The notes under the pieces: generated by a model | The model's database searches: none | Seen by the model: the letters and a program-made list of their open reading frames with translations, nothing else | Told to the model about the DNA's origin: nothing | Position numbers and translations under genes: made by a program | In this document: positions 1-13,971 of the stretch, piece after piece | How the letters are laid out: each line of letters starts with the position of its first letter | Numbering within the stretch: the stretch's first letter is position 1 | Source of the DNA: a virus | UHGV virus genome: UHGV-1842250 | Reading direction: 5' to 3' (one strand) | Length of the DNA stretch: 13,971 bases

Positions 1-46
1 TTAACAGCTAACTCATAGCAAATCATTCCTATTCAGATACCAACTC

Positions 47-79
47 AACCCTCTGTTTTTGCAGAGGGTTTTTGTTTTT
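47..79 (+). terminator. Rho-independent terminator ending a transcript that enters from the left
   Basis: 9-bp perfect stem AACCCTCTG (47-55) / CAGAGGGTT (62-70), 6-nt loop, then T-tract TTTGTTTTT (71-79). The reverse strand has no U-tract, so it is unidirectional. Confidence 0.6.
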
Positions 80-135
80 ATGTATTCATTTCTATTCACT
101 CTACACCATATTTTTCGGCGGTACAGGTGACGGTA

Positions 136-150
136 TTACCTTAAAGGTAT
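136..150. promoter_or_regulatory. Operator-like site upstream of int (TTACCTTAAAGGTAT), nested in a larger inverted repeat
   Basis: Matches the window-wide TTACC-N5-GGTAA motif at 9 of 10 fixed positions. It contains the 13-bp perfect palindrome TACCTTAAAGGTA and is flanked by TGACGGTAT (129-137) / ATACCGTCA (158-166). It overlaps a candidate -10, TATACT (148-153), about 40 bp before the int start. Confidence 0.4.
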
Positions 151-192
151 ACTCTCATACCGTCATGAAAATGGTTTCTATACGGGTGAATT

Positions 193-1449
193 GTGCTTAC
201 CGATACAAAATTAAAAAACCTCAAGCCGCAGGACAAACTGTACAAGGTCTCCGATCGTGACGGGCTGTATGTAGCTGTGCTTACGTCAGGCACGGTCTCG
301 TTTCGCTATGACTACCGTATCAACGGTCGCCGCGAAACACTGGTAATCGGGCAGTATGGGCGTGACGGTATCAGCCTGGCAGAAGCGCGAGAAGAACTGA
401 TTGCTGCAAAGAAGCTGCTTAAAGCAGGCCAGTCGCCGGCTGCGGCTAAACGTGACGGTATCAAAAAGATTCGTGGTGCCGAGACGTTTGCGGTACATAC
501 CGACAGTTATATGAAACACGTCATCCTGGCTGACAGTACCCGCGCAATGAAGCAGGCGGTGATCGACCGTGACATACTTCCGGTTCTTGGCAACAAAATG
601 ATGGCTGAAATTACCACATCGATGGTTCGTGATTTGTGTGACCGGATTGTCGAACGCGGTGGTCGGGCAACAGCAGTACAGGCCAGGGAGATCATCAGCA
701 GCGTATACCGTCACGCCAATGACCGTGGTCATGGTTTGTTTAATCCTGCGGCTGACATTAAACCTTCGTCTATCGCCATATTTAAACCACGAGAGCGAAC
801 ACTGACACCAGAAGAAATTGGCCTGTTCTTCCGCACGCTGGATGCCATTTGTGCTATGGGCACTATGAAAATGGCTTTAAAGCTGGTGCTTATCACTATG
901 GTTCGTAAAGGCGAATTCACCAATGCAACGTGGGATGAAATAGATTTTAAAAAATGGACATGGACAATTCCTTCAGACCGCATGAAGGGAAGCCGGGCGC
1001 ACGTTATTTACCTGCCTAAACAGGCACAGGATATATTGGTTGGGTTGCAGATGTGCGCTGGTGGAAGTGAATATCTGGTTCCTGGTCGTTACAATTTCCG
1101 GAAGCCATTATCTAATGCCGCGCTGAACTCTCTGATCGACAGAACGGTGAAAATAATAAATGAAGATGGTGAGCATATTCAGGACTTCACCGTACACGAT
1201 ATGCGCCGTACAGCAAGTACGTTGTTGCATGAGGCTGGTTATCCTTCAGACTGGATTGAAAAGGCTCTGGCACATGAGCAGAAAGGTGTGCGCGCCGTAT
1301 ATAACAAAGCGGAATACGCCAGACAGCGCGCCTACATGTTGCAGCAGTGGGCCGATATGATTGATTCCTGGATTAACGGGGAGCATACGGATCTGATTCC
1401 GTTCTCCCCGTCGAAGTTTGAGAGGTGGATGGAAGACAGTAATAAATAA
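193..1449 (+). CDS. int: Tyrosine site-specific integrase, P4/IntS-like family
   Basis: 418-aa ORF with GTG start. The N-terminus (MLTDTKLKNLKP...DGLYVAV...G...RY) is typical of P4-type integrases, and the C-terminus has catalytic-region motifs (HDMRRTASTLLHEAGY ... YNKAEYARQR). Confidence 0.93.
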   Translation: MLTDTKLKNLKPQDKLYKVSDRDGLYVAVLTSGTVSFRYDYRINGRRETLVIGQYGRDGISLAEAREELIAAKKLLKAGQSPAAAKRDGIKKIRGAETFAVHTDSYMKHVILADSTRAMKQAVIDRDILPVLGNKMMAEITTSMVRDLCDRIVERGGRATAVQAREIISSVYRHANDRGHGLFNPAADIKPSSIAIFKPRERTLTPEEIGLFFRTLDAICAMGTMKMALKLVLITMVRKGEFTNATWDEIDFKKWTWTIPSDRMKGSRAHVIYLPKQAQDILVGLQMCAGGSEYLVPGRYNFRKPLSNAALNSLIDRTVKIINEDGEHIQDFTVHDMRRTASTLLHEAGYPSDWIEKALAHEQKGVRAVYNKAEYARQRAYMLQQWADMIDSWINGEHTDLIPFSPSKFERWMEDSNK

Positions 1450-1451
1450 TT

Positions 1452-2111
1452 CTATCCTTCCTGGACTTTGGTAAGCGTCAGATTTCCGCAGAACACTGCG
1501 CCGGTGTCGATGTACATCTGGTTTGCATACACCAGTGGGTGATGTGCTGGCGTATGACCGAAGATGAACAAATCGGCACCGGTTATCTCCGAGACAATAC
1601 CGTCCTGCGCGTCGCTAACCCGCTCACGATTCCATATCACCATTTCTTCTGGTACTTGCTTATCGAATGCGTATTCGTTGTGCGGGTAGTCTGCGTGACA
1701 GATGACGACCTTCTTATTGCCGGTAACCAGTTCGATAATCATCGGGAGGTTGGTAATCTTTGGCAGAAGGTATTTGAGTTGCACATCCTGCTCAGAATCA
1801 AGTTGGTGCCACCATCCACCGCCGTTTGACATCCAATGTCCGAAACTTCCGCCGTTGACCAGTGCATCCAGCATCATCTGCTCATGGTTGCCACGAACAG
1901 CTCGGAACCACGGCATAGTAATCAAATCCAGGCATTCGACGTTTTCAGCGCCGCGGTCAACAAGGTCACCAACGGAAATAAGTAAATCGCGCGCCGGGTC
2001 GAATGAAACTTTGTCGAGTTCGTTCATCAGCAGCGTGTAGCACCCATGCAGATCGCCGACGACGAAGATATTGCACCAGTCAGCGCCATTGATGCGTTGA
2101 TATAGGTTCAT
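1452..2111 (-). CDS. Ser/Thr protein phosphatase, lambda-PPase / PrpA-B family metallophosphoesterase
   Basis: The translation carries the metallophosphatase signature GDLHGCY ... GDLVDRG ... GNHE ... ICHADYP ... GHTP. Start refined to the ATG at 2111 ([12 protein letters not shown]), which overlaps the upstream stop as ATGA; the track's longer N-terminus runs into the upstream gene. Stop TAG at 1452-1454, 2 bp from the int stop. Confidence 0.93.
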
Positions 2112-2758
2112 GCTGCACGCTCCCGCCCCTGGTTGTCTATTGGTGACACCGGAGCATTGCTGAATGCATTTGTTAATCCGCCAATATCCAACGCGTATCC
2201 AGGGTGTAGTTGCACTGCCGGGTCTTCGCACTGATTACCCCAAACATCGAAGCCATGAGACGTCTGGCGGGCGAACAGTTCAATGCGAGAAACATCGCCT
2301 AACAATTGCACAAGTTTTTCACGAACGACATCTGGTTTTCTTGAATGCTCAAGCCGCGGTGCGGTAAATGACTGAACGATCCCTGCATTAATGCGTGGAG
2401 GTAGTTTTCCCTTTACTGCAAACAGGCAATCTTCACTATTGGCGCGAGTCATGTGTCCCATACCCATAACCAGTTTATCTGGTTGTCGACTACCACATTT
2501 TATCCACGTGAAGCCCTTCATCGTCATCAGACGAAATCCCCAGGCTTCAACAACTTTTAGTGCTTCGAGTGGTTGTGTTGGCACCCACCACATGGCCAAC
2601 AGACAGTTTTCAGCGGTCAAATCCCACACAGGAAGGCGGCAGATATCCAGCACACTCATAACTGGATATTTAAAACCGGCACCGCGATTACCATCTGCGG
2701 CTTTGTCCCGGTATACCCAGGGTGGATCTGCATAGATTAGTGTGTATTTCTTAGTCAT
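2108..2758 (-). CDS. MT-A70-family DNA N6-adenine methyltransferase
   Basis: N-terminus [16 protein letters not shown] contains the DPPW catalytic motif of MT-A70 / phage Dam-like methyltransferases. Start ATG at 2758 is preceded by a G-rich SD (GGGGTGG); the stop TGA overlaps the phosphatase ATG as ATGA. Confidence 0.88.
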
Positions 2759-3050
2759 AAACCACCCCACAACATCCTATGCCGCTATAGTCGCCACGGC
2801 GAAGGCCGTTACCTTTTGTGATACATTGGTCCCTGCGAACCGCGATCCTTGCACGTTCAACATCACCAGAAGCAACATCCATACACTGAAGCCAAAGGTG
2901 AGCGGCAATGCGGAATTGCCCTTTTTTCTCTCTTTCAATCGCGCGTTTTTCGATCTCTATCGCCGCAGGAGTAACGGCGACAATCTTTGAAGGGCTGCGC
3001 ATTGAAACCTTGTTCATGTGATATTTTTCAAGTCGGCTTAACTTTCTCAC
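2751..3050 (-). CDS. Hypothetical protein, function unknown
   Basis: Only sizeable ORF filling the 400-bp gap between the excisionase and methyltransferase genes on the operon strand. GTG at 3050 is preceded by GAGGG; alternative ATG starts at 3017 and 3002. Its 3' end overlaps the methyltransferase start by 8 nt. I recognise no family. Confidence 0.45.
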   Translation of the reverse strand: MRKLSRLEKYHMNKVSMRSPSKIVAVTPAAIEIEKRAIEREKKGQFRIAAHLWLQCMDVASGDVERARIAVRRDQCITKGNGLRRGDYSGIGCCGVVYD

Positions 3051-3159
3051 TTAATCCAACCCTCTCTGAAAATTAATGCCAGCAGATAAAGCCATGCTGA
3101 AACAGAGGCCAGGAATAAGTACCATCCTGACCATTTGCTCCAGTGCCTTAGCAGCGCAC

Positions 3160-3408
3160 TCATGCAGCGTTGCTCACAGGACGATATACACGTTGCTGAA
3201 CAGGAGGCTTTTTACCCTGGAACTCTGCCGGGCTTGCAGCCTGACGTTCATCAAGCCAACGCTCAACTTCGTCACGGTTCCATGCGCAGCGTTTGTCAGT
3301 GATATACCAGCGTTTAGGAAATTCCCCTGCGCGCTCCATACGGTCGATAGTGCTCCATGACAGTGGCACCACCGCCAGGAGTTCCTTCTTACCTAATGCA
3401 CCTTTCAT
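3160..3408 (-). CDS. AlpA/Vis-type excisionase or transcriptional regulator (small HTH protein)
   Basis: 82 aa with an AlpA-like motif (LLAVVPLSWSTIDRMERAGEFPKRWYITDKRCAWNRDEVERWL). SD GAGAGG sits 6 nt before the ATG at 3408. This type commonly partners P4-family integrases. Confidence 0.82.
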   Translation of the reverse strand: MKGALGKKELLAVVPLSWSTIDRMERAGEFPKRWYITDKRCAWNRDEVERWLDERQAASPAEFQGKKPPVQQRVYRPVSNAA

Positions 3409-3430
3409 AAATACCTCTCTTGGTTGCAGT

Positions 3431-3451
3431 GCGGCGCGCGTGGCGCCGCGG
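3431..3451 (-). other. GC-rich hairpin between the bet and excisionase genes, no U-tract
   Basis: GCGGCGC (3431-3437) pairs with GCGCCGC (3443-3449) around a 5-nt loop. No T-run follows on either strand, so it is not a canonical intrinsic terminator. Confidence 0.3.
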
Positions 3452-3457
3452 TGGTGG

Positions 3458-4399
3458 TTACATAGATGTTTCGTTTAATTCTTCTCGACGAACGCTGTAA
3501 ACGTCGGTGGCTTTTGCCAGCAGTTCGTCATCATCTGAAAGTTTTTGTGCAATGTATTTGTAAGCCTTATCCAGTTCGGAGACAGTGCTGTAATTCATCG
3601 CTGCGCTGGTAAAGGCCATCAGCATTTCTTCTGGATCACGGCTATCCGATTTACGCGTTTGCTCATCAGGCTTTTTCGCTGGTTTAGCGTTGATCAGACT
3701 GTTCATTCCCGCAGCAGTGGTCGTTTGCGGAGTAATGTCTCGCTCAACGCGCGGTGCCGTTTCCTGTAATTCGTCTGGGGTGTAGACGCCCATGATTACG
3801 TCAGGACAGTGCAGGCGAGACCAGCGTTTTGTCGCAAGGTATGCGAGTTGTTGTTTCGGATCACTGGCCCAAAGTGTGGAGTTTCTTACCTGTGCTTGAG
3901 ACAGCATTAACTCAAGCACTCGAGGTTGATCCTCGCCCTTCATGGTTGCCCATACGCGAACACCGCAGCCTTCTTCGTCTTTTAGAGTCCAGCCTGGTGC
4001 GATATATGGATTGCCGTTTTTGGATGTTTTCTCAACAAACTTACCGATCACGCGTTCCCACGGCCCAAACCACTCGTAGTTGATGCGATCTTTTGTTGGC
4101 GACATCGTTGAGATAACTGCGTTTACTAATTGGGCTTCATAACCTAGCGTGCCGTTCACAACATGGGTTTTCTGAGCCACGGCAAACGGGTTCATTCCCC
4201 ACTGCGCAGCCTGCATTGCCACGGCCATGCAATCAGCTGGTTTCCCGGCGAGGTGCGCCGGTACCGTTACGCGGCTTTGCGCCATTACCTCGGCGAATTT
4301 CATCAGTTGGTTCAAGCCGTCTGGGCTGAAAATAGTTGCAGCAGTTCCAGCGATTGCTGTGTCTACTGGTGCGTTGATGTTTGCGATGTCGTTGCTCAT
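3458..4399 (-). CDS. bet: Single-strand annealing protein, RecT/Red-beta (Bet) family
   Basis: 313 aa. The segment ETAPRVERDITPQ resembles the lambda Bet region ERQPERDITPV, and the gene sits directly downstream of an exonuclease gene as in the lambda exo-bet pair. Start ATG at 4399 has AGGA upstream and overlaps the exonuclease stop (ATGA). Confidence 0.85.
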   Translation of the reverse strand: MSNDIANINAPVDTAIAGTAATIFSPDGLNQLMKFAEVMAQSRVTVPAHLAGKPADCMAVAMQAAQWGMNPFAVAQKTHVVNGTLGYEAQLVNAVISTMSPTKDRINYEWFGPWERVIGKFVEKTSKNGNPYIAPGWTLKDEEGCGVRVWATMKGEDQPRVLELMLSQAQVRNSTLWASDPKQQLAYLATKRWSRLHCPDVIMGVYTPDELQETAPRVERDITPQTTTAAGMNSLINAKPAKKPDEQTRKSDSRDPEEMLMAFTSAAMNYSTVSELDKAYKYIAQKLSDDDELLAKATDVYSVRREELNETSM

Positions 4400-4926
4400 A
4401 TGTACATATCCTGTTTGCGTGCCCACTCAGGGCGTTTAATGATTTCCACACCGCCCCATTCATCATTGATGCGGCATTCGTGATAGGTATTCAGATCCCG
4501 GCGGAACAGAGCGTGCCCGGCATCGACATCCTGCGCATCCAGCTCGAACACGCGTACCGGATACCGACCACAATCAATGCTTTCGCTCACGGCAAGAAAG
4601 AAAAAACCATGCGGCTGACCAGTAACCCTCATTGCGCCTTCGCGGTACATTGCGTCCTGCACGTGGTAGCGGAATTCCTCGATGTGGCGTGCAAAACGGT
4701 CCATATCTGCAACCTTTTTCACGTCGACGATCACGTTGTGCTCGTTCAGCCATTTGTCTGGACGAATTCGGCACAACTCACCCGTCTCTTCATCGTTCCA
4801 GTACATTGATGCTTCGCAGTAACCAGGTGCTTCCAACATCCAGCGTGCCGCCGGATGAGCCATTGCGCTATCACGCATAAGCTCCAGTTTCCGCCACTGC
4901 TCGGCATCAAGTACCGTAATCACCAT
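4396..4926 (-). CDS. PD-(D/E)xK exonuclease, C-terminal part (gene interrupted by a frameshift)
   Basis: Contains the nuclease core motifs RIRPD ... VIVDVKKV. This reading frame is open from 5130 to 4396, but its first ~55 codons overlap the N-terminal fragment's frame and look non-coding; 4926 is the first internal ATG. The partner fragment is 4937..5212. Confidence 0.7.
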   Translation of the reverse strand: MVITVLDAEQWRKLELMRDSAMAHPAARWMLEAPGYCEASMYWNDEETGELCRIRPDKWLNEHNVIVDVKKVADMDRFARHIEEFRYHVQDAMYREGAMRVTGQPHGFFFLAVSESIDCGRYPVRVFELDAQDVDAGHALFRRDLNTYHECRINDEWGGVEIIKRPEWARKQDMYI

Positions 4927-4936
4927 ATCCGCCACA

Positions 4937-5212
4937 TCACGAAGCCTCTTCGTCAGCTTTACCTTGTTTCGTCCGACGATCGAATTTCGGTGAAACAATG
5001 AAGCGTTTGTCGAACTCTCCAGGCTCCAGAAGCAGACAGTGCAATGCGGTTCCCATATCCAGTGCAGACTTTTTCTCTTCGTCTTCTGGTGCTGCCTGAA
5101 CCCATTTAAGAAGCGCCGGATTCTTGGCAACCATGTCCAGTTGCGACTTACTCACGCCGTCACCGGCGTGGTAGTCTTCGTTGCTGATGTCGAAATAAAT
5201 TCCCGGTTTCAT
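4937..5212 (-). CDS. PD-(D/E)xK exonuclease, N-terminal part (ends at a premature stop after a probable frameshift)
   Basis: 91 aa beginning MKPGIYFDISNEDYHAGDGVSKSQL ... GTALHCLLLEPGEFDKRF, which looks like the N-terminal region of phage Cas4/RecB-like exonucleases. Good SD (GAGGGA) before the ATG at 5212. The frame stops at 4937 while a second frame continues the nuclease domain. Confidence 0.7.
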   Translation of the reverse strand: MKPGIYFDISNEDYHAGDGVSKSQLDMVAKNPALLKWVQAAPEDEEKKSALDMGTALHCLLLEPGEFDKRFIVSPKFDRRTKQGKADEEAS

Positions 5213-5508
5213 GCCGCGTCCCTCTGTCCATCAAGCTGATCCGCCAGATCCCAGCGGGCGATAATTGCCATTGCCTCGCGCCGGTAGGCATCCATAAGTT
5301 CTTCGAACTCAGGGCTGTCTTTAGCTGCCTCCAGCACTTCCTGGCGAACTCCTTTGCCTGTTACAGCGTCAAAAGTTGAGGCCAGTTGATGAAGCCGGAT
5401 GCTCTCGATCAGTTCAACTTGTCGGTCATATAACTGTTCTGACAGGCGGTAGTCCTTGTCGAATGCCAGCATGATTTTTTGAAGATTTTTCTGCTGATTA
5501 ACGTTCAT
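5209..5508 (-). CDS. Hypothetical early protein, function unknown
   Basis: 99 aa from the ATG at 5508 (MNVNQQKNLQK...), which has a strong SD (GGAGG, 8-nt spacing). The stop overlaps the exonuclease ATG (ATGA). It sits where lambda carries N, but is not arginine-rich, so not N-like. Confidence 0.6.
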   Translation of the reverse strand: MNVNQQKNLQKIMLAFDKDYRLSEQLYDRQVELIESIRLHQLASTFDAVTGKGVRQEVLEAAKDSPEFEELMDAYRREAMAIIARWDLADQLDGQRDAA

Positions 5509-5510
5509 TA

Positions 5511-5663
5511 TCAGCCCTCCCATATCTCGTTATCGTTGGCTACATCGCGAGCTTCTTTGCTGACGAAAGCCCACTTAATGCCTTCCTGTAAGGTGCGGAA
5601 CTTCCAGCTCATGAATCCGCATGCAGTAACGCAGTACCAACCGTTGATGATTTTCCACTGCAT
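5511..5663 (-). CDS. 50-aa micro-ORF, first gene of the leftward operon, possibly cIII-like
   Basis: Translated by hand as MQWKIINGWYCVTACGFMSWKFRTLQEGIKWAFVSKEARDVANDNEIWEG. It lies about 27 nt downstream of the predicted leftward promoter, has GAGG upstream, and stops 2 nt before the next start. Loose resemblance to lambda CIII (MQYAIAGW..AGC ... RKLRDGWKRLI). Too short for the ORF track. Confidence 0.35.
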   Translation of the reverse strand: MQWKIINGWYCVTACGFMSWKFRTLQEGIKWAFVSKEARDVANDNEIWEG

Positions 5664-5682
5664 AACTTGTTACCTCGGTCTG

Positions 5683-5697
5683 TTACCGTTGAGGTAA
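5683..5697. promoter_or_regulatory. Operator site, perfect palindrome TTACCGTTGAGGTAA, promoter-proximal in the leftward (PL-like) promoter
   Basis: Exact TTACC-N5-GGTAA. It abuts the candidate -10 of the leftward promoter, and an extra TTACC half-site sits at 5670-5674. Confidence 0.6.
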
Positions 5698-5725
5698 TAA
5701 TTATGCGTATATGGTTTGGTGTCAA
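5697..5725 (-). promoter_or_regulatory. Candidate leftward early promoter (PL analogue)
   Basis: On the minus strand: perfect -35 TTGACA (5725..5720), 17-bp spacer, -10 AATTAT (5702..5697). Flanked by operator sites at 5745-5759 and 5683-5697, the same layout as the promoter at 8778-8806. Confidence 0.5.
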
Positions 5726-5744
5726 TAGATATGAGTTAAAAAAA

Positions 5745-5759
5745 TTACCCGTTAGGTAA
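5745..5759. promoter_or_regulatory. Operator site, perfect palindrome TTACCCGTTAGGTAA, promoter-distal in the leftward promoter
   Basis: Exact TTACC-N5-GGTAA, centred 62 bp from the site at 5683-5697. Confidence 0.6.
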
Positions 5760-5772
5760 TCGAATAGGCAAT

Positions 5773-5795
5773 AAAAAAGCCGCCATAAGGCGGCT
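5773..5795 (-). terminator. Rho-independent terminator after the repressor gene
   Basis: On the minus strand, stem GCCGCC / GGCGGC with 4-nt loop followed by a U-tract (plus strand AAAAAAGCCGCCATAAGGCGGCT), about 20 bp after the repressor stop codon. Confidence 0.65.
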
Positions 5796-5816
5796 TACTT
5801 ACTGAAAAATATGATT

Positions 5817-6401
5817 TTATTGTTTGTTTTTTTCGTTCTGGTTGATGACAAATTCAATGTAACTTTCGATCTTTGCCTTCTCTGTTTCAGGTAACAATGC
5901 GTAGCGCGAGCGGTCATAGTTGATAGTTGCAGGGTCATGCGGATGAATCAGTAGTTCATATCCGTGACGCCCGAATGCAGATGCAACATTCTCCAGGGTG
6001 GAAATGGAAACGCTGACCTCATTGTTTAACAGGCGGCTTATTGTCACCTGGGCGACGCCGGATGCGCGGTGAAGTTTTCCCTGAGTTGAAAGGTCGCGGC
6101 TTTCACTCATCCAGCGTTCCAGGTTGTGAGCTGCCAGCTGACCAATGTCGCTTGGGCCGACAGGCTGAAAACCTTCCTGAGAAAGCGAGCGATCGATATC
6201 AAGCCAGTTACGGGGTTTATTGGCGGCAGCTTCAATTTTTCGCGCAACCTGGTCGCCGATAACTTTCTTGCCAAGAGCCCAGCGGTTTACCAGATTTGCC
6301 TGAGTTCCAAGTTTTTCTGCCATCCGCGTCTGAACACCATTGAATTCACGGTCGATCAAGTCGTTGAGATTTTGCCTGCGGACGTCCTGGATACTTTTCA
6401 T
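5817..6401 (-). CDS. Phage repressor (cI analogue) with two HTH domains and no recognisable LexA/S24 autocleavage domain
   Basis: 194 aa, divergent from the Cro-like gene across an operator-rich spacer. HTH-like segments QTRMAEKLGTQANLVNRW and ASGVAQVTISRLLNNEVSVSISTLENVA. No S24 peptidase serine-lysine dyad or Ala-Gly cleavage context seen. No SD before the ATG, so the transcript may be leaderless. Confidence 0.8.
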   Translation of the reverse strand: MKSIQDVRRQNLNDLIDREFNGVQTRMAEKLGTQANLVNRWALGKKVIGDQVARKIEAAANKPRNWLDIDRSLSQEGFQPVGPSDIGQLAAHNLERWMSESRDLSTQGKLHRASGVAQVTISRLLNNEVSVSISTLENVASAFGRHGYELLIHPHDPATINYDRSRYALLPETEKAKIESYIEFVINQNEKNKQ

Positions 6402-6456
6402 TTTCTGGAAAATCGCCTCATATATGAATCAGTAGATGATTCAATTTAAAGCAATA

Positions 6457-6519
6457 TTACCCAACAGGTAAATGCACCTCATAGGTAACTATCCTTGATT
6501 TTTGTTACCTTATGGGTGA
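6457..6519. promoter_or_regulatory. Immunity-region operator cluster of three sites between the repressor and cro-like genes, with divergent promoters
   Basis: Sites at 6457-6471 (TTACCCAACAGGTAA, perfect), 6474-6488 (GCACCTCATAGGTAA) and 6505-6519 (TTACCTTATGGGTGA). Candidate rightward promoter: -35 TTGATT (6494-6499) or TTGTTA (6502-6507), -10 TATTAT (6525-6530), overlapping the third site. Confidence 0.6.
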
Positions 6520-6555
6520 ATATTTATTATCTGAAATAAATATCAGGCAATAGCT

Positions 6556-6786
6556 ATGAGCGATAACGGACATTTCGATTTCAAAAAGCACTGGCTTGCA
6601 CTTACTCCGGATGAGCGTGAAGCCTTCGCACAGGAAGCCGGAACGACGAGTCACTATATCCAGACTCACTTAACAGGTAAGCGCAAAATGCCAGGTAAAG
6701 TATTGATGAATGGGCTTTTTAAAGCCTGTAAAACAAGACAATGGCTGCGCTCAAAAGCAGAACTGGCATACTTCTTCTACTCATGA
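6556..6786 (+). CDS. Cro/CII-like small HTH regulator, first rightward gene
   Basis: 76 aa at the cro position of the divergent immunity cassette, with an HTH-like segment EAFAQEAGTTSHYIQTHLTGKRK. Followed immediately by an intrinsic terminator. Confidence 0.75.
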   Translation: MSDNGHFDFKKHWLALTPDEREAFAQEAGTTSHYIQTHLTGKRKMPGKVLMNGLFKACKTRQWLRSKAELAYFFYS

Positions 6787-6807
6787 TATCCAGCTACAAC
6801 CCTCTGT

Positions 6808-6830
6808 AGACCGCCACCCGGCGGTCTTTT
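6808..6830 (+). terminator. Rho-independent terminator after the cro-like gene (tR1-like position)
   Basis: Stem AGACCGCC (6808-6815) / GGCGGTCT (6820-6827), loop ACCC, T-tract at 6827-6830. Confidence 0.6.
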
Positions 6831-6841
6831 CATATCTATTC

Positions 6842-6856
6842 GTACCTCAAAGGTAA
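6842..6856. promoter_or_regulatory. Operator-like site GTACCTCAAAGGTAA between the terminator and the replication genes
   Basis: 9 of 10 match to TTACC-N5-GGTAA, with the ACCTCA core shared with the sites at 5683, 6474 and 8806. An AT-rich stretch with weak promoter-like hexamers follows (6870-6920). Confidence 0.4.
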
Positions 6857-6934
6857 TAAAAAACCAAATATGGTTGATCAAATTTTCCAATTGTGCAAAA
6901 TAGCCAATATCAATAACAAAAAGGGGCGGAAAAA

Positions 6935-7147
6935 TTGAAGATAGTAACCAGAATGGAGGCCGCAAAAGCCGGGTTAAATCGCTATTTCACAGGAAAGCGG
7001 TGCCGTCACGGCCATCTCTCTGAAAGGTATGTTCTGAACGGAACATGTGTTGAATGTGCAATGAATAGCGCCAACCGCCATCGTAATGAATTTGCTTGTG
7101 CACTAAAGAGTGCAAGAGGGGAAACCTATGGCAAGCAGCTGGATTAA
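6935..7147 (+). CDS. Small Zn-ribbon protein (C-x3-H...C-x2-C), function unknown
   Basis: 70 aa from a TTG start at 6935, preceded by AAGGGG; the internal ATG at 6953 has no SD. Motif RCRHGHLSERYVLNGTCVEC. Its end overlaps the start of the O-like gene by 20 nt. Confidence 0.55.
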   Translation: MKIVTRMEAAKAGLNRYFTGKRCRHGHLSERYVLNGTCVECAMNSANRHRNEFACALKSARGETYGKQLD

Positions 7148-7958
7148 GGTTGAAGTTATCACTCCTGATAAACCTGAAATTTTTCAGATAGCAGAAATTC
7201 TGGGTATTGATCCAGATGCTGTTCTTGGAAAGCTGGTTCGTATATGGGCATGGGCTGACCAGCAAACAATAGACGGTAACGCTGGCAGCGTTACAAAAGG
7301 AGTACTTGATAGACTCGCTTTTATTACAGGATTTGCTGACGCCCTCATTAGCGTCGGATGGCTTGCTTATCATGACGGCAAACTAATTCTTCCAAACTTT
7401 GAGCGACATAATGGAGAATCATCGAAAAAACGTGCACTTACGAATAGAAGAGTGGCAGAGCATCGAAAACGAGTAACGCAAAAAGTAACGCCAACAGCGT
7501 TACAAAAGGAGTTACCAGAGGAAGAGGAAGAGGAAGATATATATAAAACCCCACACATAGCGCACGTGCGCGAGGGTGCTCCGACCAGTGAAGCGAACGG
7601 TATGCCGTTGCAGGTGGCTGAACCTGAATTTCTGGATGGCCTGAGTGAACCCATCGGGAAATTTCCGATGACCGATGGCTGGCATCCGTCGCCGGATTTT
7701 CGACGGCGTGCTGCGCTGTGGGGAACGGCCCTGCCGGAACCGGAATTTACACCTGCTGAACTTGCTGCATTCCGGGATTACTGGATGGCTGAGGGCAAAG
7801 TGTTCACGCAGGTTCAGTGGGAACAAAAATTCGCCAGGCACGTAAATCATATCAGGGGAAAATCAAAAAACGCCGGGAAAAGCGATGAGCTTGACTGGAA
7901 TAACACTGACTGGATAGAAGGGGTGTGGGATGAAATCAACTCCAGAACTTCTCAATGA
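7128..7958 (+). CDS. Replication initiator (lambda O analogue) with DnaT-like C-terminal domain
   Basis: ATG at 7128 preceded by SD GAGGGG. C-terminal motif PSPDFRRRAALWG...PEPEFTPAELAAFRDYWMAEGKVFTQVQWEQKFARHV resembles the DnaT/primosomal C-terminal domain. Iteron-like repeats and an AT-rich patch lie inside the gene, and the lambda-P-like gene follows directly. Confidence 0.8.
   Translation: MASSWIKVEVITPDKPEIFQIAEILGIDPDAVLGKLVRIWAWADQQTIDGNAGSVTKGVLDRLAFITGFADALISVGWLAYHDGKLILPNFERHNGESSKKRALTNRRVAEHRKRVTQKVTPTALQKELPEEEEEEDIYKTPHIAHVREGAPTSEANGMPLQVAEPEFLDGLSEPIGKFPMTDGWHPSPDFRRRAALWGTALPEPEFTPAELAAFRDYWMAEGKVFTQVQWEQKFARHVNHIRGKSKNAGKSDELDWNNTDWIEGVWDEINSRTSQ
7276..7548. repeat. Candidate replication origin inside the O-like gene: iterons, 18-bp exact direct repeat, (GAGGAA)x3 and AT-rich patch
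   Basis: GTAACGC at 7276, 7473 and 7485; its inverse GCGTTAC at 7288 and 7497 (12-bp periodicity in the second cluster). CAGCGTTACAAAAGGAGT is repeated exactly at 7286-7303 and 7495-7512 and is read in different codon frames (AGSVTKGV vs PTALQKEL). CATCGAAAA(A)ACG at 7420 and 7461, GAGGAA x3 at 7518-7535, GATATATATAAAA at 7536-7548. Confidence 0.6.
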
Positions 7959-8706
7959 GTACGATCGCTTACGTGAGCATGGTGTTGCTGTGCATGAAGA
8001 GCGGCGTGACAGCAATGGCAAAAAGGAGCAGGTTGCTAGAATTTTCAATGAACTATTTGTCCAGTTACAGGCTGCATTTCCTGCAAGCGTTTCGACCATA
8101 AGGGAGCAGAACAAACTTAATGAATTCCGTAAGCAATGGATGCTTGCGTTTCTGGAGAATGGGATCACAACAATGGAACAGGTTAACGCTGGTATGCGCC
8201 ACGCCCGCGCCAGTGAATCTCCGTTCTGGCCGTCGCCTGGGCAATTCATCAAGTGGTGCAAAGACAGCAAGATGGTTCTTGGCGTCACCATTGACGATGT
8301 GATGGCGGAGTTTCACCGGTACAGCAAGGAAAAAAGTTTATATCCTGGTGGTCCCGAAAGATTCCCGTGGCGACATCCGGTTATGTACTGGGTCGTATGT
8401 GATACCCGCCGTGCAATGTATCAGCGCCAGCTTAGCGAGATTGAGGTTGAGAAACACGCGCGCAGGCTGCTCGATGATTGGGCGAAAAAGGTGGCTTCCG
8501 GACAGCAGATACCCGATCCGGTGATCAGCATACAGGCAAAGCCAGAACCCATGAGTACACCTCCGGACACAGGGAGAGACGTTTACCATCCACCAGGGCG
8601 AAGTTTCGGGTGTATGCCTAACGCCGCCACCCTGGGGGGAATAACACCGGCGCAGTGGCTGATGGAGGAATACAGGCGGGGAAAGGCGGCAGGATTTATC
8701 AAGTAA
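7930..8706 (+). CDS. P: Replication protein P-like DnaB helicase loader
   Basis: Strong resemblance to lambda P over the block VARIFNELFVQLQAAFPAS...FRKQWMLAFLENGITTMEQVNAGMRHAR...PFWPSPGQFIKWC (lambda P has ...ATFPAS...RRQWVLAFRENGITTMEQVNAGMRVAR...PFLPSPGQFVAWC). Start overlaps the end of the O-like gene. Confidence 0.93.
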   Translation: MKSTPELLNEYDRLREHGVAVHEERRDSNGKKEQVARIFNELFVQLQAAFPASVSTIREQNKLNEFRKQWMLAFLENGITTMEQVNAGMRHARASESPFWPSPGQFIKWCKDSKMVLGVTIDDVMAEFHRYSKEKSLYPGGPERFPWRHPVMYWVVCDTRRAMYQRQLSEIEVEKHARRLLDDWAKKVASGQQIPDPVISIQAKPEPMSTPPDTGRDVYHPPGRSFGCMPNAATLGGITPAQWLMEEYRRGKAAGFIK

Positions 8707-8712
8707 TACCAG

Positions 8713-8730
8713 CGCGATAGCGCATTTTTT
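8713..8730 (+). terminator. Weak candidate intrinsic terminator after the P-like gene
   Basis: 4-bp GC stem (GCGC / GCGC) with GATA loop followed by seven T residues. The stem is short, so this is low confidence. Confidence 0.3.
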
Positions 8731-8743
8731 TACGTCTTGATAA

Positions 8744-8758
8744 TTACCTGCTAGGTAA
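8744..8758. promoter_or_regulatory. Operator site, perfect palindrome TTACCTGCTAGGTAA, promoter-distal in the promoter for the accessory block
   Basis: Exact TTACC-N5-GGTAA, centred 62 bp from the site at 8806-8820, the same spacing as the pair at the leftward promoter. Confidence 0.6.
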
Positions 8759-8777
8759 TAAAATGTTCTAAGATCTA

Positions 8778-8806
8778 TTGATTTCGTGTCTTATGTGGTT
8801 TTTAAT
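8778..8806 (+). promoter_or_regulatory. Candidate sigma70 promoter for the accessory block, duplicated PL-type architecture
   Basis: -35 TTGATT (8778-8783), 17-bp spacer, -10 TTTAAT (8801-8806). The flanking sequence CTATTGA and the operator spacing match the leftward promoter at 5697-5725. Confidence 0.55.
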
Positions 8807-8820
8807 TACCTCAGGGGTAA
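8806..8820. promoter_or_regulatory. Operator site, perfect palindrome TTACCTCAGGGGTAA, overlapping the -10, start region and SD of the gene at 8824
   Basis: Exact TTACC-N5-GGTAA. Its GGGG also serves as the ribosome-binding site for the ATG at 8824. Confidence 0.6.
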
Positions 8821-8823
8821 ATC

Positions 8824-9168
8824 ATGAGAAAACAGATACAGGCTCTTGGTCGACTCAAAACAGGCCAGATGAACAAAACAGAATCTGCGTATTGCCAGCA
8901 CCTTGAGCAGCGTAAACGTGCAGGGGAAATCGCCTGGTATCGATTCGAGGGTATCAAGTTGCGGTTAGCTGACAACACGTTCTATACGCCCGATTTTGCT
9001 GTGATGCTCGCCACCGGCGAGATGGAACTGCACGAAGTGAAAGGTTTCTGGACCGACGACGCCAGGGTGAAAACCAAAGTCGCCGCAGATCAGTATCCGT
9101 TCCGAATCATCGGGGTAACGGTTAAGCCAAAGAAAGCAGGTGGTGGCTGGAACATCGAAGAGTTCTGA
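8824..9168 (+). CDS. DUF1064-like phage protein with PD-(D/E)xK-like nuclease motifs
   Basis: 114 aa with YTPDF ... HEVKG, consistent with a D ... ExK nuclease core. Family name is from memory. Confidence 0.7.
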   Translation: MRKQIQALGRLKTGQMNKTESAYCQHLEQRKRAGEIAWYRFEGIKLRLADNTFYTPDFAVMLATGEMELHEVKGFWTDDARVKTKVAADQYPFRIIGVTVKPKKAGGGWNIEEF

Positions 9169-9229
9169 ATCGACGATCTTTTTAGTTATCAATGTAATCA
9201 ATAAGTTATGTGGATAAGCGAGGGTAAAG

Positions 9230-9724
9230 ATGGAAAGTAATATCAAAGGGTTAGTTGCCGCCGGGCATGAGATGGCTTCGGAACTGAAAGCAGAATGTGG
9301 TGCCGTTGATATGCGCAGTGTGGCAAAGCTGATCAGCGATTTGGCAGCGCAACTGGAAGTGCAACTGGTGCGTGCTAATGCGCTGGCCGAAGACCACCAG
9401 AGAGCGATTGAGTCAATTAAGCAGGCTGATTCGGCTGTTAAGTTGGCACACGAGAAGTTTTCGGCGCTGGCGGCGGAGAATGCGGGGCTGAACAAGTTCA
9501 TCAAAGATGATTGCTGGATTTGGGATGACAAAAGTGAAGAGTATTTCGACGCTGCTGACTGTATGCCAGAAACCCCAGCCACCGACGCCTCCCTTGCTGA
9601 AGTGCGGGCGCAGGGTGTGGAAGCATTCGCCAATAGCCTGAAGGTTGCCGGTGGTCATGAACATCCATATTCAGCGGTAGCCAACGAGTTCGCCGACCAG
9701 CTTCGCAAAGGAGGCAACCAGTGA
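9230..9724 (+). CDS. Hypothetical coiled-coil protein, possibly ead/Ea22-like
   Basis: 164 aa, SD GAGGG before the ATG, predicted helical N-terminus. The family assignment is tentative recall, not verified. Confidence 0.55.
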   Translation: MESNIKGLVAAGHEMASELKAECGAVDMRSVAKLISDLAAQLEVQLVRANALAEDHQRAIESIKQADSAVKLAHEKFSALAAENAGLNKFIKDDCWIWDDKSEEYFDAADCMPETPATDASLAEVRAQGVEAFANSLKVAGGHEHPYSAVANEFADQLRKGGNQ

Positions 9725-10353
9725 GCGAAATTAATTACCAGGCACTGCGTGAGGCGGCGGAACGTGCAATTCCAGCAATGGAACGCCTGTTAATGTTGCC
9801 AGTTGATGATGATCTGATAAGCGAACAGGAACTTAAAGATTACGGCGTGGATATTGATGCGCTCAACGCCTTCAAATTTCTGACCGGACCAGAAACCGTG
9901 CTGGCGCCGCTGGATGAACGGGAAAGAAACCAGCAATACATCAAATCCCGCGACCAGGAGAACGAGGAAATTGCGCTAACGGTTGGGAAGCTGCGTGTTG
10001 AGCTGGAAGCAGCAGAATCAAAACTCAACGAGCAGCGTGAGTATTACGAAGGTGTTATCTCGGATGGAAGTAAGCGCATAGCAGAACTGGAAGCGCGGGA
10101 AATAAAACCAGCCAAAGGTGAAGTTCTGGTCGTTGTATCTGGTTTTACTGGTTGCGGAAAAAGCGCCATTGCCGGGGAAATAGAAATCGCGATGAAGGCT
10201 ATTGGTGTACCGGTTAAGTGGACTAATGGCGATGCAGAAAAGCGCATGACTGGCGCTGACTGGCTGACTGCGATTGAGATGTACAAACCAACTGTGCGCA
10301 TCGTGGAAGTTAATGTGCCACGCGCCGCTGGCATTCGCATCAAAGGAGAGTGA
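9721..10353 (+). CDS. Hypothetical coiled-coil protein, possibly ead/Ea22-like
   Basis: 210 aa from a GTG start that overlaps the previous stop (GTGA), with AGGAGG upstream. N-terminus MSEINYQALREAAERA, a glutamate-rich coiled-coil centre, and a GCGKS-containing C-terminus. Confidence 0.55.
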   Translation: MSEINYQALREAAERAIPAMERLLMLPVDDDLISEQELKDYGVDIDALNAFKFLTGPETVLAPLDERERNQQYIKSRDQENEEIALTVGKLRVELEAAESKLNEQREYYEGVISDGSKRIAELEAREIKPAKGEVLVVVSGFTGCGKSAIAGEIEIAMKAIGVPVKWTNGDAEKRMTGADWLTAIEMYKPTVRIVEVNVPRAAGIRIKGE

Positions 10354-10354
10354 G

Positions 10355-10546
10355 ATGAACGGACAAATCTCAATTGTTCGACCGGGAGCATGTGACGATC
10401 GCGAGATACGACTGATTATTCGTCTGGCGATGGGGAAAACAATAACTGCTCTCATTACTCCTGAAAATCTCGCATTAGCATTAACAGGAAAGTCAGACCT
10501 TCCATTAGAGCTAAAGCTGCGAAATGTTGAGATTAAGGTGAAATAG
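10355..10546 (+). CDS. Small hypothetical protein (63 aa)
   Basis: Start refined to the ATG at 10355, with SD AGGAGAG and 1 nt after the previous stop. The track's N-terminal extension overlaps the upstream gene. No family recognised. Confidence 0.5.
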   Translation: MNGQISIVRPGACDDREIRLIIRLAMGKTITALITPENLALALTGKSDLPLELKLRNVEIKVK

Positions 10547-10548
10547 CT

Positions 10549-11391
10549 ATGACCACTATTACCAAAGAACGTATCGAATTATTCATTAAAAATCCGCTTG
10601 ATAACGGGCTTACTCGTGGCGAACAAATGGAACTGGCACGAATTGCACTGGCATCACTGGAACGCGAACTGATTCGCCACGAGCATGCCAAATGGTCTGA
10701 CTCCACATTTGGCTGCGTTGGCCCCATTGGTCCACTGAAACACCTCTCAAAAGAGGCTCTGGAAGCCGCAGCCGAACCAGACGATCTCAGCGAGTGGGCT
10801 GATATGCATTTCCTGTTGTGGGATGCACAGCGCCGTGCTGGCATCAGCGATGCTGAAATTACCGCTGCTATGGAAGATAAATTGAAGATCAACATGGAGC
10901 GCCAGTGGCCTGAACCAAAAGATGGTGAGCCTCGCTTGCACATTAAAGAACCCGGCAACTCTCCGGTAATTCCGGATGGTTTATCCACGGTATGCGCTGA
11001 GGCTTATCAGGTTGTAGGAGTTATGGCAGATGCGCTTGGTGTATTCGGTGATGCAGCAGTACAGAAAGTTCTGGATAACCTGTCACAGCAAAAACTTGTT
11101 CACAGAGATGTGCTGCCGTTCTCGCTTCCGGTAACTCCGGATGGTTGGGTTATGGTGCCGAAGAAACTAACCGCTGAGAACGGCGCTAAGGGTGTGCTAT
11201 CCGGTGAATTTTCAGAAACTACGTTTATAAGCTGCCCGGAATGCTTTGGCGATGATGATTGCGATACCTGTGACGGGAGCGGACGAATTGAAATTAAAGT
11301 ACCAGTCACGTGGACGACCATAAAATCCATTTGGGATAAAGGTATTGCGCATTTTGCAGCAAAACCGCCGCAGGAGGTTAACCGTGGCTAA
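10549..11391 (+). CDS. MazG-like nucleotide pyrophosphohydrolase domain protein (DUF550-like) with C-terminal Cys-rich Zn-ribbon
   Basis: 280 aa. The N-terminal helical segment (GEQMELARIALASLERELIRHEHAKW ... EWADMHFLLWD) resembles the MazG/DUF550 all-alpha NTP-pyrophosphatase fold. C-terminal CPECFGDDDCDTCDGSG is a metal-binding knuckle. Starts 2 nt after the previous stop. Confidence 0.55.
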   Translation: MTTITKERIELFIKNPLDNGLTRGEQMELARIALASLERELIRHEHAKWSDSTFGCVGPIGPLKHLSKEALEAAAEPDDLSEWADMHFLLWDAQRRAGISDAEITAAMEDKLKINMERQWPEPKDGEPRLHIKEPGNSPVIPDGLSTVCAEAYQVVGVMADALGVFGDAAVQKVLDNLSQQKLVHRDVLPFSLPVTPDGWVMVPKKLTAENGAKGVLSGEFSETTFISCPECFGDDDCDTCDGSGRIEIKVPVTWTTIKSIWDKGIAHFAAKPPQEVNRG

Positions 11392-11665
11392 CCTGCAACT
11401 TATCCTCAAAGGTGAATACTTCGATGCCATGATTCGCGGAGAGAAAACGGAAGAGTATCGCCTGTGTAATGACTACTGGAATAAGCGAATTATGTTCCGG
11501 GAGTATGACCGCCTGATTATCACAAAGGGATATCCGAAGCGCGACGATTCCAGCCGTAGAATTGATGTTCCGTATGACGGATATGAAATCAAGACAATCA
11601 CACATCCGCACTTCGGAGATAAACCGGTAAAGGTGTTCGCGATAAAGGTAAATATTGATGGCTAA
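11384..11665 (+). CDS. ASCH/DUF3850-like PUA-fold domain protein
   Basis: GTG start at 11384 with a perfect SD (AGGAGG, 6-nt spacing), overlapping the upstream stop. N-terminus LQLILKGEYFDAMIRGEKTEEYR matches the usual ASCH opening. Confidence 0.6.
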   Translation: MANLQLILKGEYFDAMIRGEKTEEYRLCNDYWNKRIMFREYDRLIITKGYPKRDDSSRRIDVPYDGYEIKTITHPHFGDKPVKVFAIKVNIDG

Positions 11666-11996
11666 ATCAGCAGCAGAGCGCAAAGCCGCTCAGAGAGCCA
11701 GACAAGCTGCATCTGGTGTGCGTAAGCTGGAGATTGTGCTTGATGCTCAGGAAATTGAAATGCTGGAGCGTAACTGTGCCACGCGTCGCCCCGGGCGTGC
11801 GCCTTACGAATTTGGTGAGTATATAGCGTTACTGATCCGCCAGGATGATGCACGCGTGCACGGGCGTATAAAATCGATCAGCAGAACACGTTGCGGTAAG
11901 TGCGGCGAGAGAGTTCCAGTTAATTCATGTCCGTGTAATGGTGACTCACAATGCTGGGTGACTAAAGGCTGGCATGAAACGAAATTAATAGTGTGA
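11658..11996 (+). CDS. Basic N-terminal / Zn-ribbon C-terminal small protein, candidate late-gene regulator
   Basis: 112 aa. Basic helical N-terminus (ERKAAQRARQAASGVRKLEIVLDAQEIEMLERN) and C-terminal CGKCGERVPVNSCPCNG. Last gene before the pre-terminase terminator. The regulator assignment is positional inference only. Confidence 0.55.
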   Translation: MAKSAAERKAAQRARQAASGVRKLEIVLDAQEIEMLERNCATRRPGRAPYEFGEYIALLIRQDDARVHGRIKSISRTRCGKCGERVPVNSCPCNGDSQCWVTKGWHETKLIV

Positions 11997-12004
11997 CATG
12001 TCAC
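11993..12004. promoter_or_regulatory. 12-bp perfect palindrome GTGACATGTCAC overlapping the stop codon of the preceding gene
   Basis: Perfect dyad lying about 40 bp upstream of the terminator at 12046-12071. Could be a protein-binding site. Confidence 0.3.
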
Positions 12005-12045
12005 GAGTAGATTATGCATGATGAATTTGACGGGTTTTGAATACT

Positions 12046-12071
12046 GCCGCCAACTATGGCGGCTTTATTTT
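12046..12071 (+). terminator. Strong rho-independent terminator between the early/accessory genes and the terminase genes
   Basis: 7-bp GC-rich stem GCCGCCA (12046-12052) / TGGCGGC (12057-12063), 4-nt loop ACTA, then TTTATTTT. Confidence 0.7.
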
Positions 12072-12082
12072 GCATGGTACTA

Positions 12083-12115
12083 TTACCACAACGGTAACTA
12101 TTACCACGGTGGTTA
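12083..12115. promoter_or_regulatory. Tandem operator-like sites immediately upstream of the terminase small-subunit gene
   Basis: Perfect TTACCACAACGGTAA (12083-12097) followed 18 bp later by TTACCACGGTGGTTA (12101-12115). Half-sites chain as GGTA-cta-TTACC-N5-GGTAA-cta-TTACC-N5-GGTTA, echoing GGTAACTATCC at 6485-6495. No convincing sigma70 -35/-10 pair nearby. Confidence 0.5.
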
Positions 12116-12711
12116 TGATGCCTGCTGAACCTAAAACCTATAAACGCAAATCAACGCAATTTAAGCCACTAACAGCAATGCAGGAGGCTTATTGCCAGTC
12201 ATACATCAAAACGCCTGAAAACCAGACTCAGGCAGCGATTAACGCAGGATTCTCCCCAAATACAGCGGCAGTTAAAGCCAGTGTCATGATGCGCGATGAA
12301 CGCATTCAAAAACGGATTGCCGAGTTGATGGAGGAGCGCAACAAACGAATGCGCGTCAGTGCTGATTACGTTCTCATGCGCCTGGTGGAGATCGACCAGA
12401 TGGACGTGATCGACATCCTCAACGACGATGGGAGCCTTAAACCAATCCGTGAGTGGCCGAAAATCTGGCGCACTACGCTTAGTGGCTTTGATCTGTCATC
12501 GACCATCATGAACATGAACGAGGATTCGATAGAGACAATCCTCAAAAAAATTAAATGGCCTGACAAGGTGAAGAACCTTGAGCTGATTGGTAAGCATGTT
12601 GATGTCAACGCGTTCAAAGAACGTCTGGATGTTAATGTGAATGTGACAATTGCTGATCGCATAGCAGCAGCCAGGAAGCGACTCAAAGAACGTCAGGATG
12701 GTAATCAGTGA
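12115..12711 (+). CDS. terS: Terminase small subunit
   Basis: Resembles phage small terminase subunits (AYCQSYIKTPENQTQAAINAGFSP...AAVKASVMMRDERIQKRIAEL) and sits directly upstream of, and overlapping, the large-subunit gene. Start taken as ATG 12115 (or 12118); the track's TTG at 12037 would run through the terminator and operator sites. Confidence 0.82.
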   Translation: MMPAEPKTYKRKSTQFKPLTAMQEAYCQSYIKTPENQTQAAINAGFSPNTAAVKASVMMRDERIQKRIAELMEERNKRMRVSADYVLMRLVEIDQMDVIDILNDDGSLKPIREWPKIWRTTLSGFDLSSTIMNMNEDSIETILKKIKWPDKVKNLELIGKHVDVNAFKERLDVNVNVTIADRIAAARKRLKERQDGNQ

Positions 12712-13971
12712 CAGATACAGCGTTATCTCCTGAAGAGCAGTTGATCGAGGATATTGCAGGGTTCACTCACGATCCGCTTGGTTATGCCCTCTATGCGTTC
12801 CCGTGGGGGGAAGAGGGGACTGAACTGGCACATGCCACCGGTCCACGTCAGTGGCAGGCCGATGCGTTCCGAGAGATACGTGATCACCTGCAGAATCCAG
12901 AGACGCGCTATCAGCCGCTTATGCTGGCACGCGCTTCTGGTCACGGTATTGGTAAATCCGCATTCATCTCAATGCTGATCAACTGGGGCATGTCCACTTG
13001 CGAGGATTGTAAGGTCGTGGTGACCGCCAACACCGACAACCAGCTACGAACGAAGACTTGGCCGGAAATTATCAAGTGGTCGAACCTTGCTATCACGAAA
13101 GACTGGTTTACCTGTACCGCTACCGCGATGTACAGCAATGATCCTGGGCACGACAAGCGGTGGCGAGCTGACGCAATCCCCTGGTCTGAGCACAACACTG
13201 AGGCATTCGCCGGACTACACAACGAGCGCAAACGCATCATCGTGGTATTCGATGAAGCGTCGAACATTGCGGATCTGGTGTGGGAAGTTGCCGAGGGTGC
13301 GCTAACGGACGAAGACACTGAGATTATCTGGGTGGCGTTCGGAAACCCGACGCGTAATACCGGACGTTTCCGCGAATGTTTCCGCAAATATAAACACCGC
13401 TGGAAAACTGCGCAGATTGACAGCCGGACGGTGGAAGGCACTAACAAACAGCAGTTGCAGAAATGGGTTGATGACTACGGGGAAGACAGCGACTTCGTTA
13501 AAATCCGTGTGCGCGGCATATTCCCGGATGCATCTGAATTGCAGTTTATCCCTACCGGACTTACTGACGAGGCAATGAAACGGGTGGTCACCGCTGCGCA
13601 GGTTGCACATGCTCCGGTGATAATAGGCGTTGACCCGGCATACTCAGGCGTTGATGATGCGGTGATATACCTGCGGCAGGGGCTGCACAGTAAGGTGCTG
13701 TGGACCGGCAACAAGACCACTGACGATCTGATTATGGCAAAGCGTATCGCTGACTTTGAAGACCAGTATCAGGCTGACGCGGTGTTCATCGACTTCGGTT
13801 ACGGTACCGGTCTGAAGTCAATCGGTGACGGCTGGGGTCGTACATGGCAACTTGTTCCGTTCGGCGGCGCGTCTACTGACCCGCAGATGCTCAATAAGCG
13901 CGGGGAGATGTTCAATGCATGCAAGACATGGCTGAGGCTCGGCGGGATGCTGGATGACCAGGAAACAGCGG
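12708..13971 (+). CDS. terL: Terminase large subunit, 5' partial (continues beyond the window)
   Basis: Frame open from GTG at 12708 (overlapping the terS stop as GTGA) to the window end. Hand translation gives a Walker-A-like ARASGHGIGKSAF and a Walker-B-like IIVVFDEAS. Absent from the ORF track because no stop lies in the window. Confidence 0.88.
   Translation, partial: MTDTALSPEEQLIEDIAGFTHDPLGYALYAFPWGEEGTELAHATGPRQWQADAFREIRDHLQNPETRYQPLMLARASGHGIGKSAFISMLINWGMSTCEDCKVVVTANTDNQLRTKTWPEIIKWSNLAITKDWFTCTATAMYSNDPGHDKRWRADAIPWSEHNTEAFAGLHNERKRIIVVFDEASNIADLVWEVAEGALTDEDTEIIWVAFGNPTRNTGRFRECFRKYKHRWKTAQIDSRTVEGTNKQQLQKWVDDYGEDSDFVKIRVRGIFPDASELQFIPTGLTDEAMKRVVTAAQVAHAPVIIGVDPAYSGVDDAVIYLRQGLHSKVLWTGNKTTDDLIMAKRIADFEDQYQADAVFIDFGYGTGLKSIGDGWGRTWQLVPFGGASTDPQMLNKRGEMFNACKTWLRLGGMLDDQETA

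Follow-up and report, generated by a model that had tools for sequence, protein, structure and literature searches.

A candidate Rep operator between putative integrase arm-type sites upstream of int in an epsilon15-type prophage

What controls the integrase gene of this phage, and what is the nested repeat that stands directly in front of it? The window analysed here is a stretch of 13,971 nucleotides of viral DNA (UHGV virus genome UHGV-1842250), and near its left end a short palindrome lies inside a longer inverted repeat, upstream of int. A first-pass annotation, made from the letters of the DNA, had read the palindrome as an operator-like site over an int promoter, had placed both repeats in one nested structure and had offered the outer arms, alternatively, as sites for recombination proteins. 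Here we compare this region with the rest of the window, with the relatives of the phage and with a satellite element that shares its insertion site. Judged from these sequence comparisons, positions 119–165 are probably, though with considerable room for doubt, an int control region within the P′ arm of the attachment site, in which a Rep-repressed promoter is flanked by integrase arm-type sites.

The window begins at an attachment site in guaA

The window is the left end of an E. coli prophage of the Uetakevirus (epsilon15/phiV10) type, inserted at the 3′ end of guaA. Bases 1–1500 match 564 of 5,426 complete E. coli genomes, and all of these matches lie directly after the guaA stop codon and run on into a tyrosine recombinase gene; guaA itself ends immediately before window base 1. 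A tRNA search found none, and the insertion at the guaA 3′ end is not tRNA-linked. Bases 1–1500 are 98–99% identical to the DNA of the free phages phiV10, vB_EcoP_ZX5, PAS61 and TL-2011b, and 75–82% identical to that of Salmonella epsilon15, SPN1S and SPC32H and of Enterobacter and Klebsiella phages, which belong to Uetakevirus or are close relatives. Members of this group serve as reporter phages and in biocontrol.

The attachment core, attgagtgggaatgatt, is stated to be experimentally established for phiV10, epsilon15 and ZX5 (PMC9782041). Since this core ends at base 2 and bases 1–200 are present only in prophage carriers (569 of the 5,426 complete E. coli genomes), bases 3–192 are phage DNA and constitute the P′ arm of attP. 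Within this arm, a terminator supplied by the phage (Table 1), whose homologues are annotated as such in the epsilon15 and phiV10 records, is predicted to stop transcription before it reaches int, whether it comes from guaA, as in the prophage, or from the late operon, as in the free phage. The int ORF contains Arm-DNA-bind_3, Phage_int_M and Phage_integrase domains, the first of which (PF13356, arm-DNA-binding) covers residues 2–87 with E = 4e-20, and its product is 98–99% identical to the integrases of phiV10, ZX5 and PAS61. As the first-pass annotation had described, int is convergent to the early operon: it reads along the plus strand towards genes that occupy the minus strand from 1452 onwards.

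Table 1 Features of the window that bear on the control of int
Feature	Position	Strand	Remarks
att core attgagtgggaatgaTT, last two bases	1–2	.	remainder in guaA 3′ end, left of the window
Intrinsic terminator	47–70	+	10-bp stem then T run; nearly invariant in 12 relatives
Candidate arm-type site P′1, CGGTAC	119–124	+	C119–A123 invariant; 12 bp upstream of next copy
Candidate arm-type site P′2, GTGACGGTAT (left arm)	127–136	+	includes −35-like GTGACG, 127–132
Candidate Rep operator TTACCTTAAAGGTAT	136–150	.	core TACC-N5-GGTA at 137–149; exact OL/OR motif
Predicted −10 TATACT	148–153	+	40 nt before GTG; inferred start near 159–161
Candidate arm-type site P′3, ATACCGTCA (right arm)	157–165	−	inverted copy over inferred transcription start
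int	193–1449	+	GTG start, 418-aa ORF; Pfam PF13356, PF22022, PF00589
Intragenic arm-type copy GTGACGGTATCA	362–373	+	int +171; epsilon15 'integrase' site
Intragenic copy TGACGGTAT	453–461	+	int +261; 454–461 invariant; epsilon15 'integrase' site
Intragenic inverted copy ATACCGACA	497–505	−	int +305; 497–504 invariant, including synonymous positions
AlpA-family gene, likely excisionase	3160–3408	−	Pfam PF05930; leftward early operon, separate from int
OL, two operators, 62 bp apart	5684–5696, 5746–5758	.	rep end / leftward operon; flank predicted PL
rep, repressor gene, product proposed to bind 136–150	5817–6401	−	full-length homologue of SPC32H Rep
OR, three operators	6458–6470, 6475–6487, 6506–6518	.	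between rep and cro-like gene
Operator copy	6843		after terminator of cro-like gene
Two operator copies	8745, 8807		after replication genes

Two repeats overlap upstream of int

The outer repeat, which had been placed at 129–166, is real, its arms pairing at nine of nine positions, but its coordinates were off by one: TGACGGTAT occupies 128–136 and its exact complement, ATACCGTCA, occupies 157–165, with 20 nt between them. The inner site, TTACCTTAAAGGTAT, contains a perfect palindrome, TACCTT-A-AAGGTA, at 137–149; its position at 136–150, its overlap with TATACT and the 40 nt that separate this hexamer from the GTG at 193 are all present as originally described. When bases 3–192 were shuffled 2,000 times, a perfect inverted repeat of at least 9 nt arose in 1.7% of the shuffles and an exact TACC-N5-GGTA in 0.2%. 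Across 12 relatives of 75–99% identity, the block 128–155 is invariant save for the central N5 and one base of the −10 hexamer. The 9-mer TGACGGTAT has five exact copies in the window, all of them within 128–713; with up to one mismatch there are nine matches against 2.4 expected, a number that 0 of 200 shuffles reached.

The inner site repeats the putative Rep operator motif

The sequence TACC-N5-GGTA recurs through the window. With up to one mismatch it is found 13 times, against 2.5 expected, and none of 200 shuffles reached 13. Exact cores, besides the one at 137, begin at 5684, 5746, 6458, 6843, 8745 and 8807; most copies carry the longer form TTACC-N5-GGTAA, and the OR group consists of one exact copy and two with a single mismatch. 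The same clustering is seen in epsilon15 and phiV10. The GenBank record of epsilon15 labels the homologous sites at OL, and those that follow the replication gene, as bound by the repressor. The int-upstream copy carries no repressor-site annotation in that record and may already be noted in the primary literature. Our search found no experiment on the int control region; the primary literature on SPC32H and epsilon15 lay outside its reach, and prior tests may exist. The repressor encoded by the window is homologous over its full length to SPC32H Rep (PDB 5D50; E = 4e-42) and identical to the phiV10 and ZX5 repressor. Rep has been described as a tetramer (PMC9638917).

Conservation of the inner site follows the two half-sites. 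TTACC and GGTATA are invariant in 12 relatives, while four of the five central positions vary, the N5 reading TTAAA, CTAAA, TGAAA, CGAAA or ATTAC. In a wider set, TTACC-N5-GGTATA is kept in all 15 distinct int-upstream sequences (49 loci), and each of the 12 Rep-encoding relatives has exactly one exact core upstream of int in addition to OL, OR and the other sites. Fixed half-sites around a free spacer are the pattern expected of a site for a dimeric protein and not of a stem. We infer that 136–150 is one more copy of the Rep operator motif of this phage; the label 'operator-like' thereby gains a specific content, as the site matches exactly the TACC-N5-GGTA motif that clusters at OL and OR of the phage.

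In its arrangement the inner site differs from the other copies. It is single, whereas the OL and post-replication sites form 62-bp-spaced pairs in every relative; about 62 bp from 137, on both sides, a search for a partner operator found only a half-site, TTACC at 197–201, which is unconserved in epsilon15-type sequences. Its right flank is T (GGTAT), as against A at the other operators (GGTAA). All relatives use TACC/GGTA half-sites, even where Rep is at 42% identity, and Rep and Int co-occur in exactly the same 36 phage records, so a change of operator specificity could not be followed. No phage turned up that combined Rep with a different int. The integrase relatives in the phage collection show a gap from above 80% to about 33% identity.

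A predicted int promoter lies under the inner site

A standard promoter scan of 1–1600 returned no site. Because it came up empty, we wrote a sigma-70 PWM scan with relaxed spacers, in which the best plus-strand candidate in 1–195 was GTGACG(127)-15-TATACT(148), with a score at the 99.96th percentile of all window positions. The −35-like hexamer is a poor match (four of six positions) and the 15-nt spacer is suboptimal. TATACT is invariant in 12 relatives except for C152, replaced by A in epsilon15, where the hexamer reads TATAAT, and it is the only conserved −10-like hexamer upstream of int. With the terminator at 47–70 predicted to insulate the region, these observations are consistent with the earlier proposal that int has a promoter region of its own.

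The operator core at 137–149 fills the spacer and overlaps the −10 hexamer of this candidate. The top-scoring promoters of the window (PR, PL, 8737/8759 and 8778/8801) all have an operator in or next to the spacer or the −10. In predicted PR, TTGTTA(6502)-17-TATTAT(6525), the 6506 operator lies in the spacer; in predicted PL, TTGACA-17-AATTAT, the 5684 operator comes just after the −10; and in the predicted 8737/8759 promoter, TTGATA-16-TAAAAT, the 8745 operator fills the spacer. The predicted int promoter thus has its candidate operator placed by the same design as PR and the 8737/8759 promoter.

The outer arms belong to a family linked to integrase

The heptamer within the arms, GACGGTA, has seven exact copies in the window, against 0.85 expected, and five of them lie within 129–712. 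The motif lies on both sides of the attachment core and is distinct from it. In the P arm of seven free phages, GTGACGGTATATAAAACGGTA is invariant within otherwise variable sequence, and the P-arm block GTGACGGTAT-ATAAA-ACGGTA contains two CGGTA units 12 bp apart, the spacing found in the P′ arm at 119 and 131. Database annotations point the same way: the epsilon15 record marks the counterparts of 127–136, 362–371 and 452–461, together with the P-arm copy, as 'integrase' protein_bind features.

Upstream of int, the left arm (128–136) is invariant in 12 of 12 relatives; the right arm appears in relatives as ATACCGACA, ATAGCGACA and GTACCGTCA, with no compensating change in the left arm. Inside the gene, GTGACGGTATCA is the longest invariant run of the entire int gene in a 12-sequence alignment, and GACGGTAT (454–461) and ATACCGAC (497–504) are among the six longest, in a gene in which only 16% of third codon positions are invariant across the 12 relatives. 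A copy at 705–713 is unconserved. The candidate arm-type sites inside int are conserved at synonymous positions, and the family as a whole is linked by these comparisons to integrase.

Pairing at the level of the mRNA, between 154–165 and 363–374 (11 of 12 positions complementary), was considered for the intragenic copies and rejected, because the right arm changes without compensation in these copies, which are invariant.

The presence of arm-type motifs inside the int coding sequence poses a puzzle of its own, namely how far the attachment site, or an autoregulatory complex, extends.

A satellite element separates the two classes of site

An Edwardsiella ictaluri element occupies the same guaA core and encodes an Int 61% identical to that of the window. 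It is otherwise built as a satellite of the P4 type, encoding a Toprim primase, an Ogr/Delta protein and an AlpA protein, the last of these 48% identical to the AlpA-like protein of the window. No Rep homologue and no enrichment of TACC-N5-GGTA was found in the 8 kb covered, which end at about the place where rep would be expected. GACGGTA is present upstream of its int at 1581 (+), 1593 (+), 1633 (−) and 1657 (+), and inside int at +171, +261 and +305 (minus), the same offsets as in the window, so that seven arm-motif copies stand at matching positions. At +305 the satellite reads TACCGTCA, the motif being kept though the amino acids differ (TV versus TD). Between the second direct copy and the inverted copy lie 32 nt of unrelated sequence, with no TACC-N5-GGTA and no operator-like palindrome.

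From this one element, which keeps GACGGTA without the operator, it appears that the arms are inherited along with the recombination proteins, the inner site along with Rep-type immunity. The alternative that the first-pass annotation had offered for the arms, as binding sites of recombination proteins, is thereby strengthened: the motif is found in the P arm as well and is inherited with Int and the AlpA-like protein. As the AlpA-like protein is also related in Edwardsiella, the arms could be its sites rather than those of Int. The picture of a single nested repeat holds in that both repeats are present, but they seem to be two overlapping classes of site and not one structure.

The satellite was reached by a genome-contig scan anchored on the arm sites (15 specified bases), a loose search whose matches were mostly chance ones across all phyla; the Edwardsiella ictaluri locus and one from Erwinia dacicola were among its yield. 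Viral-contig scans, one with the Int of the window and one with that of Edwardsiella, gave for the most part near-identical E. coli prophages, the majority of which ended at the start of int; only two Edwardsiella-type contigs were among the matches, both without upstream DNA. These scans gave no further upstream regions, and the dissociation test therefore rests on one element.

Alternative explanations

The nested repeat might act as RNA, in the form of a stem-loop that is processed by RNase III or that, as a 5′ structure, affects stability or read-through from guaA or the late operon. The epsilon15 GenBank record gives the corresponding 39 nt, which are the span of the nested repeat, the label 'RNaseIII, mRNA processing', and the RNA of the repeat is predicted to form a hairpin of −16.1 kcal/mol (z = −3.98) that none of 200 shuffles matched. 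The relatives argue otherwise. Compensatory change is seen in none of the 14 pairs; variation in the outer stem mostly breaks pairs (A-A in three and G-G in one of ten distinct sequences), the fifth inner pair is broken in six of the ten, and it is the right arm that drifts, the left one being fixed. With the conserved TATACT as the −10, transcription of int would begin inside the hairpin, whose 5′ half the transcript would lack, and the terminator at 47–70 should stop most read-through into the region. The Edwardsiella arms, set 32 nt apart around unrelated sequence, also speak against a hairpin, and no Rfam family matched it. We therefore hold an RNA function to be quite unlikely, and the 'RNaseIII' annotation of epsilon15 finds no support in the comparison of sequences.

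A protein other than Rep could use the inner palindrome, as an architectural or recombination site for the AlpA-like excisionase, IHF, Fis or integrase and not as a transcriptional operator. In KplE1, sites for the recombination directionality factor (RDF) and for Int fill the homologous attL region (PMC2951348). The location would suit such a role, the palindrome being in the P′ arm between arm-type sites and about 135 bp from the core, but it is an exact copy of the motif that marks early promoters 5–9 kb away, at OL, at OR and beyond, and we know of no role for recombination proteins at OL, OR and the other early promoters. Its half-sites form an inverted pair 5 bp apart, in contrast to the GACGGTA direct repeats, which are 12 bp apart, and the Edwardsiella element, which occupies the same guaA core and whose Int and AlpA are related to those of the window, lacks the inner site. 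We regard this explanation as unlikely. An equally doubtful variant has Rep bind 136–150 chiefly to hinder integrase at attL, and so to block excision, or alternatively to activate int. T136 does belong to both the operator and the left arm, the operator stops 7 nt short of the right arm, and the predicted int promoter is weak enough that it could need help; against this, the operator overlaps the −10 and spacer in the way that a repressor site does, PR and the 8737 promoter being further cases, and activation from a site that overlaps the −10 would be unusual. That the repeats owe their presence to chance, in non-coding DNA that happens to be conserved, and have no specific function is highly improbable. 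Taken by itself, a 6+6 palindrome is no rarity in 190 bp, and the E. coli copies could be alike through recent common ancestry, but shuffling produced the exact operator core in 0.2% and the 9-nt inverted repeat in 1.7% of cases, relatives with as little as 75% nucleotide identity retain the half-sites around changed central bases, and the arm motif persists in an element with an Int of only 61% identity.

Proposed control of int

For 119–165 we favour a Rep-repressed int promoter flanked by integrase arm-type sites. A weak sigma-70 promoter, made up of GTGACG (127–132), a 15-nt spacer and TATACT (148–153), would start transcription near 160, and TTACC-N5-GGTAT (136–150) would occupy its spacer and the first two bases of its −10. 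In the lysogen, Rep at 136–150 would cover the spacer and −10, RNA polymerase would be kept out and int would be silent. Inactivation of Rep by an antirepressor would then release int together with the AlpA-like excisionase gene, which lies in the leftward operon, a separate unit, presumably Rep-controlled, that is convergent with int; both excision proteins would thus be supplied from two convergent transcription units. In a newly infected cell, expression of int would last until Rep has accumulated.

The sites around the promoter, CGGTAC (119–124), GTGACGGTAT (127–136) and inverted ATACCGTCA (157–165), would serve as arm-type sites for the N-terminal domain of integrase, building the recombination complex. 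The site at 127–136 covers the −35-like hexamer of the predicted promoter and that at 157–165 covers its inferred start. Because the arm sites overlap these two elements, and by analogy with KplE1 and P4, Int probably also damps its own promoter.

A more far-reaching proposal gives Rep two jobs at one site in attL, turning off the int promoter and blocking assembly of the integrase excision complex, with the intragenic copies at +171, +261 and +305 taking part in an extended, looping integrase–DNA complex. We consider this fairly unlikely. A parallel is phage Mu, whose repressor shuts off early transcription and the transposition enhancer alike. Looping between the promoter and the body of int, in such a double-duty arrangement, could serve autoregulation or recombination.

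If 136–150 works as a Rep operator, phages of the epsilon15/phiV10 type have placed a private operator on the int promoter inside a recombination arm, and one antirepressor event would release int and excisionase from two separate transcription units. The prediction concerns a common prophage group, found in 569 of 5,426 complete E. coli genomes, and the comparative result corrects the 'RNaseIII site' annotation in the epsilon15 database record.

Comparison with known systems

The candidate site shares with the other operators of the SPC32H/epsilon15-type Rep the TACC-N5-GGTA core, the TTACC left flank and placement in or next to the spacer or −10. It differs from them in being single, the others forming 62-bp-spaced pairs or a 17/31-bp triplet, in having a T right flank and in lying within the attachment site, 5.5 kb away from the immunity region. 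The study of ZX5 contains no data on the regulation of int by the repressor or by Int (PMC9782041).

In lambda, too, the immunity repressor ultimately controls int, since int sits in the PL operon, and the hairpin annotated as an RNase III site near int of epsilon15 recalls that phage as well. However, CI of lambda acts at PL, far upstream, and sib, the site of retroregulation by RNase III, lies downstream of int. In the window phage it is the predicted promoter of int itself that carries the candidate operator, and the hairpin lacks support from covariation.

In many phages int has been reversed and points away from the attachment site, and in the cases studied such genes are uncoupled from immunity. 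The Stx phage Phi24B resembles the window phage in the orientation of int, which is opposite to that in lambda, in having a promoter for int alone and in the uncoupling of int from transcription of xis; expression of Phi24B int in the lysogen allows repeated lysogeny. That gene is unaffected by CI and expressed in the lysogen (PMC3064807), whereas the inverted int of the window phage appears to carry a repressor operator, for which the opposite behaviour is predicted.

In KplE1 (CPS-53), the intS promoter overlaps attL and is repressed by IntS and the RDF TorI, and the same logic is reported for P4, in which int is repressed by Int and Vis (PMC2951348). As in these elements, a dedicated int promoter appears to lie inside an arm and to read away from the core, with arm-type repeats overlapping promoter elements; as in KplE1, int and the RDF gene are in separate transcription units. 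Control of intS by a master repressor is not described in that study (PMC2951348). In contrast to KplE1, a candidate operator for the master repressor is here added between the arm sites and would tie int to the immunity switch.

Operator spacing and further candidate sites for Rep

At two places in the window, candidate operators of the phage repressor Rep (TACC-N5-GGTA) are paired at a fixed distance. At OL, the operator cluster to one side of rep (5684/5746), and 3′ of the replication genes (8745/8807), the two members of a pair lie 62 bp apart, centre to centre. This pairing recurred at both places in every relative (L004–L014; four genera), with a spacing of 63 bp for the OL pair of Klebsiella-type relatives; at OR, on the other side of rep, operators are spaced 17 bp apart. 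The constant spacing of the pairs suggests a single Rep tetramer spanning both sites of a pair.

Further operator-like sites were found elsewhere in the window and in relatives. A single operator following the cro-like gene differs by one base from the core upstream of int. An exact site and its neighbour lie a short way into the predicted ORF for the small terminase (12037–12711), at its 5′ end. Their position hints either at Rep control close to where the late genes begin or at a terminase start codon that was called wrongly. In the relatives for which the late region was fetched, additional exact cores were present; in Tyrion they adjoin a gene annotated as antirepressor, and in the others their neighbours are small genes on the minus strand in the equivalent position. 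Given these positions, the Rep regulon may include Rep's own antagonist.

Operator-like sites, arm-type motifs and other features (window coordinates unless a locus is named).
Feature	Position	Counterpart in L132	Details
Direct repeats	23–35 and 86–98		TCATTCCTATTCA and TCATTTCTATTCA, either side of the P′ arm terminator
Terminator	47–70		P′ arm
Promoter-like site	208–236		Minus strand; TTGTCC-17-TAATTT; PWM score 10.6
Arm-type copy, int +171	362–373	1860–1866	
Arm-type copy, int +261	453–461	1950–1956	
Arm-type copy, int +305	497–505	1994–2000	Inverted
Single operator	6843–6855		GTACCTCAAAGGTAA; between the terminator of the cro-like gene and a 70-aa ORF (6935–7147)
Operator-like site	12084–12096		Exact, complete flanks, TTACCACAACGGTAA
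Neighbouring site	12102–12114		One mismatch
Extra exact cores, L008	1962–1974, 2345–2357		
Extra exact core, L009	2189–2201		
Extra exact core, L010	2205–2217		
Extra exact cores, L011	4380–4392, 4792–4804		

The P′ arm and the int gene

Between the att core and int, the direct repeats of the P′ arm are kept as TCAWNNCTAYTCA in all 12 aligned relatives; they are candidates for binding by the AlpA-like excisionase or by a bending protein of the host. The terminator that they flank is almost unchanged across genera. In the integrated state, this phage-supplied element is the downstream transcription terminator of guaA, so that the prophage has replaced the 3′ flank of the host gene.

Within the first int codons, a promoter-like site directed back at the int promoter ranked among the best of the window in the sigma-70 scan. 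Its −10 element is not kept in relatives, which carry TAGTTT or CAGTTT instead, and on this comparison the site is probably fortuitous.

Three copies of the arm-type motif (GACGGTA family, candidate integrase sites) lie inside int itself, and their synonymous positions are unchanged in the 12 relatives. They might extend attP, take part in an autoregulatory loop or act as a roadblock. The copies recur at identical offsets, even where the amino acids differ, in a P4-like satellite of Edwardsiella ictaluri ATCC 33202 (L132 1450–8000; NZ_AFJI01000100.1), which encodes a Toprim primase, Ogr/Delta, AlpA and a Dam-type methylase. This satellite occupies the guaA 3′ end through an integrase 61% identical to that of the Uetakevirus; phage and satellite thus have the att site and the arm motif in common.

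Follow-up and report, generated by a model that had tools for sequence, protein, structure and literature searches.

Why does one 15-bp palindrome, TTACC-N5-GGTAA, recur at promoter after promoter in a single viral genome, and which protein reads it? The stretch of DNA analyzed here (13,971 nucleotides, hereafter the window) covers the left part of a prophage of the phiV10/epsilon15 type (Uetakevirus) that is inserted directly after guaA. We consider it very probable that the palindromes (Table 1) serve as operators for Rep, which acts as the master repressor of lysogeny in this prophage. These operators stand at the start of every transcription unit, an ordinary feature that is already known from epsilon15.

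Distribution and conservation of the palindrome

A pattern count confirmed the six perfect copies reported by the sequence-only reading (starting at 5683, 5745, 6457, 8744, 8806, and 12083). Its estimate of about 0.01 chance copies in 14 kb also held, as 200 dinucleotide shuffles of the window likewise gave an expectation of 0.01 perfect sites and none of the 200 reached six. Four of the five copies that it had listed as 9-of-10 matches (136, 6505, 6842, and 12101) were upheld and bring the number of sites with at most one mismatch to ten, compared to 0.22 expected from the shuffles, none of which reached ten. The fifth, GCACC-TCATA-GGTAA at 6474–6488, matches at only 8 of 10 positions; it was counted as a true site because its orthologous copy is a perfect TTACC-N5-GGTAA in both epsilon15 and SPC32H. 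In BUCT711, two perfect copies stand 17 bp apart, as the copies at 6457 and 6474 do here.

All 11 copies are situated entirely within non-coding DNA, as had been claimed, and such DNA makes up 9.3% of the window. The probability of this placement by chance is ~5e-11 if ten sites are taken as independent and ~7e-7 for six loci. With two mismatches allowed, matches of a chance type turn up within genes, as expected. The scan of prophage and host that had been proposed gave a similar picture: nine perfect copies in a near-identical prophage (~40 kb) vs. a single copy, which is intragenic, in 200 kb of the chromosome of its host. In Lachnospiraceae, an unrelated family of HTH genes has promoters flanked by pairs of the same palindrome and the motif is, therefore, not unique to Rep.

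The palindrome is found at orthologous positions in epsilon15, SPC32H, phiV10, Tyrion, and a Klebsiella relative, and alignments of the pL, accessory, OR, int, and terS regions have invariant half-sites with a variable N5 spacer. Orthologous sites are present in six relatives whose Rep proteins are only 42–78% identical. This pattern bears on the possibility that the palindromes function as RNA, folding within 5′ leaders into small hairpins that direct processing or stability. Each perfect site could form a hairpin of 5–7 bp (−3.5 to −5.5 kcal/mol, z ~−3 vs. shuffles) and the epsilon15 record has RNase III sites annotated nearby; however, the predicted hairpins are weak, the half-sites keep their exact sequence, without compensatory pair changes, in the alignments across the genus, and the imperfect copies (GGTAT, GGTGA, GTACC, GGTTA, and GCACC) disrupt pairing without compensation. 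In addition, several sites are upstream of a −35 box or within a promoter spacer and so would not be transcribed from that promoter. A role as RNA hairpins is, in our estimation, extremely unlikely.

Table 1. Palindromic sites, read here as probable operators, and associated features of the window.
Feature	Position	Strand	Basis or remark
int-promoter operator, TTACCTTAAAGGTAT	136..150		9/10 match
Tyrosine integrase gene (int)	193..1449	+	Pfam Phage_integrase, Arm-DNA-bind_3
PerC-like or AlpA-like small regulators	2751–3050, 3160–3408		Encoded in the window
pL promoter-proximal operator, perfect	5683..5697		Half-sites invariant in alignment
pL promoter, TTGACA-17-AATTAT	5697..5725	-	Promoter scan
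pL upstream operator, perfect	5745..5759		62 bp center-to-center from 5683–5697
rep, 194-aa repressor gene	5817..6401	-	PDB 5D50/5D4Z homology, Pfam HTH_3
OR operator 1, perfect	6457..6471		Pattern match, alignment
OR operator 2, GCACC-N5-GGTAA, 8/10	6474..6488		17 bp from operator 1
OR operator 3, 9/10	6505..6519		In spacer of rightward cro promoter
Cro-like gene, 76 aa	6556..6786	+	PHROG 35 "transcriptional repressor", E 5.6e-13
Single operator, GTACC-N5-GGTAA, 9/10	6842..6856		Between cro terminator and replication genes
Upstream operator of DUF1064/accessory-block promoter, perfect	8744..8758		Pattern match, alignment
Candidate accessory promoter, TTGATT-17-TTTAAT	8778..8806	+	Read from sequence; geometry as at pL
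Downstream accessory operator, perfect	8806..8820		62 bp from 8744–8758
Operator ahead of terS, perfect	12083..12097		Directly upstream of terS, after terminator 12046–12063
Degenerate second terS site, TTACC-N5-GGTTA, 9/10	12101..12115		18 bp from first
terS, small terminase	12121..12711	+	Pfam Terminase_2, E 1e-29

Rep and other candidate readers

The window's Rep is a full-length homolog of SPC32H Rep (PDB 5D50; residues 1–190, E 4e-42), with its C-terminal half (residues 89–190) aligning to the tetramerization fragment PDB 5D4Z, and it is 100% identical to the repressors of phiV10 and ZX5. Rep has an N-terminal HTH DNA-binding domain, a middle HTH-like dimerization domain and a C-terminal p53-like tetramerization domain, the latter of a kind tied to DNA looping (PMC9986798). 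A Pfam search matched only HTH families (HTH_3) and found no Peptidase_S24; Rep is without a RecA-dependent self-cleavage (S24) domain, as in the SPC32H-type switch. A probable recognition helix, NLVNRW, is invariant in five aligned Uetakevirus Rep sequences. Outside these phages, a protein of Pseudomonas phage PseuP_224 annotated as cI is a distant N-terminal homolog of Rep whose C-terminal half is different and longer.

SPC32H Rep is a tetramer that binds palindromic DNA sites, and one tetramer is enough for repression, with no geometry stated (PMC9638917); the tetrameric protein is inactivated by an antirepressor. Overexpression of the ZX5 repressor, the protein identical to the window's Rep, reduced holin and endolysin transcripts by ~99.97–99.99% and also silenced free-phage production (PMC9782041). 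A structural paper from 2023 noted that the repression mechanism of Rep "has not been extensively characterized" (PMC9986798). The palindrome of the window, its full-length Rep homolog and the orthologous positions in promoter regions are all those of a Uetakevirus Rep operator set, and we infer that Rep binds the sites outside the repressor/cro spacer as well. Rep homology, the epsilon15 annotation and site conservation together support the proposal of the sequence-only reading in which a single DNA-binding protein, most probably the 194-aa repressor, governs the integration, early and late units. That proposal is not new, however, because the epsilon15 GenBank record already labels sites as "protein_bind: repressor".

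The same proposal allowed for the Cro-like protein, which could be the main reader of the dispersed sites, shutting down the early, integration and accessory units in lytic growth, while Rep is restricted to the repressor/cro spacer. This protein belongs to a phage "transcriptional repressor" family, PHROG 35, and is 76% identical to epsilon15 gp39. Its HTH-like segment AGTTSHYIQTHLT is invariant genus-wide in the alignment, as the half-sites are, and since its putative recognition helix is as invariant as that of Rep, an argument from covariation cannot single out Rep as the reader. Cro proteins classically use the same operators as their repressor, as established for lambda and P22, which also favors such a role. 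However, palindrome binding and late-gene silencing have been published for Rep and nothing comparable is known for the Cro-like protein, the sites at late genes fit a lysogeny repressor and not a lytic-phase Cro, and the annotators of epsilon15 named the repressor as the protein bound there. We consider it improbable that the Cro-like protein is the main reader. The two assignments are not strictly exclusive, as the proteins may share sites, and the Cro-like protein may use some of them too.

It is very unlikely that another factor reads the motif, be it a PerC-like/AlpA-like phage regulator, a host protein or a phage methyltransferase for which it is the target. The window does encode two further small regulators and an MT-A70 methylase, and the Lachnospiraceae HTH family seems to use the same palindrome, implying that several proteins can read it. 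However, the sites are kept among relatives that differ in their accessory regulators and methylases (the epsilon15 block has other genes), one would not expect the target of a methylase or restriction enzyme to occur only at promoters, and the near absence of the motif from the host chromosome argues against a host regulon.

Promoter architecture and a possible mode of repression

At int, the −10 box (TATACT, 148–153) begins with the last three bases of the operator. The A-to-T "mismatch" of this operator is kept identically in phiV10, Tyrion, epsilon15, and SPC32H in the alignment and creates this putative −10 box. The pL promoter is the top sigma-70 match of the window (10/12), with its −35 TTGAC and −10 box conserved in five aligned phages, and its proximal operator spans the last −10 base and the expected transcription start. 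The candidate accessory promoter has a −35 box starting 27 bp past the center of the upstream operator and a −10 box whose last base coincides with the first T of the downstream operator, and its TTGA and −10 region are invariant in the alignment. The promoter scan instead picked TTGATA-16-TAAAAT (8737–8764), the spacer of which holds the upstream operator, so that there are two alternative candidates. The gene that begins at 8824 has its ribosome-binding site within the downstream accessory operator.

Between rep and the Cro-like gene, OR operator 1 overlaps both the −35 box and the spacer of a conserved candidate promoter that would drive rep leftward (TTTACC-17-TTAAAT), and the rightward promoter has its −35 box, TTGATT, at 6495–6500. 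The 6842 site, which follows the cro terminator (6808–6827), is without a clear promoter; it has the same G mismatch in phiV10, Tyrion, and KC-Dl-1 and no counterpart in epsilon15 or SPC32H. The start of terS was set at a conserved ATG (ATGCC in the alignment), and the second terS site, which overlaps the ribosome-binding site GGTGG, has one mismatch in epsilon15 and two in SPC32H. The terS sites have no convincing −35 box, so that any promoter there is tentative.

Two promoters, those of pL and the accessory block, are each enclosed by two operators 62 bp apart. The pL pair is spaced by 62 bp in phiV10, Tyrion, epsilon15, SPC32H, and the KC-Dl-1 prophage and by 63 bp in BUCT711, while the spacing of the accessory pair is 62 bp throughout the seven genomes or prophages compared and in IMG/VR loci. 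Across a further 80 phiV10-like IMG/VR loci, almost every locus with a complete pair keeps the two operators 62 bp apart, the exceptions being a few pL pairs at 61 or 63 bp; the spacing persists although the distance of the pair from rep varies by as much as 74 bp. We found no prior description in the literature of such strict conservation despite divergence of Rep to ~42% identity. Both promoters thus have the arrangement associated with looping, being flanked by two operators with a short and constant separation, and the conserved spacing suggests that one Rep tetramer bridges each pair.

Based on the SPC32H homolog, the N-terminal HTH pair of Rep would read each 15-bp site, and since Rep works as a tetramer it would have two such DNA-reading pairs. 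RNA polymerase would be blocked at int by the operator over the −10 box, at pL and the accessory promoter by one operator covering the start site and another lying upstream of the −35 box, and at cro by the operator inside the spacer, while OR operator 1 would allow rep to be autoregulated. Where a site follows a terminator, ahead of the replication genes and of terS, its role may be to occlude a weak promoter or to stop read-through. At pL and the accessory promoter, a single tetramer across both operators might clamp the promoter in a small loop; 62 bp is about six helical turns, placing both operators on the same face of the DNA, although a loop of this size is tight. Induction, judging from relatives, would begin with DNA damage, which would free the promoter of ant, the gene for a small antirepressor, from LexA; Ant would then take Rep tetramers apart and release all transcription units simultaneously. 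Consistent with this, the near-identical KC-Dl-1 prophage has an Ant that is 87% identical to that of SPC32H, a perfect LexA box (CTGTATATTTATACAG) and a Rep site beside that box.

More tentatively, and with rather more doubt than confidence, we propose that Rep is a whole-genome silencer, with micro-loop clamps at the 62-bp pairs and single operators at int, the replication genes, terS, and the portal, tailspike and lysis units. If so, one antirepressor that removes Rep would fire the entire phage program without a dedicated late activator.

Comparison with known systems

Epsilon15 (GenBank AY150271.2) is of the same genus and has the same gene order and the identical palindrome, although the window's Rep is only ~43% identical to that of epsilon15. 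Its record has "protein_bind repressor" sites at pL and in front of terS, the portal block, the tailspike and the accessory block. The terS site, the pL cluster with its 62-bp pair, and the accessory-block pair of the window are orthologous to sites in epsilon15; unlike these, the 6842 site is confined to the phiV10/Tyrion branch. Of the 15 sites that we found in epsilon15, just 7 are marked in the record, which omits the int site, the three repressor/cro spacer sites and the second member of the accessory pair. SPC32H, with its full-length Rep homolog, has the same motif at the same places as the window. Its Rep-Ant-LexA switch may extend to the window's prophage, as Ant and a LexA box are present in the near-identical KC-Dl-1; the ant region itself is outside the 14-kb window. 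Work on the epsilon15 repressor-binding sites is reportedly linked to Kropinski et al. in 2007 (Virology 369:234), and the SPC32H switch is said to have been studied by Kim and Ryu in 2013 (J Virol) and Kim et al. in 2016 (PNAS).

The likeness to lambda CI/Cro lies in the three operators (6457, 6474, and 6505) between the divergent repressor and cro genes, the additional operators at the leftward early promoter on the far side of the repressor gene, and promoter occlusion with autoregulation as the likely mechanism. Unlike lambda CI, however, Rep has no RecA-stimulated self-cleavage domain. The layout is also wider than the classic OL/OR arrangement, as the sequence-only reading had recognized, because operators also stand beyond the two early promoters: one at int, one between the cro terminator and the replication genes, and others at the accessory block and the late genes (terS). 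Furthermore, the operator pairs of the window flank a promoter at a fixed 62 bp, whereas lambda operators are adjacent.

Another parallel is Rco of Bacillus plasmid pLS20, a tetrameric HTH repressor with a p53-like "TetDloop" that loops operators ~75 bp apart and that has, in common with SPC32H Rep, a C-terminal tetramerization domain and an N-terminal HTH (PMC9986798). Rco and Rep are alike in having two operator sets at a short fixed distance around promoters and in being relieved by a protein anti-repressor. They differ in that Rco uses multiple direct repeats and needs several tetramers, whereas each operator of the window is a single palindrome; looping is a property of Rco, and for Rep it is a proposal.

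Distribution of the palindrome in the window

Six perfect copies of TTACC-N5-GGTAA are present in the window, compared with 0.01 expected from dinucleotide shuffles of the window, and at up to one mismatch there are ten copies compared with 0.22 expected (see the table). The sequence-only reading had listed eleven copies, six perfect and five matching at nine of ten positions. The six perfect copies and four of the others stand, but 6474-6488 reads GCACC-TCATA-GGTAA and so has two mismatches. As a host background, 200 kb of the KC-Dl-1 chromosome away from its prophage contained one perfect copy, which was intragenic, and the KC-Dl-1 prophage contained nine. Based on the shuffle expectations and this background, we rejected a chance origin of the palindromes.

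All eleven copies lie wholly within the non-coding DNA of the window (9.3% of its length, by a gene map drawn from the ORF list and annotated relatives), as the earlier description of them as intergenic had stated. They mark the starts of transcription units and not non-coding DNA generally, since no copy was found in the short intra-operon intergenic gaps at 3051-3159, 3409-3457 and 9169-9229, nor in the gap at 10354-10548. Two-mismatch matches do occur within genes of the window, in line with chance.

The region 5400-7000 has 97-98% identity to phiV10, TL-2011b, vB_EcoP_ZX5 and other Uetakevirus (epsilon15-like) podophages, and 562 of 5426 complete E. coli genomes contain it. The prophage of strain KC-Dl-1 follows directly after guaA with int first, and by the coordinate offset against that strain position 1 of the window is the first base past the stop codon of guaA, which puts the start of the window at the prophage/host junction. 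According to the ZX5 paper, the attachment core, attgagtgggaatgatt, lies at the guaA 3' end. The gene order is int (+), a leftward early operon (methylase, PerC-like, AlpA-like and RecT/exonuclease genes), the repressor gene (-), the cro-like gene (+), replication genes, the DUF1064/accessory block, and terS and terL. As this type of prophage sits beside guaA in about a tenth of complete E. coli genomes, the operator set should be useful for reading induction, and knowing it also helps in the design of reporters or curing strategies.

Conservation of the sites and their predicted reader

At up to one mismatch there are 15 sites in epsilon15, 18 in SPC32H, 14 in phiV10, 15 in Tyrion, 13 in Klebsiella phage BUCT711 and 14 in the KC-Dl-1 prophage, where chance would give about 0.5-0.75 per relative. 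All of these relatives share sites ahead of terS, int and the accessory block, at the leftward early promoter (pL) and within the repressor/cro spacer; beyond the range of the window, further sites precede the portal block and the lysis genes, and others are found around ant and tailspike. The perfect copies in the relatives are intergenic, except under two doubtful gene calls, phiV10 terS with its TTG start and Tyrion gp39, and the few intragenic copies in other genes all have one mismatch. Tyrion gp39 (34059-34271), an annotated 70-aa gene, runs opposite to the early-left operon and overlies the pL promoter and operators; this gene call is probably spurious, as the relatives have non-coding DNA here.

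We aligned five regulatory regions (A1, pL; A2, accessory block; A3, repressor/cro spacer; A4, int; A5, terS) from the window, phiV10, Tyrion, epsilon15 and SPC32H, with the KC-Dl-1 prophage added to A5. In all five the half-sites are invariant and the N5 spacer varies freely, except where N5 doubles as a ribosome-binding site (8806-8820 and 12101-12115). A reading of the palindromes as RNA hairpins was rejected based on the lack of compensatory changes in the half-sites: the deviating copies disrupt the palindrome without compensation, which indicates protein recognition and not RNA pairing. The hairpins at the sites are also weak (-3.5 to -5.5 kcal/mol).

Two proteins encoded in the window were considered as the reader of the sites, the 194-aa repressor, Rep, and the 76-aa Cro-like protein. 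Rep of the window is only 42-45% identical to that of epsilon15, SPC32H or BUCT711, yet its probable recognition helix, NLVNRW, is invariant among them. The Cro-like protein is 76-84% identical and its HTH-like segment is invariant as well, so conservation does not separate Rep from the Cro-like protein as reader. A search for related loci with the Rep alignment returned only loci with 99-100% identical Rep, and a tblastn search against phages added three Uetakevirus relatives; since these have the same motif and the same recognition helix, Rep and operator do not co-vary within the genus. The recognition helices differ in the N-terminal Rep homologs of Pseudomonas PseuP_224 and Moraxella Mcat9, and inverted-repeat searches of the regulatory regions of these two did not report the palindrome. 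These differences are weakly consistent with the assignment of the sites to Rep, and we consider the palindromes of the window to be predicted Rep operators.

Predicted promoter and operator architecture

The promoters described here are consensus matches only. At pL, one operator starts on the last base of the -10 box and spans the start site, and the other is placed upstream, 19 bp from the -35 box. The accessory-block pair has a pL-like geometry around a candidate promoter that is conserved in A2; with the alternative promoter proposed by the scanner, the upstream operator would fall in the promoter spacer.

Predicted operators and promoters of the window and associated features, with two paired-palindrome loci from other bacteria
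Feature	Position	Strand	Sequence	Description
int operator	136			one mismatch
int -10 box	148-153		TATACT	
pL operators	5683, 5745			both perfect
pL promoter	5725-5697	-	TTGACA-17-AATTAT	best sigma-70 match in window
Operator 1	6457			perfect; in -35 box and spacer of rep candidate promoter
rep candidate promoter		leftward	TTTACC-17-TTAAAT	conserved (A3)
Operator 2	6474			two mismatches; 17 bp from operator 1
Operator 3	6505			one mismatch; in spacer of rightward promoter
Rightward promoter -35 box			TTGATT	invariant (A3)
Operator	6842			one mismatch
Accessory-block operators	8744, 8806			both perfect
Accessory-block candidate promoter	8778-8806		TTGATT-17-TTTAAT	
Alternative accessory promoter	8737-8764		TTGATA-16-TAAAAT	
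Terminator before terS	12046-12063			
terS operators	12083, 12101			perfect; one mismatch
L148	2021-2092 (palindromes), 2241-3293 (gene)			HigA-like gene
L127	5759-5829 (palindromes), 5870-6952 (gene)			HigA-like gene

Measured between centres, the pL and accessory pairs both have a spacing of 62 bp in the window, phiV10, Tyrion, epsilon15, SPC32H and KC-Dl-1, and in BUCT711 the spacings are 62 and 63 bp. Among 80 phiV10-like loci from IMG/VR, the accessory pair is at 62 bp wherever both sites are present, and this spacing holds although the separation of the pair from rep differs by as much as 74 bp; for the pL pair, most of these loci have 62 bp and a few 61 or 63. As 62 bp corresponds to about 5.9 helical turns, the paired sites are on the same side of the helix. 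We infer that one Rep tetramer may bridge both sites of a pair, which would fit a tetramer with two DNA-reading pairs as well as the example of the repressor Rco, which loops operators about 75 bp apart (PMC9986798). The fixed pairs offer a direct test of repression by a Rep tetramer bridging two sites.

A third perfect operator follows the pL pair at a distance of 76 bp in epsilon15 (32479-32493) and SPC32H (33528-33542), immediately before the first early-left gene, and Tyrion has a one-mismatch copy further downstream. The site search and A1 did not find this third operator in the window or phiV10.

In the repressor/cro spacer, the position of operator 1 in rep's own candidate promoter would allow negative autoregulation. 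At int, the conserved 3' "mismatch", GGTAT, forms the -10 box (A4), and the operator therefore overlaps the promoter. A 9-bp inverted repeat, TGACGGTAT / ATACCGTCA (128-136 and 157-165), brackets the int operator and -10 box and is invariant in the five phages of A4; in the epsilon15 annotation, the orthologous int region carries RNase III and integrase-binding sites, one of each.

The two terS sites follow a terminator and adjoin the ribosome-binding site. No acceptable -35 box was found before terS, where Rep might serve as a roadblock or control a promoter that depends on an activator. In the phiV10 record and the KC-Dl-1 RefSeq annotation terS begins at a TTG equivalent to window position 12037. 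The ATG at 12121 (ATGCC), from which terS is annotated in epsilon15, SPC32H and Tyrion, is the likelier start, because it is kept in all relatives (A5) and the TTG start would enclose the terminator and both operators.

Comparison with known repressor systems

A scan of reference genomes for pairs of perfect sites spaced by 45-75 bp gave at least 120 loci. Among the matches listed were three Enterobacteriaceae loci at 62/63 bp and at least about 20 Lachnospiraceae and Clostridia loci at 55-58 bp. In the latter, two palindromes flank a promoter-like sequence, and conservation between loci is confined to the palindromes and promoter elements (alignment A9). In the two loci examined (L148 and L127) the downstream gene encodes a HigA-like protein of about 350 aa, an Xre HTH fused to an HExxH (ImmA/IrrE-like) domain, with a recognition helix unlike that of Rep. 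These loci look like an autoregulated family that is unrelated to Rep but shares its operator and "promoter sandwich" layout, and because they carry the palindrome, it is not by itself diagnostic of Rep. The same paired layout is also present in L098, L118, L139, L150 and L165. Separately, Trabulsiella guamensis (L141, 2225-2335) has a run of five or six perfect copies with a 24-bp period, a tandem array, and L197, L209 and L170 have runs of five or six perfect copies clustered at mixed spacings.

Residues 1-190 of the 194-aa protein, which has HTH domains, match SPC32H Rep (PDB 5D50; E 4e-42), and the C-terminal fragment 5D4Z was matched too; the domain search did not find an S24 peptidase domain in this protein. 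According to PMC9986798, Rep has an N-terminal DNA-binding, a middle dimerisation and a C-terminal tetramerisation domain, the last resembling those of p53 and the looping repressor Rco, and is inactivated by the antirepressor Ant. PMC9638917 describes a tetramer that binds palindromic DNA sites, each DNA-reading pair being formed by subunits of different dimers. Rep of the window is 100% identical to the ZX5 repressor, overexpression of which abolished free phage and lowered the transcripts of endolysin by 99.99% and those of holin by 99.97% (PMC9782041).

Beyond the window, the region 40188-40536 of the KC-Dl-1 prophage locus includes the gene for an 85-aa Ant homolog, 87% identical to SPC32H Ant. 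A perfect LexA box, CTGTATATTTATACAG, is situated just upstream of it (40467-40482), and a Rep-type operator separates it from the tailspike gene (40522-40536 for the operator). In SPC32H, ant is reportedly under LexA control, with Rep inactivated by Ant, as Kim and Ryu are said to have described in 2013.

The conserved 62-bp promoter sandwich and the overlap of the int operator with its -10 box may be new, as may the fuller list of sites, of which the epsilon15 record annotates 7 of 15; we found neither a description of the first two nor a fuller list in the accessible literature. The biology as a whole, in which each transcription unit has operators of a master repressor and a LexA-controlled antirepressor inactivates that repressor, is already annotated for epsilon15, the type phage of the genus, and has been studied in SPC32H; a crystal structure is available for the repressor family, and its mode of induction has been described. 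The sequence-only reading proposed that a single DNA-binding protein, most likely the repressor or the Cro-like protein, exerts control wider than the classic OL/OR arrangement. It was correct in substance, as to one repressor whose predicted operators reach far past OL and OR. This view also stands in a public annotation: the epsilon15 GenBank record labels the same palindrome as repressor-binding, all seven of its "protein_bind / repressor / lysogeny" features being TTACC-N5-GGTAA sites.

Follow-up and report, generated by a model that had tools for sequence, protein, structure and literature searches.

The stretch of DNA analysed here (the window, 13,971 nucleotides) carries near its left end an integrase gene that converges with a leftward operon. 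The features to which the text refers are the following, by position, strand and nature.

193..1449, plus strand: int, a P4-type tyrosine integrase of 418 aa, convergent with the left operon (Pfam Phage_integrase, Arm-DNA-bind_3 and Phage_int_M)
1375..1412, minus strand: stable hairpin in the left-operon RNA, within the 3′ end of int, 40-77 nt past the last stop and without a U tract after it
1433..2107, minus strand: exchangeable cargo segment, at both borders of which homology to phiV10-type relatives with other cargo ends
1450..1451, no strand: 2-bp spacer between the stops of int (TAA) and of the phosphatase gene (TAG), from the sequence
1452..2111, minus strand: NinI/lambda-PPase-type Ser/Thr(/Tyr) protein phosphatase, 219 aa, last gene of the operon (PDB 1G5B, phrog_246)
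2108..2758, minus strand: orphan MT-A70-family (beta-class) N6-adenine methyltransferase, 216 aa (Pfam, PADLOC, likeness to PA8 gp5)
2751..3050, minus strand: PerC-family small regulator, 99 aa, GTG start (Pfam PerC, PF06069; phrog_868)
3047..3163, minus strand: gene for a 38-aa hydrophobic peptide (phrog_17484 'membrane protein', E 3e-27)
3160..3408, minus strand: AlpA-type excisionase/regulator, heading the overlap chain (Pfam Phage_AlpA; phrog_66 'excisionase and transcriptional regulator')
5697..5725, minus strand: sigma-70-like promoter match, likely the early-left promoter, the only strong match in 1-6500
5817-6401: repressor gene, with its terminator at 5777-5796, both upstream of the promoter match

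The window is 98-99% identical in nucleotide sequence to phiV10 and PAS61 and about 80% identical to epsilon15 and Tyrion, and its gene order (int, cargo, methyltransferase, PerC, small ORF, AlpA, RecT, nuclease, repressor, DnaT-like, P-like) is that of Uetakevirus. Judged by its sequence, it is a temperate podophage or prophage of the phiV10/epsilon15 type (Uetakevirus), which is common in E. coli. The window starts in sequence common to free phiV10 DNA and the prophage, where the two states are indistinguishable; related prophages adjoin guaA in E. coli, for example in APEC O1 and 13E0780. A total of 142 complete E. coli genomes carry the same 2.15 kb with about 99% identity, as do phages PAS61 (vB_EcoP_PAS61, OQ921333) and BP9, with an identical order of int, phosphatase, MT-A70, PerC and AlpA. 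The locus is thus already known and ordinary, and has little discovery value, since RefSeq for these 142 genomes, like the two deposited phage genomes, already lists these genes under the same names and in this order.

Identity and probable coupling of the operon's last genes

Pfam scores exceed the curated cut-offs for the phosphatase, the methyltransferase and the PerC-like protein. The phosphatase aligns with PDB 1G5B over residues 1-217 (E 1e-98; 144/217 identical, 66%), all nine catalytic residues are kept (D20, H22, D49, R53, N75, H76, H139, R162 and H186, lambda numbering), and it matches phrog_246 (NinI-like, E 2e-107) and Pfam Metallophos (57.9 bits; cut-off 21.5). An ApaH/PrpE-type identity was rejected since the ApaH matches span residues 15-84 alone, against a full-length collinear match to lambda PPase. 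A host PrpA/PrpB copy was also rejected, as the NCBIfam models score under their cut-offs and no NCBIfam match reaches equivalog level. By these comparisons, the gene encodes an intact orthologue of NinI (lambda PPase), which is Mn-dependent, and its product is itself a putative Mn-dependent phosphatase. The methyltransferase matches PF05063 (MT-A70) at 78.3 bits (cut-off 23.9; residues 5-176 of the protein, 1-172 of the 172-position profile) and carries YADPPW at residues 10-15 (DPPW at 12-15), the catalytic motif IV, near its N-terminus. In addition, it matches a PADLOC Type II MTase profile (E 5e-78). There is no adjacent endonuclease, and its neighbours are the PerC-family gene and the phosphatase; a Type II restriction-modification system was therefore discarded in favour of an orphan enzyme.

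The 99-aa protein matches PF06069 at 30.1 bits (cut-off 22.6; E 6e-7) over residues 35-80 and phrog_868 ('transcriptional activator') over 1-99 of 99, and the equivalent gene is annotated as PerC family in RefSeq and phiV10. A match to the ANR (AraC negative regulator) family was set aside (NF033650, 23.6 bits, under the cut-off of 32). The GTG at 3050 has the sole good Shine-Dalgarno match (-7.0 kcal/mol; 0 and -3.3 at two internal ATGs), and the N-terminus that begins there is conserved in epsilon15 gp31, which has an ATG at the same position. This GTG is accordingly the best-supported start on sequence grounds, and the 83-aa PerC-type call in RefSeq is probably too short. We infer that the protein would act as a small transcriptional activator or counter-silencer. 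An earlier note on this DNA had described an MT-A70 adenine methyltransferase, a lambda-PPase-type Ser/Thr phosphatase and an unknown gene of 99 aa; the two enzyme assignments are borne out, and the third gene is in fact of the PerC family. Full-length copies of the three genes in IMG/VR loci are all intact (22/22, 63/63 and 41/41 unique sequences), and pN/pS, which is a polymorphism count, is 0.29 for the phosphatase and 0.19 and 0.20 for the other two genes, so that all three are under purifying selection.

The PerC-like TAA overlaps the methyltransferase ATG by 8 nt (ATGACTAA), and the methyltransferase TGA overlaps the phosphatase ATG (2111-2109) in an ATGA at 2108-2111; both overlaps had been described before, at the correct coordinates, as joining three genes, and the sequence confirms them. 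The chain reaches further upstream than these three genes, however, and takes in the AlpA-like gene and the 38-aa membrane peptide gene (equivalent to phiV10p35 and epsilon15 gp32). From the AlpA-like gene to the phosphatase, the five genes are joined successively by ATGA, GTGA, ATGACTAA and ATGA. Where the genes for PerC, the methyltransferase and the phosphatase start, Shine-Dalgarno pairing amounts to -7.0 to -7.4 kcal/mol; it is weak (-1.9 kcal/mol) at the start of the 38-aa peptide. Start and stop codons that overlap, together with ribosome-binding sites inside upstream genes, fit a translationally coupled operon tail.

The terminator scan found no minus-strand terminator-like site between the 5697..5725 promoter match and 1452, and within 1-6500 that promoter match is the only strong one, in a crude consensus scan that could miss a weak internal promoter expressing the cargo in a lysogen. 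Because neither an internal promoter nor a terminator is detectable, the AlpA-like protein, the 38-aa peptide, PerC, the methyltransferase and the phosphatase would be made together as one transcription unit. Expression of this operon tail would require derepression of the early-left promoter near 5700, either upon infection or when the prophage is induced, and would not occur otherwise.

An exchangeable last gene

In phiV10 (NC_007804), whose genome is organised alike at the genus level, a 64-aa DUF1382 gene replaces the phosphatase and int stops 2 aa sooner. The two borders of the exchanged segment are sharp. On the upstream side, all cargo types share ...GCAGCATGA and diverge straight after it, which puts the border exactly at the ATG within the conserved ATGA overlap. 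Any insert therefore takes its ribosome-binding site and start codon from the end of the methyltransferase gene. On the int side, the shared sequence runs to ...GTGGATGG, which lies within the last int codons. The last six int codons (from 1433) and the TAA at 1447-1449 belong to the swapped segment, and the int C-terminus reads ...FERWMEDSNK here as against ...FEKWMAGE in the DUF1382 and Ant variants.

Among 5426 complete E. coli genomes, the phosphatase occupies this position in 142 and the DUF1382 gene in about 373, while some relatives carry an AntA-type pair. Spacers in 80 IMG/VR loci fall into classes of 188 bp (35 loci), 658 bp (30) and about 1250 bp (4). All phiV10-type E. coli relatives examined have a PerC-family and an MT-A70 gene, and in some relatives a DndB-like gene, itself one of the cargo families, stands between the two. 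These results show that the last position after the methyltransferase is a cargo slot with at least three alternative cargoes. In relative L031 the phosphatase gene is interrupted by an insertion sequence, which indicates that the gene is dispensable for prophage maintenance. Taken together, these results make it likely that 1449-3050 is the promoter-distal end of the early-left operon, abutting the phage's own convergent P4-type int and ending in an exchangeable slot.

Convergence with int

The phosphatase stop (TAG, 1454-1452) and the int stop lie 2 bp apart. The terminator scan gave eight matches against 6.5 expected by chance, none of them near this junction; a plus-strand terminator-like site at 2904-2920 was rejected, its folding being ordinary (z -0.4). 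Terminator-free convergence at 2 bp means that the 3′ end of each transcript lies inside the other gene. Hence both the spacing and the antisense overlap of the 3′ ends, as proposed in the earlier note, stand, the latter being geometrically unavoidable. Each transcript would end within the opposite gene, probably through Rho, with the 3′ ends overlapping whenever both are transcribed; both read-through RNAs contain stretches rich in C and poor in G, as would be in keeping with termination by Rho.

Could the stop-to-stop arrangement be a selected antisense device, in which read-through represses int or the cargo as a functional analogue of lambda sib? The junction leaves no room for a terminator, and tight convergence is kept across cargoes and hosts: phiV10 has a 3-bp spacer, and in SPC32N the converging genes overlap by 4 nt. 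In addition, the left-operon RNA would form, 40-77 nt into the int antisense, a strong hairpin (-22.8 kcal/mol, z -3.2, with 0/200 shuffles folding as well) whose outer stem of 9 bp does not vary among phiV10, epsilon15 and SPC32N, and the authors of the epsilon15 annotation placed putative RNase III sites around int. However, this hairpin lies in coding sequence, the invariance of its outer stem leaves no covariation to be seen, and the inner stem does not stay in register. Folding across the junction resembles that of shuffles on both strands (z -1.1 and -0.5), and an Rfam scan of the whole window (E up to 1) found no known antisense or regulatory RNA; a RyhB-like match on the repressor-gene terminator was sub-threshold (E 0.47) and was rejected. 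In lambda sib, an RNase III hairpin lies downstream of int in the same orientation and is complete only in read-through PL transcripts. Retroregulation of the sib type was rejected for the present locus, where int runs towards the early-left operon, the junction folds ordinarily and the only strong hairpin is located within int. Both Int and the AlpA/Xis-like protein of the operon are required for excision, which strong mutual interference would hinder. Moreover, the junction is made by cargo swapping, which rewrites even the last int codons, so that the spacing looks like a by-product, and in epsilon15 there is a 154-bp gap. A selected antisense device is thus unlikely.

Nor is tight convergence special to this set of genes, since it occurs with int in three of the four related phages examined, and in a Stx phage int and xis converge with a 17-nt overlap. 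On the sequence evidence, it appears to come from cargo swaps, with some antisense overlap at the 3′ ends and a regulatory effect that is only conjectural.

Possible functions and comparison with known systems

The lambda phosphatase is a standard laboratory reagent. NinI of lambda has been placed among the poorly understood proteins (PMC3224144), and a literature search turned up neither a study of what NinI does biologically nor one of Uetakevirus phosphatases. We propose that the phosphatase would act early in the lytic programme, dephosphorylating proteins of the host or of defence systems. It can further be imagined that the methyltransferase-distal position is a dedicated, translationally pre-wired dock that swaps early counter-defence or host-takeover genes (NinI, DUF1382, the AntA-type pair), and that its phosphatase allele neutralises kinase-based abortive infection such as KKP. 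If true, this would give the lambda phosphatase its long-missing biological role, but we regard it as quite unlikely. PADLOC matched only the DndB-like gene among the related-locus proteins tested, with no match for DUF1382 or the Ant-type pair.

The earlier note had instead joined the PerC-like gene, the methyltransferase and the phosphatase in one coupled cassette, with anti-restriction and the countering of host phospho-signalling defences as candidate roles; on this view the trio would be co-selected against host defences through anti-restriction methylation and anti-kinase dephosphorylation. The three genes are indeed coupled by overlaps and under purifying selection, the methyltransferase is an orphan without a nuclease partner that matches Type II MTase profiles, and KKP kinase defence modules, which occur in E. 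coli prophages (PMC11341870), could in principle be opposed by a broad-specificity phage phosphatase. The coupling, however, belongs to the whole operon tail and not to the trio. The phosphatase is present in only about a quarter of phiV10-type prophages, the identical junction being mostly followed by DUF1382 and in some cases by the AntA-type pair; the DndB-like gene can separate PerC from the methyltransferase; Stx phages have the methyltransferase without PerC; and NinI-type genes occur in other operons of other phages. The phosphatase, PerC and the small peptide have no PADLOC match. The trio does not hold together as a cassette, and its co-selection for anti-defence is improbable. Anti-restriction and anti-phosphosignalling roles of the single genes are reasonable guesses.

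Over residues 1-187 the methyltransferase is 83% identical (156/187) to gp5 of Stx2a phage PA8, M.EcoPA8orf6770P, and the two diverge completely beyond residue 187, the C-terminal 29 aa being specific to E. coli Uetakeviruses. The PA8 enzyme is reported to prefer 16S rRNA in its complex with PNB-2 (Gong, Chakraborty and Koudelka, NAR 2023, PMC10810198). It was described as acting mainly on this RNA and as raising spontaneous induction, not as an anti-restriction enzyme, and its C-terminal tail is proposed to be needed for PNB-2 binding (PMC10810198). We considered whether the PerC-type protein and the methyltransferase form a similar two-subunit RNA methyltransferase, with PerC as an alternative targeting subunit and rRNA methylation tuning induction. 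Besides the identity to the PA8 enzyme, a gene for a small basic protein overlaps the methyltransferase start in both phages (PA8, 4 nt; here, 8 nt), and MT-A70 enzymes commonly need a partner (PMC10810198, PMC7544214). Against this, the PerC-like protein gave no BLASTP alignment with PNB-2, and PNB-2 and PNB-1, with comparators taken from phage PA8 itself, had no tblastn match in the window or in the Uetakevirus loci. The proposed PNB-2-contacting C-terminus differs and is reduced to 5-10 residues in epsilon15 and SPC32N, the DndB-like gene breaks the adjacency in some relatives, and the PerC family has its own regulatory function. Such a complex is therefore highly doubtful, and the rRNA preference of the PA8 enzyme may not transfer here, because PNB-2 is absent and the C-terminus differs. 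The methyltransferase would place m6A on replicating phage DNA, possibly at GATC by analogy with M.EcoGV, a related enzyme given as GATC-specific in second-hand statements of two sources (PMC6602927, PMC10810198); 16S rRNA might be a further substrate, as it reportedly is of the Stx-phage homologue.

It is very unlikely that the phosphatase is a lysogenic-conversion gene ('moron') expressed in the repressed prophage and altering host signalling or virulence: it does sit in a variable position adjoining int, a frequent moron site, and its carriers include APEC, STEC and clinical isolates, but neither a promoter nor a terminator belongs to it alone, the gene upstream contains both its ribosome-binding site and its start codon, and the stationary-phase promoter reported for the Stx-phage methyltransferase/PNB-2 pair (PMC10810198) has no visible counterpart here.

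The operon-tail reading corrects the picture: in place of a three-gene cassette with an unknown there are a regulator of the PerC type, an MT-A70 enzyme that is an orphan and a last gene that can be swapped. The 99-aa GTG start also fits better than the shorter database call. The methyltransferase is now linked to one experimentally studied homologue, the rRNA-preferring PA8 enzyme, whose partner subunit is missing here. Phosphatase, DUF1382 or Ant in the same slot provide natural isogenic contrasts for the role of NinI-type phosphatases, a question shared with lambda.

The locus resembles several known systems and departs from each. Like the PA8 locus, it combines DPPW with a small overlapping gene upstream and a position few genes from int, and DUF1382 comes next after the methyltransferase both in PA8 and in phiV10-type relatives; unlike in PA8, the upstream gene is of the PerC family, 99 aa, and unrelated to PNB-2 of 143 aa, and the C-terminal tail of the enzyme differs. 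Like PerC of EPEC and Pch of EHEC prophages, the PerC-type protein is small, basic and prophage-borne and matches the family model over threshold, although the match is limited to residues 35-80 and the Uetakevirus proteins have no known connection with LEE/ler regulation. The phosphatase shares with lambda NinI (orf221, 1G5B) its full-length identity, the GDxHG, GDxVDRG and GNHE motifs and all metal and phosphate ligands. Its nearest DNA beyond this phage group is ninI of phi80 and HK225 (78% identity), adjoining ninE. In lambda and lambdoid phages, ninI lies beside ninE in the nin region of the rightward operon, and a Klebsiella Uetakevirus has a NinI-like gene in its early-right operon, whereas here the gene ends the leftward operon, coupled to the methyltransferase and abutting int. 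Finally, the exchangeable slot is like the mosaic junctions and accessory slots of temperate phages (lambda exo-xis, nin and moron slots), where unrelated genes are exchanged precisely at gene borders, and its DUF1382, NinI and AntA cargo families are also found in lambdoid or Stx phages. It differs from those slots in that its upstream border is a common ATGA overlap and its downstream border lies inside the coding sequence of the neighbouring int.

Gene organization of the early-left region

The window is DNA of a temperate podophage or prophage of the phiV10/epsilon15 type (genus Uetakevirus). The 2151 bases around the three genes studied here are found at ~99% identity in 142 of 5426 complete E. 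coli genomes, in which the element lies beside guaA, and also in the deposited phages vB_EcoP_PAS61 and BP9. Existing annotations there include an integrase, a serine/threonine phosphatase, an MT-A70 methyltransferase, a PerC-family regulator and an AlpA-type regulator. The region is ordinary, belongs to a widespread prophage and had been annotated before. What we add here is the PerC identity of one gene, a longer coupling chain, the exact junctions of an exchangeable slot, and both the link to and the difference from the rRNA methyltransferase of phage PA8. The genes are arranged as follows.

193-1449, plus strand: int, with the stop codon TAA at 1447-1449
2111 (ATG) to 1454-1452 (TAG), minus strand: phosphatase ORF, 219 aa
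2758 (ATG) to 2110-2108 (TGA), minus strand: methyltransferase ORF, 216 aa
3050 (GTG) to 2753-2751 (TAA), minus strand: PerC-type ORF, 99 aa
3047-3163, minus strand: gene for a 38-aa hydrophobic peptide, joined to the 99-aa ORF via GTGA
3160-3408, minus strand: AlpA-type gene, joined to the 38-aa peptide gene via ATGA

Rereading the window sequence bore out the gene coordinates of the earlier note. The methyltransferase and phosphatase genes are joined by ATGA (2108-2111), and the PerC-type and methyltransferase genes by ATGACTAA (2751-2758). The overlap chain extends further upstream than had been described, through the 38-aa peptide gene to the AlpA-type gene. The 38-aa peptide (MSALLRHWSKWSGWYLFLASVSAWLYLLALIFREGWIK), encoded between AlpA and PerC, is kept in phiV10 and epsilon15 and matches phrog_17484. 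The 99-aa protein, which had been taken as an unknown, exceeds the Pfam threshold for the PerC family and matches phrog_868 "transcriptional activator" from end to end. Other calls of this gene are shorter (83 aa in RefSeq/PGAP and 88 aa in phiV10). Among the candidate starts, GTG at 3050 is the only one with a good ribosome-binding site, and epsilon15 gp31, whose N-terminus is conserved, starts with ATG at the corresponding site; the 99-aa form is therefore favoured by its ribosome-binding site, by the GTGA coupling and by the ATG-initiated epsilon15 homologue. The phosphatase, methyltransferase and PerC-type genes are under purifying selection (pN/pS 0.19-0.29), and no disrupted copies of the three were found among the full-length sequences compared.

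Upstream of the overlap chain lie RecT, a PD-(D/E)XK nuclease, two small genes, a terminator and the repressor gene, beyond which DnaT-like and lambda-P-like replication genes run rightward. Within the first 6.5 kb, a strong promoter-like match occurs at one place only, 5725-5697 on the minus strand, and no minus-strand terminator-like site was found from there down to 1452. Since these consensus scans gave a single strong promoter-like match and no terminator-like site, the three genes are most readily interpreted as the distal end of a single early-left transcription unit.

Several other features of the window were recorded. The nuclease gene (4396-5212, minus strand) is broken by a 5-bp deletion at ~4943 relative to phiV10, which leaves a 91-aa N-terminal ORF (4937-5212) and, out of frame with it, the rest of the gene (4396-5130). 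A 1-nt difference at 4413 accounts for the single 'RecE-RecT fusion' annotated in phiV10, compared with a separate RecT here and in other relatives. Between RecT and the AlpA-type gene there is a GC-rich hairpin (GCGGCGC...GCGCCGC; 3416-3434, minus strand) that is not significant against shuffles (z -0.9); the epsilon15 annotation has a 'transcriptional pausing' stem-loop at the matching place. Further early-right accessory genes on the plus strand code for an Ead/Ea22-like protein (9721-10353) and, at 10549-11391, a member of the PF04447 dATP/dGTP pyrophosphohydrolase family. Positions 8824-9168 encode a DUF1064 protein. A weak RyhB-like Rfam match (5771-5829, minus strand), which falls on the terminator hairpin that follows the repressor gene, is almost certainly due to chance (25 bits against a gathering score of 55, E 0.47).

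An exchangeable slot and its phosphatase

The three genes had been described as a coupled cassette, but they do not form a fixed unit, as the phosphatase is absent from phiV10 and most relatives and other cargo occupies the same junctions. In phiV10 and most relatives, a 64-aa DUF1382 gene replaces it. We surveyed the stretch from the methyltransferase to int in 80 IMG/VR loci carrying the methyltransferase. This spacer was 188 bp with DUF1382 as cargo in 35 loci, 658 bp with the phosphatase in 30, and about 1250 bp with an 82-aa protein plus an AntA-type antirepressor in 4. About 373 complete E. coli genomes have the DUF1382 junction, compared with 142 for the phosphatase; E. coli APEC O1 (NC_008563) is one carrier of the phosphatase allele. 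The 3' end of the methyltransferase gene is common to all variants through ...GCAGCATGA and divergence begins at the next base; all cargoes therefore share one start ATG and the GGGAG upstream of it. At the int border, homology stops within the last int codons, and the integrase C-terminus reads ...FERWMEDSNK beside the phosphatase but ...FEKWMAGE beside other cargoes. The exchangeable segment thus delimited is 1433-2107. A second insertion point, between the PerC and methyltransferase genes, is occupied in Salmonella phage SPC32N and some E. coli prophages by a DndB-like (DGQHR) gene (2483-3550 and 1937-3004 in the related loci L087 and L085, respectively), again with 4-nt overlaps and with no other dnd genes nearby.

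By sequence, the last gene encodes an orthologue of NinI, the protein phosphatase of lambda. It matches PDB 1G5B over its full length (E 1e-98, with 144 of 217 residues identical) and retains all nine catalytic and ligand residues of lambda NinI, while its likeness to ApaH is confined to the N-terminal motif region. Its closest DNA relatives outside the group are ninI of phi80 and HK225 (78% identity), which lie beside ninE. The Uetakevirus Klebsiella phage vB_KpnP_BUCT711 has a NinI-like metallophosphoesterase gene at 4477-5139, within the early-right operon and immediately before the replication gene; such phosphatases have thus entered the genus at least twice and at different sites. In one IMG/VR relative (L031, 5648-8014), an IS66-type insertion cuts the phosphatase gene after 143 codons, so the gene is dispensable for carriage of the prophage. 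Taken together, the exchange at the slot, the ninI relatives elsewhere and the interrupted copy show that the phosphatase is an early accessory gene, both mobile and dispensable, that has come to occupy this slot. Even in lambda, NinI is counted as a poorly understood protein (PMC3224144). A role in countering kinase-based defence is plausible, given that kinase-kinase-phosphatase modules with a defence function are present in E. coli prophages (PMC11341870), although those modules employ a PP2C phosphatase.

Convergence of the left operon with int

The earlier note had placed the phosphatase and int stops 2 bp apart with no terminator between them, and this was confirmed: the spacer is the two bases 1450-1451, and the terminator scan found no terminator-like site near the junction. 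A terminator for either transcript must therefore lie inside the other gene, and the reasoning that the transcripts overlap is sound, in that their 3' ends overlap if int and the left operon are both transcribed. Several observations argue against this convergence having a special regulatory role. Tight convergence is not particular to these three genes but occurs with other cargoes and phages: the spacing is 3 bp in phiV10, SPC32N has a 4-nt overlap, and int and xis of an Stx phage converge with a 17-nt overlap, whereas epsilon15 has a 154-bp gap. In addition, the spacing arises from the cargo swaps themselves, the folding of the junction is not unusual, and there is no Rfam match.

In each of the two read-through RNAs, C-rich, G-poor stretches occur within a few hundred bases, which by this heuristic fit Rho-dependent termination of untranslated antisense RNA. 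One feature is conspicuous: on the minus strand, a strong hairpin occupies 1375-1412, which is 40-77 nt beyond the stop codon of the phosphatase. It has a dG of -22.8 kcal/mol (z -3.2), and none of 200 shuffles folded as well. Its outer stem is invariant in four Uetakeviruses (this one, phiV10, epsilon15 and SPC32N). The hairpin lies within the 3' end of the int coding sequence, its inner stem is not maintained in register, and it is not followed by a U tract. The hairpin may serve to mark a 3' end, to protect one or as a processing structure, or it may be incidental.

Proposed mechanism and comparison with the PA8 methyltransferase

In the mechanism judged most likely, the early-left promoter would fire on infection or induction and the five overlapping genes would be translated as a chain. 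The AlpA-type protein would act in excision and regulation, and the PerC-type protein, by analogy with the family in EPEC and EHEC, would be a small activator or counter-silencer. The methyltransferase would place m6A on phage DNA, with GATC as the predicted site, and may also act on rRNA, while the phosphatase would remove phosphates from host proteins.

The middle gene encodes an MT-A70-family adenine methyltransferase with DPPW at residues 12-15, and is an orphan since it has no nuclease neighbour. It is 83% identical across residues 1-187 to gp5 (M.EcoPA8orf6770P) of the Stx2a phage PA8. Gong, Chakraborty and Koudelka (PMC10810198) reported that M.EcoPA8orf6770P shows little activity by itself and co-purifies 1:1 with PNB-2, which the overlapping upstream gene encodes; the holoenzyme favours 16S rRNA as its substrate and increases spontaneous induction of the prophage. 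According to the same paper, M.EcoGV, a close relative, methylates GATC if it is overproduced, and another paper lists M.EcoGV as GATC-specific (PMC6602927).

As in PA8, the start of the methyltransferase gene is overlapped here by a small gene, and many relatives have DUF1382 downstream. This gene order is the sole positive support for the reading, by analogy with the PA8 pair, that the PerC-type protein and the methyltransferase may form a holoenzyme. Against it, the upstream partner is PerC-type rather than the 143-aa PNB-2, with no detectable similarity to PNB-2 or PNB-1, and no copy of either was found anywhere in the window or in related Uetakeviruses. In addition, the C-terminal tail of the methyltransferase, which the PA8 authors suspect of contacting PNB-2 (PMC10810198), is entirely different from that of PA8 gp5 and is only a few residues long in epsilon15 and SPC32N.

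Follow-up and report, generated by a model that had tools for sequence, protein, structure and literature searches.

The window, a stretch of 13,971 nucleotides from the virus genome UHGV-1842250, was found to carry a single gene of the recE type (Pfam DUF3799, PF12684; positions 4396..5212, minus strand), the two parts of which lie in different reading frames as a result of a 5-bp deletion. The product is predicted to be a 5'-3' double-stranded DNA exonuclease of the RecE family, and the gene is a disrupted copy rather than an intact member of that family because of the deletion at 4943-4945 and the stop codon at 4939..4937. It seems probable that the deletion is a real, biological event, very recent and private to this genome, giving a loss-of-function allele.

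As the earlier note had described, the gene begins with a 91-codon open reading frame (5212..4937) and its remainder continues in the +1 frame down to 4396, as seen both in the table of reading frames and in the sequence. The features on which the analysis of the coding region depends are the following.

4937..5212, minus strand: open reading frame of the N-terminal fragment, 91 codons, with residues 1-90 native and Phe91 changed to Ser, followed by TGA
4396..4941, minus strand: remainder of the exonuclease in the +1 frame, native residues 93-273, with the native stop at 4398..4396
5041..5039, minus strand: codon of His58, equivalent to RecE His-652, inside the N-terminal reading frame
4758..4756, minus strand: codon of Asp154 in the PD motif, inside the +1-frame remainder
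4725..4723 and 4719..4717, minus strand: codons of Asp165 and Lys167 in the DVK motif, inside the +1-frame remainder
4943..4945, minus strand: junction of the 5-bp deletion, with CATTT or ATTTC missing from the coding strand
4937..4939, minus strand: premature TGA created by the frameshift, two codons past the junction

Direct reading of the 91-codon frame from its ATG at 5212 gave the tail ...GKADEEAS-TGA, that is ...RRTKQGKADEEAS-TGA. In the +1 frame no stop occurs between 5130 and the native stop at 4398..4396, and the translation there includes ...KRLRDVADMVITVLD...; from 4941 onward it reads RDVADMVITVLDAEQ..., and the PD...DVK nuclease motif falls in this downstream part, where the earlier note had placed it. 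As His58 and the PD and DVK motifs are in different frames, the active site is incomplete in each piece.

The switch of frame had been expected within 4940-4990, and alignment of the DNA with that of E. coli 1517k, phiV10 and Enterobacter phage Tyrion located it at the lower edge of this interval. These relatives have GAGG-CATTT-CTTCG where the window has GAGGCTTCG, the undeleted junction being GAGGCATTTCTTCG. The deletion point is either 4945/4944 or 4944/4943, the ambiguity being due to a 1 bp C microhomology, and codons 90-92 of the intact gene (EEA-FL-RD) are affected. The gene is accordingly 817 nt long in the window and 822 nt (273 codons) in intact relatives. In the intact sequence the deletion site is surrounded by a 5-bp inverted repeat, GAAGA-GGCATT-TCTTC, which together with the 1 bp microhomology is too weak an argument, either way, on a slippage mechanism.

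In E. coli strain 1517k the same gene is one 273-codon open reading frame. A Pfam profile search with the intact or repaired 273-aa protein gave a score of 80.9 bits against DUF3799 (PF12684), for which the curated cut-off is 26 bits; the C-terminal piece by itself scored 56.8 bits over profile positions 68-220, above the cut-off, and the N-terminal piece by itself scored 21 bits over positions 1-55, under it. Residues 12-268 aligned without gaps to chain positions 5-261 of PDB 3H4R, the nuclease domain of RecE (E = 3.1e-77), the query being the intact allele, from which the window departs at one residue besides the deletion. The 3H4R chain has 265 residues, and the histidine at its position 51 is RecE His-652; residue n of the window gene corresponds to RecE residue n + 594, and residues 12-268 to RecE 606-862. 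The active-site set of His58, Pro153-Asp154 and Asp165-Val-Lys167 is all encoded in the window DNA, and the catalytic residues of RecE are presumably those numbered Asp748, Asp759 and Lys761. An active-site role is described for RecE His-652 (PMC11611040, section 2.3), and PD-DXK is the signature of the RecE nuclease (PMC11611040).

RecE (exonuclease VIII) of the Rac prophage, the protein of 3H4R, is therefore homologous to the window gene over nearly the whole nuclease domain, has the same His...PD...DXK set and is likewise paired with a downstream recT. It differs in that the window gene consists of the nuclease domain alone (273 aa), without the N-terminal extension of about 560 residues present in RecE, and has its frame broken after codon 90. 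The Exo and Red-beta proteins of phage Lambda correspond in function to this pair, Exo being a processive 5'-3' exonuclease of the same PD-(D/E)XK superfamily and Red-beta an annealase (PMC11611040). However, Lambda Exo is of a different family, being a trimer of the YqaJ type with a PD-EXK motif, and the annealase of the window is RecT and not Bet.

The exonuclease gene lies between two others with which it overlaps, and a promoter-like site and a terminator-like hairpin were located upstream of them.

3458..4399, minus strand: recT, 313 codons, intact, its ATG overlapping the exonuclease stop as ATGA (4399..4396)
5209..5508, minus strand: upstream gene orf99, 99 codons, its stop overlapping the exonuclease ATG as ATGA (5212..5209)
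5697..5725, minus strand: promoter-like TTGACA-17-AATTAT, a consensus match to 10 of 12 sigma-70-like positions
5796..5777, minus strand: strong terminator-like hairpin directly after the repressor gene, upstream of the promoter-like site

The earlier note had spoken of a Bet-like annealase as the partner of the nuclease; an annealase gene does adjoin the exonuclease gene, overlapping its stop, and its product is of the RecT family (PF03837, 151.9 bits in Pfam) instead of Bet. The mechanically called recT frame starts at GTG 4426 (window 3458-4426, minus strand, 322 aa), and the real start was placed at ATG 4399 (313 aa) on the basis of annotated homologues and the ATGA overlap. The two ATGA overlaps indicate that orf99, the exonuclease gene and recT form a translationally coupled chain. 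The site at 5697..5725 is likely to be the start of a leftward early operon that includes the exonuclease gene and recT, as judged from its consensus match, promoter-like sites being no more numerous in the window than in shuffled sequence.

As the allele is written, translation from the native ATG would halt after 91 codons, and the product would keep the active-site histidine and be without the PD...DXK residues. The positions of the motifs thus point to a loss of function, the 91-residue product being predicted to have no nuclease activity; a C-terminal product, if made, would be without the helix that bears His58. The deletion was probably tolerated because the nuclease is dispensable to a prophage, or to a phage that grows on a recombination-proficient host. 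RecT, which is intact, might continue to anneal single strands. It may be expressed less, since ribosomes would terminate some 540 nt ahead of the ATGA junction and the coupling would be lost, and Rho polarity downstream of the premature stop is possible. The Shine-Dalgarno sequence of recT itself is weak (-4.1 kcal/mol for the duplex with the anti-Shine-Dalgarno sequence), and a consensus scan disclosed no promoter-like site between the lesion and recT.

Judged from its genes and their order, the window is the left arm, from integrase to large terminase, of a temperate phage or prophage of the phiV10/epsilon15-like Uetakevirus group. Matches to vB_EcoP_ZX5, PAS61, TL-2011b, HEMP4 and phiv142-3 cover 76-80% of the window at about 96-97% identity, and phiV10 covers 61% at 97.9% identity. 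In relatives the phage adjoins guaA, with the integrase on the guaA-adjacent side. The Uetakevirus phages phiV10, TL-2011b, vB_EcoP_ZX5 and Tyrion and their E. coli prophages share with the window the order orf99, exonuclease, recT, alpA, perC, MT-A70, int. Their exonuclease VIII/RecE-like genes have 76-99% DNA identity to the window gene and are in one frame and 822 nt long (823 nt in phiV10), in contrast to the 817 nt of the window.

All comparators that cover the site retain the five bases; among them are 89 rows inspected out of 478 genome records of E. coli, 28 records of phages and every one of the 108 fetched loci other than phiV10. The match spans 822 nt in each of the 30 best rows of the 478 E. 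coli records, and also in 59 of 59 full-length rows when 60 evenly spaced rows of these records were taken, down to 76% identity; the sole partial row among these 60 has 807 nt for 802 query bases. Among phage records, 26 of the 28 with full coverage span 822 nt, the exception being the phiV10 lineage with 823 nt. When 110 loci matched over the full length were fetched, 108 had an intact 822-nt reading frame, and the remaining two are phiV10 itself. The identical RecT protein was found in 8,248 blocks of a public collection, with a single 273-aa DUF3799 gene upstream in 10 of the 10 places shown. Comparison of the repaired window gene with 75 distinct alleles gave a median dN/dS of 0.09, which indicates that the gene is normally kept by purifying selection.

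The exception presented by phiV10 is of a different kind. Its sequence has AAAA in place of the AAA found in the window and in other relatives, 17-20 nt before the exonuclease stop (equivalent to window 4414-4416), and the extra A joins the coding sequences of the RecE-like exonuclease and RecT in a single open reading frame of 586 codons (phiV10 record 3001-4761; the record is also present in IMG/VR). The span is likewise 823 nt in O157 typing phages 9 and 10, which suggests a true allele of the lineage, a natural exonuclease-annealase fusion.

Two other parts of the window differ from its relatives. Between the integrase and MT-A70 methylase genes, positions 1452-2231 (minus strand) encode a Metallophos (calcineurin-like) phosphoesterase, in a slot that appears to be a variable cargo position, as it is occupied in relatives by DUF1382, a DndB-like protein or AntA. 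The prophage of E. coli KC-Dl-1, although collinear elsewhere, has nothing that matches the mosaic segment 9492-11659, in which two genes were noted: one is Ead/Ea22-like (9721..10353), and the other (10549..11391) encodes a protein of 280 aa that includes a dATP/dGTP pyrophosphohydrolase domain (PF04447).

The deletion allele is private, being seen in no other genome searched. When a 66-nt query across the junction was compared by megablast with 5,426 complete E. coli genomes, identity was at most 93% and always accompanied by the 5-base gap. Neither an exact 26-mer nor a degenerate 32-mer of the deleted junction had a match in IMG/VR, in a set with one genome per GTDB species or in JGI metagenomes; the intact junction, which served as a positive control, was found in 101 IMG/VR contigs. 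No exact-protein record of the 91-aa product was present among 153 billion gene positions. A metagenome contig of 1,147 nt (ENA ERZ21883564 NODE_3043) is 99.6% identical to window 3782-4928 and stops 16 nt before reaching the deletion, so that it is uninformative on the deletion. Because the contig stops there, the first gene called on it corresponds exactly to the 176-aa product from ATG 4926, which is on record solely as this cut gene.

An indel had been proposed in the earlier note as the cause of the split, either as an error or as a real inactivating mutation, and the comparison with intact homologues bears this out; of the two origins, mutation is the one that the evidence favours. The nearest collinear relative of window 1-9492 is the prophage of E. 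coli KC-Dl-1, with 98.6% identity over 9,497 aligned columns, and the deletion is the only gap in these columns. The rest of the window has no frame-breaking indels relative to its best matches, and the other genes tested (integrase, Metallophos phosphoesterase, MT-A70 methylase, PerC, AlpA, RecT, repressor, Ead/Ea22 and small terminase) are intact. A general indel problem or gene decay was also looked for in the window and none was found; the window accordingly represents neither a decaying prophage nor an error-rich assembly. As there is a single gap in 9.5 kb and the other tested genes are intact, the record is not prone to indels; moreover, the site is neither a homopolymer nor a tandem repeat, and a 5-bp loss outside a homopolymer is atypical of the errors of short-read and long-read platforms. 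Taken together, these two points favour a real mutation. It is possible, and considered somewhat unlikely, that the gap arose by an error of sequencing, consensus or assembly, and that the real phage has a normal gene of 273 codons. This is consistent with the uniqueness of the deleted allele among all collections searched, and with the fact that the gene is intact in all other non-phiV10 loci and under purifying selection. Restoring CATTT, furthermore, makes the gene base-for-base the same as the intact allele of IMG/VR IMGVR_UViG_2563366942_000017 (dN = dS = 0). This identity means that the deletion is either very recent or an artefact, and it fits both equally well. The flanking DNA of IMGVR_UViG_2563366942_000017 differs from the window by about 1.3% despite the identity of the repaired exonuclease gene, which suggests that recombination transfers the exonuclease allele from one phage backbone to another.

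The remaining explanations take the sequence as correct and assign a function to the two frames. That they are genuinely separate genes is suggested by the map of reading frames alone, and was named in the earlier note as something that homologues might disclose; the probability is next to nil. Both frames align end to end, without gaps, to the single domain of the solved structure 3H4R, and both align to one 822-nt gene in every relative; this reading was thus ruled out by the comparison with homologues. Restoration of the full-length protein, either by a programmed +1 ribosomal frameshift, in the earlier note already the less likely cause, or by slippage during transcription, is very improbable as well. 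A programmed +1 shift next to UGA, with an upstream Shine-Dalgarno-like element, is known from prfB, and the window is superficially similar in that the required shift is +1, beside a stop, with GAGG just upstream, 2 nt before the last sense codon. Unlike prfB, however, it has no slippery codon, since by general pairing rules the Ala and Ser tRNAs of GCU UCG UGA cannot re-pair in the +1 frame with CUU and CGU, and there is no run of A or T on which RNA polymerase could slip. The frameshift is absent from all homologues compared, whereas recoding sites are conserved, and GAGG is ordinary coding sequence of the intact alleles. As there is no slippery site and the frameshift is absent from relatives, the programmed shift was set aside. 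There is, finally, the case in which the deletion is real and termination at TGA 4939..4937 is followed by a restart at GTG 4935 or ATG 4926, the fragments then assembling non-covalently across a surface loop into a working nuclease. Three features are relevant to it.

4933..4935, minus strand: in-frame GTG (native Val95), candidate restart codon, 1 nt past the premature stop
4948..4945, minus strand: Shine-Dalgarno-like GAGG with 8-nt spacing to GTG 4935
4924..4926, minus strand: in-frame ATG (Met98), second candidate restart codon, with a poor Shine-Dalgarno sequence

The predicted anti-Shine-Dalgarno duplex at GTG 4935 (-5.8 kcal/mol) is about as strong as that at the native exonuclease start (-6.3 kcal/mol), and the loss would be limited to Phe91-Asp94. 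The break corresponds to RecE residues 684-688 and falls inside the loop 665-698, which is largely disordered in the crystal (PMC11611040). Against this, the same loop is conserved and thought to capture DNA (PMC11611040), and a RecE-type enzyme would have to assemble into a tetramer ring as well. The GAGG does no more than encode part of the native Glu-Glu-Ala, as it does in all intact alleles, and it also serves, and would favour, an out-of-frame ATG at 4937 that opens a reading frame of 5 codons. No relative has a split gene, and nothing suggests selection for a split. A functional two-piece enzyme is thus conceivable but unsupported, and its probability is low. If it existed, the restart would bring ribosomes to the native stop and preserve the coupling to recT, and the allele would show split-protein complementation occurring naturally in a processive exonuclease that forms a ring. 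With its break in a disordered loop and a restart codon beside the stop, the allele could provide a ready-made test of whether a RecE-type ring tolerates splitting.

The preferred reading remains that of a real and recent deletion which inactivates the exonuclease. A known single gene with a private 5-bp frameshifting deletion is an ordinary finding and matters little beyond annotation, where a single frameshifted recE-like gene (a pseudogene, or a site in need of correction) should be entered in place of two hypothetical proteins. A real deletion would leave the phage with RecT but without the nuclease, and single-strand annealing would then be expected to persist and efficient recombination at double-stranded DNA ends to be lost. 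An annealase without a nuclease is a known and tolerated state, as annealases alone are used for oligonucleotide recombineering (PMC11611040, Table 1).

Follow-up and report, generated by a model that had tools for sequence, protein, structure and literature searches.

A 50-codon open reading frame (ORF) stands at the head of a leftward phage operon, at positions 5511-5663 of a 13,971-nt stretch of viral DNA (UHGV-1842250; the whole stretch is called the window here). Is it a gene, and what might its product do? The original prediction described it as an unannotated ORF with faint features of CIII, the FtsH inhibitor of phage lambda. Its account of the local anatomy held up in our analysis, whereas the absence of annotation and the resemblance to CIII did not.

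The window covers the integration and early region of a prophage of the epsilon15/phiV10 type (Uetakevirus). Positions 4900-6500 are 97% identical at the DNA level to phage phiV10 and its relatives, and the gene order agrees with that of the prophage adjoining guaA in E. coli 97-3250. The ORF and the repressor gene that flanks it are:

5511-5663, minus strand: gp37-family gene, 50 aa (PhiV10p39; epsilon15 gp37; WP_001198620.1; PHROG 898)
5817-6401, minus strand: prophage repressor, two HTH_3 domains (PhiV10p40; epsilon15 gp38)

A conserved gene of a narrow family

Translation of the minus strand at 5511-5663 reproduced exactly the 50 residues that had been quoted. The ATG at 5663 is the sole possible start, with an in-frame TAA three codons upstream. 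ORFs of 40 aa or more number 115 in the window, so the size of this one alone is not above chance; what marks it as real is its conservation. The PHROG 898 profile ('unknown function') matched positions 1-50 of the 50 residues (E = 1.9e-38), 16 phage records, phiV10 among them (PhiV10p39, YP_512294.1), carry the protein with 100% identity, and epsilon15 gp37 (NP_848245.1) is of equal length and 79% identical. In phiV10 and epsilon15, as in the window, the gene is placed between the repressor operators and gp36. The conservation in related prophages on which the original prediction depended was thus borne out, and it extends to the signals ahead of the gene, with operator, Shine-Dalgarno (SD) sequence and ATG kept in 11 loci.

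Substitutions in gp37 are patterned as in a protein-coding sequence. Across nine loci from Escherichia, Salmonella, Klebsiella, Citrobacter, Scandinavium, Pseudocitrobacter and Erwinia, dN/dS was ~0.07-0.25; over codons 1-25, dN was ~0.03 with dS saturated; and variable columns numbered 13, 15 and 35 at codon positions 1, 2 and 3, respectively. The gene is under strong purifying selection. The antisense ORF that overlaps it (5479-5697, plus strand) showed no conservation. A reading of the locus as an RNA element is unsupported, given the same substitution pattern and the lack of any Rfam match in the window. These comparisons point to a genuine protein-coding gene of a catalogued family, which is presumably translated.

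The gene was already known. Since publication of the epsilon15 and phiV10 genomes it has carried the label of hypothetical protein, and a separate PHROG is devoted to it. To call it unannotated is wrong for public records (PhiV10p39/YP_512294.1, epsilon15 gp37 and the RefSeq E. coli protein WP_001198620.1) and was true merely of the ORF track behind the original prediction. Our literature search found no paper that mentions the protein by name, accession or sequence; the ZX5 paper covers the repressor, anti-repressor and integrase only.

The family is narrow. An exhaustive profile search yielded 19 matches among 1.84 billion representatives; a second profile search, over 5.8 billion proteins, yielded 62 clusters. 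The genuine matches are all stand-alone proteins of ~46-54 aa, their source names are all 'hypothetical' or 'uncharacterised', and their source organisms, where named, are all Enterobacterales. The gp37 family is confined to epsilon15-like (Uetakevirus-type) phages and prophages of this order. A protein of 1929 aa (P0030) that scored E = 2e-19 against the gp37 profile proved to be a tandem-repeat artefact and not a relative, its score being the sum over many weak 'NK[LVF]RTLFH' repeats. NCBIfam gave no match to gp37, and a PDB sequence search gave nothing below E = 0.27.

Several natural variants were seen among the homologues. In one (P0037), an in-frame deletion has fused gp37 residues 1-16 to the C-terminal end of gp36, the product of the next gene; another (P0001) carries an internal duplication of WYCVTACGF, and a third (P0005) an insertion of two residues.

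Promoter, operators and translation signals

The region between the repressor gene and gp37 holds the following features:

5769-5796, minus strand: intrinsic terminator (8-bp G+C stem and T run) of the repressor transcript, immediately ahead of the leftward promoter; annotated in phiV10
5745-5759: second operator-like palindrome, TTACC-N5-GGTAA, 62 bp from the promoter-proximal one and upstream of the -35
5697-5725, minus strand: predicted leftward sigma-70-like promoter, TTGACA-17-AATTAT, 10 of 12 matches to the consensus
5683-5697: promoter-proximal operator-like palindrome, TTACC-N5-GGTAA, abutting the -10 and covering the inferred start site
5672-5676, minus strand: SD sequence GAGGT, 8 nt upstream of the gp37 ATG

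The predicted promoter is the only sigma-70-like site on the minus strand between 1400 and 5800. Transcription would begin near 5690 and leave a leader of ~27 nt, in agreement with the distance first reported, and the GAGG that had been noted upstream of the ORF was seen at 5676-5672, 8 nt 5' of the ATG.

The promoter is bracketed by the two palindromes, with gp37 directly behind, and repressor-binding sites are annotated at the matching positions in the RefSeq record of epsilon15. Each of the 11 loci that were compared has such a palindrome 27-34 nt upstream of the gp37 ATG, followed by a purine-rich SD at the equivalent place. With at most one mismatch allowed, TTACC-N5-GGTAA occurs 10 times in the window (0.22 expected); a version with N6 spacing gave no sites, N5 being the correct spacing. 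The 15-nt sites found by this pattern search lie at 136, 5683, 5745, 6457, 6505, 6842, 8744, 8806, 12083 and 12101. As originally described, gp37 is a small gene heading the leftward operon. The operon is repressor-controlled, the ribosome-binding site of gp37 is good, and the next gene is tightly coupled to it.

Some of the palindromes are paired elsewhere in the window. The pair at 8744/8806 has the same 62-bp spacing as the leftward pair and lies just upstream of a DUF1064 gene, and another pair is found at 12083/12101. From their sequence, these pairs beyond the immunity region suggest further repressor-controlled promoters.

A 10-nt inverted repeat was also seen at 5667-5700 (TTGTTACCTC / GAGGTAATAA), with one arm holding the gp37 SD and the other overlapping the -10 and the operator. 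It could sequester the SD if transcription began upstream of the inferred start; more probably, it represents an extra operator half-site (GGTAAC) beside the SD.

Position of gp37 in the operon

Downstream of gp37, the window carries:

5209-5508, minus strand: gp36-family gene, 99 aa (PHROG 856), starting 2 nt after the gp37 stop
3458-5212, minus strand: recE (PD-(D/E)XK) and recT, the downstream genes of the gp37 operon

The gp37 TGA occupies 5513-5511 and the next ATG is at 5508, which agrees with the 2-nt gap first noted. This gp36 start is the one used in phiV10, and the PHROG 856 match begins at residue 6 of the longer ORF. The gp36 SD, GGGAGGG, lies inside the last gp37 codons. In all 11 loci, the start of the next gene overlaps or abuts the gp37 stop (ATGA, GTGA or within 2-4 nt).

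Could gp37 be a leader cistron only, translated in order to load ribosomes or couple the next gene, with a functionless peptide? The stop-start arrangement is universal whatever gene comes next, the SD of that gene sits within the last gp37 codons, and the C-terminal 10 residues of gp37 are poorly conserved and modeled with low pLDDT, all of which would suit such a role. A spacer, however, would not be expected to keep its length or to be constrained at the amino-acid level as codons 1-25 are, and we consider this reading very improbable.

The place of gp37 in the operon is constant. In the window and in 10 further loci, it stands at the operon head, behind the operators and ahead of exonuclease and RecT genes, and the gene maps of L016-L019 agree with this position. 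At locus L013, one 60-aa gene precedes gp37, and an operator-like site still lies just before the gp37 SD. The gene that follows is gp36 in most loci. Insertions of ~270 nt to 1 kb separate gp37 from the gp36 slot in L007, L011, L013, L016 and L019, an extra gene in the case of L007 and L011. The exonuclease type also varies between phages; in L014, a 550-aa RecE-like fusion (5150-6802) comes directly after gp37. Because the downstream genes vary, the constant feature is gp37 at the head of a repressor-controlled operon and not any fixed neighbor.

In the Serratia- and Hafnia-type relatives, the insert between gp37 and the gp36 slot encodes an Ala/Glu-rich, coiled-coil-like protein of 326-348 aa, whose start overlaps the gp37 stop:

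L013, 5153-6199: Ala/Glu-rich coiled-coil-like gene
L016, 4150-5196: Ala/Glu-rich coiled-coil-like gene
L019, 3249-4229: Ala/Glu-rich coiled-coil-like gene

Two observations concern the gp36 slot itself. The N-terminal part of the RecE-like protein of L014 carries the gp36 C-terminal motif W-[DQ]-LAD, and the protein in the slot of L019 (4240-4524), which is not BLAST-similar to gp36, matches the Pfam GamL family (PF28165). GamL is the phi80 inhibitor of RecBCD (PMC12315714). Because of this gp36-RecE fusion and this GamL-family protein, the slot seems to be an anti-RecBCD or RecE-accessory slot, and gp36 is probably an accessory of the RecE/RecT module.

It follows to ask whether gp37 belongs to the same module, for example by modulating a host nuclease or by loading the exonuclease or annealase together with gp36, RecE and RecT. 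It is always in the operon upstream of the exonuclease and RecT pair, its stop is coupled to the following start, and gp37 and gp36 each occur in 36 phage records, with identical counts by organism name. This co-occurrence is confounded by common ancestry, however, and the anti-nuclease slot seems already to be taken by gp36. Moreover, several lineages have unrelated genes separating gp37 from the gp36 slot, and gp37 is nearly invariant although the exonuclease type changes. A recombination accessory is, in our judgment, an unlikely identity for gp37.

A simple scan found no intrinsic terminators on the minus strand inside the operon, so an antitermination role for gp37 is not obviously needed.

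In the window, recE has a 5-nt deletion at ~4944-4946 (minus strand) relative to phiV10 and E. coli 97-3250, which splits it into the frames 4937-5212 and 4396-5130; this reflects either a decaying prophage or a sequencing error. Both gp37 and gp36, upstream of the broken recE, are intact. In one distant relative (L013), a DNA polymerase III theta-like (HOT-type) gene (4211-4477) comes immediately after the repressor gene, on the upstream side of the leftward promoter, and may be co-transcribed with the repressor.

Predicted structure of gp37

AlphaFold with 15 close homologues returned a single helix at low confidence (pLDDT 56), which was uninformative. With 22 sequences, including distant members, pLDDT rose to 73.8, and the model has three strands (residues 2-6, 9-14 and 18-22) followed by a helix (25-48). 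With moderate confidence, gp37 is thus predicted to form a three-stranded antiparallel sheet packed on one helix (a beta3-alpha unit), a model that rests on this one moderately confident prediction and on the sequence pattern. The pattern agrees with it: hydrophobic residues alternate, W31, F33 and A38 are helix-facing residues, and G8 (invariant in the family) and G16 (nearly invariant) fall at two predicted turns. The protein is rich in aromatic residues, with 5 Trp in 50. Its two cysteines are not conserved in distant members, which makes a metal site or disulphide unlikely. A membrane peptide was rejected because hydropathy is too low for a membrane span (maximum KD(19) 0.3-1.0), and with a net charge of -0.5 to +2.5 at pH 7, gp37 is not strongly basic.

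The model resembles beta3-alpha mini-domains with scores that any small sheet-plus-helix unit would give. Sequence identity is only 2-13% to MmoD, the HicB N-terminal domain, dsRBD-like domains, AP2 and T7 gp1.2, and a Foldseek search with the model returned nothing below E = 0.29, giving no evidence of homology to beta3-alpha domains. Another reading makes gp37 a small DNA-binding regulator of early transcription, with a beta3-alpha domain akin to AP2 or the integrase arm, and a hairpin motif gave a lead to the latter. That lead amounted to an hhalign probability of 10.5% over 8 columns; neither this nor the Foldseek scores were significant, and Pfam gave no match. The E. coli protein has a net charge of about -0.5 and a pI of 6.1, unusual for a stand-alone DNA binder, and a Cro-like gene and the repressor already fill the regulatory roles. 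We therefore regard a DNA-binding regulator as quite improbable.

Comparison with lambda CIII

Like lambda CIII (54 aa), gp37 (50 aa) is a small protein encoded in a repressor-controlled leftward early operon of a temperate enterobacterial phage, with promoter and operators directly upstream. The strings on which the original prediction relied, the MQ[WY]xI start (MQ[WY]xI..GW) and the R-x-L-x-x-G-x-K stretch, occur literally in both proteins. We compared gp37 with the CIII sequence of the lambda record and with an alignment and profile built from 21 CIII sequences.

An end-to-end alignment of gp37 with CIII scored somewhat above shuffled sequences (p ~0.007). In contrast, the Smith-Waterman local score was that of shuffles (22 vs. 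20.1 ± 3.8, p = 0.30), BLASTP of gp37 against lambda CIII gave no alignment at E ≤ 100, and neither the ORF nor any of the 22 family members matched Pfam Lambda_CIII (PF02061) at E ≤ 10. The gp37-family and CIII profiles aligned by hhalign with 0.9% probability over 7 columns (MQWKII vs. MQYAIA). The shared strings carry little weight of their own: in the gp37 family alignment, G28 is mostly replaced by Ala and K30 is variable, so the cited motif residues are not under selection, and the N-terminus varies even among true CIII proteins. Nor does the gp37 family alignment hold a counterpart of the conserved CIII core, ESLLERITRKLRxGWKRL.

The activity of CIII resides in a central amphipathic alpha-helix, and CIII is otherwise an essentially helical peptide with unstructured ends. 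The fold predicted for gp37, beta-beta-beta-alpha, is unlike this. CIII also protects a CII-type activator, and family matching of the small genes adjacent to the immunity region recognized no CII homologue; of the two small genes that the rightward promoter precedes, one matched a Cro-type repressor PHROG and the other PHROG 1081 (unknown function). An analogue of CII unrelated in sequence may still be encoded here. Finally, lambda cIII lies several genes into its operon, whereas gp37 is usually first.

With no similarity in sequence, profile or predicted fold, we reject membership of gp37 in the CIII family. That gp37 nevertheless inhibits FtsH and so guards a lysogeny activator, whether as a distant homologue or as a non-homologous analogue, is highly unlikely; for analogy, there is nothing positive beyond gene size and operon position. 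The structural half of the original interpretation, a real small gene heading the operon, stands, the CIII-like function does not, and the CIII label should not be passed on.

A proposed role: early protein with a conserved partner

What, then, might gp37 do? We think it fairly probable that this genuine epsilon15 gp37/PhiV10p39 gene, not homologous to cIII, is the first to be expressed on derepression and that its product binds a conserved partner. Its synthesis would start once infection or induction frees the operator of repressor. The protein would work stoichiometrically, through binding to a strongly conserved partner, and a host protein common to Escherichia, Salmonella, Klebsiella, Serratia and Hafnia is the most probable one. 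In this respect it would be like other small products of the early-left operons of temperate phages.

The argument for a partner comes from the contrast between gp37 and its neighbors. Between relatives, the N-terminal 25 residues of gp37 are 92-100% identical, whereas identity is 41-73% for the flanking repressor, ~50% for gp36 and 50-78% for the Cro-like protein. A nearly invariant N-terminus among diverged neighbors suggests that the partner does not change along with the phage, and the simplest candidate is a host protein that Enterobacterales have in common. A conserved partner encoded by the phage would explain the strong N-terminal conservation equally well. In addition, the homologues all belong to one phage lineage with conserved synteny, so the constant position of gp37 could reflect inheritance and not function.

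Our more specific proposal is tentative, and we rate it as possible rather than probable: gp37 may represent an uncharacterized class of immediate-early host-takeover protein, a beta3-alpha module that neutralizes a host protein found throughout Enterobacterales. Possible targets would include a protease, a division protein, a nuclease or a component of transcription, and the fold would be unrelated to those of the known small phage inhibitors. Small early phage proteins have repeatedly proved to be specific inhibitors of host machinery, and the host-directed proteins of early-left operons are typically lineage-restricted orphans. Lambda Kil (47 aa), which inhibits FtsZ, is similar to gp37 in size, operon and expected timing of expression; BLASTP found no alignment between the two at E ≤ 100.

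A defined target would be useful, and the present data point to no specific one. In a common prophage type, no other small gene at the very beginning of the early-left operon is as conserved as gp37. Prophages of this type were detected in 558 of 5426 complete E. coli genomes (~10%) and were also found in Salmonella, Klebsiella, Enterobacter, Serratia and Hafnia.

Follow-up and report, generated by a model that had tools for sequence, protein, structure and literature searches.

Early region of a Uetakevirus prophage

A stretch of 13,971 nucleotides from the viral genome UHGV-1842250 (the window) was analyzed. It represents the early region of a Uetakevirus prophage of the epsilon15/phiV10 type; phage vB_EcoP_ZX5 matches it at 98% identity, and phiV10 is also close. 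Table 1 lists the genes and regulatory features of the window. The leftward early operon is preceded by a promoter module, immediately upstream of which lies the strong intrinsic terminator of the repressor gene rep (8-bp stem with 6 GC pairs followed by a T-run; -21.1 kcal/mol, z = -6.0), itself conserved in the consensus of left modules. A second module follows the gene for a lambda-P-like protein and precedes a further rightward block. The weak hairpin between the P gene and this module is conserved as ..AGCGCaTTTTTTT in 82 right modules and is annotated as a putative terminator in phiV10.

Palindromic ATTACC-N5-GGTAAT operators occupy positions of the window that are annotated as repressor-binding in epsilon15. 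The motif is over-represented: with 2 mismatches or fewer allowed, the window has 20 matches where 3.9 are expected. In the complete genome of ZX5, the nearest relative, all 14 sites with at most one mismatch are intergenic, falling within the 8.6% that has no coding annotation. Three operators lie between rep and the cro-like gene, with start-to-start distances of 17 and 31 bp (17 and 30 or 31 bp in relatives). A third, partial cassette stands ahead of a 70-aa gene, a DnaT-like gene and the lambda-P-like gene; its layout is conserved in phiV10, Tyrion, BUCT711, L129, epsilon15 and SPC32H, and in BUCT554 an operator with one mismatch occupies the proximal position. The tandem pair ahead of the terminase small-subunit gene has a homologue in epsilon15, where one of the two sites is annotated, and the single operator upstream of the integrase gene is conserved in phiV10, ZX5 and epsilon15.

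Table 1. Genes, promoter elements and candidate operators of the window
Feature	Position	Strand	Remarks
Single operator, 1 mismatch	136..150	.	Overlaps TATACT -10-like hexamer, 43 bp upstream of integrase start
AlpA, PerC, MT-A70 genes			Farther left than RecT
Leftward early operon, start	3458..5663	-	Pfam, PHROGs; phiV10 and ZX5 annotation
RecT	3458-4426	-	Leftward operon
PD-(D/E)XK exonuclease	4396-5130	-	Leftward operon
Two small ORFs	5209-5523, 5511-5663	-	Leftward operon
Left proximal operator TTACCTCAACGGTAA (minus strand)	5683..5697	.	Over predicted transcription start; conserved
Left -10 hexamer AATTAT	5697..5702	-	17-bp spacer; 10/12 match
CTATTGACA	5720..5728	-	-35 hexamer TTGACA (5725..5720), conserved CTA ahead
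Left distal operator TTACCCGTTAGGTAA	5745..5759	.	Exact motif match; centre at about -62 of predicted leftward promoter; position kept in all relatives; epsilon15 homologue annotated 'protein_bind repressor'
Terminator of rep	5777..5796	-	Strong, intrinsic
Repressor Rep, 194 aa	5817..6401	-	N-terminal HTH, middle HTH-like domain, C-terminal tetramerization helix
Three operators between rep and cro-like gene	6457..6519	.	6457-6471 exact; 6474-6488 2 mismatches; 6505-6519 1 mismatch
cro-like small HTH protein	6556..6786	+	phrog_35 transcriptional repressor, E=5.6e-13
Terminator 3' of cro-like gene	6808..6827	+	Also annotated in phiV10
Third, partial cassette	6842..6902	+	Operator GTACCTCAAAGGTAA (6842-6856), 17 nt, TTGATC (6874-6879), 17 nt, TGc-AAAATA (6897-6902)
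Weak terminator-like hairpin after P gene	8712..8731	+	GCGC-GATA-GCGC, then T7
Right distal operator TTACCTGCTAGGTAA	8744..8758	.	epsilon15 homologue annotated 'protein_bind repressor'
CTATTGATT	8775..8783	+	-35-like TTGATT (8778-8783); conserved
Right -10-like TTTAAT	8801..8806	+	17-bp spacer; read from sequence
Right proximal operator TTACCTCAGGGGTAA	8806..8820	.	Motif match
First gene of right block, DUF1064	8824..9168	+	Pfam PF06356; phrog_190, E=6e-43
Two tandem operators, 18 bp apart	12083..12115	.	Between terminator-like hairpin (about 12046-12062, read by eye) and terminase small-subunit start (12118)

Two promoter modules of one layout

Both modules read TTACC-N5-GGTAA / N16 / CTATTGA / N24 / TTACC-N5-GGTAA (15 + 16 + 7 + 17 + 7 + 15 = 77 bp). 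As the first-pass annotation had proposed, the stretch 5759..5683 of the minus strand and the stretch 8744..8820 of the plus strand align without gaps (47/77 positions identical); their operators, which start at 5683 and 5745 on the left and at 8744 and 8806 on the right, are 62 bp apart in both, and the two proximal operators begin with the same letters, TTACCTCA. The gap between distal operator and CTATTGA had been put at 17 bp and is actually 16 bp after the 15-bp operator. The composite pattern has just two occurrences in the window, namely the two modules, and was found in none of 200 dinucleotide-preserving shuffles, even with 2 mismatches permitted.

The left promoter, which heads the exonuclease/RecT operon, is a good sigma-70 match (TTGACA-17-AATTAT, 10/12). 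Its -10, conserved as (A/G)ATTAT in left modules, shares its last base with the first base of the proximal operator. The right promoter is poorer: its -10 carries T where the key A of position 2 should stand, and a promoter scan of the window did not report it; the scan returned instead TTGATA-16-TAAAAT at 8737-8764, spanning the distal operator. For the right -10, many relatives offer a better candidate in TAAATT, at a spacer of 18 bp. The gene that follows has its Shine-Dalgarno sequence within the right proximal operator and its ATG 3 nt past that operator, and GGTAAAtcATG is conserved. That gene belongs to a PHROG family annotated as Holliday-junction resolvase, so the genes behind the right module are poorly described as the mere accessory block of the first-pass annotation. 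In epsilon15 and Tyrion a RuvC-like gene takes the same slot in place of the DUF1064 gene; a resolvase-family first gene, with a RuvC-like substitute in relatives, ties the right operon functionally to the recombination operon on the left. The further idea that the two operons are switched with the same kinetics goes too far, given the poor right -10, the TTGATT -35 and the weak upstream hairpin. With only 4 GC pairs and T7, this hairpin is likely to allow read-through, which may supply much of the right operon. The two promoters thus probably share a trigger and differ in both strength and timing.

Eight phage genomes carry the module at the left and at the right position. So do 6 prophages selected solely by Rep protein homology, which come from Superficieibacter, Erwinia, Klebsiella, two Citrobacter species and Scandinavium. 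Operator spacing in these 28 modules ranges from 61 to 63 bp (62 bp in 24, 63 in 2 and 61 in 2), and CTATTGA recurs in 27 of them, although selection did not demand it. The module is kept even where Rep identity drops to 41-45% and the sequence between the elements diverges. Gap scans of IMG/VR returned at least 120 contigs with the exact module, a distal gap ranging just from 15 to 18 bp, and no contig with a shortened gap between CTATTGA and the operator. Nearly all modules stay within 61-64 bp, though spacings of 61, 63, 64 and 75 bp do occur; since 63 bp is common and the left module of one lineage has 75 bp, strict helical phasing is not required. The placing of two dimers on the same DNA face, proposed in the first-pass annotation, is conjectural. 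A lineage whose Rep is 52% identical carries, at the same post-replication position, a Rep-operator promoter of another design (TTGCAA with two tandem operators), which argues that a Rep-gated promoter belongs there. The notion that both stretches resemble repressor-controlled promoters of one design is thereby borne out genus-wide. The shared plan is real, yet it is part of an already known repressor system: most homologous sites are annotated as repressor-binding in the GenBank record of epsilon15, which lists 7.

Rep and the proposed mode of repression

Rep is homologous over its full length to the Rep protein of SPC32H (PDB 5D50; E=4e-42, residues 1-190, phmmer against PDB), a match that spans the N-terminal DNA-binding, the middle dimerization and the C-terminal tetramerization domain. 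A Pfam search of the protein returned HTH families only (HTH_3) and no S24 peptidase domain. Mean column identity in an alignment of six Rep sequences is 68%. The motif NLVNRW in the N-terminal HTH is invariant among the six, in agreement with the invariant TTACC half-site. In the tetramer interface of SPC32H Rep, the aromatic residues are F187 and F190 (PMC9986798); their counterparts in the alignments are Y181 and F184. F184 does not vary, and all six sequences have Y or F at position 181. Rep is reported to bind DNA as a tetramer, with poor binding by dimers and DNA-binding pairs formed in trans (PMC9638917); also reported are a distance of about 100 Å between the domain pairs and a looping-type tetramerization fold (PMC9986798). 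According to the literature, the protein is non-cleavable and is inactivated by an antirepressor. In ZX5, the annotated antirepressor operon lies behind a perfect LexA box, CTGTATAAATATACAG, at a locus beyond the window. The structural mechanism of Rep repression has not been extensively characterized (PMC9986798).

On balance, we favor the view that both modules are early sigma-70 promoters gated by Rep through operators at about -62 and +1, probably with one tetramer bridging each pair. In the lysogen, Rep would hold both promoters shut. Because the proximal operator begins at the last base of the -10, it is expected to cover the transcription start (centre about +1), and the distal operator would be centred 62 bp upstream (about -62), just past the upstream terminator. 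Having two DNA-binding heads, one tetramer would most likely grip both operators of a module, clamping or looping the approximately 47 bp with the -35 and -10 elements and shutting out RNA polymerase. Upon SOS induction, a LexA-controlled antirepressor would dismantle the tetramer and all Rep-gated promoters would open together, the left one into the exonuclease/RecT operon and the right one into the operon led by the junction resolvase. The 62-bp spacing, roughly six turns, fits the DNA-binding tetramer of the literature (PMC9638917, PMC9986798). Since 62 bp of straight DNA measure about 210 Å against a distance of about 100 Å between the heads, bridging would require strong bending or long flexible linkers.

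The fixed spacing could also come from each operator being fixed separately to the promoter, without bridging. One could envision Rep-controlled promoters whose two operators act independently: the proximal site alone would block RNA polymerase, and the distal site would serve as a roadblock past the terminator (for instance, against the rep transcript entering the left operon) or would occlude the UP-element/alpha-CTD region. Every distal-type operator does lie a few bases past a terminator (those of rep and cro, the post-P hairpin and the hairpin ahead of terS), in the third cassette, at 6842, a distal operator stands with no intact proximal one in the window, and the spacing tolerates 61-64 and 75 bp. 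We nonetheless consider independent action unlikely. As good DNA binding is reported only for the Rep tetramer, with its two DNA-binding pairs (PMC9638917), isolated single sites should be poor targets and paired sites the natural ones. Moreover, a roadblock ahead of the right module would gain little, since rightward transcription from further upstream is silent in the lysogen anyway, and an operator at -62 should not stop polymerase unaided.

It is less probable still that the right module is not an autonomous promoter, the genes from 8824 onward being read from upstream through the hairpin, with the operators acting as a Rep roadblock and CTATTGA kept for some other reason. Such an arrangement would account for the uncalled -10 and the weak hairpin, and for the fact that a start at this promoter would give a leader of just about 11-12 nt. 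It is at odds with the position of CTATTGA, which lies at exactly the offset that it has in the left module; the left module has nothing but the rep terminator upstream, so that it has to be a promoter. Furthermore, an AT-rich -10-like block is found at the same offset in all relatives, many of which have TAAATT, whose second base is A and whose sixth is T, and the unrelated TTGCAA promoter with its tandem operators stands in the same place in another lineage.

The first-pass annotation had spoken of a duplicated module, a misleading term. Outside the operators and the -35, left and right modules are 0.44 identical within a genome and 0.41 between genomes, barely above the level of shuffled sequences (0.30 +/- 0.07), whereas left modules are 0.67 and right modules 0.74 identical among themselves. 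Low left-right identity that does not rise when both modules come from one genome points to an old shared design rather than a recent copy. A recent segmental duplication, or chance, with a geometry under no functional constraint, is thus scarcely credible despite the identical element spacing and the 9-nt string ATCTATTGA common to both copies, since zero chance matches are expected and the geometry persists where the Rep proteins are only about 42% identical.

Relation to other repressor systems

The closest parallel is the Rep/Ant immunity system of SPC32H and epsilon15, which has a homologous Rep and TTACC-N5-GGTAA operators at matching genome positions, including the 62-bp pairs. There are differences: Rep identity is only about 42%, the 5 bp at the centre of the window's operators are mixed instead of A/T-rich, and the window has no counterpart of the third left operator that epsilon15 and SPC32H carry 76 bp downstream of the proximal one. 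In the right module of the epsilon15 record, only the distal site is annotated.

With lambda CI and its OL/OR regions the prophage shares divergent early promoters flanking the repressor gene, a set of three operators separating that gene from the cro-like one, and recombination genes in the leftward operon. In lambda, neighbouring operators are 20-24 bp apart and overlap the promoter, with pairwise cooperation and a 2.3-kb OL-OR loop, and CI is inactivated by RecA-stimulated self-cleavage. In contrast, the promoters described here are bracketed at -62 and +1, and further Rep-gated promoters would follow terminators along the genome. A lambda-type CI/Cro switch was ruled out, as the operators flank the promoter 62 bp apart and the repressor has no S24 domain.

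Tetrameric repressors that form short loops, such as LacI (O1-O3, 92 bp), GalR (OE-OI, 113 bp), Rco of pLS20 (75 bp), PrgX and Stl of SaPI1, likewise have two DNA-binding units and act on a pair of operators that flank or overlap the promoter. The C-terminal domain of Rep has been likened to the looping tetramerization domain of Rco and p53 (PMC9986798). Rep differs from these classical cases in its shorter distance of 62 bp and in that its looping is a proposal; if it is correct, the Rep clamp would be among the shortest natural repression bridges or loops.

It is tempting to speculate, though we do so tentatively, that each early promoter is clamped by a single Rep tetramer sitting on a fixed pair of operators 62 bp apart, and that the whole Uetakevirus genome is a series of terminator-insulated Rep-gated cassettes opened directly by a single antirepressor event, without a lambda-style antitermination cascade. 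Comparable in scope are C1 of P1 and gp71 of mycobacteriophage L5, which act at many operators or "stoperators" genome-wide. As in those phages, one repressor would have sites before many units, late genes included (14 in ZX5). Rep sites are far fewer than those of L5, palindromic and strictly intergenic, and they form fixed pairs at promoters instead of orientation-dependent roadblocks within operons. The cassettes that we propose as Rep-gated are those of the integrase, the left operon, PR, the replication operon, the resolvase operon, terminase, portal, tail fibre and antirepressor.

Geometry and occurrence of the two modules

The two early promoter-operator modules of the window are built to the same measure. 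Their 77-bp stretches align without a gap (47/77 positions identical), and each comprises, in order, a 15-bp operator (TTACC-N5-GGTAA), 16 bp, the element CTATTGA, 17 bp, a 7-bp AT-rich block and a second 15-bp operator, so that the operators are spaced 62 bp start to start in both. The equal layout and spacing described in the first-pass annotation are thus confirmed; its sole slip concerns the first gap, put there at 17 bp. The window has two matches to the composite pattern and no others; 200 shuffled versions of it gave none, even when two mismatches were tolerated. The operator motif by itself, at two mismatches or fewer, is found 20 times against 3.9 expected, further good sites lying at 6457, 6474 and 6505 (between rep and cro), 6842, 12083, 12101 and 136. 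In the complete genome of Escherichia phage vB_EcoP_ZX5 (ZX5), reassembled from fetched pieces, all 14 operator sites with at most one mismatch fall within the 8.6% of the genome that carries no coding annotation.

Features of the window; gene content from Pfam, PHROGs and the phiV10 and ZX5 annotations
Feature	Position	Strand	Remark
Integrase gene	193-1449	+	
AlpA-, PerC- and MT-A70-family genes			leftward operon, beyond RecT
RecT gene	3458-4426	-	leftward operon
PD-(D/E)XK exonuclease gene	4396-5130	-	leftward operon
Two small ORFs	5209-5523, 5511-5663	-	leftward operon
Left module	5683-5759	-	
Repressor gene rep	5817-6401	-	
cro-like gene	6556-6786		
cro terminator	6808-6827		upstream of third cassette
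Third-cassette operator GTACCTCAAAGGTAA	6842-6856		
Third-cassette TTGATC	6874-6879		17 nt after operator
Third-cassette TGc-AAAATA	6897-6902		17 nt after TTGATC
70-aa, DnaT-like and lambda-P-like genes	6935-8706		
Right module	8744-8820	+	
DUF1064 gene	8824-9168		followed by Ead/Ea22-type and other small genes
Terminase small subunit gene	12118 onward		

The region holding both modules (5400-9200) is 98.2% identical to ZX5 across its full length and 97-98% identical to TL-2011b and HEMP4, as it is to phiV10 along two thirds of its length. All four belong to the genus Uetakevirus (epsilon15-like podoviruses), a group in which several phages alter the O-antigen. The same query was matched in 783 of 5,426 complete E. 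coli genomes, with a match covering at least 80% of it in 113 genomes of this collection, and relatives were also found in Salmonella, Klebsiella, Enterobacter and Citrobacter. Rfam found no structured RNA in the window. Within the DnaT-like gene lie two copies of a 28-nt direct repeat (7276-7303 and 7485-7512; 89% identical, 209 bp apart), each holding the 19-nt palindrome GTAACGC-N5-GCGTTAC. These could be origin-type repeats within an initiator gene; the lambda ori sits inside gene O.

Distal sites fit the full 17-bp palindrome, with its A...T flanks, better than do proximal sites, where the 3' flank is C or A. Directly 3' of the right distal operator stands (T/C)AAAAT(A/G)T (8759-8764 in the window), conserved across the genus; the left distal operator is followed by TTTTTT, and at several other operators A/T tracts flank the loop-facing side. 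Bending, an UP-like element and extended operator contacts are candidate roles for these tracts. An IHF site inside the modules was considered and set aside, as CTATTGA read in reverse, (A/G)TCAATAG, gives by eye only a partial and inconsistent match to the IHF core. Operator spacings across the retrieved loci favor 17/18, 30/31, 47/48, 61-64, 75/76, 81, 86 and 105-107 bp. No clean 10.5-bp ladder was seen in this histogram, which supports no conclusion on periodicity because the loci were retrieved with spacing-biased patterns.

Conservation across the genus and origin of the pair

Both modules are present in phiV10, ZX5, epsilon15, SPC32H, the Enterobacter phages Tyrion and BUCT554 and the Klebsiella phage BUCT711, one lying just left of the repressor terminator and the other just past the replication genes. 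They recur in six prophages chosen from species-representative genomes by homology of the repressor protein (Rep) alone, those of Superficieibacter, Erwinia dacicola, Klebsiella pneumoniae, Citrobacter werkmanii, Citrobacter braakii and Scandinavium. Of these 28 modules, 24 keep the 62-bp spacing, two (the Klebsiella left modules) have 63 bp and two (Scandinavium) have 61 bp; CTATTGA is found in 27/28, and identity to the window Rep drops to 41-45% among the relatives that bear modules. Variable-gap scans of IMG/VR returned the exact module in at least 120 contigs and none with a gap between CTATTGA and the proximal operator shorter than the module's. The distal gap varied, being 15 bp in four contigs and 17 or 18 bp, nearly always 17, in 88 stretches. 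Natural spacing variants of the module comprise 61, 63, 64 and 75 bp.

The longest of these belongs to an IMG/VR lineage of 22 contigs (L140-L161; for instance L142, 9480-9569) whose Rep is 52% identical to that of the window. In its left module the full proximal operator is shifted by +13 bp and the canonical proximal position retains only a TTACC half-site. At the post-replication position, before the DUF1064 gene, this lineage has TTGCAA and two tandem operators 18 bp apart. That a promoter built so differently should occupy the same place suggests that a Rep-gated promoter at the post-replication position is the general feature; the 62-bp design is one solution, the commonest in this sample.

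The first-pass annotation regarded the module as duplicated. Comparison of left and right modules was limited to 40 positions outside the operators and CTATTGA, where mean identity is 0.44 within the same genome and 0.41 across different genomes, against 0.30 +/- 0.07 in a shuffled control; left modules compared between genomes reach 0.67 and right modules 0.74. A recent duplication or gene conversion is rejected, left-right identity at these positions being barely above the shuffled value and much the same within a genome as across genomes. The two modules are therefore either old paralogues or convergent on one design, a geometry that is kept by selection.

Repressor, promoters and operons

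The window Rep, of 194 aa, matches the SPC32H Rep (PDB 5D50) over residues 1-190 (E=4e-42), and Pfam finds no S24 domain in it. SPC32H Rep is reported to interconvert between dimeric and tetrameric states, of which the tetramer binds DNA and the dimer does so only weakly; each DNA-binding pair joins subunits from different dimers, one tetramer is enough for repression, and Ant, an antirepressor that is itself tetrameric, splits the repressor (PMC9638917). The C-terminal domain of SPC32H Rep is described as similar to the looping tetramerisation domain found in Rco and p53; the tetramer interface includes F187 and F190, and the two middle-domain pairs are about 100 A apart (PMC9986798). The counterparts of F187 and F190 in the window Rep, as read from alignments, are Y181 and F184. 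In a six-sequence alignment, NLVNRW in the N-terminal HTH is invariant (6/6), which matches the invariant TTACC half-site, and the linker (residues ~70-90) is the most variable, indel-rich part. Repressors 41-45% identical to that of the window retain the TTACC/GGTAA half-sites; the operators differ in character in their central 5 bp alone, which are of mixed composition in the phiV10 type and rich in A and T in the types of epsilon15, SPC32H, Klebsiella and Citrobacter.

Judged from sequence, Rep very probably controls both promoters. Rep tetramers would sit on both operators of each module, and as a tetramer has two DNA-binding heads, the likeliest arrangement is that one tetramer bridges the pair, a reading towards which we lean slightly. 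Bridging would clamp or loop the 47 bp that hold the -35 and -10 elements, so that RNA polymerase would be blocked; the better distal palindrome fits a strong anchor site that helps fill the weaker promoter-proximal one. On straight DNA, 62 bp span ~210 A, about twice the reported separation of the heads, and bridging would thus require bending or long linkers. The 63-bp and 75-bp variants imply that exact phasing is not obligatory. Upon SOS induction, relief of LexA repression would allow Ant to be made and to dismantle Rep, opening all Rep-gated promoters. In ZX5 (locus L236), a perfect LexA box, CTGTATAAATATACAG, at 2368-2383 precedes a small gene, then ash and the gene for the antirepressor. 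Two Rep operators are close by: one, at 2423, is upstream of the box, and the other, at 2043, separates the small gene from ash. The antirepressor operon may therefore answer to both LexA and Rep.

The left module is a good predicted sigma-70 promoter: TTGACA, 17 bp, AATTAT, matching at 10/12 positions in the promoter scan, with the -10 form (A/G)ATTAT conserved. The final T of the -10 doubles as the first base of the proximal operator, which would thus span roughly -7 to +8, with the distal centre near -62. In the right module the corresponding elements are TTGATT and, at the left module's -10 offset, TTTAAT. This hexamer is missing the important A at its second position and was not called by the promoter scan of the window; many relatives have TAAATT one base on, with an 18-bp spacer and with A and T at positions 2 and 6. 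The scan did call TTGATA-16-TAAAAT across the distal operator (8737-8764), which we treat as a chance match specific to the window since its -35 is not conserved (TCAATA, TCGATA, CAGTGA and others). The right proximal operator includes a Shine-Dalgarno sequence and the ATG follows 3 nt beyond, so that a start at this module would give a leader of ~11-12 nt. A strong rep terminator (-21 kcal/mol) precedes the left module; the right one is preceded only by a GCGC-N4-GCGC hairpin with T7, kept in 82 distinct right modules and annotated in phiV10 as a putative terminator. The weakness of this hairpin makes read-through into the right operon plausible and, together with the poor right -10, leaves the proposal that both operons are switched with the same kinetics beyond what the sequence supports.

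Nor is the right-hand block merely accessory, as had been supposed. Its first gene, DUF1064, matches phrog_190 (E=6e-43), annotated "Holliday junction resolvase"; epsilon15 and Tyrion have a gene annotated as a RuvC-like crossover junction endonuclease in this slot, again immediately behind that proximal operator. Comparison of this slot in the window and two retrieved loci (L002, 13988-14452; L005, 3116-3580) looks like non-homologous replacement, DUF1064 or RuvC-like resolvase depending on the phage. Given the resolvase annotation, a recombination pathway appears to be split between two like-built promoters, the left one driving exonuclease and annealase and the right one the junction resolvase.

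The window system is a member of the known Uetakevirus Rep/Ant immunity. Rep is likened here to the tetrameric bridging repressors LacI, GalR, Rco, PrgX and SaPI1 Stl, bridging by Rep itself being proposed with modest confidence; it differs from the lambda system in operator placement and mode of induction. The operator motif and most site positions are already public: seven sites carry the label "protein_bind, repressor" in the GenBank record of epsilon15, among them the two operators of the left module and a third site on the left, the distal operator of the right module, and sites preceding the genes for terminase, portal and tailspike. The ZX5 paper predicted promoters and left operators unmapped (PMC9782041). 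In the sources covered, among them the epsilon15 GenBank features, the ZX5 paper and two later papers that summarise Rep, no statement was found of the exact shared geometry, nor, within the same scope, of its genus-wide conservation, the right proximal operator (unannotated) or the third cassette. All four refine a system that is already known, and the module pair reveals no new kind of regulation. What it offers is a promoter-operator design common to two early operons, probably to the replication operon as well, and with it a concrete model in which a non-cleavable tetrameric repressor silences the whole phage and one antirepressor releases it. The compact 77-bp module, with its clear landmarks and natural variants, is well suited to tests of short-range DNA bridging and could serve in engineering as a tightly repressed promoter cassette.

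A third cassette and further operator sites

Upstream of the 70-aa gene and of the replication genes (DnaT-like and P) lies a third cassette, which follows the plan of the two modules, with a degenerate proximal position that holds no intact operator in the window; BUCT554 has a one-mismatch operator there. The layout is conserved in phiV10, Tyrion, BUCT711, the retrieved locus L129, epsilon15 and SPC32H. The repeat finder paired the 6842 operator's flank (6843-6870) with the -10 and proximal operator of the right module at 82% complementarity. Cassette and complementarity together point to an early region made of a series of terminator/operator/promoter cassettes rather than a single duplication. 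A leftward promoter at 6842-6881 was rejected, as the palindromic TTGATCAA would allow only a ~14-bp spacer and the rightward reading is conserved in relatives.

Farther right, tandem operators 18 bp apart (12083 and 12101) stand behind a terminator-like hairpin, seen by eye in 12046-12120, a stretch that shows no good sigma-70 promoter. The operator at 12101 overlaps the ribosome-binding site of the gene for the terminase small subunit. Epsilon15 has the same pair, one site being annotated. The arrangement suggests that Rep controls the late or packaging operon directly. At the other end of the window, the single operator ATTACCTTAAAGGTAT (136-150, one mismatch), placed 43 bp before the integrase start, overlaps a -10-like hexamer (TATACT) and is conserved in phiV10, ZX5 and epsilon15; Rep may thus act directly on int.

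Follow-up and report, generated by a model that had tools for sequence, protein, structure and literature searches.

The 194-aa protein encoded at the cI position of the window (the whole stretch of 13,971 nt analysed here) is Rep, the known master repressor of lysogeny in phiV10/epsilon15-type prophages. Rep is very probably not cleaved upon induction, but inactivated by a small antirepressor, Ant, which is controlled by LexA and encoded beyond the window. The finding on Rep is already known and adds little new biology, since the protein has been annotated from the phiV10 deposit onwards and was tested in phage vB_EcoP_ZX5 (ZX5), and both a mechanism and a structure have been published for a homolog. 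The main value of the analysis lies in annotation.

The window covers the leftmost 14 kb of a prophage of the phiV10/epsilon15 type (genus Uetakevirus), integrated adjacent to guaA. In E. coli KC-Dl-1 the same prophage is located directly after guaA. The nearest phage records are vB_EcoP_ZX5, PAS61, TL-2011b and phiV10, showing 96–98% identity across 61–80% of the window, and the best complete E. coli genome matched the whole window in a megablast search with 88% coverage and 97% identity. The prophage around the identical Rep is a mosaic, with 97–98% identity across 61–88% of the window. The published att core ATTGAGTGGGAATGATT is absent from the window because the window begins just inside the prophage. 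Outside the immunity region we assigned the following genes:

193-1449, integrase
1452-2231, NinI-like phosphatase
2108-2770, MT-A70 methylase
2751-3050, PerC-like activator
3160-3408, AlpA-type excisionase
3458-4426, RecT
4396-5212, RecE-like nuclease
7110-7958, DnaT-like replication gene
7930-8706, P-like replication gene
8824-11996, accessory genes
from about 12037, terminase

In the window recE carries a deletion, and the RecE encoded is a truncated fragment. The repressor gene is located between the recombination and replication genes, and its domains and terminator were placed as follows:

5817..6401, minus strand, rep, master repressor gene, 194 aa (ATG-started ORF, stop codon at 5817-5819)
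6192..6401, minus strand, codons 1-70, N-terminal HTH DNA-binding domain (NDD; YdaS/HTH match, model helices 4-59)
5946..6146, minus strand, codons 86-152, second HTH_3-like domain, equivalent of the middle dimerisation domain (MDD; best HTH_3 stretch, alignment to 5D4Z)
5820..5945, minus strand, codons 153-194, C-terminal tail, equivalent of the C-terminal domain (CAD; aligned to the C-terminus of 5D50_A and 5D4Z)
5777..5796, minus strand, intrinsic terminator 3' of rep (8-bp stem with 6 GC pairs, T run)

The phiV10 record carries an annotated terminator at the position equivalent to 5777-5796. Identity of the 194-aa protein is 100% to both phiV10 p40 and ZX5 ORF21, and the same protein, differing in no residue, is found in about a dozen further phage records, among them phiv142-3 and the O157 typing phages 9 and 10, where it is the repressor. 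Identity to the epsilon15 repressor gp38 is 42%. The text of the phiV10 record already mentions 'two helix-turn-helix motifs' and a similarity to the putative repressor epsilon15p38. A phmmer search against the PDB aligned Rep of Salmonella phage SPC32H (5D50_A) with residues 1-190 of the window protein (E 4e-42, about 42% identity) and also matched Rep(92-198), the fragment that was crystallised (5D4Z, E 4e-20); the structures of SPC32H Rep alone and bound to Ant are PDB 5D4Z and 5D50. Identity between the two proteins varies by part, being highest in the NDD (54%), followed by the CAD (43%), the MDD (33%) and the linker (27%). A database search returned 86 Rep homologs from Escherichia, Citrobacter, Lelliottia, Serratia, Raoultella and other genera, and the full-length ones are nearly all 190–202 aa long. 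Every feature of the SPC32H-type Rep family that can be checked within the window was found there.

We analyzed the domain layout by profile searches and by structure prediction. Pfam HTH_3 (PF01381) matched two stretches of Rep (E 1.2e-09), the best comprising residues 106-147, and the PHROGs repressor families gave separate matches to residues 1-76 and 98-191. An AlphaFold2 model calculated with 29 homologs as input (mean pLDDT 78) shows helical bundles at residues 4-59 and 83-151, which are connected by a disordered linker (residues 74-83), as well as a helix near the C-terminus (172-193), which is preceded by a stretch of low confidence. When this model was compared to the PDB using Foldseek, the only significant matches were 5D50 and 5D4Z (TM 0.72 for 5d4z, normalised to the target), followed by plain HTH domains. 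In the putative recognition helix of the NDD residues N36, R40 and W41 are invariant in 30 homologs and L37 is invariant or nearly so, which fits a conserved operator half-site. Residues Q107, Q118, T120 and R123 of the second HTH are strongly conserved as well. For SPC32H Rep, secondary literature (PMC9986798) describes an N-terminal DNA-binding domain, a dimerisation domain in the middle and a C-terminal domain responsible for tetramerisation and Ant binding. We infer corresponding roles for the three domains of the window protein by carrying them over from SPC32H Rep. The sequence-only reading had reported 194 aa and two HTH-like segments, both of which are borne out by the ORF, Pfam, PHROGs and the AlphaFold2 model. 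Its wording of two HTH domains holds in so far as two segments are present, but the second is a dimerisation domain in the solved homolog and, by analogy, is described here as an MDD rather than as a second DNA reader.

Searching for the palindrome TTACC-N5-GGTAA (15 bp, one mismatch allowed) yielded 10 sites in the window compared to 0.22 expected by chance. These sites and the promoters and genes of the immunity region are distributed as follows:

136..150, operator-like palindrome upstream of int, one mismatch
5683-5697 and 5745-5759, two perfect operator palindromes, 62 bp apart, flanking the leftward promoter
5697..5725, minus strand, leftward early promoter-like site TTGACA-17-AATTAT (10/12 consensus positions)
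6457..6519, region separating rep from the cro-like gene, with three operator palindromes (pattern scan), namely the next three
6457-6471, perfect TTACC-N5-GGTAA
6474-6488, operator palindrome GCACCTCATAGGTAA
6505-6519, one mismatch, overlapping the rightward promoter-like site
6502..6530, plus strand, rightward early promoter-like site TTGTTA-17-TATTAT (consensus match only)
6556..6786, plus strand, gene at the cro position, 76 aa, divergent from rep (phrog_35, E 5.6e-13)
6842..6856, operator-like palindrome, one mismatch, past the terminator of the cro gene and before the replication genes
8744-8758 and 8806-8820, perfect operator palindrome pair, 62 bp apart, before the DUF1064 gene
12083-12097 (perfect) and 12101-12115 (one mismatch), operator-like pair just before the small terminase gene or within its 5' end

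The gene at the cro position is a homolog of phiV10 p41 and epsilon15 gp39, and the operon starting from the leftward early promoter-like site extends from gp37/gp36 through recET. The same palindrome is found 14 times in the full KC-Dl-1 prophage and 15 times in epsilon15, where the sites include all seven that RefSeq annotates as 'protein_bind: repressor'. Their positions correspond to those in the window: at 33341-33402 epsilon15 carries three operators that are likewise spaced by about 17 and 30 bp, annotated repressor-binding sites at 32479-32632 equivalent to the operators at the leftward promoter, a pair at 35907 and 35969 equivalent to the pair at 8744-8820, and sites upstream of terS at 12-44, one of them annotated as repressor-binding, equivalent to 12083-12115.

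We then consider how the repressor is relieved. No member of a known antirepressor family was found in the window when 20 ORFs were compared to PHROGs and 10 of those ORFs to Pfam. The sequence-only reading had seen no CTGT-N8-ACAG LexA box in the promoter regions, and the scan of the window agrees with this: there is no perfect copy, copies with one mismatch occur at chance level (6 compared to 4.6 expected), and even the closest stretch deviates from the 20-nt LexA consensus TACTGTATATATATACAGTA at 7 positions. The phiV10 genome contains a perfect CTGT-N8-ACAG core at 20822-20837, with the start codon of p24 following about 20 nt downstream. Located between the virion genes and the gene for the tailspike, p24 encodes a 'hypothetical protein' of 85 aa that matches SPC32H Ant (5D50_E) at E 3e-46 with about 88% identity (tblastn). 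An ant gene encoding 85–86 aa and adjoining the tailspike gene was present in all seven relatives checked. Alignment of the region upstream of ant from SPC32H, ZX5, Tyrion (Enterobacter), BUCT711 (Klebsiella), phiV10, the KC-Dl-1 prophage and epsilon15 revealed a predicted LexA box in 7/7 relatives from four host genera, which ends about 20 nt before the start codon and has 2–4 mismatches to the 20-nt consensus. A conserved Rep operator precedes this box by about 45 bp. In epsilon15 the box is located at 19841-19856 and ant corresponds to gp19, which is annotated as hypothetical. A simple sigma-70 consensus scan gave no clear match for the ant promoter.

The two genes also occur together. Homologs of Rep were found in 37 phage records and those of Ant in 35, which is essentially one set; the two exceptions with Rep only are a 138-kb record that appears to be a chimera and a weak match from Pseudomonas. 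All complete phage genomes listed with an identical Rep carry ant. Among 5426 complete E. coli genomes the immunity region is present in 562 (about one in ten) and the ant region in 529. In the KC-Dl-1 prophage, ant lies further to the right, at a distance of about 21 kb from the point corresponding to the window end. By extrapolation from these relatives, the prophage of the window would carry ant as well. The earlier suggestion of an antirepressor encoded outside the window is therefore supported by relatives with an identical Rep, which carry the 85-aa ant and its LexA box beyond the region covered by the window.

Such a mechanism has been described for related systems. In Salmonella prophages, cleavage of LexA leads to production of Ant, which inhibits the repressor by protein-protein contact (review PMC7380047, citing Kim & Ryu 2013 on SPC32H). 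On DNA, SPC32H Rep is a tetramer, and tetrameric Ant binds two Rep dimers and thereby breaks the Rep tetramer (PMC9638917). The sequence-only reading had called the induction route unclear, which was overstated given that the mechanism is described for the family (Kim & Ryu 2013 and Kim et al. 2016, as summarised in secondary literature). Transferred to the window prophage, Rep would sit, probably as a tetramer, on the 15-bp TTACC-N5-GGTAA palindromes. Such palindromes enclose both early promoters, the leftward and the rightward one, and precede several other transcription units as well. DNA damage would activate RecA, and activated RecA would trigger self-cleavage of LexA. Loss of LexA would derepress ant (85 aa) at its place between the virion genes and the tailspike gene, and Ant would dock on the C-terminal domains of Rep and pull it off the operators without Rep being cleaved. 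Binding of phiV10-type Rep by its own Ant and the oligomeric states of both proteins are taken by analogy from SPC32H. Observations on phages of this type are available from two sources. Overexpression of ZX5 ORF21 abolished free phage and lowered endolysin transcripts by 99.99% and holin transcripts by 99.97% (PMC9782041). ZX5 lysogens spontaneously release about 1e7 PFU/mL (PMC9782041), suggesting that SOS need not be the sole route of induction. In a screen of DNA-damaging bacteriocins, microcin Mcc1229 induced prophages of the phiV10 species 21- and 47-fold (bioRxiv 10.64898/2026.05.26.727859).

Inducibility of phiV10-type prophages by DNA damage would also be expected if Rep were inactivated directly, by RecA-stimulated self-cleavage or by Lon/ClpXP at a non-canonical site and without any antirepressor, for which lambda cI, P22 c2 and LexA provide a general precedent. 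We consider this very improbable. Peptidase_S24 gave no Pfam match in Rep even at E <= 1, and PF00717 was found in 0 of the 86 homologs. The 194 residues of Rep contain neither an Ala-Gly nor a Cys-Gly dipeptide as a cleavage site, and no match to the G-x-S-M context (G[DNE]SM) of the Ser-Lys dyad. The catalytic fold of LexA, cI or UmuD was not among the Foldseek matches of the Rep model in the PDB, and the stretch after the second HTH-like domain is only about 42 residues long, so that an S24 domain would not fit. None of the features defining S24 self-cleaving repressors was thus found in Rep. Self-cleavage was rejected on the grounds of Pfam, motifs, domain lists of the homologs and Foldseek, and the earlier statements that the protein lacks an S24 signature and is unlikely to undergo RecA-stimulated self-cleavage proved correct. 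In addition, the homolog SPC32H Rep was crystallised together with its antirepressor and, according to secondary descriptions, is inactivated by Ant binding. Less credible still is the view that the 194-aa protein is another Xre-type regulator, of a toxin-antitoxin system or of accessory function, and not the prophage repressor. A weak Pfam match to YdaS_toxin, an HTH family, at residues 21-61 (21 bits, cut-off 30) and the label VapI antidote given to the protein in one phage record point in this direction. They are opposed by the cI position of the gene, the divergent cro-like gene and the clustered operators, by the identical ZX5 protein, which blocks lytic development when overexpressed (PMC9782041), and by homologs that are the annotated repressor in epsilon15 and the crystallised Rep in SPC32H.

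A different question is which protein acts on Rep. The ZX5 study gave the antirepressor role to ORF4, a Bro-N protein encoded just downstream of ant, and not to the small Ant (PMC9782041). Overexpression of ORF4 reduced the lysogen count about 1000-fold, from 1e9 to 1e6, and rep transcripts by 75% (PMC9782041). Bro-N comprises residues 17-107 of ORF4 and is followed by an Ant-like C-terminal domain, which shares 42% identity with Ant over residues 150-223 (E 1e-19). The same fusion is found, frameshifted, in phiV10 p23/p22, and many E. coli and Enterobacter relatives encode two Ant-domain proteins. Moreover, comparison of the E. coli with the Salmonella phages gives about 88% identity for Ant, but only about 42% for Rep and 43% for its Ant-binding tail, which leaves room for a second, co-diverged partner. 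We nevertheless regard it as improbable that this Bro-N/Ant-like protein, alone or together with Ant, is the working antirepressor: the fusion is absent from SPC32H and epsilon15, several records with an identical Rep have a single Ant-like place, and the Bro-N gene has no LexA box directly upstream. The sole good box in those genomes is the one at ant, and the small ant with its box is conserved in 7/7 genomes examined. Somewhat better chances, though still low ones, are given to an extension in which phiV10-type phages use two-tier or cross-talking antirepression by Ant and the Bro-N/Ant fusion, or in which the second HTH retains a residual contact to DNA. If this were true, several heterologous Reps would be targets of the conserved Ant, the Bro-N fusion would be the type-specific partner, and co-resident uetakeviruses would be induced in coordination, as with the Gifsy phages. 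The second HTH may contact DNA at the many paired operators.

For the preferred reading, in which uncleaved Rep is inactivated by the LexA-controlled Ant, the closest known system is Rep/Ant of SPC32H. It shares with the window Rep the full-length homology and the three-part layout, with the window prophage the genus and gene order, and with its relatives the operator palindrome near ant and ant itself with its LexA box. It differs in that identity of Rep is about 42% overall, in that Ant binding and the tetramer are assumed for the phiV10 type by analogy, and in that the E. coli relatives often possess the extra Bro-N/Ant-like gene. Epsilon15 resembles the window in having TTACC-N5-GGTAA at equivalent positions, as well as one site beside its ant (gp19), but infects Salmonella and carries other accessory genes. 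The pairs of coliphage 186 (CI/Tum) and of the Salmonella phages Gifsy and Fels-2 follow the same logic of an uncleavable repressor and a LexA-controlled small antirepressor, which is encoded away from the immunity region (PMC7380047). The likeness is one of logic, since the repressor architecture differs and these phages are P2-like or lambdoid rather than epsilon15-like podoviruses. Lambda cI, P22 c2 and LexA have in common with Rep an N-terminal HTH_3-type domain, a divergent rep/cro switch and SOS-linked induction, but possess the S24 domain, cleavage site and Ser-Lys dyad that are all absent from Rep. By analogy to SPC32H, Rep would be inactivated by a partner protein and not by proteolysis.

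In most of these E. coli and phage records Rep is annotated as 'helix-turn-helix domain-containing protein' and Ant as 'hypothetical protein'. Recognising the pair would explain the response of these widespread O-antigen-modifying prophages to DNA damage. Rules that rely on an S24 domain or on a LexA box near the repressor would misjudge the inducibility of phiV10/epsilon15-type prophages. The Arc/Mnt regulator and P22_AR_N antirepressor of a P22-type immI were absent from the window. One relative, the KC-Dl-1 prophage, carries an extra module of Arc and P22_AR_N, so that the P22-type module is an optional add-on.

The palindrome TTACC-N5-GGTAA, the putative operator of the 194-aa master repressor Rep, occurs 10 times in the window, where 0.22 copies would be expected. 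The copies are spread across the whole early region and are frequently paired at a spacing of 62 bp:

Window 136-150, 5683-5759, 6457-6519, 6842-6856, 8744-8820 and 12083-12115, TTACC-N5-GGTAA sites

In epsilon15 the counterparts of these palindromes are annotated as repressor-binding. Since their distribution in the window extends beyond the rep/cro switch, several promoters are probably turned off by Rep itself, among them the ones for int, for replication and for the DUF1064 and terminase genes.

Two of the operator-like palindromes (12083-12115) fall inside the small-terminase ORF as listed:

Window 12037-12711, small-terminase ORF, TTG start at 12037

In epsilon15 and ZX5 the annotated terS lacks about 25 of these codons, and the corresponding palindromes are located upstream of the gene. 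The true start in the window is therefore probably the downstream ATG (MMPAEPK...).

A perfect copy of the putative Rep operator is also present in the divergent ant/tailspike region of the E. coli KC-Dl-1 prophage (36523-36537), where it precedes the LexA box by about 45 bp. This operator upstream of the ant LexA box is kept in all seven genomes of the ant upstream alignment (columns ~115-131). Judged from the conserved proximity of the two elements, the ant or the tailspike promoter may be under dual control by Rep and LexA. A simple promoter scan of the ant/tailspike region did not place the ant promoter.

Further genes of antirepressor type were found in relatives. In the Bro-N protein that relatives carry, the C-terminal ~75 residues duplicate the Ant domain in diverged form, with 42% identity (E 1e-19), and it is this protein with its Ant-like C-terminus that was assayed as 'anti-repressor' in the ZX5 paper (PMC9782041). 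In phiV10 the gene is frameshifted, giving p23 and p22. Among its late genes the KC-Dl-1 prophage additionally carries an inserted module resembling P22 immI, and some phages of the phiV10/epsilon15 group may therefore possess up to three antirepressor-type genes. The respective loci are:

ZX5 1078-1773, Bro-N/Ant-like gene
KC-Dl-1 prophage 35178-35873, Bro-N/Ant-like gene
phiV10 19551-20230, Bro-N/Ant-like gene
KC-Dl-1 prophage 32334-34064, P22 immI-like module, Arc-family regulator and, in divergent orientation, a P22_AR_N antirepressor gene

Within the window, one gene of the early region reads as split:

Window 4396-5212, minus strand, RecE-like PD-(D/E)XK nuclease gene, broken into two overlapping ORFs of 91 aa and 244 aa

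The split is caused by a 5-bp deletion between ~4944 and 4945. In the KC-Dl-1 prophage the corresponding 273-aa gene, otherwise 98% identical, has these 5 bp and is intact. A 35-nt sequence across the deletion junction had no match in species-representative genomes or IMG/VR. The split reflects either gene decay, which would make this a pseudogene, or an error in sequencing.

One of the mosaic differences due to which no database record matches the whole window was seen next to int:

Window 1452-2231, NinI-like Ser/Thr phosphatase gene, between int and methylase

At this position phiV10 and ZX5 instead carry a small DUF1382 or hypothetical gene.

Follow-up and report, generated by a model that had tools for sequence, protein, structure and literature searches.

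The window analysed here is a stretch of 13,971 nucleotides from UHGV virus genome UHGV-1842250, and the region under study is the interval between a small cro-like gene and the first gene of the replication operon (positions 6787-6934, Table 1). Positions 5600-7200 of the window are 97-98% identical to the Escherichia phages phiV10, TL-2011b, vB_EcoP_ZX5 and HEMP4, and of 5,426 complete E. coli genomes, 562 (about one in ten) carry related sequence. The window is an E. coli prophage of the epsilon15/phiV10 type, a temperate podophage of the genus Uetakevirus, and is not lambdoid. Within it, the 6787-6934 region forms the right-hand boundary of the immunity cassette, a genuine regulatory boundary and an ordinary one for this phage group. 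The replication operon opens with a gene for a 70-aa protein whose N-terminus (MKIVTRMEAAK) matches homologues that have ATG or GTG starts in related phages.

Table 1. Genes and predicted regulatory features of the window, in order of position
Feature	Position	Strand	Remarks
Integrase gene	193-1449		
Leftward early operon	ends at 5663		includes RecT and ExoVIII
PL unit	5683-5759	minus	distal operator 5745-5759; -35 TTGACA 5725-5720; -10 AATTAT 5702-5697; proximal operator 5683-5697
Mirror-image terminator, directly after rep	5777-5796	minus	annotated in phiV10
rep repressor gene	5817-6401	minus	two HTH domains; no peptidase domain
cro-like gene, 76 aa	6556-6786	plus	divergent from rep
Terminator stem-loop AGACCGCC-ACCC-GGCGGTCT	6808-6827	plus	8 pairs, 6 of them G-C; tetraloop
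T-rich tail TTTCATATCT	6828-6837	plus	5 T in the first 8; with the last stem T, TTTTCATATCT
Rep operator-like palindrome GTACC-TCAAA-GGTAA, GTACCTCAAAGGTAA	6842-6856		one mismatch to TTACC-N5-GGTAA
Imperfect palindrome AACC-AAATAT-GGTT	6862-6875		overlaps the predicted -35 hexamer
Predicted -35 TTGATC	6874-6879	plus	inside GGTTGAT, which is invariant in 16 relatives
Predicted -10 CAAAAT	6896-6901	plus	16 nt past the -35; AAAAT invariant in 16 relatives; predicted start near 6908
First replication-operon gene, 70 aa	6935-7147	plus	TTG start; CxxH...CxxC motif; phrog_1081, 2.2e-27
DnaT-like gene	about 7128-7958	plus	domain matches
Lambda-P-like gene (helicase loader)	7930-8706	plus	domain matches
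Further early genes	after 8706		
Unit after the P-like gene	8713-8820	plus	short hairpin and T7 8713-8731; promoter TTGATA-16-TAAAAT 8737-8764
Operators of the 8713-8820 unit	8744-8758, 8806-8820	plus	the first lies in the promoter spacer
Unit before the late (terminase) genes	12046-12115	plus	terminator 12046-12063; operators 12083-12097 and 12101-12115
Terminase genes	from about 12117		

The two divergent genes of the immunity cassette encode a repressor and a small helix-turn-helix (HTH) protein. The repressor, Rep, carries the Pfam HTH_3 domain and matches the SPC32H repressor (PDB 5D50) over its full length (E = 4e-42). According to a paper that reviews earlier work on it (PMC9638917), SPC32H Rep occupies palindromic DNA as a tetramer, in which two DNA-binding pairs are each drawn from different dimers, and an antirepressor dismantles this tetramer. 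Overexpression of the near-identical ORF21 repressor of ZX5 blocked lytic growth, abolished free phage and cut the holin and endolysin transcripts by >99.9% (PMC9782041). The 76-aa product of the cro-like gene matches phrog_35 ("transcriptional repressor"; E = 5.6e-13). Its AlphaFold2 model, which was run with database homologues, is a five-helix bundle with a pLDDT of 88, and the best Foldseek matches of this model were the N-terminal domain of the 434 repressor, YdaS and 434 Cro, with TM scores of 0.55-0.64 and weak E-values. Judged by the model, "cro-like" is a fair structural label for a 76-aa HTH protein of the XRE/434 type. Weak Foldseek E-values are usual for domains as small as this one. 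The gene corresponds to phiV10 p41, to which it is 100% identical, to epsilon15 gp39 and to SPC32H_042; it is called hypothetical in all three records, and its homologues are all "hypothetical proteins" of enterobacterial origin. The cro-like proteins of 16 relatives are 57-100% identical to that of the window. In the window, this gene is predicted to be the only one carried on the PR transcript ahead of the terminator.

A GC-rich hairpin begins 21 nt past the stop codon of the cro-like gene, on the same strand, and ranked first when the window was scanned for terminator-like sites. The hairpin alone has a folding energy of -14.5 kcal/mol, its 74-nt context gave z = -3.28 relative to shuffles, and it survived folding of the entire predicted PR transcript. 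When hairpins were required to have at least 8 pairs, 6 or more of them G-C, and no fewer than 5 T in 8, the window yielded two, compared with 0.13 expected from 200 dinucleotide shuffles. The second of these (5796-5777, minus strand) lies directly 3' of the repressor gene. The element at 6808-6837 combines a GC-rich stem and short loop with a 3' U-rich tract, a position behind a stop codon and a structure that is kept in relatives, all of which are features of intrinsic terminators. A sequence-only reading of this region had described a clean intrinsic terminator directly after the cro-like gene, and the 8-bp GC-rich hairpin, its T-tail, its top rank and the excess over expectation bear that description out. 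The terminator is also already known from a near-identical phage, as a computational annotation only: the phiV10 record (DQ126339.2) lists, behind p41, a "putative rho-independent terminator" at 33078-33100 that maps exactly to positions 6808-6830 of the window, with one loop base different. Two further terminators are marked in the same record, the mirror-image one behind the repressor gene and another behind the P-like gene.

We compared 16 spacers, running from the cro-like stop codon to the next gene, from phages and prophages of ten genera (Escherichia, Enterobacter, Erwinia, Pseudocitrobacter, Scandinavium, Buttiauxella, Kluyvera, Salmonella, Citrobacter and Klebsiella). The hairpin was kept in all 16, with stem sequences that vary by lineage. 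The Scandinavium stem has one compensated pair (GCCACC/GGTGGC), the epsilon15 group has a G-U pair, and there are several other wobble changes. Stems were compared by a hairpin search in each sequence, the hairpin being out of register in the MAFFT alignment. The tails fall into two kinds. The T-tract behind the stem is good in the lineages of E. coli, Enterobacter, Erwinia, Pseudocitrobacter, Scandinavium and Buttiauxella, and poor tails are found in the Salmonella and Citrobacter lineages, with TCCTTCCTGC in epsilon15, SPN1S and the Citrobacter prophages, and in Klebsiella phages (TCCCGCCTCT; pattern TCC(C/T)GCC). Unlike the hairpin and the promoter described below, efficient intrinsic termination is probably not constant across relatives. 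The terminator of the window is probably real; termination there may be partial, because only four T's are uninterrupted in its T-tract (TTTTCATATCT), and factor-independent readthrough may add to expression of the replication genes.

Two promoter-like arrangements around the hairpin were set aside. Fletcher et al. (bioRxiv 10.64898/2026.08.19.745784) model promoter-coupled terminators in which a -10 element lies directly behind the T-tract and transcription starts about 10 bp from the 3' end. The 6808-6837 element has no usable -10 behind its T-tract, and the conserved hexamers place the start about 75 nt downstream. A minus-strand promoter-like match at 6810-6783 overlaps the hairpin and was judged to be due to chance.

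An operator-like site and an AT-rich stretch had been noted behind the hairpin from the sequence alone, and both were recovered: the palindrome at 6842-6856 has a single mismatch, and positions 6857-6920 contain 25% GC compared with 49% for the window. In the alignment of the 16 spacers, mean column identity is 66%, and conservation is concentrated in four spots: the GC-rich hairpin, which keeps a set distance of 10-16 nt to the next element, then GGTAA, CC-N6-GGTTGAT and AAAAT. The last two contain the predicted -35 and -10 hexamers, which are separated by 15-17 nt of variable sequence in 16/16 relatives. With a rough self-made position weight matrix, the TTGATC/CAAAAT pair outscored all other sigma-70-like matches in 14 of the 16 spacers and ranked second or third in the remaining two. 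Over the whole window, the same rough matrix placed the pair 56th among 27,880 positions. The hexamers agree with the consensus at 8 of 12 positions, including A2 and T6 of the -10, which is below the 9/12 threshold of our consensus scan; some copies carry TTGATA as the -35, which is nearer to consensus. PR (6502-6530), PL (5725-5697) and the promoter at 8737-8764 are all in the top four by score, and each overlaps an operator. The case for a promoter at 6874-6901 is thus a phylogenetic footprint and not a matter of score.

Variation within E. coli follows the same footprint. The 80 E. coli copies taken from IMG/VR carry replication modules of two unrelated types, both joined to the spacer directly past TTGATC and both with CAAAAT kept at a distance of 16-17 nt. 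In the window, homology with the phiV10 replication module stops directly after TTGATC. Polymorphisms in the 80 copies fall in the hairpin loop, in the left half and spacer of the operator and in the centre of the CC-N6-GG palindrome, and they spare the stem (wobbles aside), GGTAA, GGTTGAT and AAAAT. The hexamers are spaced within the 16-18 bp of sigma-70 promoters, and their sequence and spacing are conserved around a variable spacer. Most likely, 6874-6901 is a weak sigma-70 promoter of the replication genes, and a promoter at this place that is weak, or possibly assisted by an activator, is plausible. The sequence-only reading had proposed that the replication genes are expressed either by readthrough under an unknown factor or from a separate promoter in 6860-6930. 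The promoter half of this proposal gains from hexamers present in 16/16 relatives around a variable spacer, and the antitermination half found no support. The promoter also appears to be the constant and universal route to replication-gene expression, because it is kept even where the T-tract is lost.

The palindrome at 6842-6856 begins 14 nt past the hairpin and looks like an operator for Rep: a repressor of the 5D50 family is encoded nearby, and the site matches (A)TTACC-N5-GGTAA(T) with one mismatch. Its right half, GGTAA, is invariant in the 16 relatives, and its left half carries 1-4 mismatches and is degenerate in most of them. Allowing up to 2 mismatches, TTACC-N5-GGTAA occurs 20 times in the window compared with 3.9 expected. 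The sites with at most one mismatch are all intergenic (10/10; intergenic DNA is 7.9% of the window, and 0.03 sites are expected when it is shuffled), and these 10 sites stand at the heads of transcription units. The same holds for the whole phiV10 genome, in which 14/14 sites with at most one mismatch are intergenic and at operon heads when placement is judged by eye against the gene table, although the sites at 87 and 105 lie inside the annotated terminase coding sequence (41-715) and are intergenic only if that gene starts later. The phiV10 sites are found ahead of the terminase genes and of the portal gene, around the tail-fibre gene, in the divergent region between oac and lysis genes, before int, at OL, at OR, at the equivalent of the 6842 site and after the P gene. 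In the epsilon15 record (AY150271.2), "repressor" sites are marked at several operon heads, namely ahead of the terminase, portal and tailspike genes, on the left side of rep and behind the replication gene. The lambda frame in which this region had been read at first is misplaced for an epsilon15/phiV10-type podophage, in which operators head many separate units.

Several of these units share a common build. A hairpin with a T-run, followed by one or more operators and then by the next operon, occurs four times in the window (47-70/136, 6808/6842, 8713/8744+8806 and 12046/12083+12101). For the unit behind the P-like gene, a terminator is annotated at the corresponding place in phiV10 and a repressor site in epsilon15; epsilon15 also marks a repressor site at the place equivalent to the unit before the late genes. 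Operator pairs exactly 62 bp apart recur, at 5683/5745 and 8744/8806 in the window, 31953/32015 and 35070/35132 in phiV10, and 32555/32617 and 35907/35969 in epsilon15. This spacing fits a tetramer that bears two DNA-binding units.

The right-hand boundary has a counterpart on the other side of the cassette. On both flanks, reading outward, a stop codon is followed by a GC-rich hairpin with a T-run, CTATTCG, an operator, about 18 nt, a -35 hexamer, 16-17 nt and a -10 hexamer, such that the PL unit and the right-hand promoter have the same order of elements in mirror image. The operator and terminator at 5745-5796 align as an inverted repeat of 6819-6857, with a core of 43 columns and a score that was reached by 1 of 2,000 shuffles. 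Phage Tyrion has the same mirror arrangement. Rep is made in the lysogen, and PRM transcripts must therefore end short of the lytic PL operon, and PL itself has to be kept repressed. The two sides differ in strength. PL has near-consensus hexamers (TTGACA/AATTAT) and a perfect second operator over its -10 and +1, whereas the promoter on the right is weak, with a decayed proximal operator. The PL operators are centred near -62 and +1, and the operator on the right is centred near -59 of the predicted start, outside the core promoter. A remnant of the proximal operator, in the form of a TTACC half-site abutting the -10, is present in 10/16 relatives at a start-to-start distance of 58-60 bp, and is lost in the window. 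A second operator 62 bp downstream of the first, as at PL, is degenerate in the window and is not claimed here.

Together, these features point to a genome of insulated operons, each directly repressed by a Rep of the SPC32H type, in which the replication genes have their own promoter behind the terminator. From sequence comparison, we assign this reading a probability of about 0.6. The genome would be divided into transcription units, each with a promoter and one or two Rep operators at its head and a hairpin or terminator at its end. At the boundary under study, the terminator at 6808-6837 would end, or strongly attenuate, a short PR transcript that carries the cro-like gene only. A copy of the Rep operator (6842-6856) would then precede a weak sigma-70 promoter with a start near 6908 and an A/T-rich, UP-like tract ahead of it, and this promoter (6874-6901) would drive the replication operon (6935-8706). 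We infer that the 6842 site governs this promoter. Rep bound near -59 would silence the replication promoter in the lysogen, and candidate routes for action from that distance are occlusion of the UP-like tract, pairing through the tetramer with a weak site over the -10 and +1 or with OR, and a roadblock for polymerases that leak through the terminator. Once an antirepressor had inactivated Rep, the replication promoter would fire unaided. What the sequence itself shows is the hairpin, the statistics of the motifs, the pattern of conservation, the homologies and the lack of N, Q and nut elements; how efficiently transcription terminates, whether the promoter is active, where it starts and whether Rep binds 6842-6856 enter this scheme as predictions.

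The replication genes might instead be expressed mainly by factor-independent readthrough from PR. The hairpin would then be a leaky terminator that acts as an attenuator and sets the ratio of the cro-like protein to the replication proteins, and the TTGATC...CAAAAT pair would add little. There is precedent in lambda, whose tR1 terminator acts partially without N. The short and interrupted T-tract of the window (TTTTCATATCT) is in keeping with such leakage, as are the low score of the downstream promoter and the C-rich tails of epsilon15, SPN1S, Citrobacter and Klebsiella, where efficient termination is hardly possible. However, the hexamers are invariant over ten genera while their spacer and flanks drift, a pattern not easily accounted for unless they form a promoter or bind a protein in some other role, and all other units of the genome consist of a terminator, then an operator, then a promoter. 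We consider it unlikely that readthrough is the main route. It is compatible with a promoter of the replication operon's own, and both routes may contribute.

The operator copy could also have a purpose other than a local promoter. It might be an auxiliary operator that loops to OR, 340-390 bp away, for repression of PR and PRM, or it might form a stoperator-like roadblock in the lysogen. Its position near -59, off the core promoter and just 14 nt past the hairpin, would suit either role. The fixed 62-bp operator pairs suggest cooperative or looped binding, and the Rep tetramer of SPC32H has two DNA-binding units (PMC9638917). Repressors with dispersed sites are known from mycobacteriophages (PMC1934351). 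Against this, the left half-site is degenerate in most relatives, and such a site would make a poor high-affinity operator in its own right; its homologue, the distal operator of the left flank, stands equally far upstream of PL, which is a clear promoter; and the conserved hexamers are left unexplained. A role apart from the local promoter seems rather improbable to us. Both it and a leaky attenuator are compatible with the model of insulated, directly repressed operons.

The sequence-only reading recognised no N-type protein, and database searches agree with it. None of the ORFs of the window matched N, Q or other antiterminator families in Pfam, PHROGs or NCBIfam. Rfam returned no relevant RNA family in the window, and the only match with E < 1, a sub-threshold RyhB, is really the rep terminator. 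Neither a boxA-like element on the plus strand nor a nut or put element was found in the window. The first early genes encode no arginine-rich protein of the N kind: the first gene of PL encodes a 50-aa protein (phrog_898) and the next a 104-aa protein (phrog_856), and the PR gene encodes the HTH protein. The 21 nt that separate the cro-like stop codon from the hairpin show no conservation in the 16 relatives, and the 5' UTR of PR is about 19 nt long; a nut- or put-type element would therefore have little space. The absence of N is expected rather than anomalous because repressor operators head many separate transcription units, and units that are insulated and directly repressed would have no need for N-type antitermination. 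Lytic readthrough of 6808-6837 under an unrecognised phage or host factor, whether a protein or a put-like RNA carried on the PR transcript, is very improbable: its sole support is the absence of any tested mechanism, together with small early proteins of no known function (phrog_898, phrog_856 and phrog_1081), and against it stand the empty searches for antiterminator families, Rfam matches and boxA, the little room for such an element and a T-tract that is dispensable in several lineages.

The arrangement can be compared with those of better-known phages. In lambda, the order is cro, nutR, tR1 and cII-O-P, and tR1 is a Rho-dependent terminator that is overcome by N acting at nutR. The window shares with lambda a terminator that lies directly behind a small lytic HTH gene expressed from PR and ahead of the replication genes, with a split between immediate-early and delayed-early transcription. 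It differs from lambda in that the terminator is an intrinsic hairpin, that no N, boxA, boxB or equivalent was found in the window, and that a conserved promoter follows the terminator. With epsilon15 and SPC32H, it shares a full-length Rep homologue and the palindrome ATTACC-N5-GGTAAT, with sites at the heads of the early, late, integrase and conversion operons. The epsilon15 record, in contrast, has no repressor site or stem-loop marked behind gp39; the site there carries 2 mismatches, and no T-tract follows the hairpin. In phiV10, the same terminator is annotated at the same position, but no operator-like site or promoter is annotated behind it, and the replication module past TTGATC is of a different mosaic type. 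Mycobacteriophages L5 and L1 similarly have one repressor with many intergenic sites throughout the genome, which act by direct silencing without a cascade. The "stoperators" of L5 are asymmetric and act on elongation in an orientation-dependent manner, whereas the sites of the window are palindromic and mostly overlap or flank promoters.

In the accessible literature, we found no transcript maps for this phage group and no characterisation of the lytic side of the switch, that is, of the cro-like protein, its targets or the role of the degenerate operator; the ZX5 paper (PMC9782041) is silent on the interval corresponding to 6787-6934. The present comparison corrects a lambda-centred expectation, in that epsilon15-like prophages appear to silence and time their genes by means of many individually repressed, insulated operons and not by antitermination. 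It also provides precise candidate coordinates for the promoter of the replication operon and places a module junction exactly at the -35 hexamer. Such coordinates are useful for the engineering of reporter phages of the phiV10 and SPC32H types and for prophage annotation. General principles are unchanged, and the importance of these points is modest.

One further element overlaps the -35 hexamer. The sequence AACC-N6-GGTT has its sole perfect copy in the window at 6862-6875, and CC-N6-GGTT is kept in all relatives. A protein bound to this palindrome, either the cro-like protein or Rep, could switch the right-hand promoter, with the cassette bracketed by mirror units; we give this idea a low probability. 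If it were true, a relay from PR through the cro-like protein to the replication promoter would replace N antitermination as the timer between immediate-early and delayed-early expression. As a recurring regulator site, the palindrome was rejected on the grounds that the window contains one perfect copy and that the PL spacer shares only part of it, and it is retained as a lead. Its central base is polymorphic among the E. coli copies.

We found a mosaic junction at window position 6879/6880, where phiV10-type homology ends immediately 3' of the -35 hexamer of the predicted replication-operon promoter (TTGATC, 6874-6879). Among 80 E. coli copies of the region between the cro-like gene and the replication genes, either of two unrelated types of replication module is attached at this junction, and CAAAAT is found at 16-17 nt in both types. 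The predicted promoter seems to serve as a recombination linker between modules. In nearly all relatives the predicted -35 hexamer includes a GATC (Dam) site, and an adenine methylase is encoded by the phage itself. TTGATA replaces TTGATC in some copies, and therefore methylation control of the predicted promoter is not required. The replication operon is headed by the phrog_1081 gene in all relatives, irrespective of the type of module downstream; the TL-2011b RefSeq record does not annotate this gene.

Predicted operators for the prophage repressor, Rep, occur in pairs with a start-to-start distance of exactly 62 bp, or about six helical turns, in three phages and before different operons. 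Because this spacing recurs, it suggests that the two operators of a pair are bridged by a single Rep tetramer. The Rep proteins differ substantially between lineages (window versus L003, L007 and L099), and the window Rep has clearly diverged from that of SPC32H. Despite this divergence, the TTACC/GGTAA half-sites are identical across E. coli, Salmonella and Klebsiella phages, and one may ask whether these phages are heteroimmune and, if so, by what means.

Features in the window and paired Rep operators in related phages
Feature	Genome	Position	Strand	Remarks
NinI-like serine/threonine phosphatase gene	window	1452-2231	-	adjoins integrase gene
Adenine methylase gene	window	2108-2770		phage's own
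Exonuclease VIII (RecE-like) gene	window	4396-5212	-	two ORFs
phrog_1081 gene	window	6935-7147		70 codons, conserved; TTG start; CxxH...CxxC
phrog_536 gene, 'transcriptional regulator'	window	within 11655-12116		113 aa; directly upstream of terminator and late terminase genes
12-bp palindrome	window	11992-12003		perfect
Terminator	window	12046-12063		strong
62-bp operator pairs	window	5683/5745; 8744/8806
62-bp operator pairs	phiV10 (L010)	31953/32015; 35070/35132
62-bp operator pairs	epsilon15 (L009)	32555/32617; 35907/35969

The phrog_536 product has a basic, alanine-rich N-terminus (AKSAAERKAAQRARQAA) and a cluster of Cys residues at its C-terminus, and it gave no match in PDB, Pfam or NCBIfam. 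The palindrome GTGACATGTCAC overlaps the stop codon of its gene. Because the succession of this gene, the terminator and the late genes recalls the Q/PR'/tR' layout of lambda, the protein may act on the late genes as an activator or antiterminator.

The 408-bp low-coverage contig NZ_RAVW01000927.1 (L091), from a myxobacterial assembly labeled 'Corallococcus exercitus', has a gene whose cro-like product shares 100% identity with that of the window, and the contig almost certainly represents contamination with an E. coli prophage. The sole Rfam match with E < 1, to RyhB (5771-5829, minus strand), scored 25 bits (gathering score, 55) and is a false positive; the matched sequence is the rep terminator hairpin.

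Among the leftward genes, exonuclease VIII is split by the loss of 5 nt following nt 268 relative to TL-2011b gp07, to which it is otherwise ~98% identical. Either this copy of the prophage has a pseudogene here, or the split stems from a sequencing error. A short DUF1382 gene occupies the position of the NinI-like phosphatase gene in phiV10 and TL-2011b, and by this comparison the integrase-adjoining position is a site of variable cargo.

Follow-up and report, generated by a model that had tools for sequence, protein, structure and literature searches.

A candidate iteron-type replication origin within the initiator gene of an E. coli prophage

Introduction

In each of lambda, P22 and phage L, the initiator gene contains iterons of its own (PMC8022706), and in the lambda ori record four annotated 18-bp iterons lie in gene O and are followed by a purine-rich stretch, acaaaagaaaaaagaaaagatta. 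A second described system is that of DopC/DopE and their phage ancestors, in which an N-terminal HTH is combined with a DnaT C-terminal motif and a P-like protein comes next (Brezellec et al, 2017, PMC5509034). The authors of that study report that they found no iterons in dopC and conclude that it no longer serves as an origin (PMC5509034). An active prophage origin, oriJ, has been described in the corresponding early-right region of Rac in E. coli K-12 (PMC3945230).

Here we analyze a stretch of 13,971 nucleotides, referred to throughout as the window, which is an E. coli prophage. A first-pass annotation of the window had proposed that its replication initiator gene contains a lambda-ori-like element to which the initiator binds, and comparative tests of conservation, frame independence and co-variation support this proposal. 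We consider it quite likely that GTAACGC heptamers in this gene are iterons bound by the encoded initiator and that the second of their two clusters, together with the purine run and the AT patch that follow it, is the origin of the prophage.

Results

Locus and gene order

The region from 6900 to 8000 is found at 100% identity in many E. coli chromosomes, with matches in 409 of 5,426 complete genomes; the phages TL-2011b, vB_EcoP_ZX5 and HEMP4 are 98-99% identical to the window. The genes and sequence elements discussed below are listed in Table 1. As in a lambda-type origin, the helicase-loader gene lies directly downstream of the initiator gene, with an overlap of 29 nt between the two.

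Table 1. Coordinates of genes and sequence elements in the window
Feature	Position	Strand	Remarks
HTH repressor	5817-6401	-	
cro-like gene	6556-6786	+	
Small ORF	6935-7147	+	
Replication initiator gene, 276 aa	7128-7958	+	PHROG 2509 'replication initiation protein', E = 1.5e-129
Cluster A, 19-bp palindrome	7276-7294		GTAACGC-TGGCA-GCGTTAC; encodes N-domain surface loop G50-N-A-G-S-V-T56
Exact GTAACGC, cluster A	7276-7282	+	
Exact GTAACGC, cluster A	7288-7294	-	
Cluster B, whole	7473-7515		GTAACGC-aaaaa-GTAACGC-caaca-GCGTTAC-aaaag-GAGTTAC; two direct and two inverted sites
Exact GTAACGC, cluster B, outer direct half-site	7473-7479	+	Intact or degenerate (GAAACGC) in relatives
Cluster B core, 19-bp palindrome	7485-7503		GTAACGC-CAACA-GCGTTAC; codes for basic-helix end and linker start
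Exact GTAACGC, cluster B core	7485-7491	+	
Exact GTAACGC, cluster B core	7497-7503	-	
Cluster B, terminal half-site	7509-7515	-	Degenerate: GAGTTAC on + strand, one mismatch
All-purine run, AGAGGAAGAGGAAGAGGAAGA	7517-7537	+	21 nt; includes (GAGGAA)x3 at 7518-7535
AT patch, GATATATATAAAA	7536-7548		Least stable 13-mer of the window (nearest-neighbour energy, 13,959 13-mers)
Lambda-P-type helicase loader gene	7930-8706	+	Pfam PF06992, E = 1.7e-55; PHROG 109 'P-like helicase loader'

The initiator and its family

The initiator is composed of an N-domain (aa 1 to ~120), a disordered linker (~120-178), and a DnaT-type ssDNA-binding C-domain (179-249) that matches the DnaT C-terminal ssDNA-binding domain in sequence and in fold. 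The N-terminal 125 residues have no match in Pfam or NCBIfam. Clustered at 50% identity, the N-domain family comprises 7,172 representatives with a cutoff of E <= 1e-3 and 4,831 when the cutoff is tightened to E <= 1e-10; it ranges from Enterobacterales to Planctomycetes and includes epsilon15, SPN1S, TL-2011b, vB_EcoP_ZX5, Xanthomonas CP2, Pseudomonas PAN70 and phiPSA1, and Ralstonia Raharianne. An AlphaFold model built from 40 sequences (mean pLDDT 73.5, above 90 in the cores of both domains) has four helices and a beta-hairpin at aa 16-87, followed by a long basic helix at aa 97-119, disorder at aa 120-178 and the DnaT-type domain. Judging from this model, the N-domain is probably a winged helix.

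The gene had initially been called O-like, a name that fits its position and domain logic but not its sequence. We rejected membership in the lambda O family after finding no match to the Pfam O family (Phage_rep_O) and an hhalign probability of 0.2% for the N-domain profile against lambda O. By these comparisons the initiator is an analogue of O and not a homologue.

Two clusters of heptamers

Counting either orientation, there are seven exact copies of GTAACGC in the window against 1.41 expected, a number that none of 200 shuffles reaches. Five of them fall within 7276-7503, all inside the initiator ORF, and the remaining two are isolated, at 5626 and 11826. The first-pass annotation had described five copies at about 12-bp spacing. 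Their count and coordinates were borne out, but they do not form a single array; the intervals between successive copies are 12, 185, 12, and 12 bp, which divides them into two clusters about 190 bp apart, with an exact 12-bp spacing within each. We refer to these as clusters A and B. In the structural model, the loop encoded by cluster A (aa 50-56) lies between helices 29-46 and 57-64, and cluster B codes for aa 116-130, where helix 97-119 ends and the disordered segment begins. In most relatives the terminal half-site of cluster B is an exact GCGTTAC, and it always lies one base before the purine run. The lineage of the window has a single palindrome in cluster A and a degenerate last half-site in cluster B, features that count against reading the element as an origin.

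When one mismatch was allowed, heptamers were not enriched across the window: 35 would be expected and 47 were counted, a number also reached by 9 of 200 shuffles. Degenerate copies outside the clusters therefore carry no signal. Chance as the source of the clustering of exact copies was excluded by the shuffles and by the density of heptamers inside the gene compared to its flanks, given below.

The two clusters share an 18-bp repeat (7286-7303 and 7495-7512), which had been reported as identical in DNA and different in the peptides that it encodes. We found the repeat to be exact and to form the core of a 28-nt repeat with 89% identity (7276-7303 against 7485-7512). The offset of 209 bp is 2 mod 3, which places the copies in different reading frames, and the peptides are indeed different: ..G-N-A-G-S-V-T-K-G-V.. 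in the first copy and ..V-T-P-T-A-L-Q-K-E-L.. in the second.

Purine run and AT patch

The purine run starts one base after cluster B. No other purine or pyrimidine run in the window is as long, and a length of 21 nt is reached in 8 of 500 shuffles. Purine runs are not intrinsically easy to melt. The presence of (GAGGAA)x3 and of an AT-rich patch after the sites was confirmed, with the restriction that the patch spans only 13 bp. At a scale of 20 bp it is the least stable segment of the gene, at 30 bp it ranks only seventh, and at 40 bp the region around it is not the most AT-rich part of the initiator gene. The patch is short and sharp, not a long AT-rich region. The standing of the patch as the least stable 13-mer of the window speaks for the origin reading. 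Its small size, like the fact that the surrounding 30-40 bp are not the most AT-rich of the gene, counts against the origin reading.

The junction between the sites and the patch is shared across the family. Anchoring on the purine run, we found the same order in 23 of 25 diverse loci: the terminal half-site, a C, AGAG(A/G)AAGAG..., and then a TA-rich patch. The purine run after the last half-site is 11-29 nt long in 23 of the 25 family members examined. For Raharianne the scan anchored on an earlier purine run, and the same layout was seen there by separate inspection. The peptide encoded by the run is EEEEEE in the window and REEKRREE elsewhere, so the property that is shared is purine DNA and not protein.

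Conservation of the sites in related loci

A comparison with related prophages had been suggested as a check on the element. We found the same arrangement, at matching positions in the gene, in about 45 related loci that extend from Enterobacterales to Planctomycetes and include the phages epsilon15, CP2, PAN70, phiPSA1, and Raharianne. A five-way DNA alignment that took in Enterobacter phage BUCT554, a Klebsiella prophage-like phage, and a Rac-like phage shows no change in the heptamer arms, in contrast to the 5-nt spacers and the neighbouring third codon positions, which vary. Across the loci, the 5-nt spacers between the invariant arms differ in nearly every case. At a protein identity of 42-62%, two metagenomic contigs and a Planctomycetes chromosome still have the exact motif and its layout.

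We then compared codon usage inside and outside the motif in 25 sequences less than 93% identical, taking as motif codons those whose third base falls within a heptamer. The mean share of the commonest codon is 0.93 at the motif codons versus 0.60 at 79 conserved background codons (Mann-Whitney p = 0.001). The heptamers are also concentrated in the gene: 16 genome loci from Samsonia, Serratia, Rahnella, Pantoea, Pectobacterium, Rouxiella, Yersinia, Erwinia, Mixta, Winslowiella, and Shigella contain 96 heptamers in gene nt 130-470 (17.65 per kb) whereas the 97 kb of flanking DNA contain 39 (0.40 per kb). They occupy the same two gene positions in all these loci and are spaced by 12 bp (49 cases) or 23 bp (9 cases).

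Each cluster has one to four copies, and the number shifts in steps of 11-12 bp. In relatives, cluster A has one or two extra direct copies, each of them a 12-nt insertion that adds four codons to the loop. The cluster B palindrome is read as G-N-A-x-S-V-T in the Rac-like, Planctomycetes, and metagenomic loci and as V-T-P-T-A-L in the lineage of the window. Between these lineages the distance to the terminal half-site differs by 11 bp, which keeps the helical phasing but not the reading frame.

Taken together, these comparisons indicate that the heptamers are under selection at the level of DNA. The earlier claim to this effect had been based on the repeat read in two frames; it now draws as well on the frozen synonymous sites, the density of the motif, and the co-variation of the heptamers described below. 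With the sites placed in coding DNA, it is the DNA motif that sets the amino acids at those codons.

The Rac-like loci have an extra palindrome that the window lacks, located in a non-coding stretch 15-25 bp ahead of the start codon. Lying over the ribosome-binding region, it raises the possibility that the palindromes are only autoregulatory operators, at which the initiator or another phage regulator represses or roadblocks expression, and that the origin is elsewhere. Such a role is plausible for the upstream copy, and in iteron plasmids inverted half-iterons are used for autorepression. As an account of all of the sites, however, we judge it unlikely. The lineage of the window does without the upstream copy yet retains both intragenic clusters, and the invariable junction of half-site, purine run, and TA patch has no obvious role in repression. 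The window contains no other repeat array, and no match to the DnaA box TTATNCACA with up to one mismatch lies within 7128-7958. A one-mismatch site is present at 7989, outside the element, and the total of DnaA boxes in the window is below chance expectation. Autoregulation and origin function are not mutually exclusive.

Heptamer classes and the N-domain

The heptamer GGTAACG/GCGTTAC is kept in Xanthomonas phage CP2 and Pseudomonas phage PAN70. In more divergent members of the family, the heptamer is replaced on every copy and on both arms, and the layout is unchanged. We found GTTGCGC/GCGCAAC in loci L108 and L022, GTTGCGG/CCGCAAC in locus L111, GTAGACG(C/G)/GCGTCTAC (in short form GTAGACG/CGTCTAC) in locus L110 and Ralstonia phage Raharianne, GTCCGC/GCGGAC in Salmonella phage epsilon15 and Pseudomonas phage phiPSA1, and GTCAC/GTGAC in a Vibrio phage. 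The conserved architecture is common to at least five heptamer classes and has a constant order of direct copies, inverted copies, C, AGAG..., and TA-rich DNA. The loop peptide shifts along with the DNA, appearing as GNAxSVT, GCAPSAT, or GRRLSVS.

The motif accompanies the N-domain whatever the C-domain (DnaT-type or other) and whatever the partner gene (P-like, DnaC/IstB-like, or DnaB). We read the changes of heptamer as co-variation of initiator and iteron, as would be expected if the N-domain reads the heptamer.

Compensatory change from arm to arm would also fit the stem of a hairpin. Each of the palindromes can fold, with a 7-8-bp stem, energies of -7.6 and -8.8 kcal/mol, and z about -4.8, and on the minus strand 7503-7485 scores as terminator-like. 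The sites might then act as RNA or ssDNA hairpins that terminate antisense transcription, mark RNA for processing, or, in connection with the DnaT-like domain, serve as a primosome-assembly-type signal. We regard this as highly improbable because direct copies that have no inverted partner change along with the arms of the palindromes, because the 11-12-bp phasing is conserved and copy number shifts by whole units, and because the motif goes with the N-domain and not with the DnaT-type C-domain. The minus-strand terminator at 7503-7485 was rejected as a candidate; its T-run is the variable spacer, which is not conserved. These patterns of change agree better with sites that the N-domain would bind as double-stranded half-sites.

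A joint between modules

The similarity of the window to BUCT554 and to the Klebsiella phage ends at ~7550, and from ~7539 onward the window resembles the C-domain of an initiator from an Actinobacillus phage. The Actinobacillus initiator has an unrelated N-domain and repeats of its own, CAGATAA x3, directly before the same GATATATAAACCCCACACATA joint. By these alignments the AT patch appears to be the joint between an N-module and a C-module. As in lambda O, the putative origin region is an exchange point for N-modules, with origin specificity, and C-modules, with loader specificity.

Least probable of the alternatives is that mosaic recombination or protein-level repeats (GNAxSVT) have produced the conservation without any binding function, the shared DNA being either sequence at a module boundary or a peptide repeat that was duplicated or gene-converted recently. 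Phage similarity does break exactly at the AT patch, the 28-nt repeat shared by the clusters suggests conversion, and of 145 family representatives 119 have the NA..VT peptide one or more times, but invariant arms with locus-specific 5-nt spacers are not expected from recent exchange, the motif is kept in two frames with unrelated peptides, in non-coding DNA, and across 40-60% protein divergence, and different heptamer classes have the same architecture.

Discussion

The comparative evidence bears on two parts of the proposal. It is very probable that the initiator binds the heptamers, given how they are conserved and how they change; that they constitute a replication origin is likely. The principle is a classic one, with an origin inside the initiator gene and iterons beside an unwinding element, and the general picture set by lambda is unchanged. 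What is distinctive is the use of 7-nt half-sites, their arrangement in two or three separate clusters, the placement of one site in the codons of the binding domain, and the family-wide homopurine run.

In the lambda, P22 gene 18, and phage L gene 18 origins, origin-type repeats likewise lie within the initiator's own ORF. As in lambda, cluster B is found at the boundary between an origin-binding N-part and a loader-interacting C-part; cluster A departs from this arrangement, lying inside the N-domain. The full site has dyad symmetry and is 19 bp long, close to the 18-bp lambda iterons, and in both cases the repeats are followed on the coding strand by a purine-rich, AT-rich stretch, with the gene for a P-type loader immediately downstream. 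In lambda, P22, and L, too, the iterons differ in sequence along with the N-domain, and modules are joined by recombination in this region (PMC8022706).

There are also clear differences from lambda. The C-domain here is of the DnaT type and not an O C-domain. In place of four tandem palindromic iterons there are 7-nt half-sites in 11-12-bp steps, two direct and two inverted, and a second cluster lies ~190 bp upstream within the codons of the DNA-binding domain, with a third before the gene in some lineages. The low-stability patch is only ~13 bp, and an (AGAGA)n or (GAGGAA)n run is conserved family-wide.

The pairing of a DnaT-type C-domain protein with a downstream lambda-P-type partner is the same as in DopC/DopE. 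The N-terminus of DopC is O/HTH_36-like, whereas the N-domain of the window's initiator comes from a different family and its iterons are intact. In iteron plasmids such as pPS10, RK2, and F, Rep/RepA proteins use 17-22-bp iterons, in contrast to the 7-nt half-sites in coding DNA seen here; no DnaA boxes are nearby, and replication would depend on the phage helicase loader.

If cluster B, the purine run, and the AT patch do form the origin, initiation could proceed as follows. Dimers of the N-domain would bind the 19-bp palindromes, in which the centre of one half-site is 12 bp, about one helical turn, from the centre of the other. Further subunits would then occupy the flanking half-sites in 12-bp steps, giving a complex on the two direct and two inverted sites of cluster B. 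Cluster A, 190 bp upstream, would add bound protein that either loops to cluster B or autoregulates the gene, and the third palindrome just before the start codon would contribute in the same way in the Rac-like relatives. The complex may strain the adjoining homopurine run and open GATATATATAAAA. Finally, the DnaT-type C-domain might hold ssDNA, dock the P-like loader, or both, and the loader would deliver host DnaB.

A bolder version, which we find doubtful though worth stating, is that the family uses a two- or three-part origin with one binding site written into the surface-loop codons of its own DNA-binding domain. If this were true, the near-universal peptide G-N-A-x-S-V-T would be the shadow of a DNA site and not a functional protein motif, the clusters would be bridged by looping, and the (AGAGA)n/(GAGGAA)n run would be a new type of strand-opening or single-strand-capture element instead of a passive AT-rich region.

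In the literature that we searched, which we could cover only incompletely, neither this origin nor GTAACGC iterons are described, no published binding or replication assay of a family member came to light, and none of the phage records carrying the N-domain annotates an origin. The analysis predicts, at the level of sequence, an origin for an initiator family that is widespread and includes cultured phages and common E. coli prophages. The heptamer classes are natural specificity variants with which recognition between initiator and iteron could be studied, though the independent classes are too few, and too entangled with phylogeny, for the residues that determine specificity to be mapped from them. 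The signature of half-site, C, AGAG-purine run, and TA patch could be used to mark origins automatically in phage genomes. The locus also offers a clean example of selection on DNA dictating protein, with a loop and a linker written by the predicted binding site in two frames.

A link to oriJ of K-12 Rac was considered and rejected: the K-12 protein YdaU is a DUF1376 protein, and its N-domain is dissimilar by BLASTP and hhalign. The K-12 sequence around ydaU (NC_000913, 1417000-1425000) contains zero copies of GTAACGC. With a YdaU of a different type and no GTAACGC, the oriJ literature does not transfer to this locus. The record labelled 'Rac' from strain 442/2 has a window-type initiator with GTAACGC arrays.

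A module joint at the AT patch

The initiator of Actinobacillus phage vB_Apl-pPE4 (L119, 341-1465) has an N-domain unrelated to that of the window's initiator and carries its own repeats within the gene, CAGATAA in three copies and CCTAAGGATAAG in two to three. The C-domains of the two proteins are 86% identical, and one and the same sequence, ATATATAAACCCCACACATA, marks the junction of N- and C-parts in both genes. The AT patch, the least stable 13-mer of the window (7536-7548), is a point of module exchange.

The N-domain family and its palindromes

The N-domain belongs to a family of 7,172 representatives of 50%-identity clusters, for which there is no Pfam model. We counted the peptide NA..VT over the 145 nearest representatives: 119 contain it at least once, and 57 at least twice. 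This peptide is the footprint of the GTAACGC palindrome at the protein level. Rac-like members have an additional GTAACGC-N5-GCGTTAC palindrome in non-coding DNA, 15-25 bp 5' of the initiator start codon, accompanied in some of them by direct copies. The window's lineage does not have this upstream palindrome; at the corresponding place sits the small ORF, whose last 20 nt extend past the start of the initiator gene. Its Cys/His pattern, C-R-H-G-H ... C-V-E-C, suggests a zinc ribbon.

Within the initiator gene, a further stretch is conserved at synonymous sites, with, for example, Leu encoded by CTT in 100% and Lys by AAA in 96-100% of the Enterobacterales relatives; it is not retained in more distant family members. 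It may be another element acting at the DNA level, or else an effect of codon usage.

Features of the initiator region and its relatives
Feature	Location	Strand	Remarks
Inverted repeat GGTAAC-N14-GTTACC, arms extended	window 6485-6510		between repressor and cro-like genes
GC-rich hairpin AGACCGCC-ACCC-GGCGGTCT, then TTTC	window 6808-6827	+	just past the cro-like gene
Small ORF, 70 aa	window 6935-7147	+	PHROG 1081, function unknown
AAAAAACGnGCACTTAC, coding K-K-R-A-L-T	window 7425-7443		synonymous sites conserved among Enterobacterales relatives
Upstream palindrome (related loci)	L003 1150-1227; L006-L021 about -60 to -10 from start codon

Putative control signals upstream of the initiator

The inverted repeat overlaps a sigma-70-like promoter site (6502-6530) and is probably an operator; compared with the iteron, it has only GTAAC in common. 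Directly past the cro-like gene, before the small ORF and initiator, lies a hairpin that looks like an intrinsic terminator, in a tR1-like position. With such a hairpin there, expression of the replication genes would need read-through or antitermination.

Names and records of related initiators

The K-12 Rac ydaU gene (b1359; L112, E. coli K-12 MG1655 1417000-1425000) encodes a DUF1376 protein, which is not related to the 'ydaU' in the Rac-like phage record MN652886; one gene name is applied to two non-homologous initiators. The record of Xanthomonas phage CP2 (L114, NC_020205) contains no origin annotation; it is circular and begins within the initiator gene, such that ORF40 spans the record start.

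Follow-up and report, generated by a model that had tools for sequence, protein, structure and literature searches.

A probable repressor-controlled early operon with a mosaic set of accessory genes in a phiV10/epsilon15-like prophage

Identity and organization of the operon

The seven-gene region at positions 8824-11996 of the analyzed DNA (UHGV-1842250, 13,971 nucleotides, the whole of which is called the window here) is probably the post-replication early operon of a phiV10/epsilon15-type prophage, controlled by the prophage repressor and functionally equivalent to the lambda nin region. The window is a prophage of the Uetakevirus type (phiV10/epsilon15-like). The phiV10-type phages gave the best matches to the region in the DNA search, and the gene order agreed with those of phiV10 p45-p55 and epsilon15 gp43-gp49. 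The operon followed the replication gene P and preceded terS, in the same orientation, with the P-like gene ending at 8706 and terS lying past the terminator at 12046-12063. The position, the strand, the terminator-operator-promoter lead-in and the last gene were alike in phiV10 and epsilon15, and Ea-type genes were located between the first and last genes in both phages. The first gene encoded a DUF1064 protein with 99% identity to that of phiV10, while in epsilon15 this slot is taken by a Holliday junction resolvase of the RuvC type.

The lambda nin region, extending from P to Q, likewise consists of small, packed and mostly non-essential genes downstream of the replication genes and includes the junction resolvase Rap/NinG. 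In lambda, however, this block is transcribed from pR with antitermination by N and runs on into Q, whereas the block in the window has its own promoter, predicted to be under operator control, and a terminator at its end.

Two conserved end genes enclosing a fast-shuffling accessory set are ordinary for the phiV10/epsilon15 phage group, and the region was previously annotated in both phages. As a new mosaic of such a region, the operon adds little. DNA searches of phage records and E. coli genomes returned no record spanning at least 80% of the region, and this set and order of middle genes was absent from 50,697 phage records, 5,426 complete E. coli genomes and the 80 IMG/VR loci examined. 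The features of the operon and its surroundings were as follows, with the seven genes designated g1 to g7.

5817..6401, minus strand: Rep-type prophage repressor, full-length match to the SPC32H repressor structure 5D50 (E 4e-42)
8712..8731, plus strand: weak terminator-like hairpin after gene P, GCGC-GATA-GCGC and then a T run
8737..8764, plus strand: sigma-70-like promoter TTGATA-16-TAAAAT, 10/12 positions
8743..8759, unstranded: putative operator O1, perfect 17-bp palindrome ATTACCTGCTAGGTAAT, within the promoter spacer
8805..8821, unstranded: putative operator O2, ATTACCTCAGGGGTAAA, covering the g1 ribosome-binding site, 62 bp from O1
8824-9168, plus strand: g1, 61-nt gap to g2
9196..9208, plus strand: weak IHF-consensus match WATCAANNNNTTR, in the g1-g2 gap
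9230-9724, plus strand: g2, stop overlapping the g3 start
9721-10353, plus strand: g3, GTG start at 9721, GTGA overlap with the g2 stop, 1 nt to g4
10355-10546, plus strand: g4, ATG start at 10355, 2 nt to g5
10549-11391, plus strand: g5, ATG start at 10549
11384-11665, plus strand: g6, GTG start at 11384, 8-nt overlap with g5 (GTGgcTAA)
11658-11996, plus strand: g7, ATG start at 11658, 8-nt overlap with g6 (ATGgcTAA)
11993..12004, unstranded: palindrome GTGACATGTCAC, overlapping the g7 TGA stop
12046..12063, plus strand: intrinsic terminator closing the operon, 7-pair stem with 6 G-C and then a T run, conserved in relatives
12075..12116, plus strand: putative terS (late) promoter, extended -10 TGgTACTAT overlapped by two adjacent operators

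The gene junctions were read directly off the sequence. The first-pass annotation had described seven translationally coupled genes. The junctions at 9721, 10355, 10549, 11384 and 11658 were confirmed, but g1 is uncoupled from g2 because the 61-nt gap separates them. A Shine-Dalgarno-like purine run was present 6-11 nt 5' of every start. The chosen starts agreed with full-length profile matches (PF13935 from residue 2 of g3 and phrog_1222 over 63/63 residues of g4) and also fitted a phrog_625 match over 1-92 and the g7 homolog length of 112 aa. The genes g2 to g6 would share one mRNA and be translated via their overlapping or abutting stops and starts.

The junction-resolvase-like gene g1

The g1 product scored 31.1 bits against DUF1064 (PF06356, gathering cutoff 24.7), and its homologs carry a precomputed PF06356 hit. 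It also matched phrog_190, described as 'Holliday junction resolvase', with an E-value of 6e-43. The residues E20, D57, E71 and K73 were invariant in 25 homologs and displayed the D...E-x-K arrangement of PD-(D/E)xK nucleases. With the family score above cutoff and the catalytic residues invariant, the earlier description of a PD-(D/E)xK-like DUF1064 protein was upheld. The protein aligned with the catalytic core of T7 endonuclease I (YTPDF...E-x-K-G) and shares with it an acidic residue, which lies near position 20 in g1. However, g1 belongs to DUF1064, and its similarity to the T7 enzyme was below family thresholds (15.4 bits against PF05367, cutoff 29.1; PDB E-values 0.2-0.3). In the literature consulted, no DUF1064 protein had been characterized biochemically. 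Judged from these sequence features, g1 probably encodes a PD-(D/E)xK nuclease that acts as a DNA junction-resolving enzyme, and it would most likely clear branches from replicating or recombining DNA ahead of packaging.

Mosaicism and origin of the middle genes

A total of 60 architectures (gene orders) and 133 protein clusters were detected among 64 related operons, which marks the middle genes as clearly accessory. This character does not extend over the whole operon, as the end genes g1 (62/64) and g7 (63/64) are conserved core genes. The accessory slot proposed in the first-pass annotation thus holds for a packed operon with a variable middle, equivalent to the lambda nin region, but not for these two genes.

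The g2 product was assigned as an Eae-like protein, being 41% identical to the 'eae-like protein' of phiV10 and matching phrog_492/614 (unknown function in PHROG), and its cluster was found in 55 of the operons. The g3 product matched Ead/Ea22 (PF13935) with 123 bits against a cutoff of 27 (E 1.7e-35, profile covered 1-139), in agreement with the coiled-coil protein described earlier. It consists of an Ead/Ea22-like N-terminal and coiled-coil domain followed by a small C-terminal domain, and a Walker-A-like motif GFTGCGKS is located at residue 141, where P-loop matches were weak. The 63-aa g4 product matched phrog_1222 (E 1.8e-39), also listed in PHROG as of unknown function.

The g5 product matched PF04447 (DUF550, dATP/dGTP pyrophosphohydrolase) with 141.1 bits against a cutoff of 23 (E 1.4e-41). 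Its sequence classifies it as EaA-like, with a MazG-type DUF550 domain at residues 42-137 and a C-terminal domain carrying a C4 knuckle. The MazG-type acidic motif ExxE...ExxD was present as EALE...EWAD from residue 69, and the cysteine knuckle C229-x2-C232-x5-C238-x2-C241-DGSG could be read directly, so the reported fusion of a MazG/DUF550-like domain with a Cys-rich knuckle was verified. The g6 product is an ASCH-fold protein with the ASCH/PUA-like beta-barrel fold. The ASCH domain named earlier stands at the level of the fold, but the Pfam score was below cutoff (13.6 bits against PF04266, cutoff 21.2, residues 8-28 only).

The genes g3, g5 and g6 shared about 95% DNA identity with the exo-xis region of the lambdoid phage ev017, and g2 to g6 are cassettes from the lambda exo-xis/P22 ea gene pool. 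The same families (Ead/Ea22, Eae, EaA/DUF550 and ASCH) occur in those regions, which show a mosaic architecture in which the C-terminal domains vary (PMC10834534). The orientation and location differed: the lambda and P22 genes belong to the leftward pL operon beside int and xis, while the cassettes in the window lie in a rightward operon that follows the replication genes. The most likely effect of these cassettes is on host physiology, nucleotide pools or the balance between lysis and lysogeny.

The first-pass annotation had suggested an anti-defence or host-takeover module. Host modulation found support at the family level, but no support for anti-defence was obtained, and we consider it unlikely that several or all of the genes g2 to g6 inhibit bacterial immune systems. 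DUF550 could do so by destroying nucleotide signals or countering nucleotide-based defences, while defence components might be bound by the ASCH or Ea22-like proteins. Domains for nucleotide hydrolysis and nucleic-acid binding do occur in the operon, but the literature consulted reports no counter-defence activity for the families found here. In the lambda relatives, the phenotypes on record affect lysogeny and host physiology; Ea22 is pro-lysogenic (PMC7093339, PMC10834534), and pro-lysogenic and host-physiology effects, not counter-defence, were reported for the exo-xis region (PMC7093339, PMC10834534, PMC9239242). Extreme cassette turnover between conserved flanks is a pattern tied to host-antagonising genes in the abstract of a preprint on phage accessory genes (bioRxiv 10.1101/2023.04.06.535777), but Ea22, Ead, DUF550, ASCH and MazG go unmentioned in the preprint. 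Expression is predicted upon derepression and not in the lysogen, as would suit an anti-defence role; against it, g1 and g7 are core genes. None of the seven proteins matched the PADLOC defence models (E up to 0.01).

The earlier suggestion would also lose ground if the proteins had housekeeping roles in the phage, and such roles were indicated for part of the set, g1 being a resolvase-like nuclease and g7 a DNA-binding regulator-type protein. It is quite improbable, however, that all seven genes serve replication, recombination and nucleotide supply, with a resolvase, a DUF550 enzyme for dNTP pool sanitation, an ASCH protein for nucleic-acid processing and scaffold proteins. The operon directly follows the replication genes, g1 is resolvase-like, and in Z-genome phages dNTPs are substrates of DUF550 enzymes, among them a DUF5664-DUF550 fusion protein with dGTP/dATP pyrophosphohydrolase activity (PMC12884076). 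However, g3, g4 and g5 were found in just 16, 6 and 7 of the 64 closely related operons, respectively, and therefore cannot be required for phage DNA metabolism.

The preferred reading remains that of a nin-equivalent early operon. With two fixed anchor genes and a promoter predicted to be repressor-controlled framing the 133 clusters, it is a clean natural accessory-gene hotspot, and its cassettes offer material for mining or screening aimed at host-modulating or counter-defence functions.

Transcriptional control

The counterpart of the hairpin after P is annotated as a putative terminator in phiV10, and the hairpin displayed a pi of 0 across 59 relatives. The sequence TTGATA-16-TAAAAT was the top promoter-like match within 5400-12400. 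Among the relatives its -35 region was hypervariable (pi 0.24) and its -10 far less variable. The strength of the promoter, and even its exact position, are therefore uncertain.

The motif ATTACCT-N3-AGGTAAT occurred nine times in the window (with at most 3 mismatches), compared with 0.38 expected. Its half-sites showed pi values of 0-0.07 and its centres 0.24-0.45 in the 59 relatives (0.03-0.07 and 0.45, respectively, for O1), and the third codon positions of flanking genes 0.05-0.06. The equivalent of O1 in epsilon15 (35906-35922) is annotated as repressor-binding in its record. Operator pairs at 62 bp were found at 8743/8805 in the window, 35906/35968 in epsilon15 and 35069/35131 in phiV10, and the leftward early promoter also has such a pair (window 5682/5744). 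The same operator was located upstream of the leftward early operon, cro, the replication genes, terS and int. Thus, the direct operator control claimed earlier is in agreement with a putative operator in the promoter spacer and with the excess of sites, but it is not special to this operon. The two terS operators (12082-12098 and 12100-12116) each displayed one mismatch to ATTACC-N5-GGTAAT, and the epsilon15 equivalent of this site is again annotated as repressor-binding. The terS promoter itself is putative and was called by reading the sequence.

The repressor of the window matched SPC32H Rep over its full length and is the presumed binder of the ATTACC-N5-GGTAAT sites. Rep has been described as a tetramer that binds palindromic sites, and paired palindromic operators fit a tetramer with two DNA-binding pairs (PMC9638917). 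In the lysogen, the repressor would probably occupy O1 and O2 jointly and silence the operon. Upon induction or infection, the operon would be expressed when Rep is absent or inactivated by an antirepressor. The transcription unit would run from the weak terminator after P through the promoter with O1, then O2 and the seven genes, to the strong terminator before terS. The variable gene content resembles that of moron clusters, but it is extremely improbable that the genes are lysogenic-conversion (moron) genes expressed from the prophage to the benefit of the host, because a perfect repressor operator overlaps the sole promoter-like site, a second operator lies on the first ribosome-binding site, internal plus-strand promoter-like sites were not found and the unit is bracketed by terminators.

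The IHF consensus WATCAANNNNTTR was matched at 9196 and 9241, and at least two matches were also obtained in 21 of 200 shuffles. An IHF site is annotated in the same g1-g2 gap in the epsilon15 record.

The conserved gene g7 and its palindrome

The g7 product displayed 99% identity to phiV10 p55 and 77% to epsilon15 gp49 over 100% of the length. Cysteines were located at 79, 82, 91/93 and 99, in agreement with the Zn-ribbon protein described in the first reading, and a ribbon-helix-helix (RHH)-like N-terminal part could be added, modelling having returned RHH fold hits. The family profile gave weak matches to TraR (E 0.024) and YbiI (E 0.032), but the second cysteine pair is not CxxC, unlike that of the DksA/TraR C4 motif CxxC-x17-CxxC. 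The protein models as a conserved RHH-like and zinc-ribbon DNA-binding protein of the regulator type.

The GTGAC-NN-GTCAC half-sites were present at the end of the gene in 6 of 12 diverged g7 lineages, and in epsilon15 and phiV10 more copies of the palindrome follow terL and the structural operon. The g7 protein would bind this palindrome, which travels with its gene. It is conceivable, if rather doubtful, that g7 and the stop-codon palindrome form a portable protein-site pair acting via three copies in phiV10-type phages. One copy each would mark the 3' end of the early-right, the terminase and the structural operon, where g7 could govern termination, readthrough or the timing of late genes, or else organise the DNA. 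Since homologs in other phages sit elsewhere, g7 may have a role unrelated to this operon. The phiV10 and epsilon15 records carry no annotated Q or N antiterminator homolog, and the pair, if true, would matter as a new lead to how these phages organise or time transcription without lambda-type antiterminators.

MatP of E. coli is an RHH protein that binds matS (GTGACRNYGTCAC). A homology of g7 to MatP was rejected (hhalign probability 0.5%, E 0.12), and g7 carries a C-terminal zinc ribbon and lacks the four-helix bundle and coiled coil of MatP. Both proteins are RHH-like, in g7 by modelling, and the g7-associated palindrome shares the GTGAC/GTCAC half-sites with matS, but these are 2 bp apart, compared with 3 bp in matS.

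Phage type and layout of the region

The window represents the left portion of a temperate Uetakevirus (phiV10/epsilon15 type). In DNA searches the region was best matched by phiV10-type phages, with 92-97% DNA identity, while at least 80% coverage was reached by none of the phage records and none of 5,426 complete E. coli genomes. The annotated records of phiV10 (p45-p55) and epsilon15 (gp43-gp49) displayed the same layout of replication genes, operon and terS. A phage region of this kind has been annotated before; the mosaic described here is new.

Layout of the window
193-1449, integrase
between integrase and repressor, leftward early genes including RecT
5817-6401, minus strand, repressor
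6556-6786, cro-like gene
ending at 8706, replication genes
8824-9168, plus strand, g1
9230-9724, plus strand, g2
9721-10353, plus strand, g3
10355-10546, plus strand, g4
10549-11391, plus strand, g5
11384-11665, plus strand, g6
11658-11996, plus strand, g7
downstream of g7, terminator, then terS and terL

Rfam and tRNA scans across the window gave no matches. Compared with p37, the RecE-RecT fusion protein of phiV10, the exonuclease part (4396-5212, minus strand) was interrupted by a frameshift near 4943, with residues 1-90 and 92-268 in separate frames; this could be a pseudogene or stem from a sequencing error. The RecT gene (3458-4426) was intact.

Conserved ends and mosaic middle of the operon

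The comparison spanned 64 related operons, drawn from the window itself, phage records and IMG/VR loci retrieved through g7. Among them 60 gene orders were distinguished, and their proteins fell into 133 clusters.

Occurrence of g1-g7 in the 64 operons
g1, 62 of 64, always first
g2 cluster, 55 of 64, second
g3, 16 of 64
g4, 6 of 64
g5, 7 of 64
g6, 41 of 64, always immediately upstream of g7
g7, 63 of 64, always last

These counts indicate two fixed anchors, g1 and g7, enclosing a fast-changing middle. The first-pass annotation had regarded all seven genes as accessory, which holds for g2-g6 but not for the anchors. [quoted passage not shown] The interest of the region rests mainly on this hotspot structure and on the pairing of g7 with a palindrome.

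Operators and predicted repressor control

The palindrome ATTACC-N5-GGTAAT was strongly enriched in the window, with nine sites against 0.38 expected.

Operator sites in the window
135-151, before int
5682-5698 and 5744-5760, pair at the leftward early operon
6456-6472, before cro
6841-6857, before the replication genes
8743-8759 and 8805-8821, pair before g1
12082-12098 and 12100-12116, before terS

The only perfect copy falls exactly between the -35 and -10 elements of TTGATA-16-TAAAAT (8737-8764), the best promoter-like site of the region, and a second copy 62 bp downstream spans the ribosome-binding site of g1. In the window the same 62-bp spacing was found at the leftward early promoter (5682/5744) and at g1, and epsilon15 has it at both equivalent places. 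The epsilon15 record labels the first operator of the pair at the g1 slot as repressor-binding and does likewise for comparable sites preceding terS, gp3, gp20 and the leftward operon.

Among 59 related sequences, the operator half-sites upstream of g1 were nearly invariant (pi 0-0.07), while the -35 region and operator centres (8733-8753, 8811-8815) reached pi 0.24-0.45, and third codon positions of the flanking genes (pi 0.05-0.06) were 4-9 times less diverse than the latter. Conserved half-sites around a variable centre are what a dimeric DNA-binding protein would be expected to leave, and the diversity of the -35 region and centres might stem from diversifying selection acting on promoter strength or on affinity for the repressor. 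For the window repressor, a full-length match to the structure of SPC32H Rep (E 4e-42) was obtained; Rep is described as a tetramer on palindromic sites (PMC9638917). The half-sites are common to the operators of epsilon15 and the window, and the epsilon15 repressor is reported to be only 42% identical (PMC9782041).

Taken together, the motif enrichment, placement, conservation, epsilon15 annotation and Rep match make direct operator control of the operon, as proposed in the first-pass annotation, well supported at the sequence level. Essentially all transcription units of the phage seem to be under direct repressor control. Such control is already predicted for epsilon15 and characterises this phage group in general rather than the g1-g7 operon in particular.

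Gene junctions

The gene starts chosen agreed with full-length profile matches. All junctions noted earlier were present: the GTGA overlap of g2/g3 at 9721, a 1-nt gap before 10355 (g3/g4), a 2-nt gap before 10549 (g4/g5), and 8-nt overlaps at 11384 (g5/g6) and 11658 (g6/g7). With a 61-nt gap between g1 and g2, the proposed chain of seven coupled genes shortens to at most six, g2-g7, for which the junction geometry suggests translational coupling. Such geometry is frequent among phage operons.

Both g2 and g3 matched separate parts of the longer families phrog_250 (367 positions) and phrog_14548 (378 positions) across 9230-10353. They probably form one fused protein in some phages, and the GTGA junction at 9721 may thus be a split point. 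Exact matches to the IHF consensus in the window were located only at the g1-g2 junction (9196-9208 and 9241-9253), a count not significant by itself (at least two matches in 21 of 200 shuffles); in the epsilon15 record an IHF site is annotated in the equivalent gap.

Proteins encoded by g1-g6

The DUF1064 assignment of g1 passed the Pfam cutoff, as did Ead/Ea22 for g3 and DUF550 for g5. NCBIfam profiles gave nothing useful. The g1 product is a PD-(D/E)xK protein with invariant residues E20, D57, E71 and K73, and its core aligned with T7 endonuclease I, although the similarity was under family thresholds and a g1 homolog profile did not improve the weak T7 endonuclease I and Bax1 matches in the PDB. 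The PHROGs label of its family is Holliday junction resolvase, and in epsilon15 a RuvC-type resolvase occupies the slot instead. A branch-resolving role of g1 is likely. SPP1 G44P, considered as a possible DUF1064 resolvase, is RusA-like according to its paper and was rejected.

The g3 product is an Ea22-type protein, a family that is pro-lysogenic in lambda and Stx phages and has a coiled-coil part and swappable C-terminal domains (PMC7093339, PMC10834534). A Walker-A-like GFTGCGKS was found at residues 141-148 (10141-10164), within the C-terminal 80 residues. This domain gave only weak P-loop matches (APS kinase, E 0.013) and seems to be of insufficient length for a full NTPase. In g5, both the MazG/DUF550-like domain, with its acidic motif intact, and the Cys knuckle (C4, CPEC-x5-CDTCDGSG) were recovered as first described. 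A Z-genome phage fusion enzyme with DUF550 hydrolysed dGTP and dATP (PMC12884076). The ASCH assignment of g6 fell below the Pfam cutoff, but its model (pLDDT 89) was closest to ASCH structures.

Possible function of the variable genes

The first-pass annotation proposed the operon as an anti-defence or host-takeover candidate. This proposal is borne out in part. The accessory slot (g2-g6) and operator control stand, while g1 and g7 are not accessory. An anti-defence role of g2-g6 appears rather unlikely: no counter-defence evidence was found for their families, and the lambda relatives of these cassettes have published effects on lysogeny and host physiology, for example the TraR-like Orf73 of the exo-xis region (PMC9239242). 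Comparison with these relatives points to similar effects for the g2-g6 cassettes. PADLOC matched none of the seven proteins, a result of little weight as its library covers defence and not anti-defence. Ea22, Ead, DUF550, ASCH and MazG were absent from an accessory-gene screening preprint (bioRxiv 10.1101/2023.04.06.535777).

The g7 protein and the palindrome at its stop codon

The zinc-ribbon cysteines reported earlier for g7 were present, and the N-terminal half, overlooked at that time, is predicted to be ribbon-helix-helix-like. In a set of 1.84 billion proteins the family is narrow, with 152 representatives at 50% identity, and it is highly conserved among enterobacterial prophages. Its profile weakly matched TraR-type zinc fingers (E 0.02-0.03), a tentative lead. 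A Foldseek search of the PDB with the g7 model gave nothing significant.

The g7 TGA stop overlaps the perfect palindrome GTGACATGTCAC (11993-12004). In epsilon15 (L003) the 12-mer occurred three times (2142, 19517, 39612) against about 0.04 expected. Each copy lay on, or no more than a few tens of bases from, the 3' end of a rightward operon (early-right, terminase or structural) and near terminators. Two exact copies and a third with one mismatch were found in phiV10.

Adding the Uetakevirus lineage to eleven diverged g7 homologs from unrelated contexts (41-61% identity) gave twelve lineages. GTGAC-NN-GTCAC was located exactly at the gene end in six of the 12, whose flanks are unrelated, and degenerate copies in two.

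Palindromes near the ends of g7-family genes
L089, 5342-5359
L091, 3339-3350
L092, 3349-3362
L094, 3338-3351
L098, 2346-2363

A different palindrome over the stop, paired with a changed beta-strand, was found in one lineage. In one lineage a TAG stop precedes the palindrome, and in another the reading frame passes through it; these last two cases indicate that the site is conserved as DNA and not as coding sequence. The diverged homologs were located beside integrases, in N15-like cro-Q regions and in a Mu-like early region. They were not positioned before terS, which weakens g7 as a dedicated late-gene activator.

The half-sites GTGAC/GTCAC match those of E. coli matS, although the spacing is one base shorter in the g7 palindrome. 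The MatP-matS complex was among the fold matches for g7; homology of g7 to MatP was rejected, as hhalign detected none.

About 20 relatives (L013, L041, L068 and about 17 other loci) carried a 186-bp insertion immediately after position 6350 in these loci, between g7 and the terminator, with a small ORF (MPKIRYDLEDMRDN...). It starts straight after the palindrome (...GTGACATGTCACGA, then AGG...), so the palindrome coincides with a mosaic junction.

Follow-up and report, generated by a model that had tools for sequence, protein, structure and literature searches.

A Conserved Promoter under Two Presumed Repressor Operators at the Early-Right/Packaging Boundary of an epsilon15/phiV10-Type Prophage

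Results

Genes and Signals at the Operon Junction

The stretch of DNA analysed here (virus genome UHGV-1842250, 13,971 nucleotides, hereafter the window) corresponds to a Uetakevirus (epsilon15/phiV10-like) prophage, with the genus and gene order common to epsilon15, SPC32H, phiV10, and vB_EcoP_ZX5. Prophages of this epsilon15/phiV10 type were found in about 9% of complete E. coli genomes. Region 11993-12120 is the junction of the early-right operon with the terS-terL packaging operon of this type of temperate podophage. The last gene of the early-right operon (11658..11996, plus strand) encodes a 112-aa protein of the phiV10 gp55/epsilon15 gp49 family (phrog_536), and its TGA stop codon (11994-11996) is contained within a perfect 12-bp palindrome, GTGACATGTCAC (11993..12004). 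The operon is closed by an intrinsic terminator (12046..12071, plus strand), detected by a terminator scan and seen in the MFE as well as the centroid RNA fold, which consists of a GC-rich hairpin with 6-7 GC pairs (stem GCCGCC/GGCGGC, loop AACTAT) followed directly by the T-run tail TTTATTTT. This terminator was kept in 10 of 12 relatives, the exceptions being L005 and L007, which have an insertion of another gene. The only hit among known RNA families in Rfam, rseX (27 bits against a gathering score of 50), was driven by the terminator hairpin and was discarded as a chance match.

Downstream of the terminator, terS (12115..12711, plus strand) encodes a small terminase of the Terminase_2 family (Pfam PF03592, 1e-29), 100% identical to that of phiV10, and is directly followed by terL from position 12708. 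The true start of terS is the ATG at 12115 or at 12118, served by the Shine-Dalgarno (SD) sequence GGTGG (12108-12112), and we rejected in its favour the TTG at 12037 given by the mechanical ORF and by some public annotations, thus correcting an over-extended start in several public records.

An extended -10 promoter element, TGgTACTAT (12075..12083, plus strand), begins three bases downstream of the terminator, with the TG (12075-12076) at -15/-14 and a TACTAT hexamer (12078-12083) that includes T-12, A-11, and T-7, all of them invariant in 12 relatives. Alignment of the 12 terS upstream regions, from at least nine host species, showed an invariant TG-n-TA-s-TAT (seven of nine positions) fused to invariant TTACC...GGTAA half-sites, the variable positions being the operator spacer, the "n", and the third base of the hexamer. 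This promoter-operator block survives even in L005 and L007, despite the unrelated sequence found upstream. From its position we infer that the packaging transcript starts near 12090, about 7 nt past the hexamer. No -35 match accompanies the element, as the stem of the terminator fills that position, and the hexamer matches in only 4 of 6 bases, so this promoter may be weak or in need of help. The earlier note on this DNA saw no convincing sigma70 promoter here, which does not hold, as the conserved extended -10 overlaps the first operator described below; it escaped the consensus scan because such a scan demands a -35 hexamer. Another sigma70-like sequence, GTGACA-18-CATGAT (11993-12022), was rejected, being weak and unconserved in relatives, and a transcript from it would run into the terminator at once.

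Two operator-like sites follow. The first one, O1 (TTACCACAACGGTAA, 12083..12097), is a perfect TTACC-N5-GGTAA that abuts the extended -10, whereas the second, O2 (TTACCACGGTGGTTA, 12101..12115), located 18 bp from O1, carries one mismatch and overlaps both the terS SD and the first ATG. Adjacent operators, 17 bp apart, are also present in the OR region of epsilon15. In the relatives, O2 reads TTACy-N5-GGTwA with a mismatch that changes position, falling in the right half-site (GGTtA) in the phiV10-type sequence rather than in the left one (TTACt); its conservation could be partly due to the ribosome-binding site. The palindrome, the terminator, and the tandem TTACC-N5-GGTAA-type sites reported in the earlier note were, therefore, all found in place. 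In the public records examined, neither the extended -10 promoter, nor the O2/SD overlap, nor the palindrome family was found annotated.

Distribution of the Operator Motif and Its Presumed Repressor

With up to one mismatch allowed, 10 operator sites were found in the window against 0.22 expected, a number that none of 200 shuffles reached. phiV10 showed 14 sites (0.64 expected), which fall in the gaps between its annotated genes and head each of its transcription units, and epsilon15 and Tyrion presented 15 each. Besides O1 and O2, the window contains a pair at the leftward early promoter (5683..5759; sites 5683-5697 and 5745-5759, 62 bp apart) that flanks TTGACA-17-AATTAT on the minus strand, a second pair between rep and a cro-like gene (6457..6519; sites 6457-6471 and 6505-6519), the latter site inside the rightward promoter 6502-6530, and a third one (8744..8820), again with a distance of 62 bp, at an internal early-right promoter (TTGATA-16-TAAAAT, 8737-8764), with its second site overlapping the SD of a DUF1064 gene. 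The operators overlap sigma70-like promoters in three places, namely PL, PR, and the 8737 promoter. In addition, one site (6842..6856) lies just past the terminator that follows the cro-like gene, and another (136..150) lies upstream of int, past a terminator at 47-70, and is syntenic in phiV10, epsilon15, and Tyrion. The epsilon15 site homologous to O1 (12..27) is one of seven repressor features ("protein_bind: repressor") in NC_004775.2, and this one and the other six all coincide with matches to the motif.

The prophage repressor Rep (5817..6401, minus strand; Pfam HTH_3) carries two HTH domains, lacks an S24 peptidase domain, and matches the SPC32H repressor (PDB 5D50) over its full length at 4e-42. 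Rep presumably binds all the TTACC-N5-GGTAA sites. Exact sites numbered 95 in 307 kb of Rep-positive loci versus 4 in 1.26 Mb of Rep-negative loci, the latter being loci that share only a distant terS. Rep homologues of 41-100% identity all share an identical TTACC-N5-GGTAA core, and therefore repressor-operator covariation between heteroimmune phages could not be used as a test. Overexpression of an identical Rep in phage ZX5 blocked the lytic cycle and cut holin and lysin mRNA by 99.97-99.99% (PMC9782041), an effect compatible with either direct or indirect repression.

Search for Antiterminators, Late Activators, and Lysis Genes

No domains of Q-type antiterminators, Ogr/Delta activators, holins, or endolysins were detected by Pfam in the ORFs tested between the replication genes and terS, and none of the 20 window proteins scanned matched the Q families (PF03589, PF06530, PF06323). 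The absence of a Q-like protein and of lysis genes between replication and packaging, both noticed earlier, was thus borne out, with terS directly following the late promoter. However, the lack of a lysis cassette at this place is not an oddity, since lysis genes at the distal late end are the norm in the genus; in phiV10, the holin, endolysin, and Rz/Rz1 genes occupy positions 25203-26609, beside attP/int.

The product of 11658..11996 was modelled with AF2 from 58 diverse homologues (pLDDT 90.8), after discarding an earlier model from 19 close homologues (pLDDT 56). The model suggests a ribbon-helix-helix (RHH)-like core, closest to RHH DNA-binding proteins, and no Q structure appeared among its PDB matches. 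Its C-terminal part holds a Cys cluster (C79, C82, C91, C93, C99, H106), in which the five Cys at 79, 82, 91, 93, and 99 are conserved. Neither sequence nor fold gave support to a Q-like or Ogr/Delta identity, and no match to Ogr_Delta (PF04606) was found by Pfam in this protein.

Discussion

A Promoter Probably Gated Directly by the Lysogenic Repressor

We interpret this boundary, with a probability of roughly 0.7, as an insulated, repressor-gated promoter for the packaging operon. Transcripts coming from the early-right operon would be halted by the terminator, and the packaging transcript would start anew from the extended -10 promoter. In the lysogen, Rep bound at O1 would cover about -7 to +8 of this promoter and, together with Rep at the adjacent O2, over the ribosome-binding site, would shut it directly. 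The same operator also heads PL and PR/PRM, two internal promoters of early genes, and int, as well as the units of the portal/structural genes, the antirepressor, the tail fibre, and the lysis genes. With every transcription unit headed in this way, the removal of Rep by the antirepressor would open all of them together, and a Q-type antitermination cascade would be unneeded. The proposal that late genes are controlled directly through the shared operator thus appears as the best reading, given that the motif heads every unit, is conserved before terS in 12 relatives, and is curated as repressor-binding at the equivalent site of epsilon15. Of the earlier view of late control, operator control and the absence of Q stand, and the missing promoter and the strangeness of the missing lysis cassette do not. 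A layout with a terminator followed by a small promoter under two Rep sites was already predicted for epsilon15 and is mostly ordinary. The nearest known system is the repressor (Rep)/antirepressor (Ant) switch of epsilon15, SPC32H, phiV10, and vB_EcoP_ZX5, from which the window departs in no essential respect.

Regarding timing, if all units are released simultaneously, no element of this model sets when late genes are expressed. The three other late heads carry an additional conserved motif, absent at terS, which hints at further regulators.

Several known systems resemble this arrangement in part. As in lambda and P22, a terminator guards the early-right/morphogenesis boundary, which is immediately preceded by the gene of a small DNA-binding protein. 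However, those phages present Q at PR'-qut, a lysis cassette, and then the terminase genes, whereas here a Q-family protein is missing, no lysis cassette occupies that position, and the late region is divided into four or more units that have their own promoters and a repressor operator each; the lambda late promoter is not bound by the CI repressor. A small Cys-rich protein from an early/middle gene, suspected of acting as a late switch, recalls the zinc-finger late activators Ogr/B of P2/186, but its Cys spacing is CxxC-x8-CxC-x5-C instead of the CX2C-X22-CX4C of Ogr/Delta, and the TGT-N12-ACA element is absent upstream of terS. Finally, the silencing of a whole prophage by one repressor acting directly at many early and late sites is reminiscent of gp71 and the stoperators of mycobacteriophage L5. 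Stoperators, however, are asymmetric, orientation-dependent, and located inside transcribed regions, where they block elongation, whereas the sites of the window are palindromic, lie on or beside promoters, and are often paired 62 bp or 17-18 bp apart.

Alternative Explanations

A first alternative, which we consider unlikely, is that firing of the weak terS promoter depends on an early protein that recruits RNA polymerase or modifies it, with the Rep sites adding nothing beyond lysogenic silencing. Candidates would be the RHH/Zn protein (11658..11996) and a PerC-like protein (2751..3050, minus strand), the latter from a family of activators. The terminator stem at the place of a -35 fits such a requirement; however, it is established promoter biology that extended -10 promoters need neither a -35 nor an activator. 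In favour of this reading, the gp55-family gene closes the early genes, with its palindrome about 90 bp ahead of the predicted start, and in the distant relative L085, GTGACNNGTCAC sites immediately precede terS and are also found about 170 bp ahead of the holin gene. Against this, the unchanged terS promoter of L005, L006, L007, and L012 is about 400 bp away from the palindrome, with an extra gene in between, the other two palindromes of each genome lie in convergent gaps and not before promoters, and L086 contains gp55 relatives together with a true Q. In a profile comparison of the C-terminal half of the 112-aa protein with the PDB, TraR, an RNA-polymerase-binding factor, appeared at E 0.026 and YbiI at E 0.036, with a shared CxxCGxxlP...G...C signature but the second CxxC pair missing. 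Values around 0.03 are not significant and TraR was not among the listed fold-search matches, so we keep a TraR/DksA kinship only as a lead.

It is also quite improbable that the late genes are read by early-right transcripts that pass the terminator through an unrecognised antiterminator loading at the palindrome, with a minor role of the TTACC sites in late expression. This would be consistent with the location of the palindrome, which in every case adjoins a terminator or shortly precedes it in the sense of transcription, with the interrupted T-tract of the terminator (TTTATTTT), and with the presence in the window of a gene encoding an AlpA-family protein, as some AlpA proteins are antiterminators. 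However, this AlpA-like gene lies beside int in the integration/excision module, a usual place for excisionases, and neither N, nor Q, nor a put-like element could be detected, with nothing above threshold in Rfam. In addition, the operator-linked promoter of each unit would be redundant under such a scheme, and that of terS is kept where the terminator and the palindrome are absent (L005, L007).

Finally, it is very unlikely that the tandem repeats ACTATTACCAC (two copies, 12079-12107) are pac-type signals bound by the small terminase instead of transcriptional operators, because a pac should be unique and this motif occurs at 12-13 other places per genome, the immunity region included, even though terS belongs to the Terminase_2 (SPP1/SF6 G1P) family, whose pac sites are located around the 5' end of this gene, and the public linear records of the genus begin in this interval, at points that differ between phages (past the gp55 stop for phiV10 and past the terminator for epsilon15) and resemble annotators' choices. 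Such a frequency per genome led us to reject pac or cos as the main reading, and a 2025 paper on epsilon15 packaging makes no mention of pac or headful packaging; the repeats may nevertheless play a dual role, as operator and packaging signal.

A Palindrome Associated with Operon Boundaries

Apart from the proposed repression by Rep, the palindrome GTGACATGTCAC is probably the binding site of a dimeric protein, for which the RHH protein itself is a candidate; the DNA target of the latter is likely this palindrome rather than the operator-like sites. phiV10, epsilon15, and Tyrion each contain three syntenic copies, always adjoining a terminator: at the stop codon of the gp55-family gene, after terL, and after the last structural gene. 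All of them are exact except the one at the record junction of phiV10 (GTGACATGTTAC). The motif GTGACNNGTCAC follows the gp55 family, as 364 kb of gp55-positive loci yielded 32 copies and 1.26 Mb of gp55-negative loci yielded two, and the overlap between palindrome and stop codon recurs in gp55 homologues of 34-35% identity. A near system is MatP-matS of E. coli, where an RHH-containing protein binds matS (GTGACRNYGTCAC). We put forward, quite tentatively and as a doubtful possibility, that the 112-aa RHH/Zn-cluster protein is a sequence-specific GTGAC-N2-GTCAC binder involved in operon-boundary control or in a MatP/matS-like organisation of phage DNA. As examples of boundary control, a protein-modulated terminator or an antiterminator hand-off setting the early-to-late transition can be proposed.

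Conclusions

In conclusion, the packaging genes of phiV10-type prophages would be transcribed from a promoter under the direct hold of the lysogenic repressor, with no lambda-style antitermination cascade, a layout that would be useful for predicting induction behaviour and for engineering phiV10-type reporter phages. The pairing of the palindrome with the RHH protein at operon boundaries is the only potentially new biology in the region and, if true, it would represent a new regulator/site pair across several temperate phage groups and a new kind of phage regulatory element.

Phage Identity and Layout of the Window

By megablast, the window belongs to the genus Uetakevirus (epsilon15/phiV10-like temperate podophages), with 96–98% identity over 60–80% of its length to vB_EcoP_ZX5, vB_EcoP_PAS61, TL-2011b, and phiV10. 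The gene order runs from int through leftward early genes (recET, methylase, PerC-like, AlpA-like), the repressor, and a cro-like gene to the replication genes (DnaT-like, lambda-P-like), a variable "nin-like" set, the gene of a 112-aa protein (11658..11996, plus strand), terS, and terL. The 301 bp spanning the region under study (11993–12120) were found at ≥90% identity in 503 of 5426 complete E. coli genomes. The starting sequence of the window (positions 1–60, aatcattcctattcag) matches only partially the published attP core of phiV10, epsilon15, and ZX5, compared here as the reverse complement of attgagtgggaatgatt, which suggests a putative prophage end or variant att site. Additionally, the overlapping minus-strand ORFs 4937..5212 and 4396..5130 (region 4396–5212) match successive parts of one PDDEXK/DUF3799 exonuclease profile, the equivalent region being annotated in phiV10 as a single RecE-RecT fusion; they could represent a frameshift or a split gene.

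A Conserved Promoter Ahead of terS

The four elements claimed by the earlier note between the 112-aa gene and terS were all recovered: the 12-bp palindrome GTGACATGTCAC (11993–12004), which contains the TGA stop of ORF 11658..11996; an intrinsic terminator detected by terminator scan (12046–12071; hairpin GCCGCC-AACTAT-GGCGGC plus the tail TTTATTTT), whose hairpin is present in both the MFE and centroid folds; and the tandem sites O1 (TTACCACAACGGTAA, 12083–12097) and O2 (TTACCACGGTGGTTA, 12101–12115). The mechanically called terS ORF starts at a TTG (12037) and reads through the terminator. The plausible start is the ATG at 12115 or 12118, preceded by GGTGG (12108–12112), and terS is annotated from that ATG in epsilon15 and Tyrion. 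The over-long ORF is used in the phiV10 and PAS61 records, so the annotated gene crosses terminator, promoter, and operators (window 12037–12117), and this TTG-initiated form is probably a misannotation. A tandem 10-bp repeat (ATAAACGCAA / ATCAACGCAA) lies within the 5' end of terS (12140–12159) and is largely kept in epsilon15 and Tyrion; it may simply follow from the basic N-terminal residues KRKSTQ, or it could belong to a pac signal.

The 80 bp upstream of terS were aligned for the window, epsilon15, Tyrion, and nine prophages from other genera (hosts Pseudocitrobacter, Citrobacter, Erwinia, Klebsiella, Scandinavium, Superficieibacter, Kluyvera, and Pseudescherichia). This alignment revealed an invariant TG-n-TA-s-TAT joined to the invariant TTACC of O1, corresponding in the window to the extended -10 element TGgTACTAT (12075–12083). 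Variation is found at the base after TG and at the third hexamer base, the least important positions in extended -10 promoters, and TG, T-12, A-11, A-8, and T-7 are unchanged throughout. The promoter-O1 block is kept in the prophage relatives L005 and L007 despite an extra inserted gene and unrelated upstream sequence, terminator included. The -35 of this promoter is occupied by the 3' arm of the terminator and does not match TTGACA, which is why a consensus scan and the first reading saw no promoter; the claim that no convincing sigma70 promoter exists here is thus not sustained. Dependence of the packaging-gene promoter on an activator, the best placed of the alternatives, is unlikely in our estimation. 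From the position of the element, transcription is predicted to start near A12090, with a 25-nt leader. O1 would then span about -7 to +8, the classical location for promoter occlusion, and O2 sits over the terS Shine-Dalgarno sequence and start codon. O2 is kept as TTACy-N5-GGTwA, its one mismatch falling in different half-sites depending on the lineage.

No Q, N, Ogr/Delta, holin, or lysozyme domains were found in the 20 window proteins scanned, in agreement with the earlier note, which had reported neither a Q-like protein nor holin/endolysin genes before packaging. Read-through of the terminator by means of an unrecognised antiterminator is, in our judgement, improbable. The holin, endolysin, and Rz/Rz1 genes of phiV10 are at 25203–26609, in the final late unit, adjoining att and int; therefore, the "missing" cassette is the normal layout for the genus.

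Repressor Operators across the Genomes

The repressor Rep, encoded on the minus strand at 5817..6401, contains two HTH domains, lacks an S24 domain, and matches the solved SPC32H repressor (PDB 5D50) at 4e-42. In ZX5, overexpression of a protein identical to the window Rep abolishes free phage, and the mRNA levels of endolysin and holin fall by 99.99% and 99.97%, respectively (PMC9782041).

The motif TTACC-N5-GGTAA, allowing up to one mismatch, occurs 10 times in the window vs 0.22 expected, and no shuffle reaches 10. Beyond O1 and O2, one site lies upstream of int (136). A pair with 62-bp spacing (5683 and 5745) flanks the TTGACA-17-AATTAT of the leftward early promoter, and two more sites fall in the interval from rep to the cro-like gene, at 6457 and, within the rightward promoter, at 6505. 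Another comes directly behind the terminator that follows the cro-like gene (6842), and an internal promoter has a pair (8744 and 8806, 62 bp apart, the former within TTGATA-16-TAAAAT). The complete phiV10 genome has 14 sites vs 0.64 expected, and further ones there head the portal/structural operon (at 3252), the gene of the Bro-type antirepressor (at 20497), the tail-fibre gene (at 20877), and the lysis cassette (at 24692). In epsilon15 and in Tyrion, 15 sites were counted, in the same places. Among 84 loci retrieved via terS homology, the density of exact motifs was 3.1 per 10 kb in 13 Rep-encoding loci vs 0.03 per 10 kb in 69 without Rep. Curated "protein_bind: repressor" features are present in the RefSeq record of epsilon15 at 12..27, 2931, 19895, 32479, 32554, 32616, and 35906, all seven coinciding with motif matches. 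The first of them is the O1 homologue, so an operator ahead of terS is already predicted for epsilon15. To a role of the repeats as a packaging site we give very little credence. We infer that Rep binds O1 and O2.

As for spacing, the pairs 5683/5745 and 8744/8806 lie exactly 62 bp apart (about six helical turns), likewise in the whole genomes L002, L003, and L004 (the set of phiV10, epsilon15, and Tyrion), which fits one repressor tetramer bridging two sites via a DNA loop. Spacing within the terS pair is 18 bp vs these 62 bp, and the OR region of epsilon15 also has adjacent operators, 17 bp apart.

Every late unit has its own operator-linked head, with terminators between units; the design of the late region appears modular and repressor-gated, not a read-through cascade. 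Another motif, with the approximate palindrome AACCATATATGGTT and a variant CATATGTGGTT, recurs and is conserved at syntenic positions in phiV10, epsilon15, and Tyrion (window 6866–6879, AACCAAATATGGTT, 5704–5716, and about 8791–8801; L002 3308, 20921, 24739, and 35116). In front of the portal, tail-fibre, and lysis units, this motif follows the Rep operator by 29–41 nt and precedes a -10-like hexamer by exactly 7 nt, the hexamer lacking a good -35. The terS head does not carry it. A second regulator, either the cro-like protein or an activator, may bind there.

Our main reading, to which we assign a probability of roughly 0.7, is a Rep-gated promoter behind a terminator, released by antirepressor. 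In the lysogen, Rep on O1 and O2 would block the extended -10 promoter, and the terminator would keep early-right transcription from reaching terS. Upon induction, the antirepressor would strip Rep from all of the roughly 14 operators, and each unit would then fire from its own promoter.

The 112-aa Protein and the Palindrome Family

The 112-aa protein, with a predicted ribbon-helix-helix (RHH)-like core and a Cys cluster, belongs to phrog_536 ("transcriptional regulator"), within a small family (152 clusters at 50% identity, E ≤ 1e-3). Its conserved residues include C40, C79, C82, C91, C93, C99, and H106, and the AlphaFold model (pLDDT 90.8, 58-sequence alignment) shows helices 5–19, 30–42, 52–75, and 100–108 and a Cys knuckle at 79–99. 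The protein had no match in Pfam or NCBIfam, and Foldseek against the PDB and viral models gave nothing significant except a fragment of its own family, from which we conclude that it is neither Q nor Ogr/Delta. The family profile reached TraR and YbiI at a non-significant E of about 0.03 via a CxxCGxxlP...G...C signature, a kinship that found no support in fold searches. Probably, it is a dimeric DNA-binding protein. Relatives in other temperate phages again lie at the "end of early genes", and one such phage has a bona fide Q. A 45%-identical homologue was seen in L086, a lambdoid-type phage that also has a Pfam Phage_antiter_Q protein (L086 6853–7623 and 10001–10339), and no GTGACNNGTCAC was found near that homologue.

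The palindrome is present in three syntenic copies each in phiV10, epsilon15, and Tyrion, exact save for the phiV10 record-junction copy GTGACATGTTAC: one at the 112-aa gene's stop codon, one 3–4 nt away from the bidirectional terminator that separates terL from the convergent gene, and one 1–2 nt ahead of the terminator closing the structural operon. The latter two are further exact copies per phage genome that fall outside the window (L002 2262 and 19493; L003 2142, 19517, and 39612; L004 2702, 20377, and 41755), and the nine prophages have the same three-place pattern. The final codon of the 112-aa protein varies (Val, Leu, Met, Ala), yet its last base is G in every case, so that the palindrome stays intact. 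The stop codon lies inside GTGACGTGTCAC in a Pseudomonas prophage with a 34%-identical homologue and inside GTGACAGGTCAC in a metagenomic phage with a 35%-identical one; in another distant phage, the motif immediately precedes terS and is also found some 170 bp upstream of the gene for holin. GTGACNNGTCAC was counted 32 times in 364 kb of loci encoding the 112-aa family vs 2 in 1.26 Mb of loci without it, a comparison that overstates independence because many of the positive loci are related. The simplest reading of this sequence association is that the 112-aa protein is a putative binder of the palindrome, whose half-sites are the same as those of E. coli matS, with a phage spacer one base shorter.

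In L005, L006, L007, and L012, relatives whose 112-aa gene is separated from terS by an additional gene, a TTGACT-17-TATACT promoter starts 6 nt past the palindrome and is overlapped by a near-consensus LexA box, e.g., TACTGTATGTATATACAGTT (about 9560–9600, 9620–9650, 9560–9600, and 1150–1175, respectively). This overlap points to an SOS-controlled gene inserted at the boundary, possibly the antirepressor.

In conclusion, what is new here is that an extended -10 promoter is conserved before terS, that O2 overlaps the ribosome-binding site, and that the palindrome is associated with the putative RHH protein, the last being the only one of possible wider interest.
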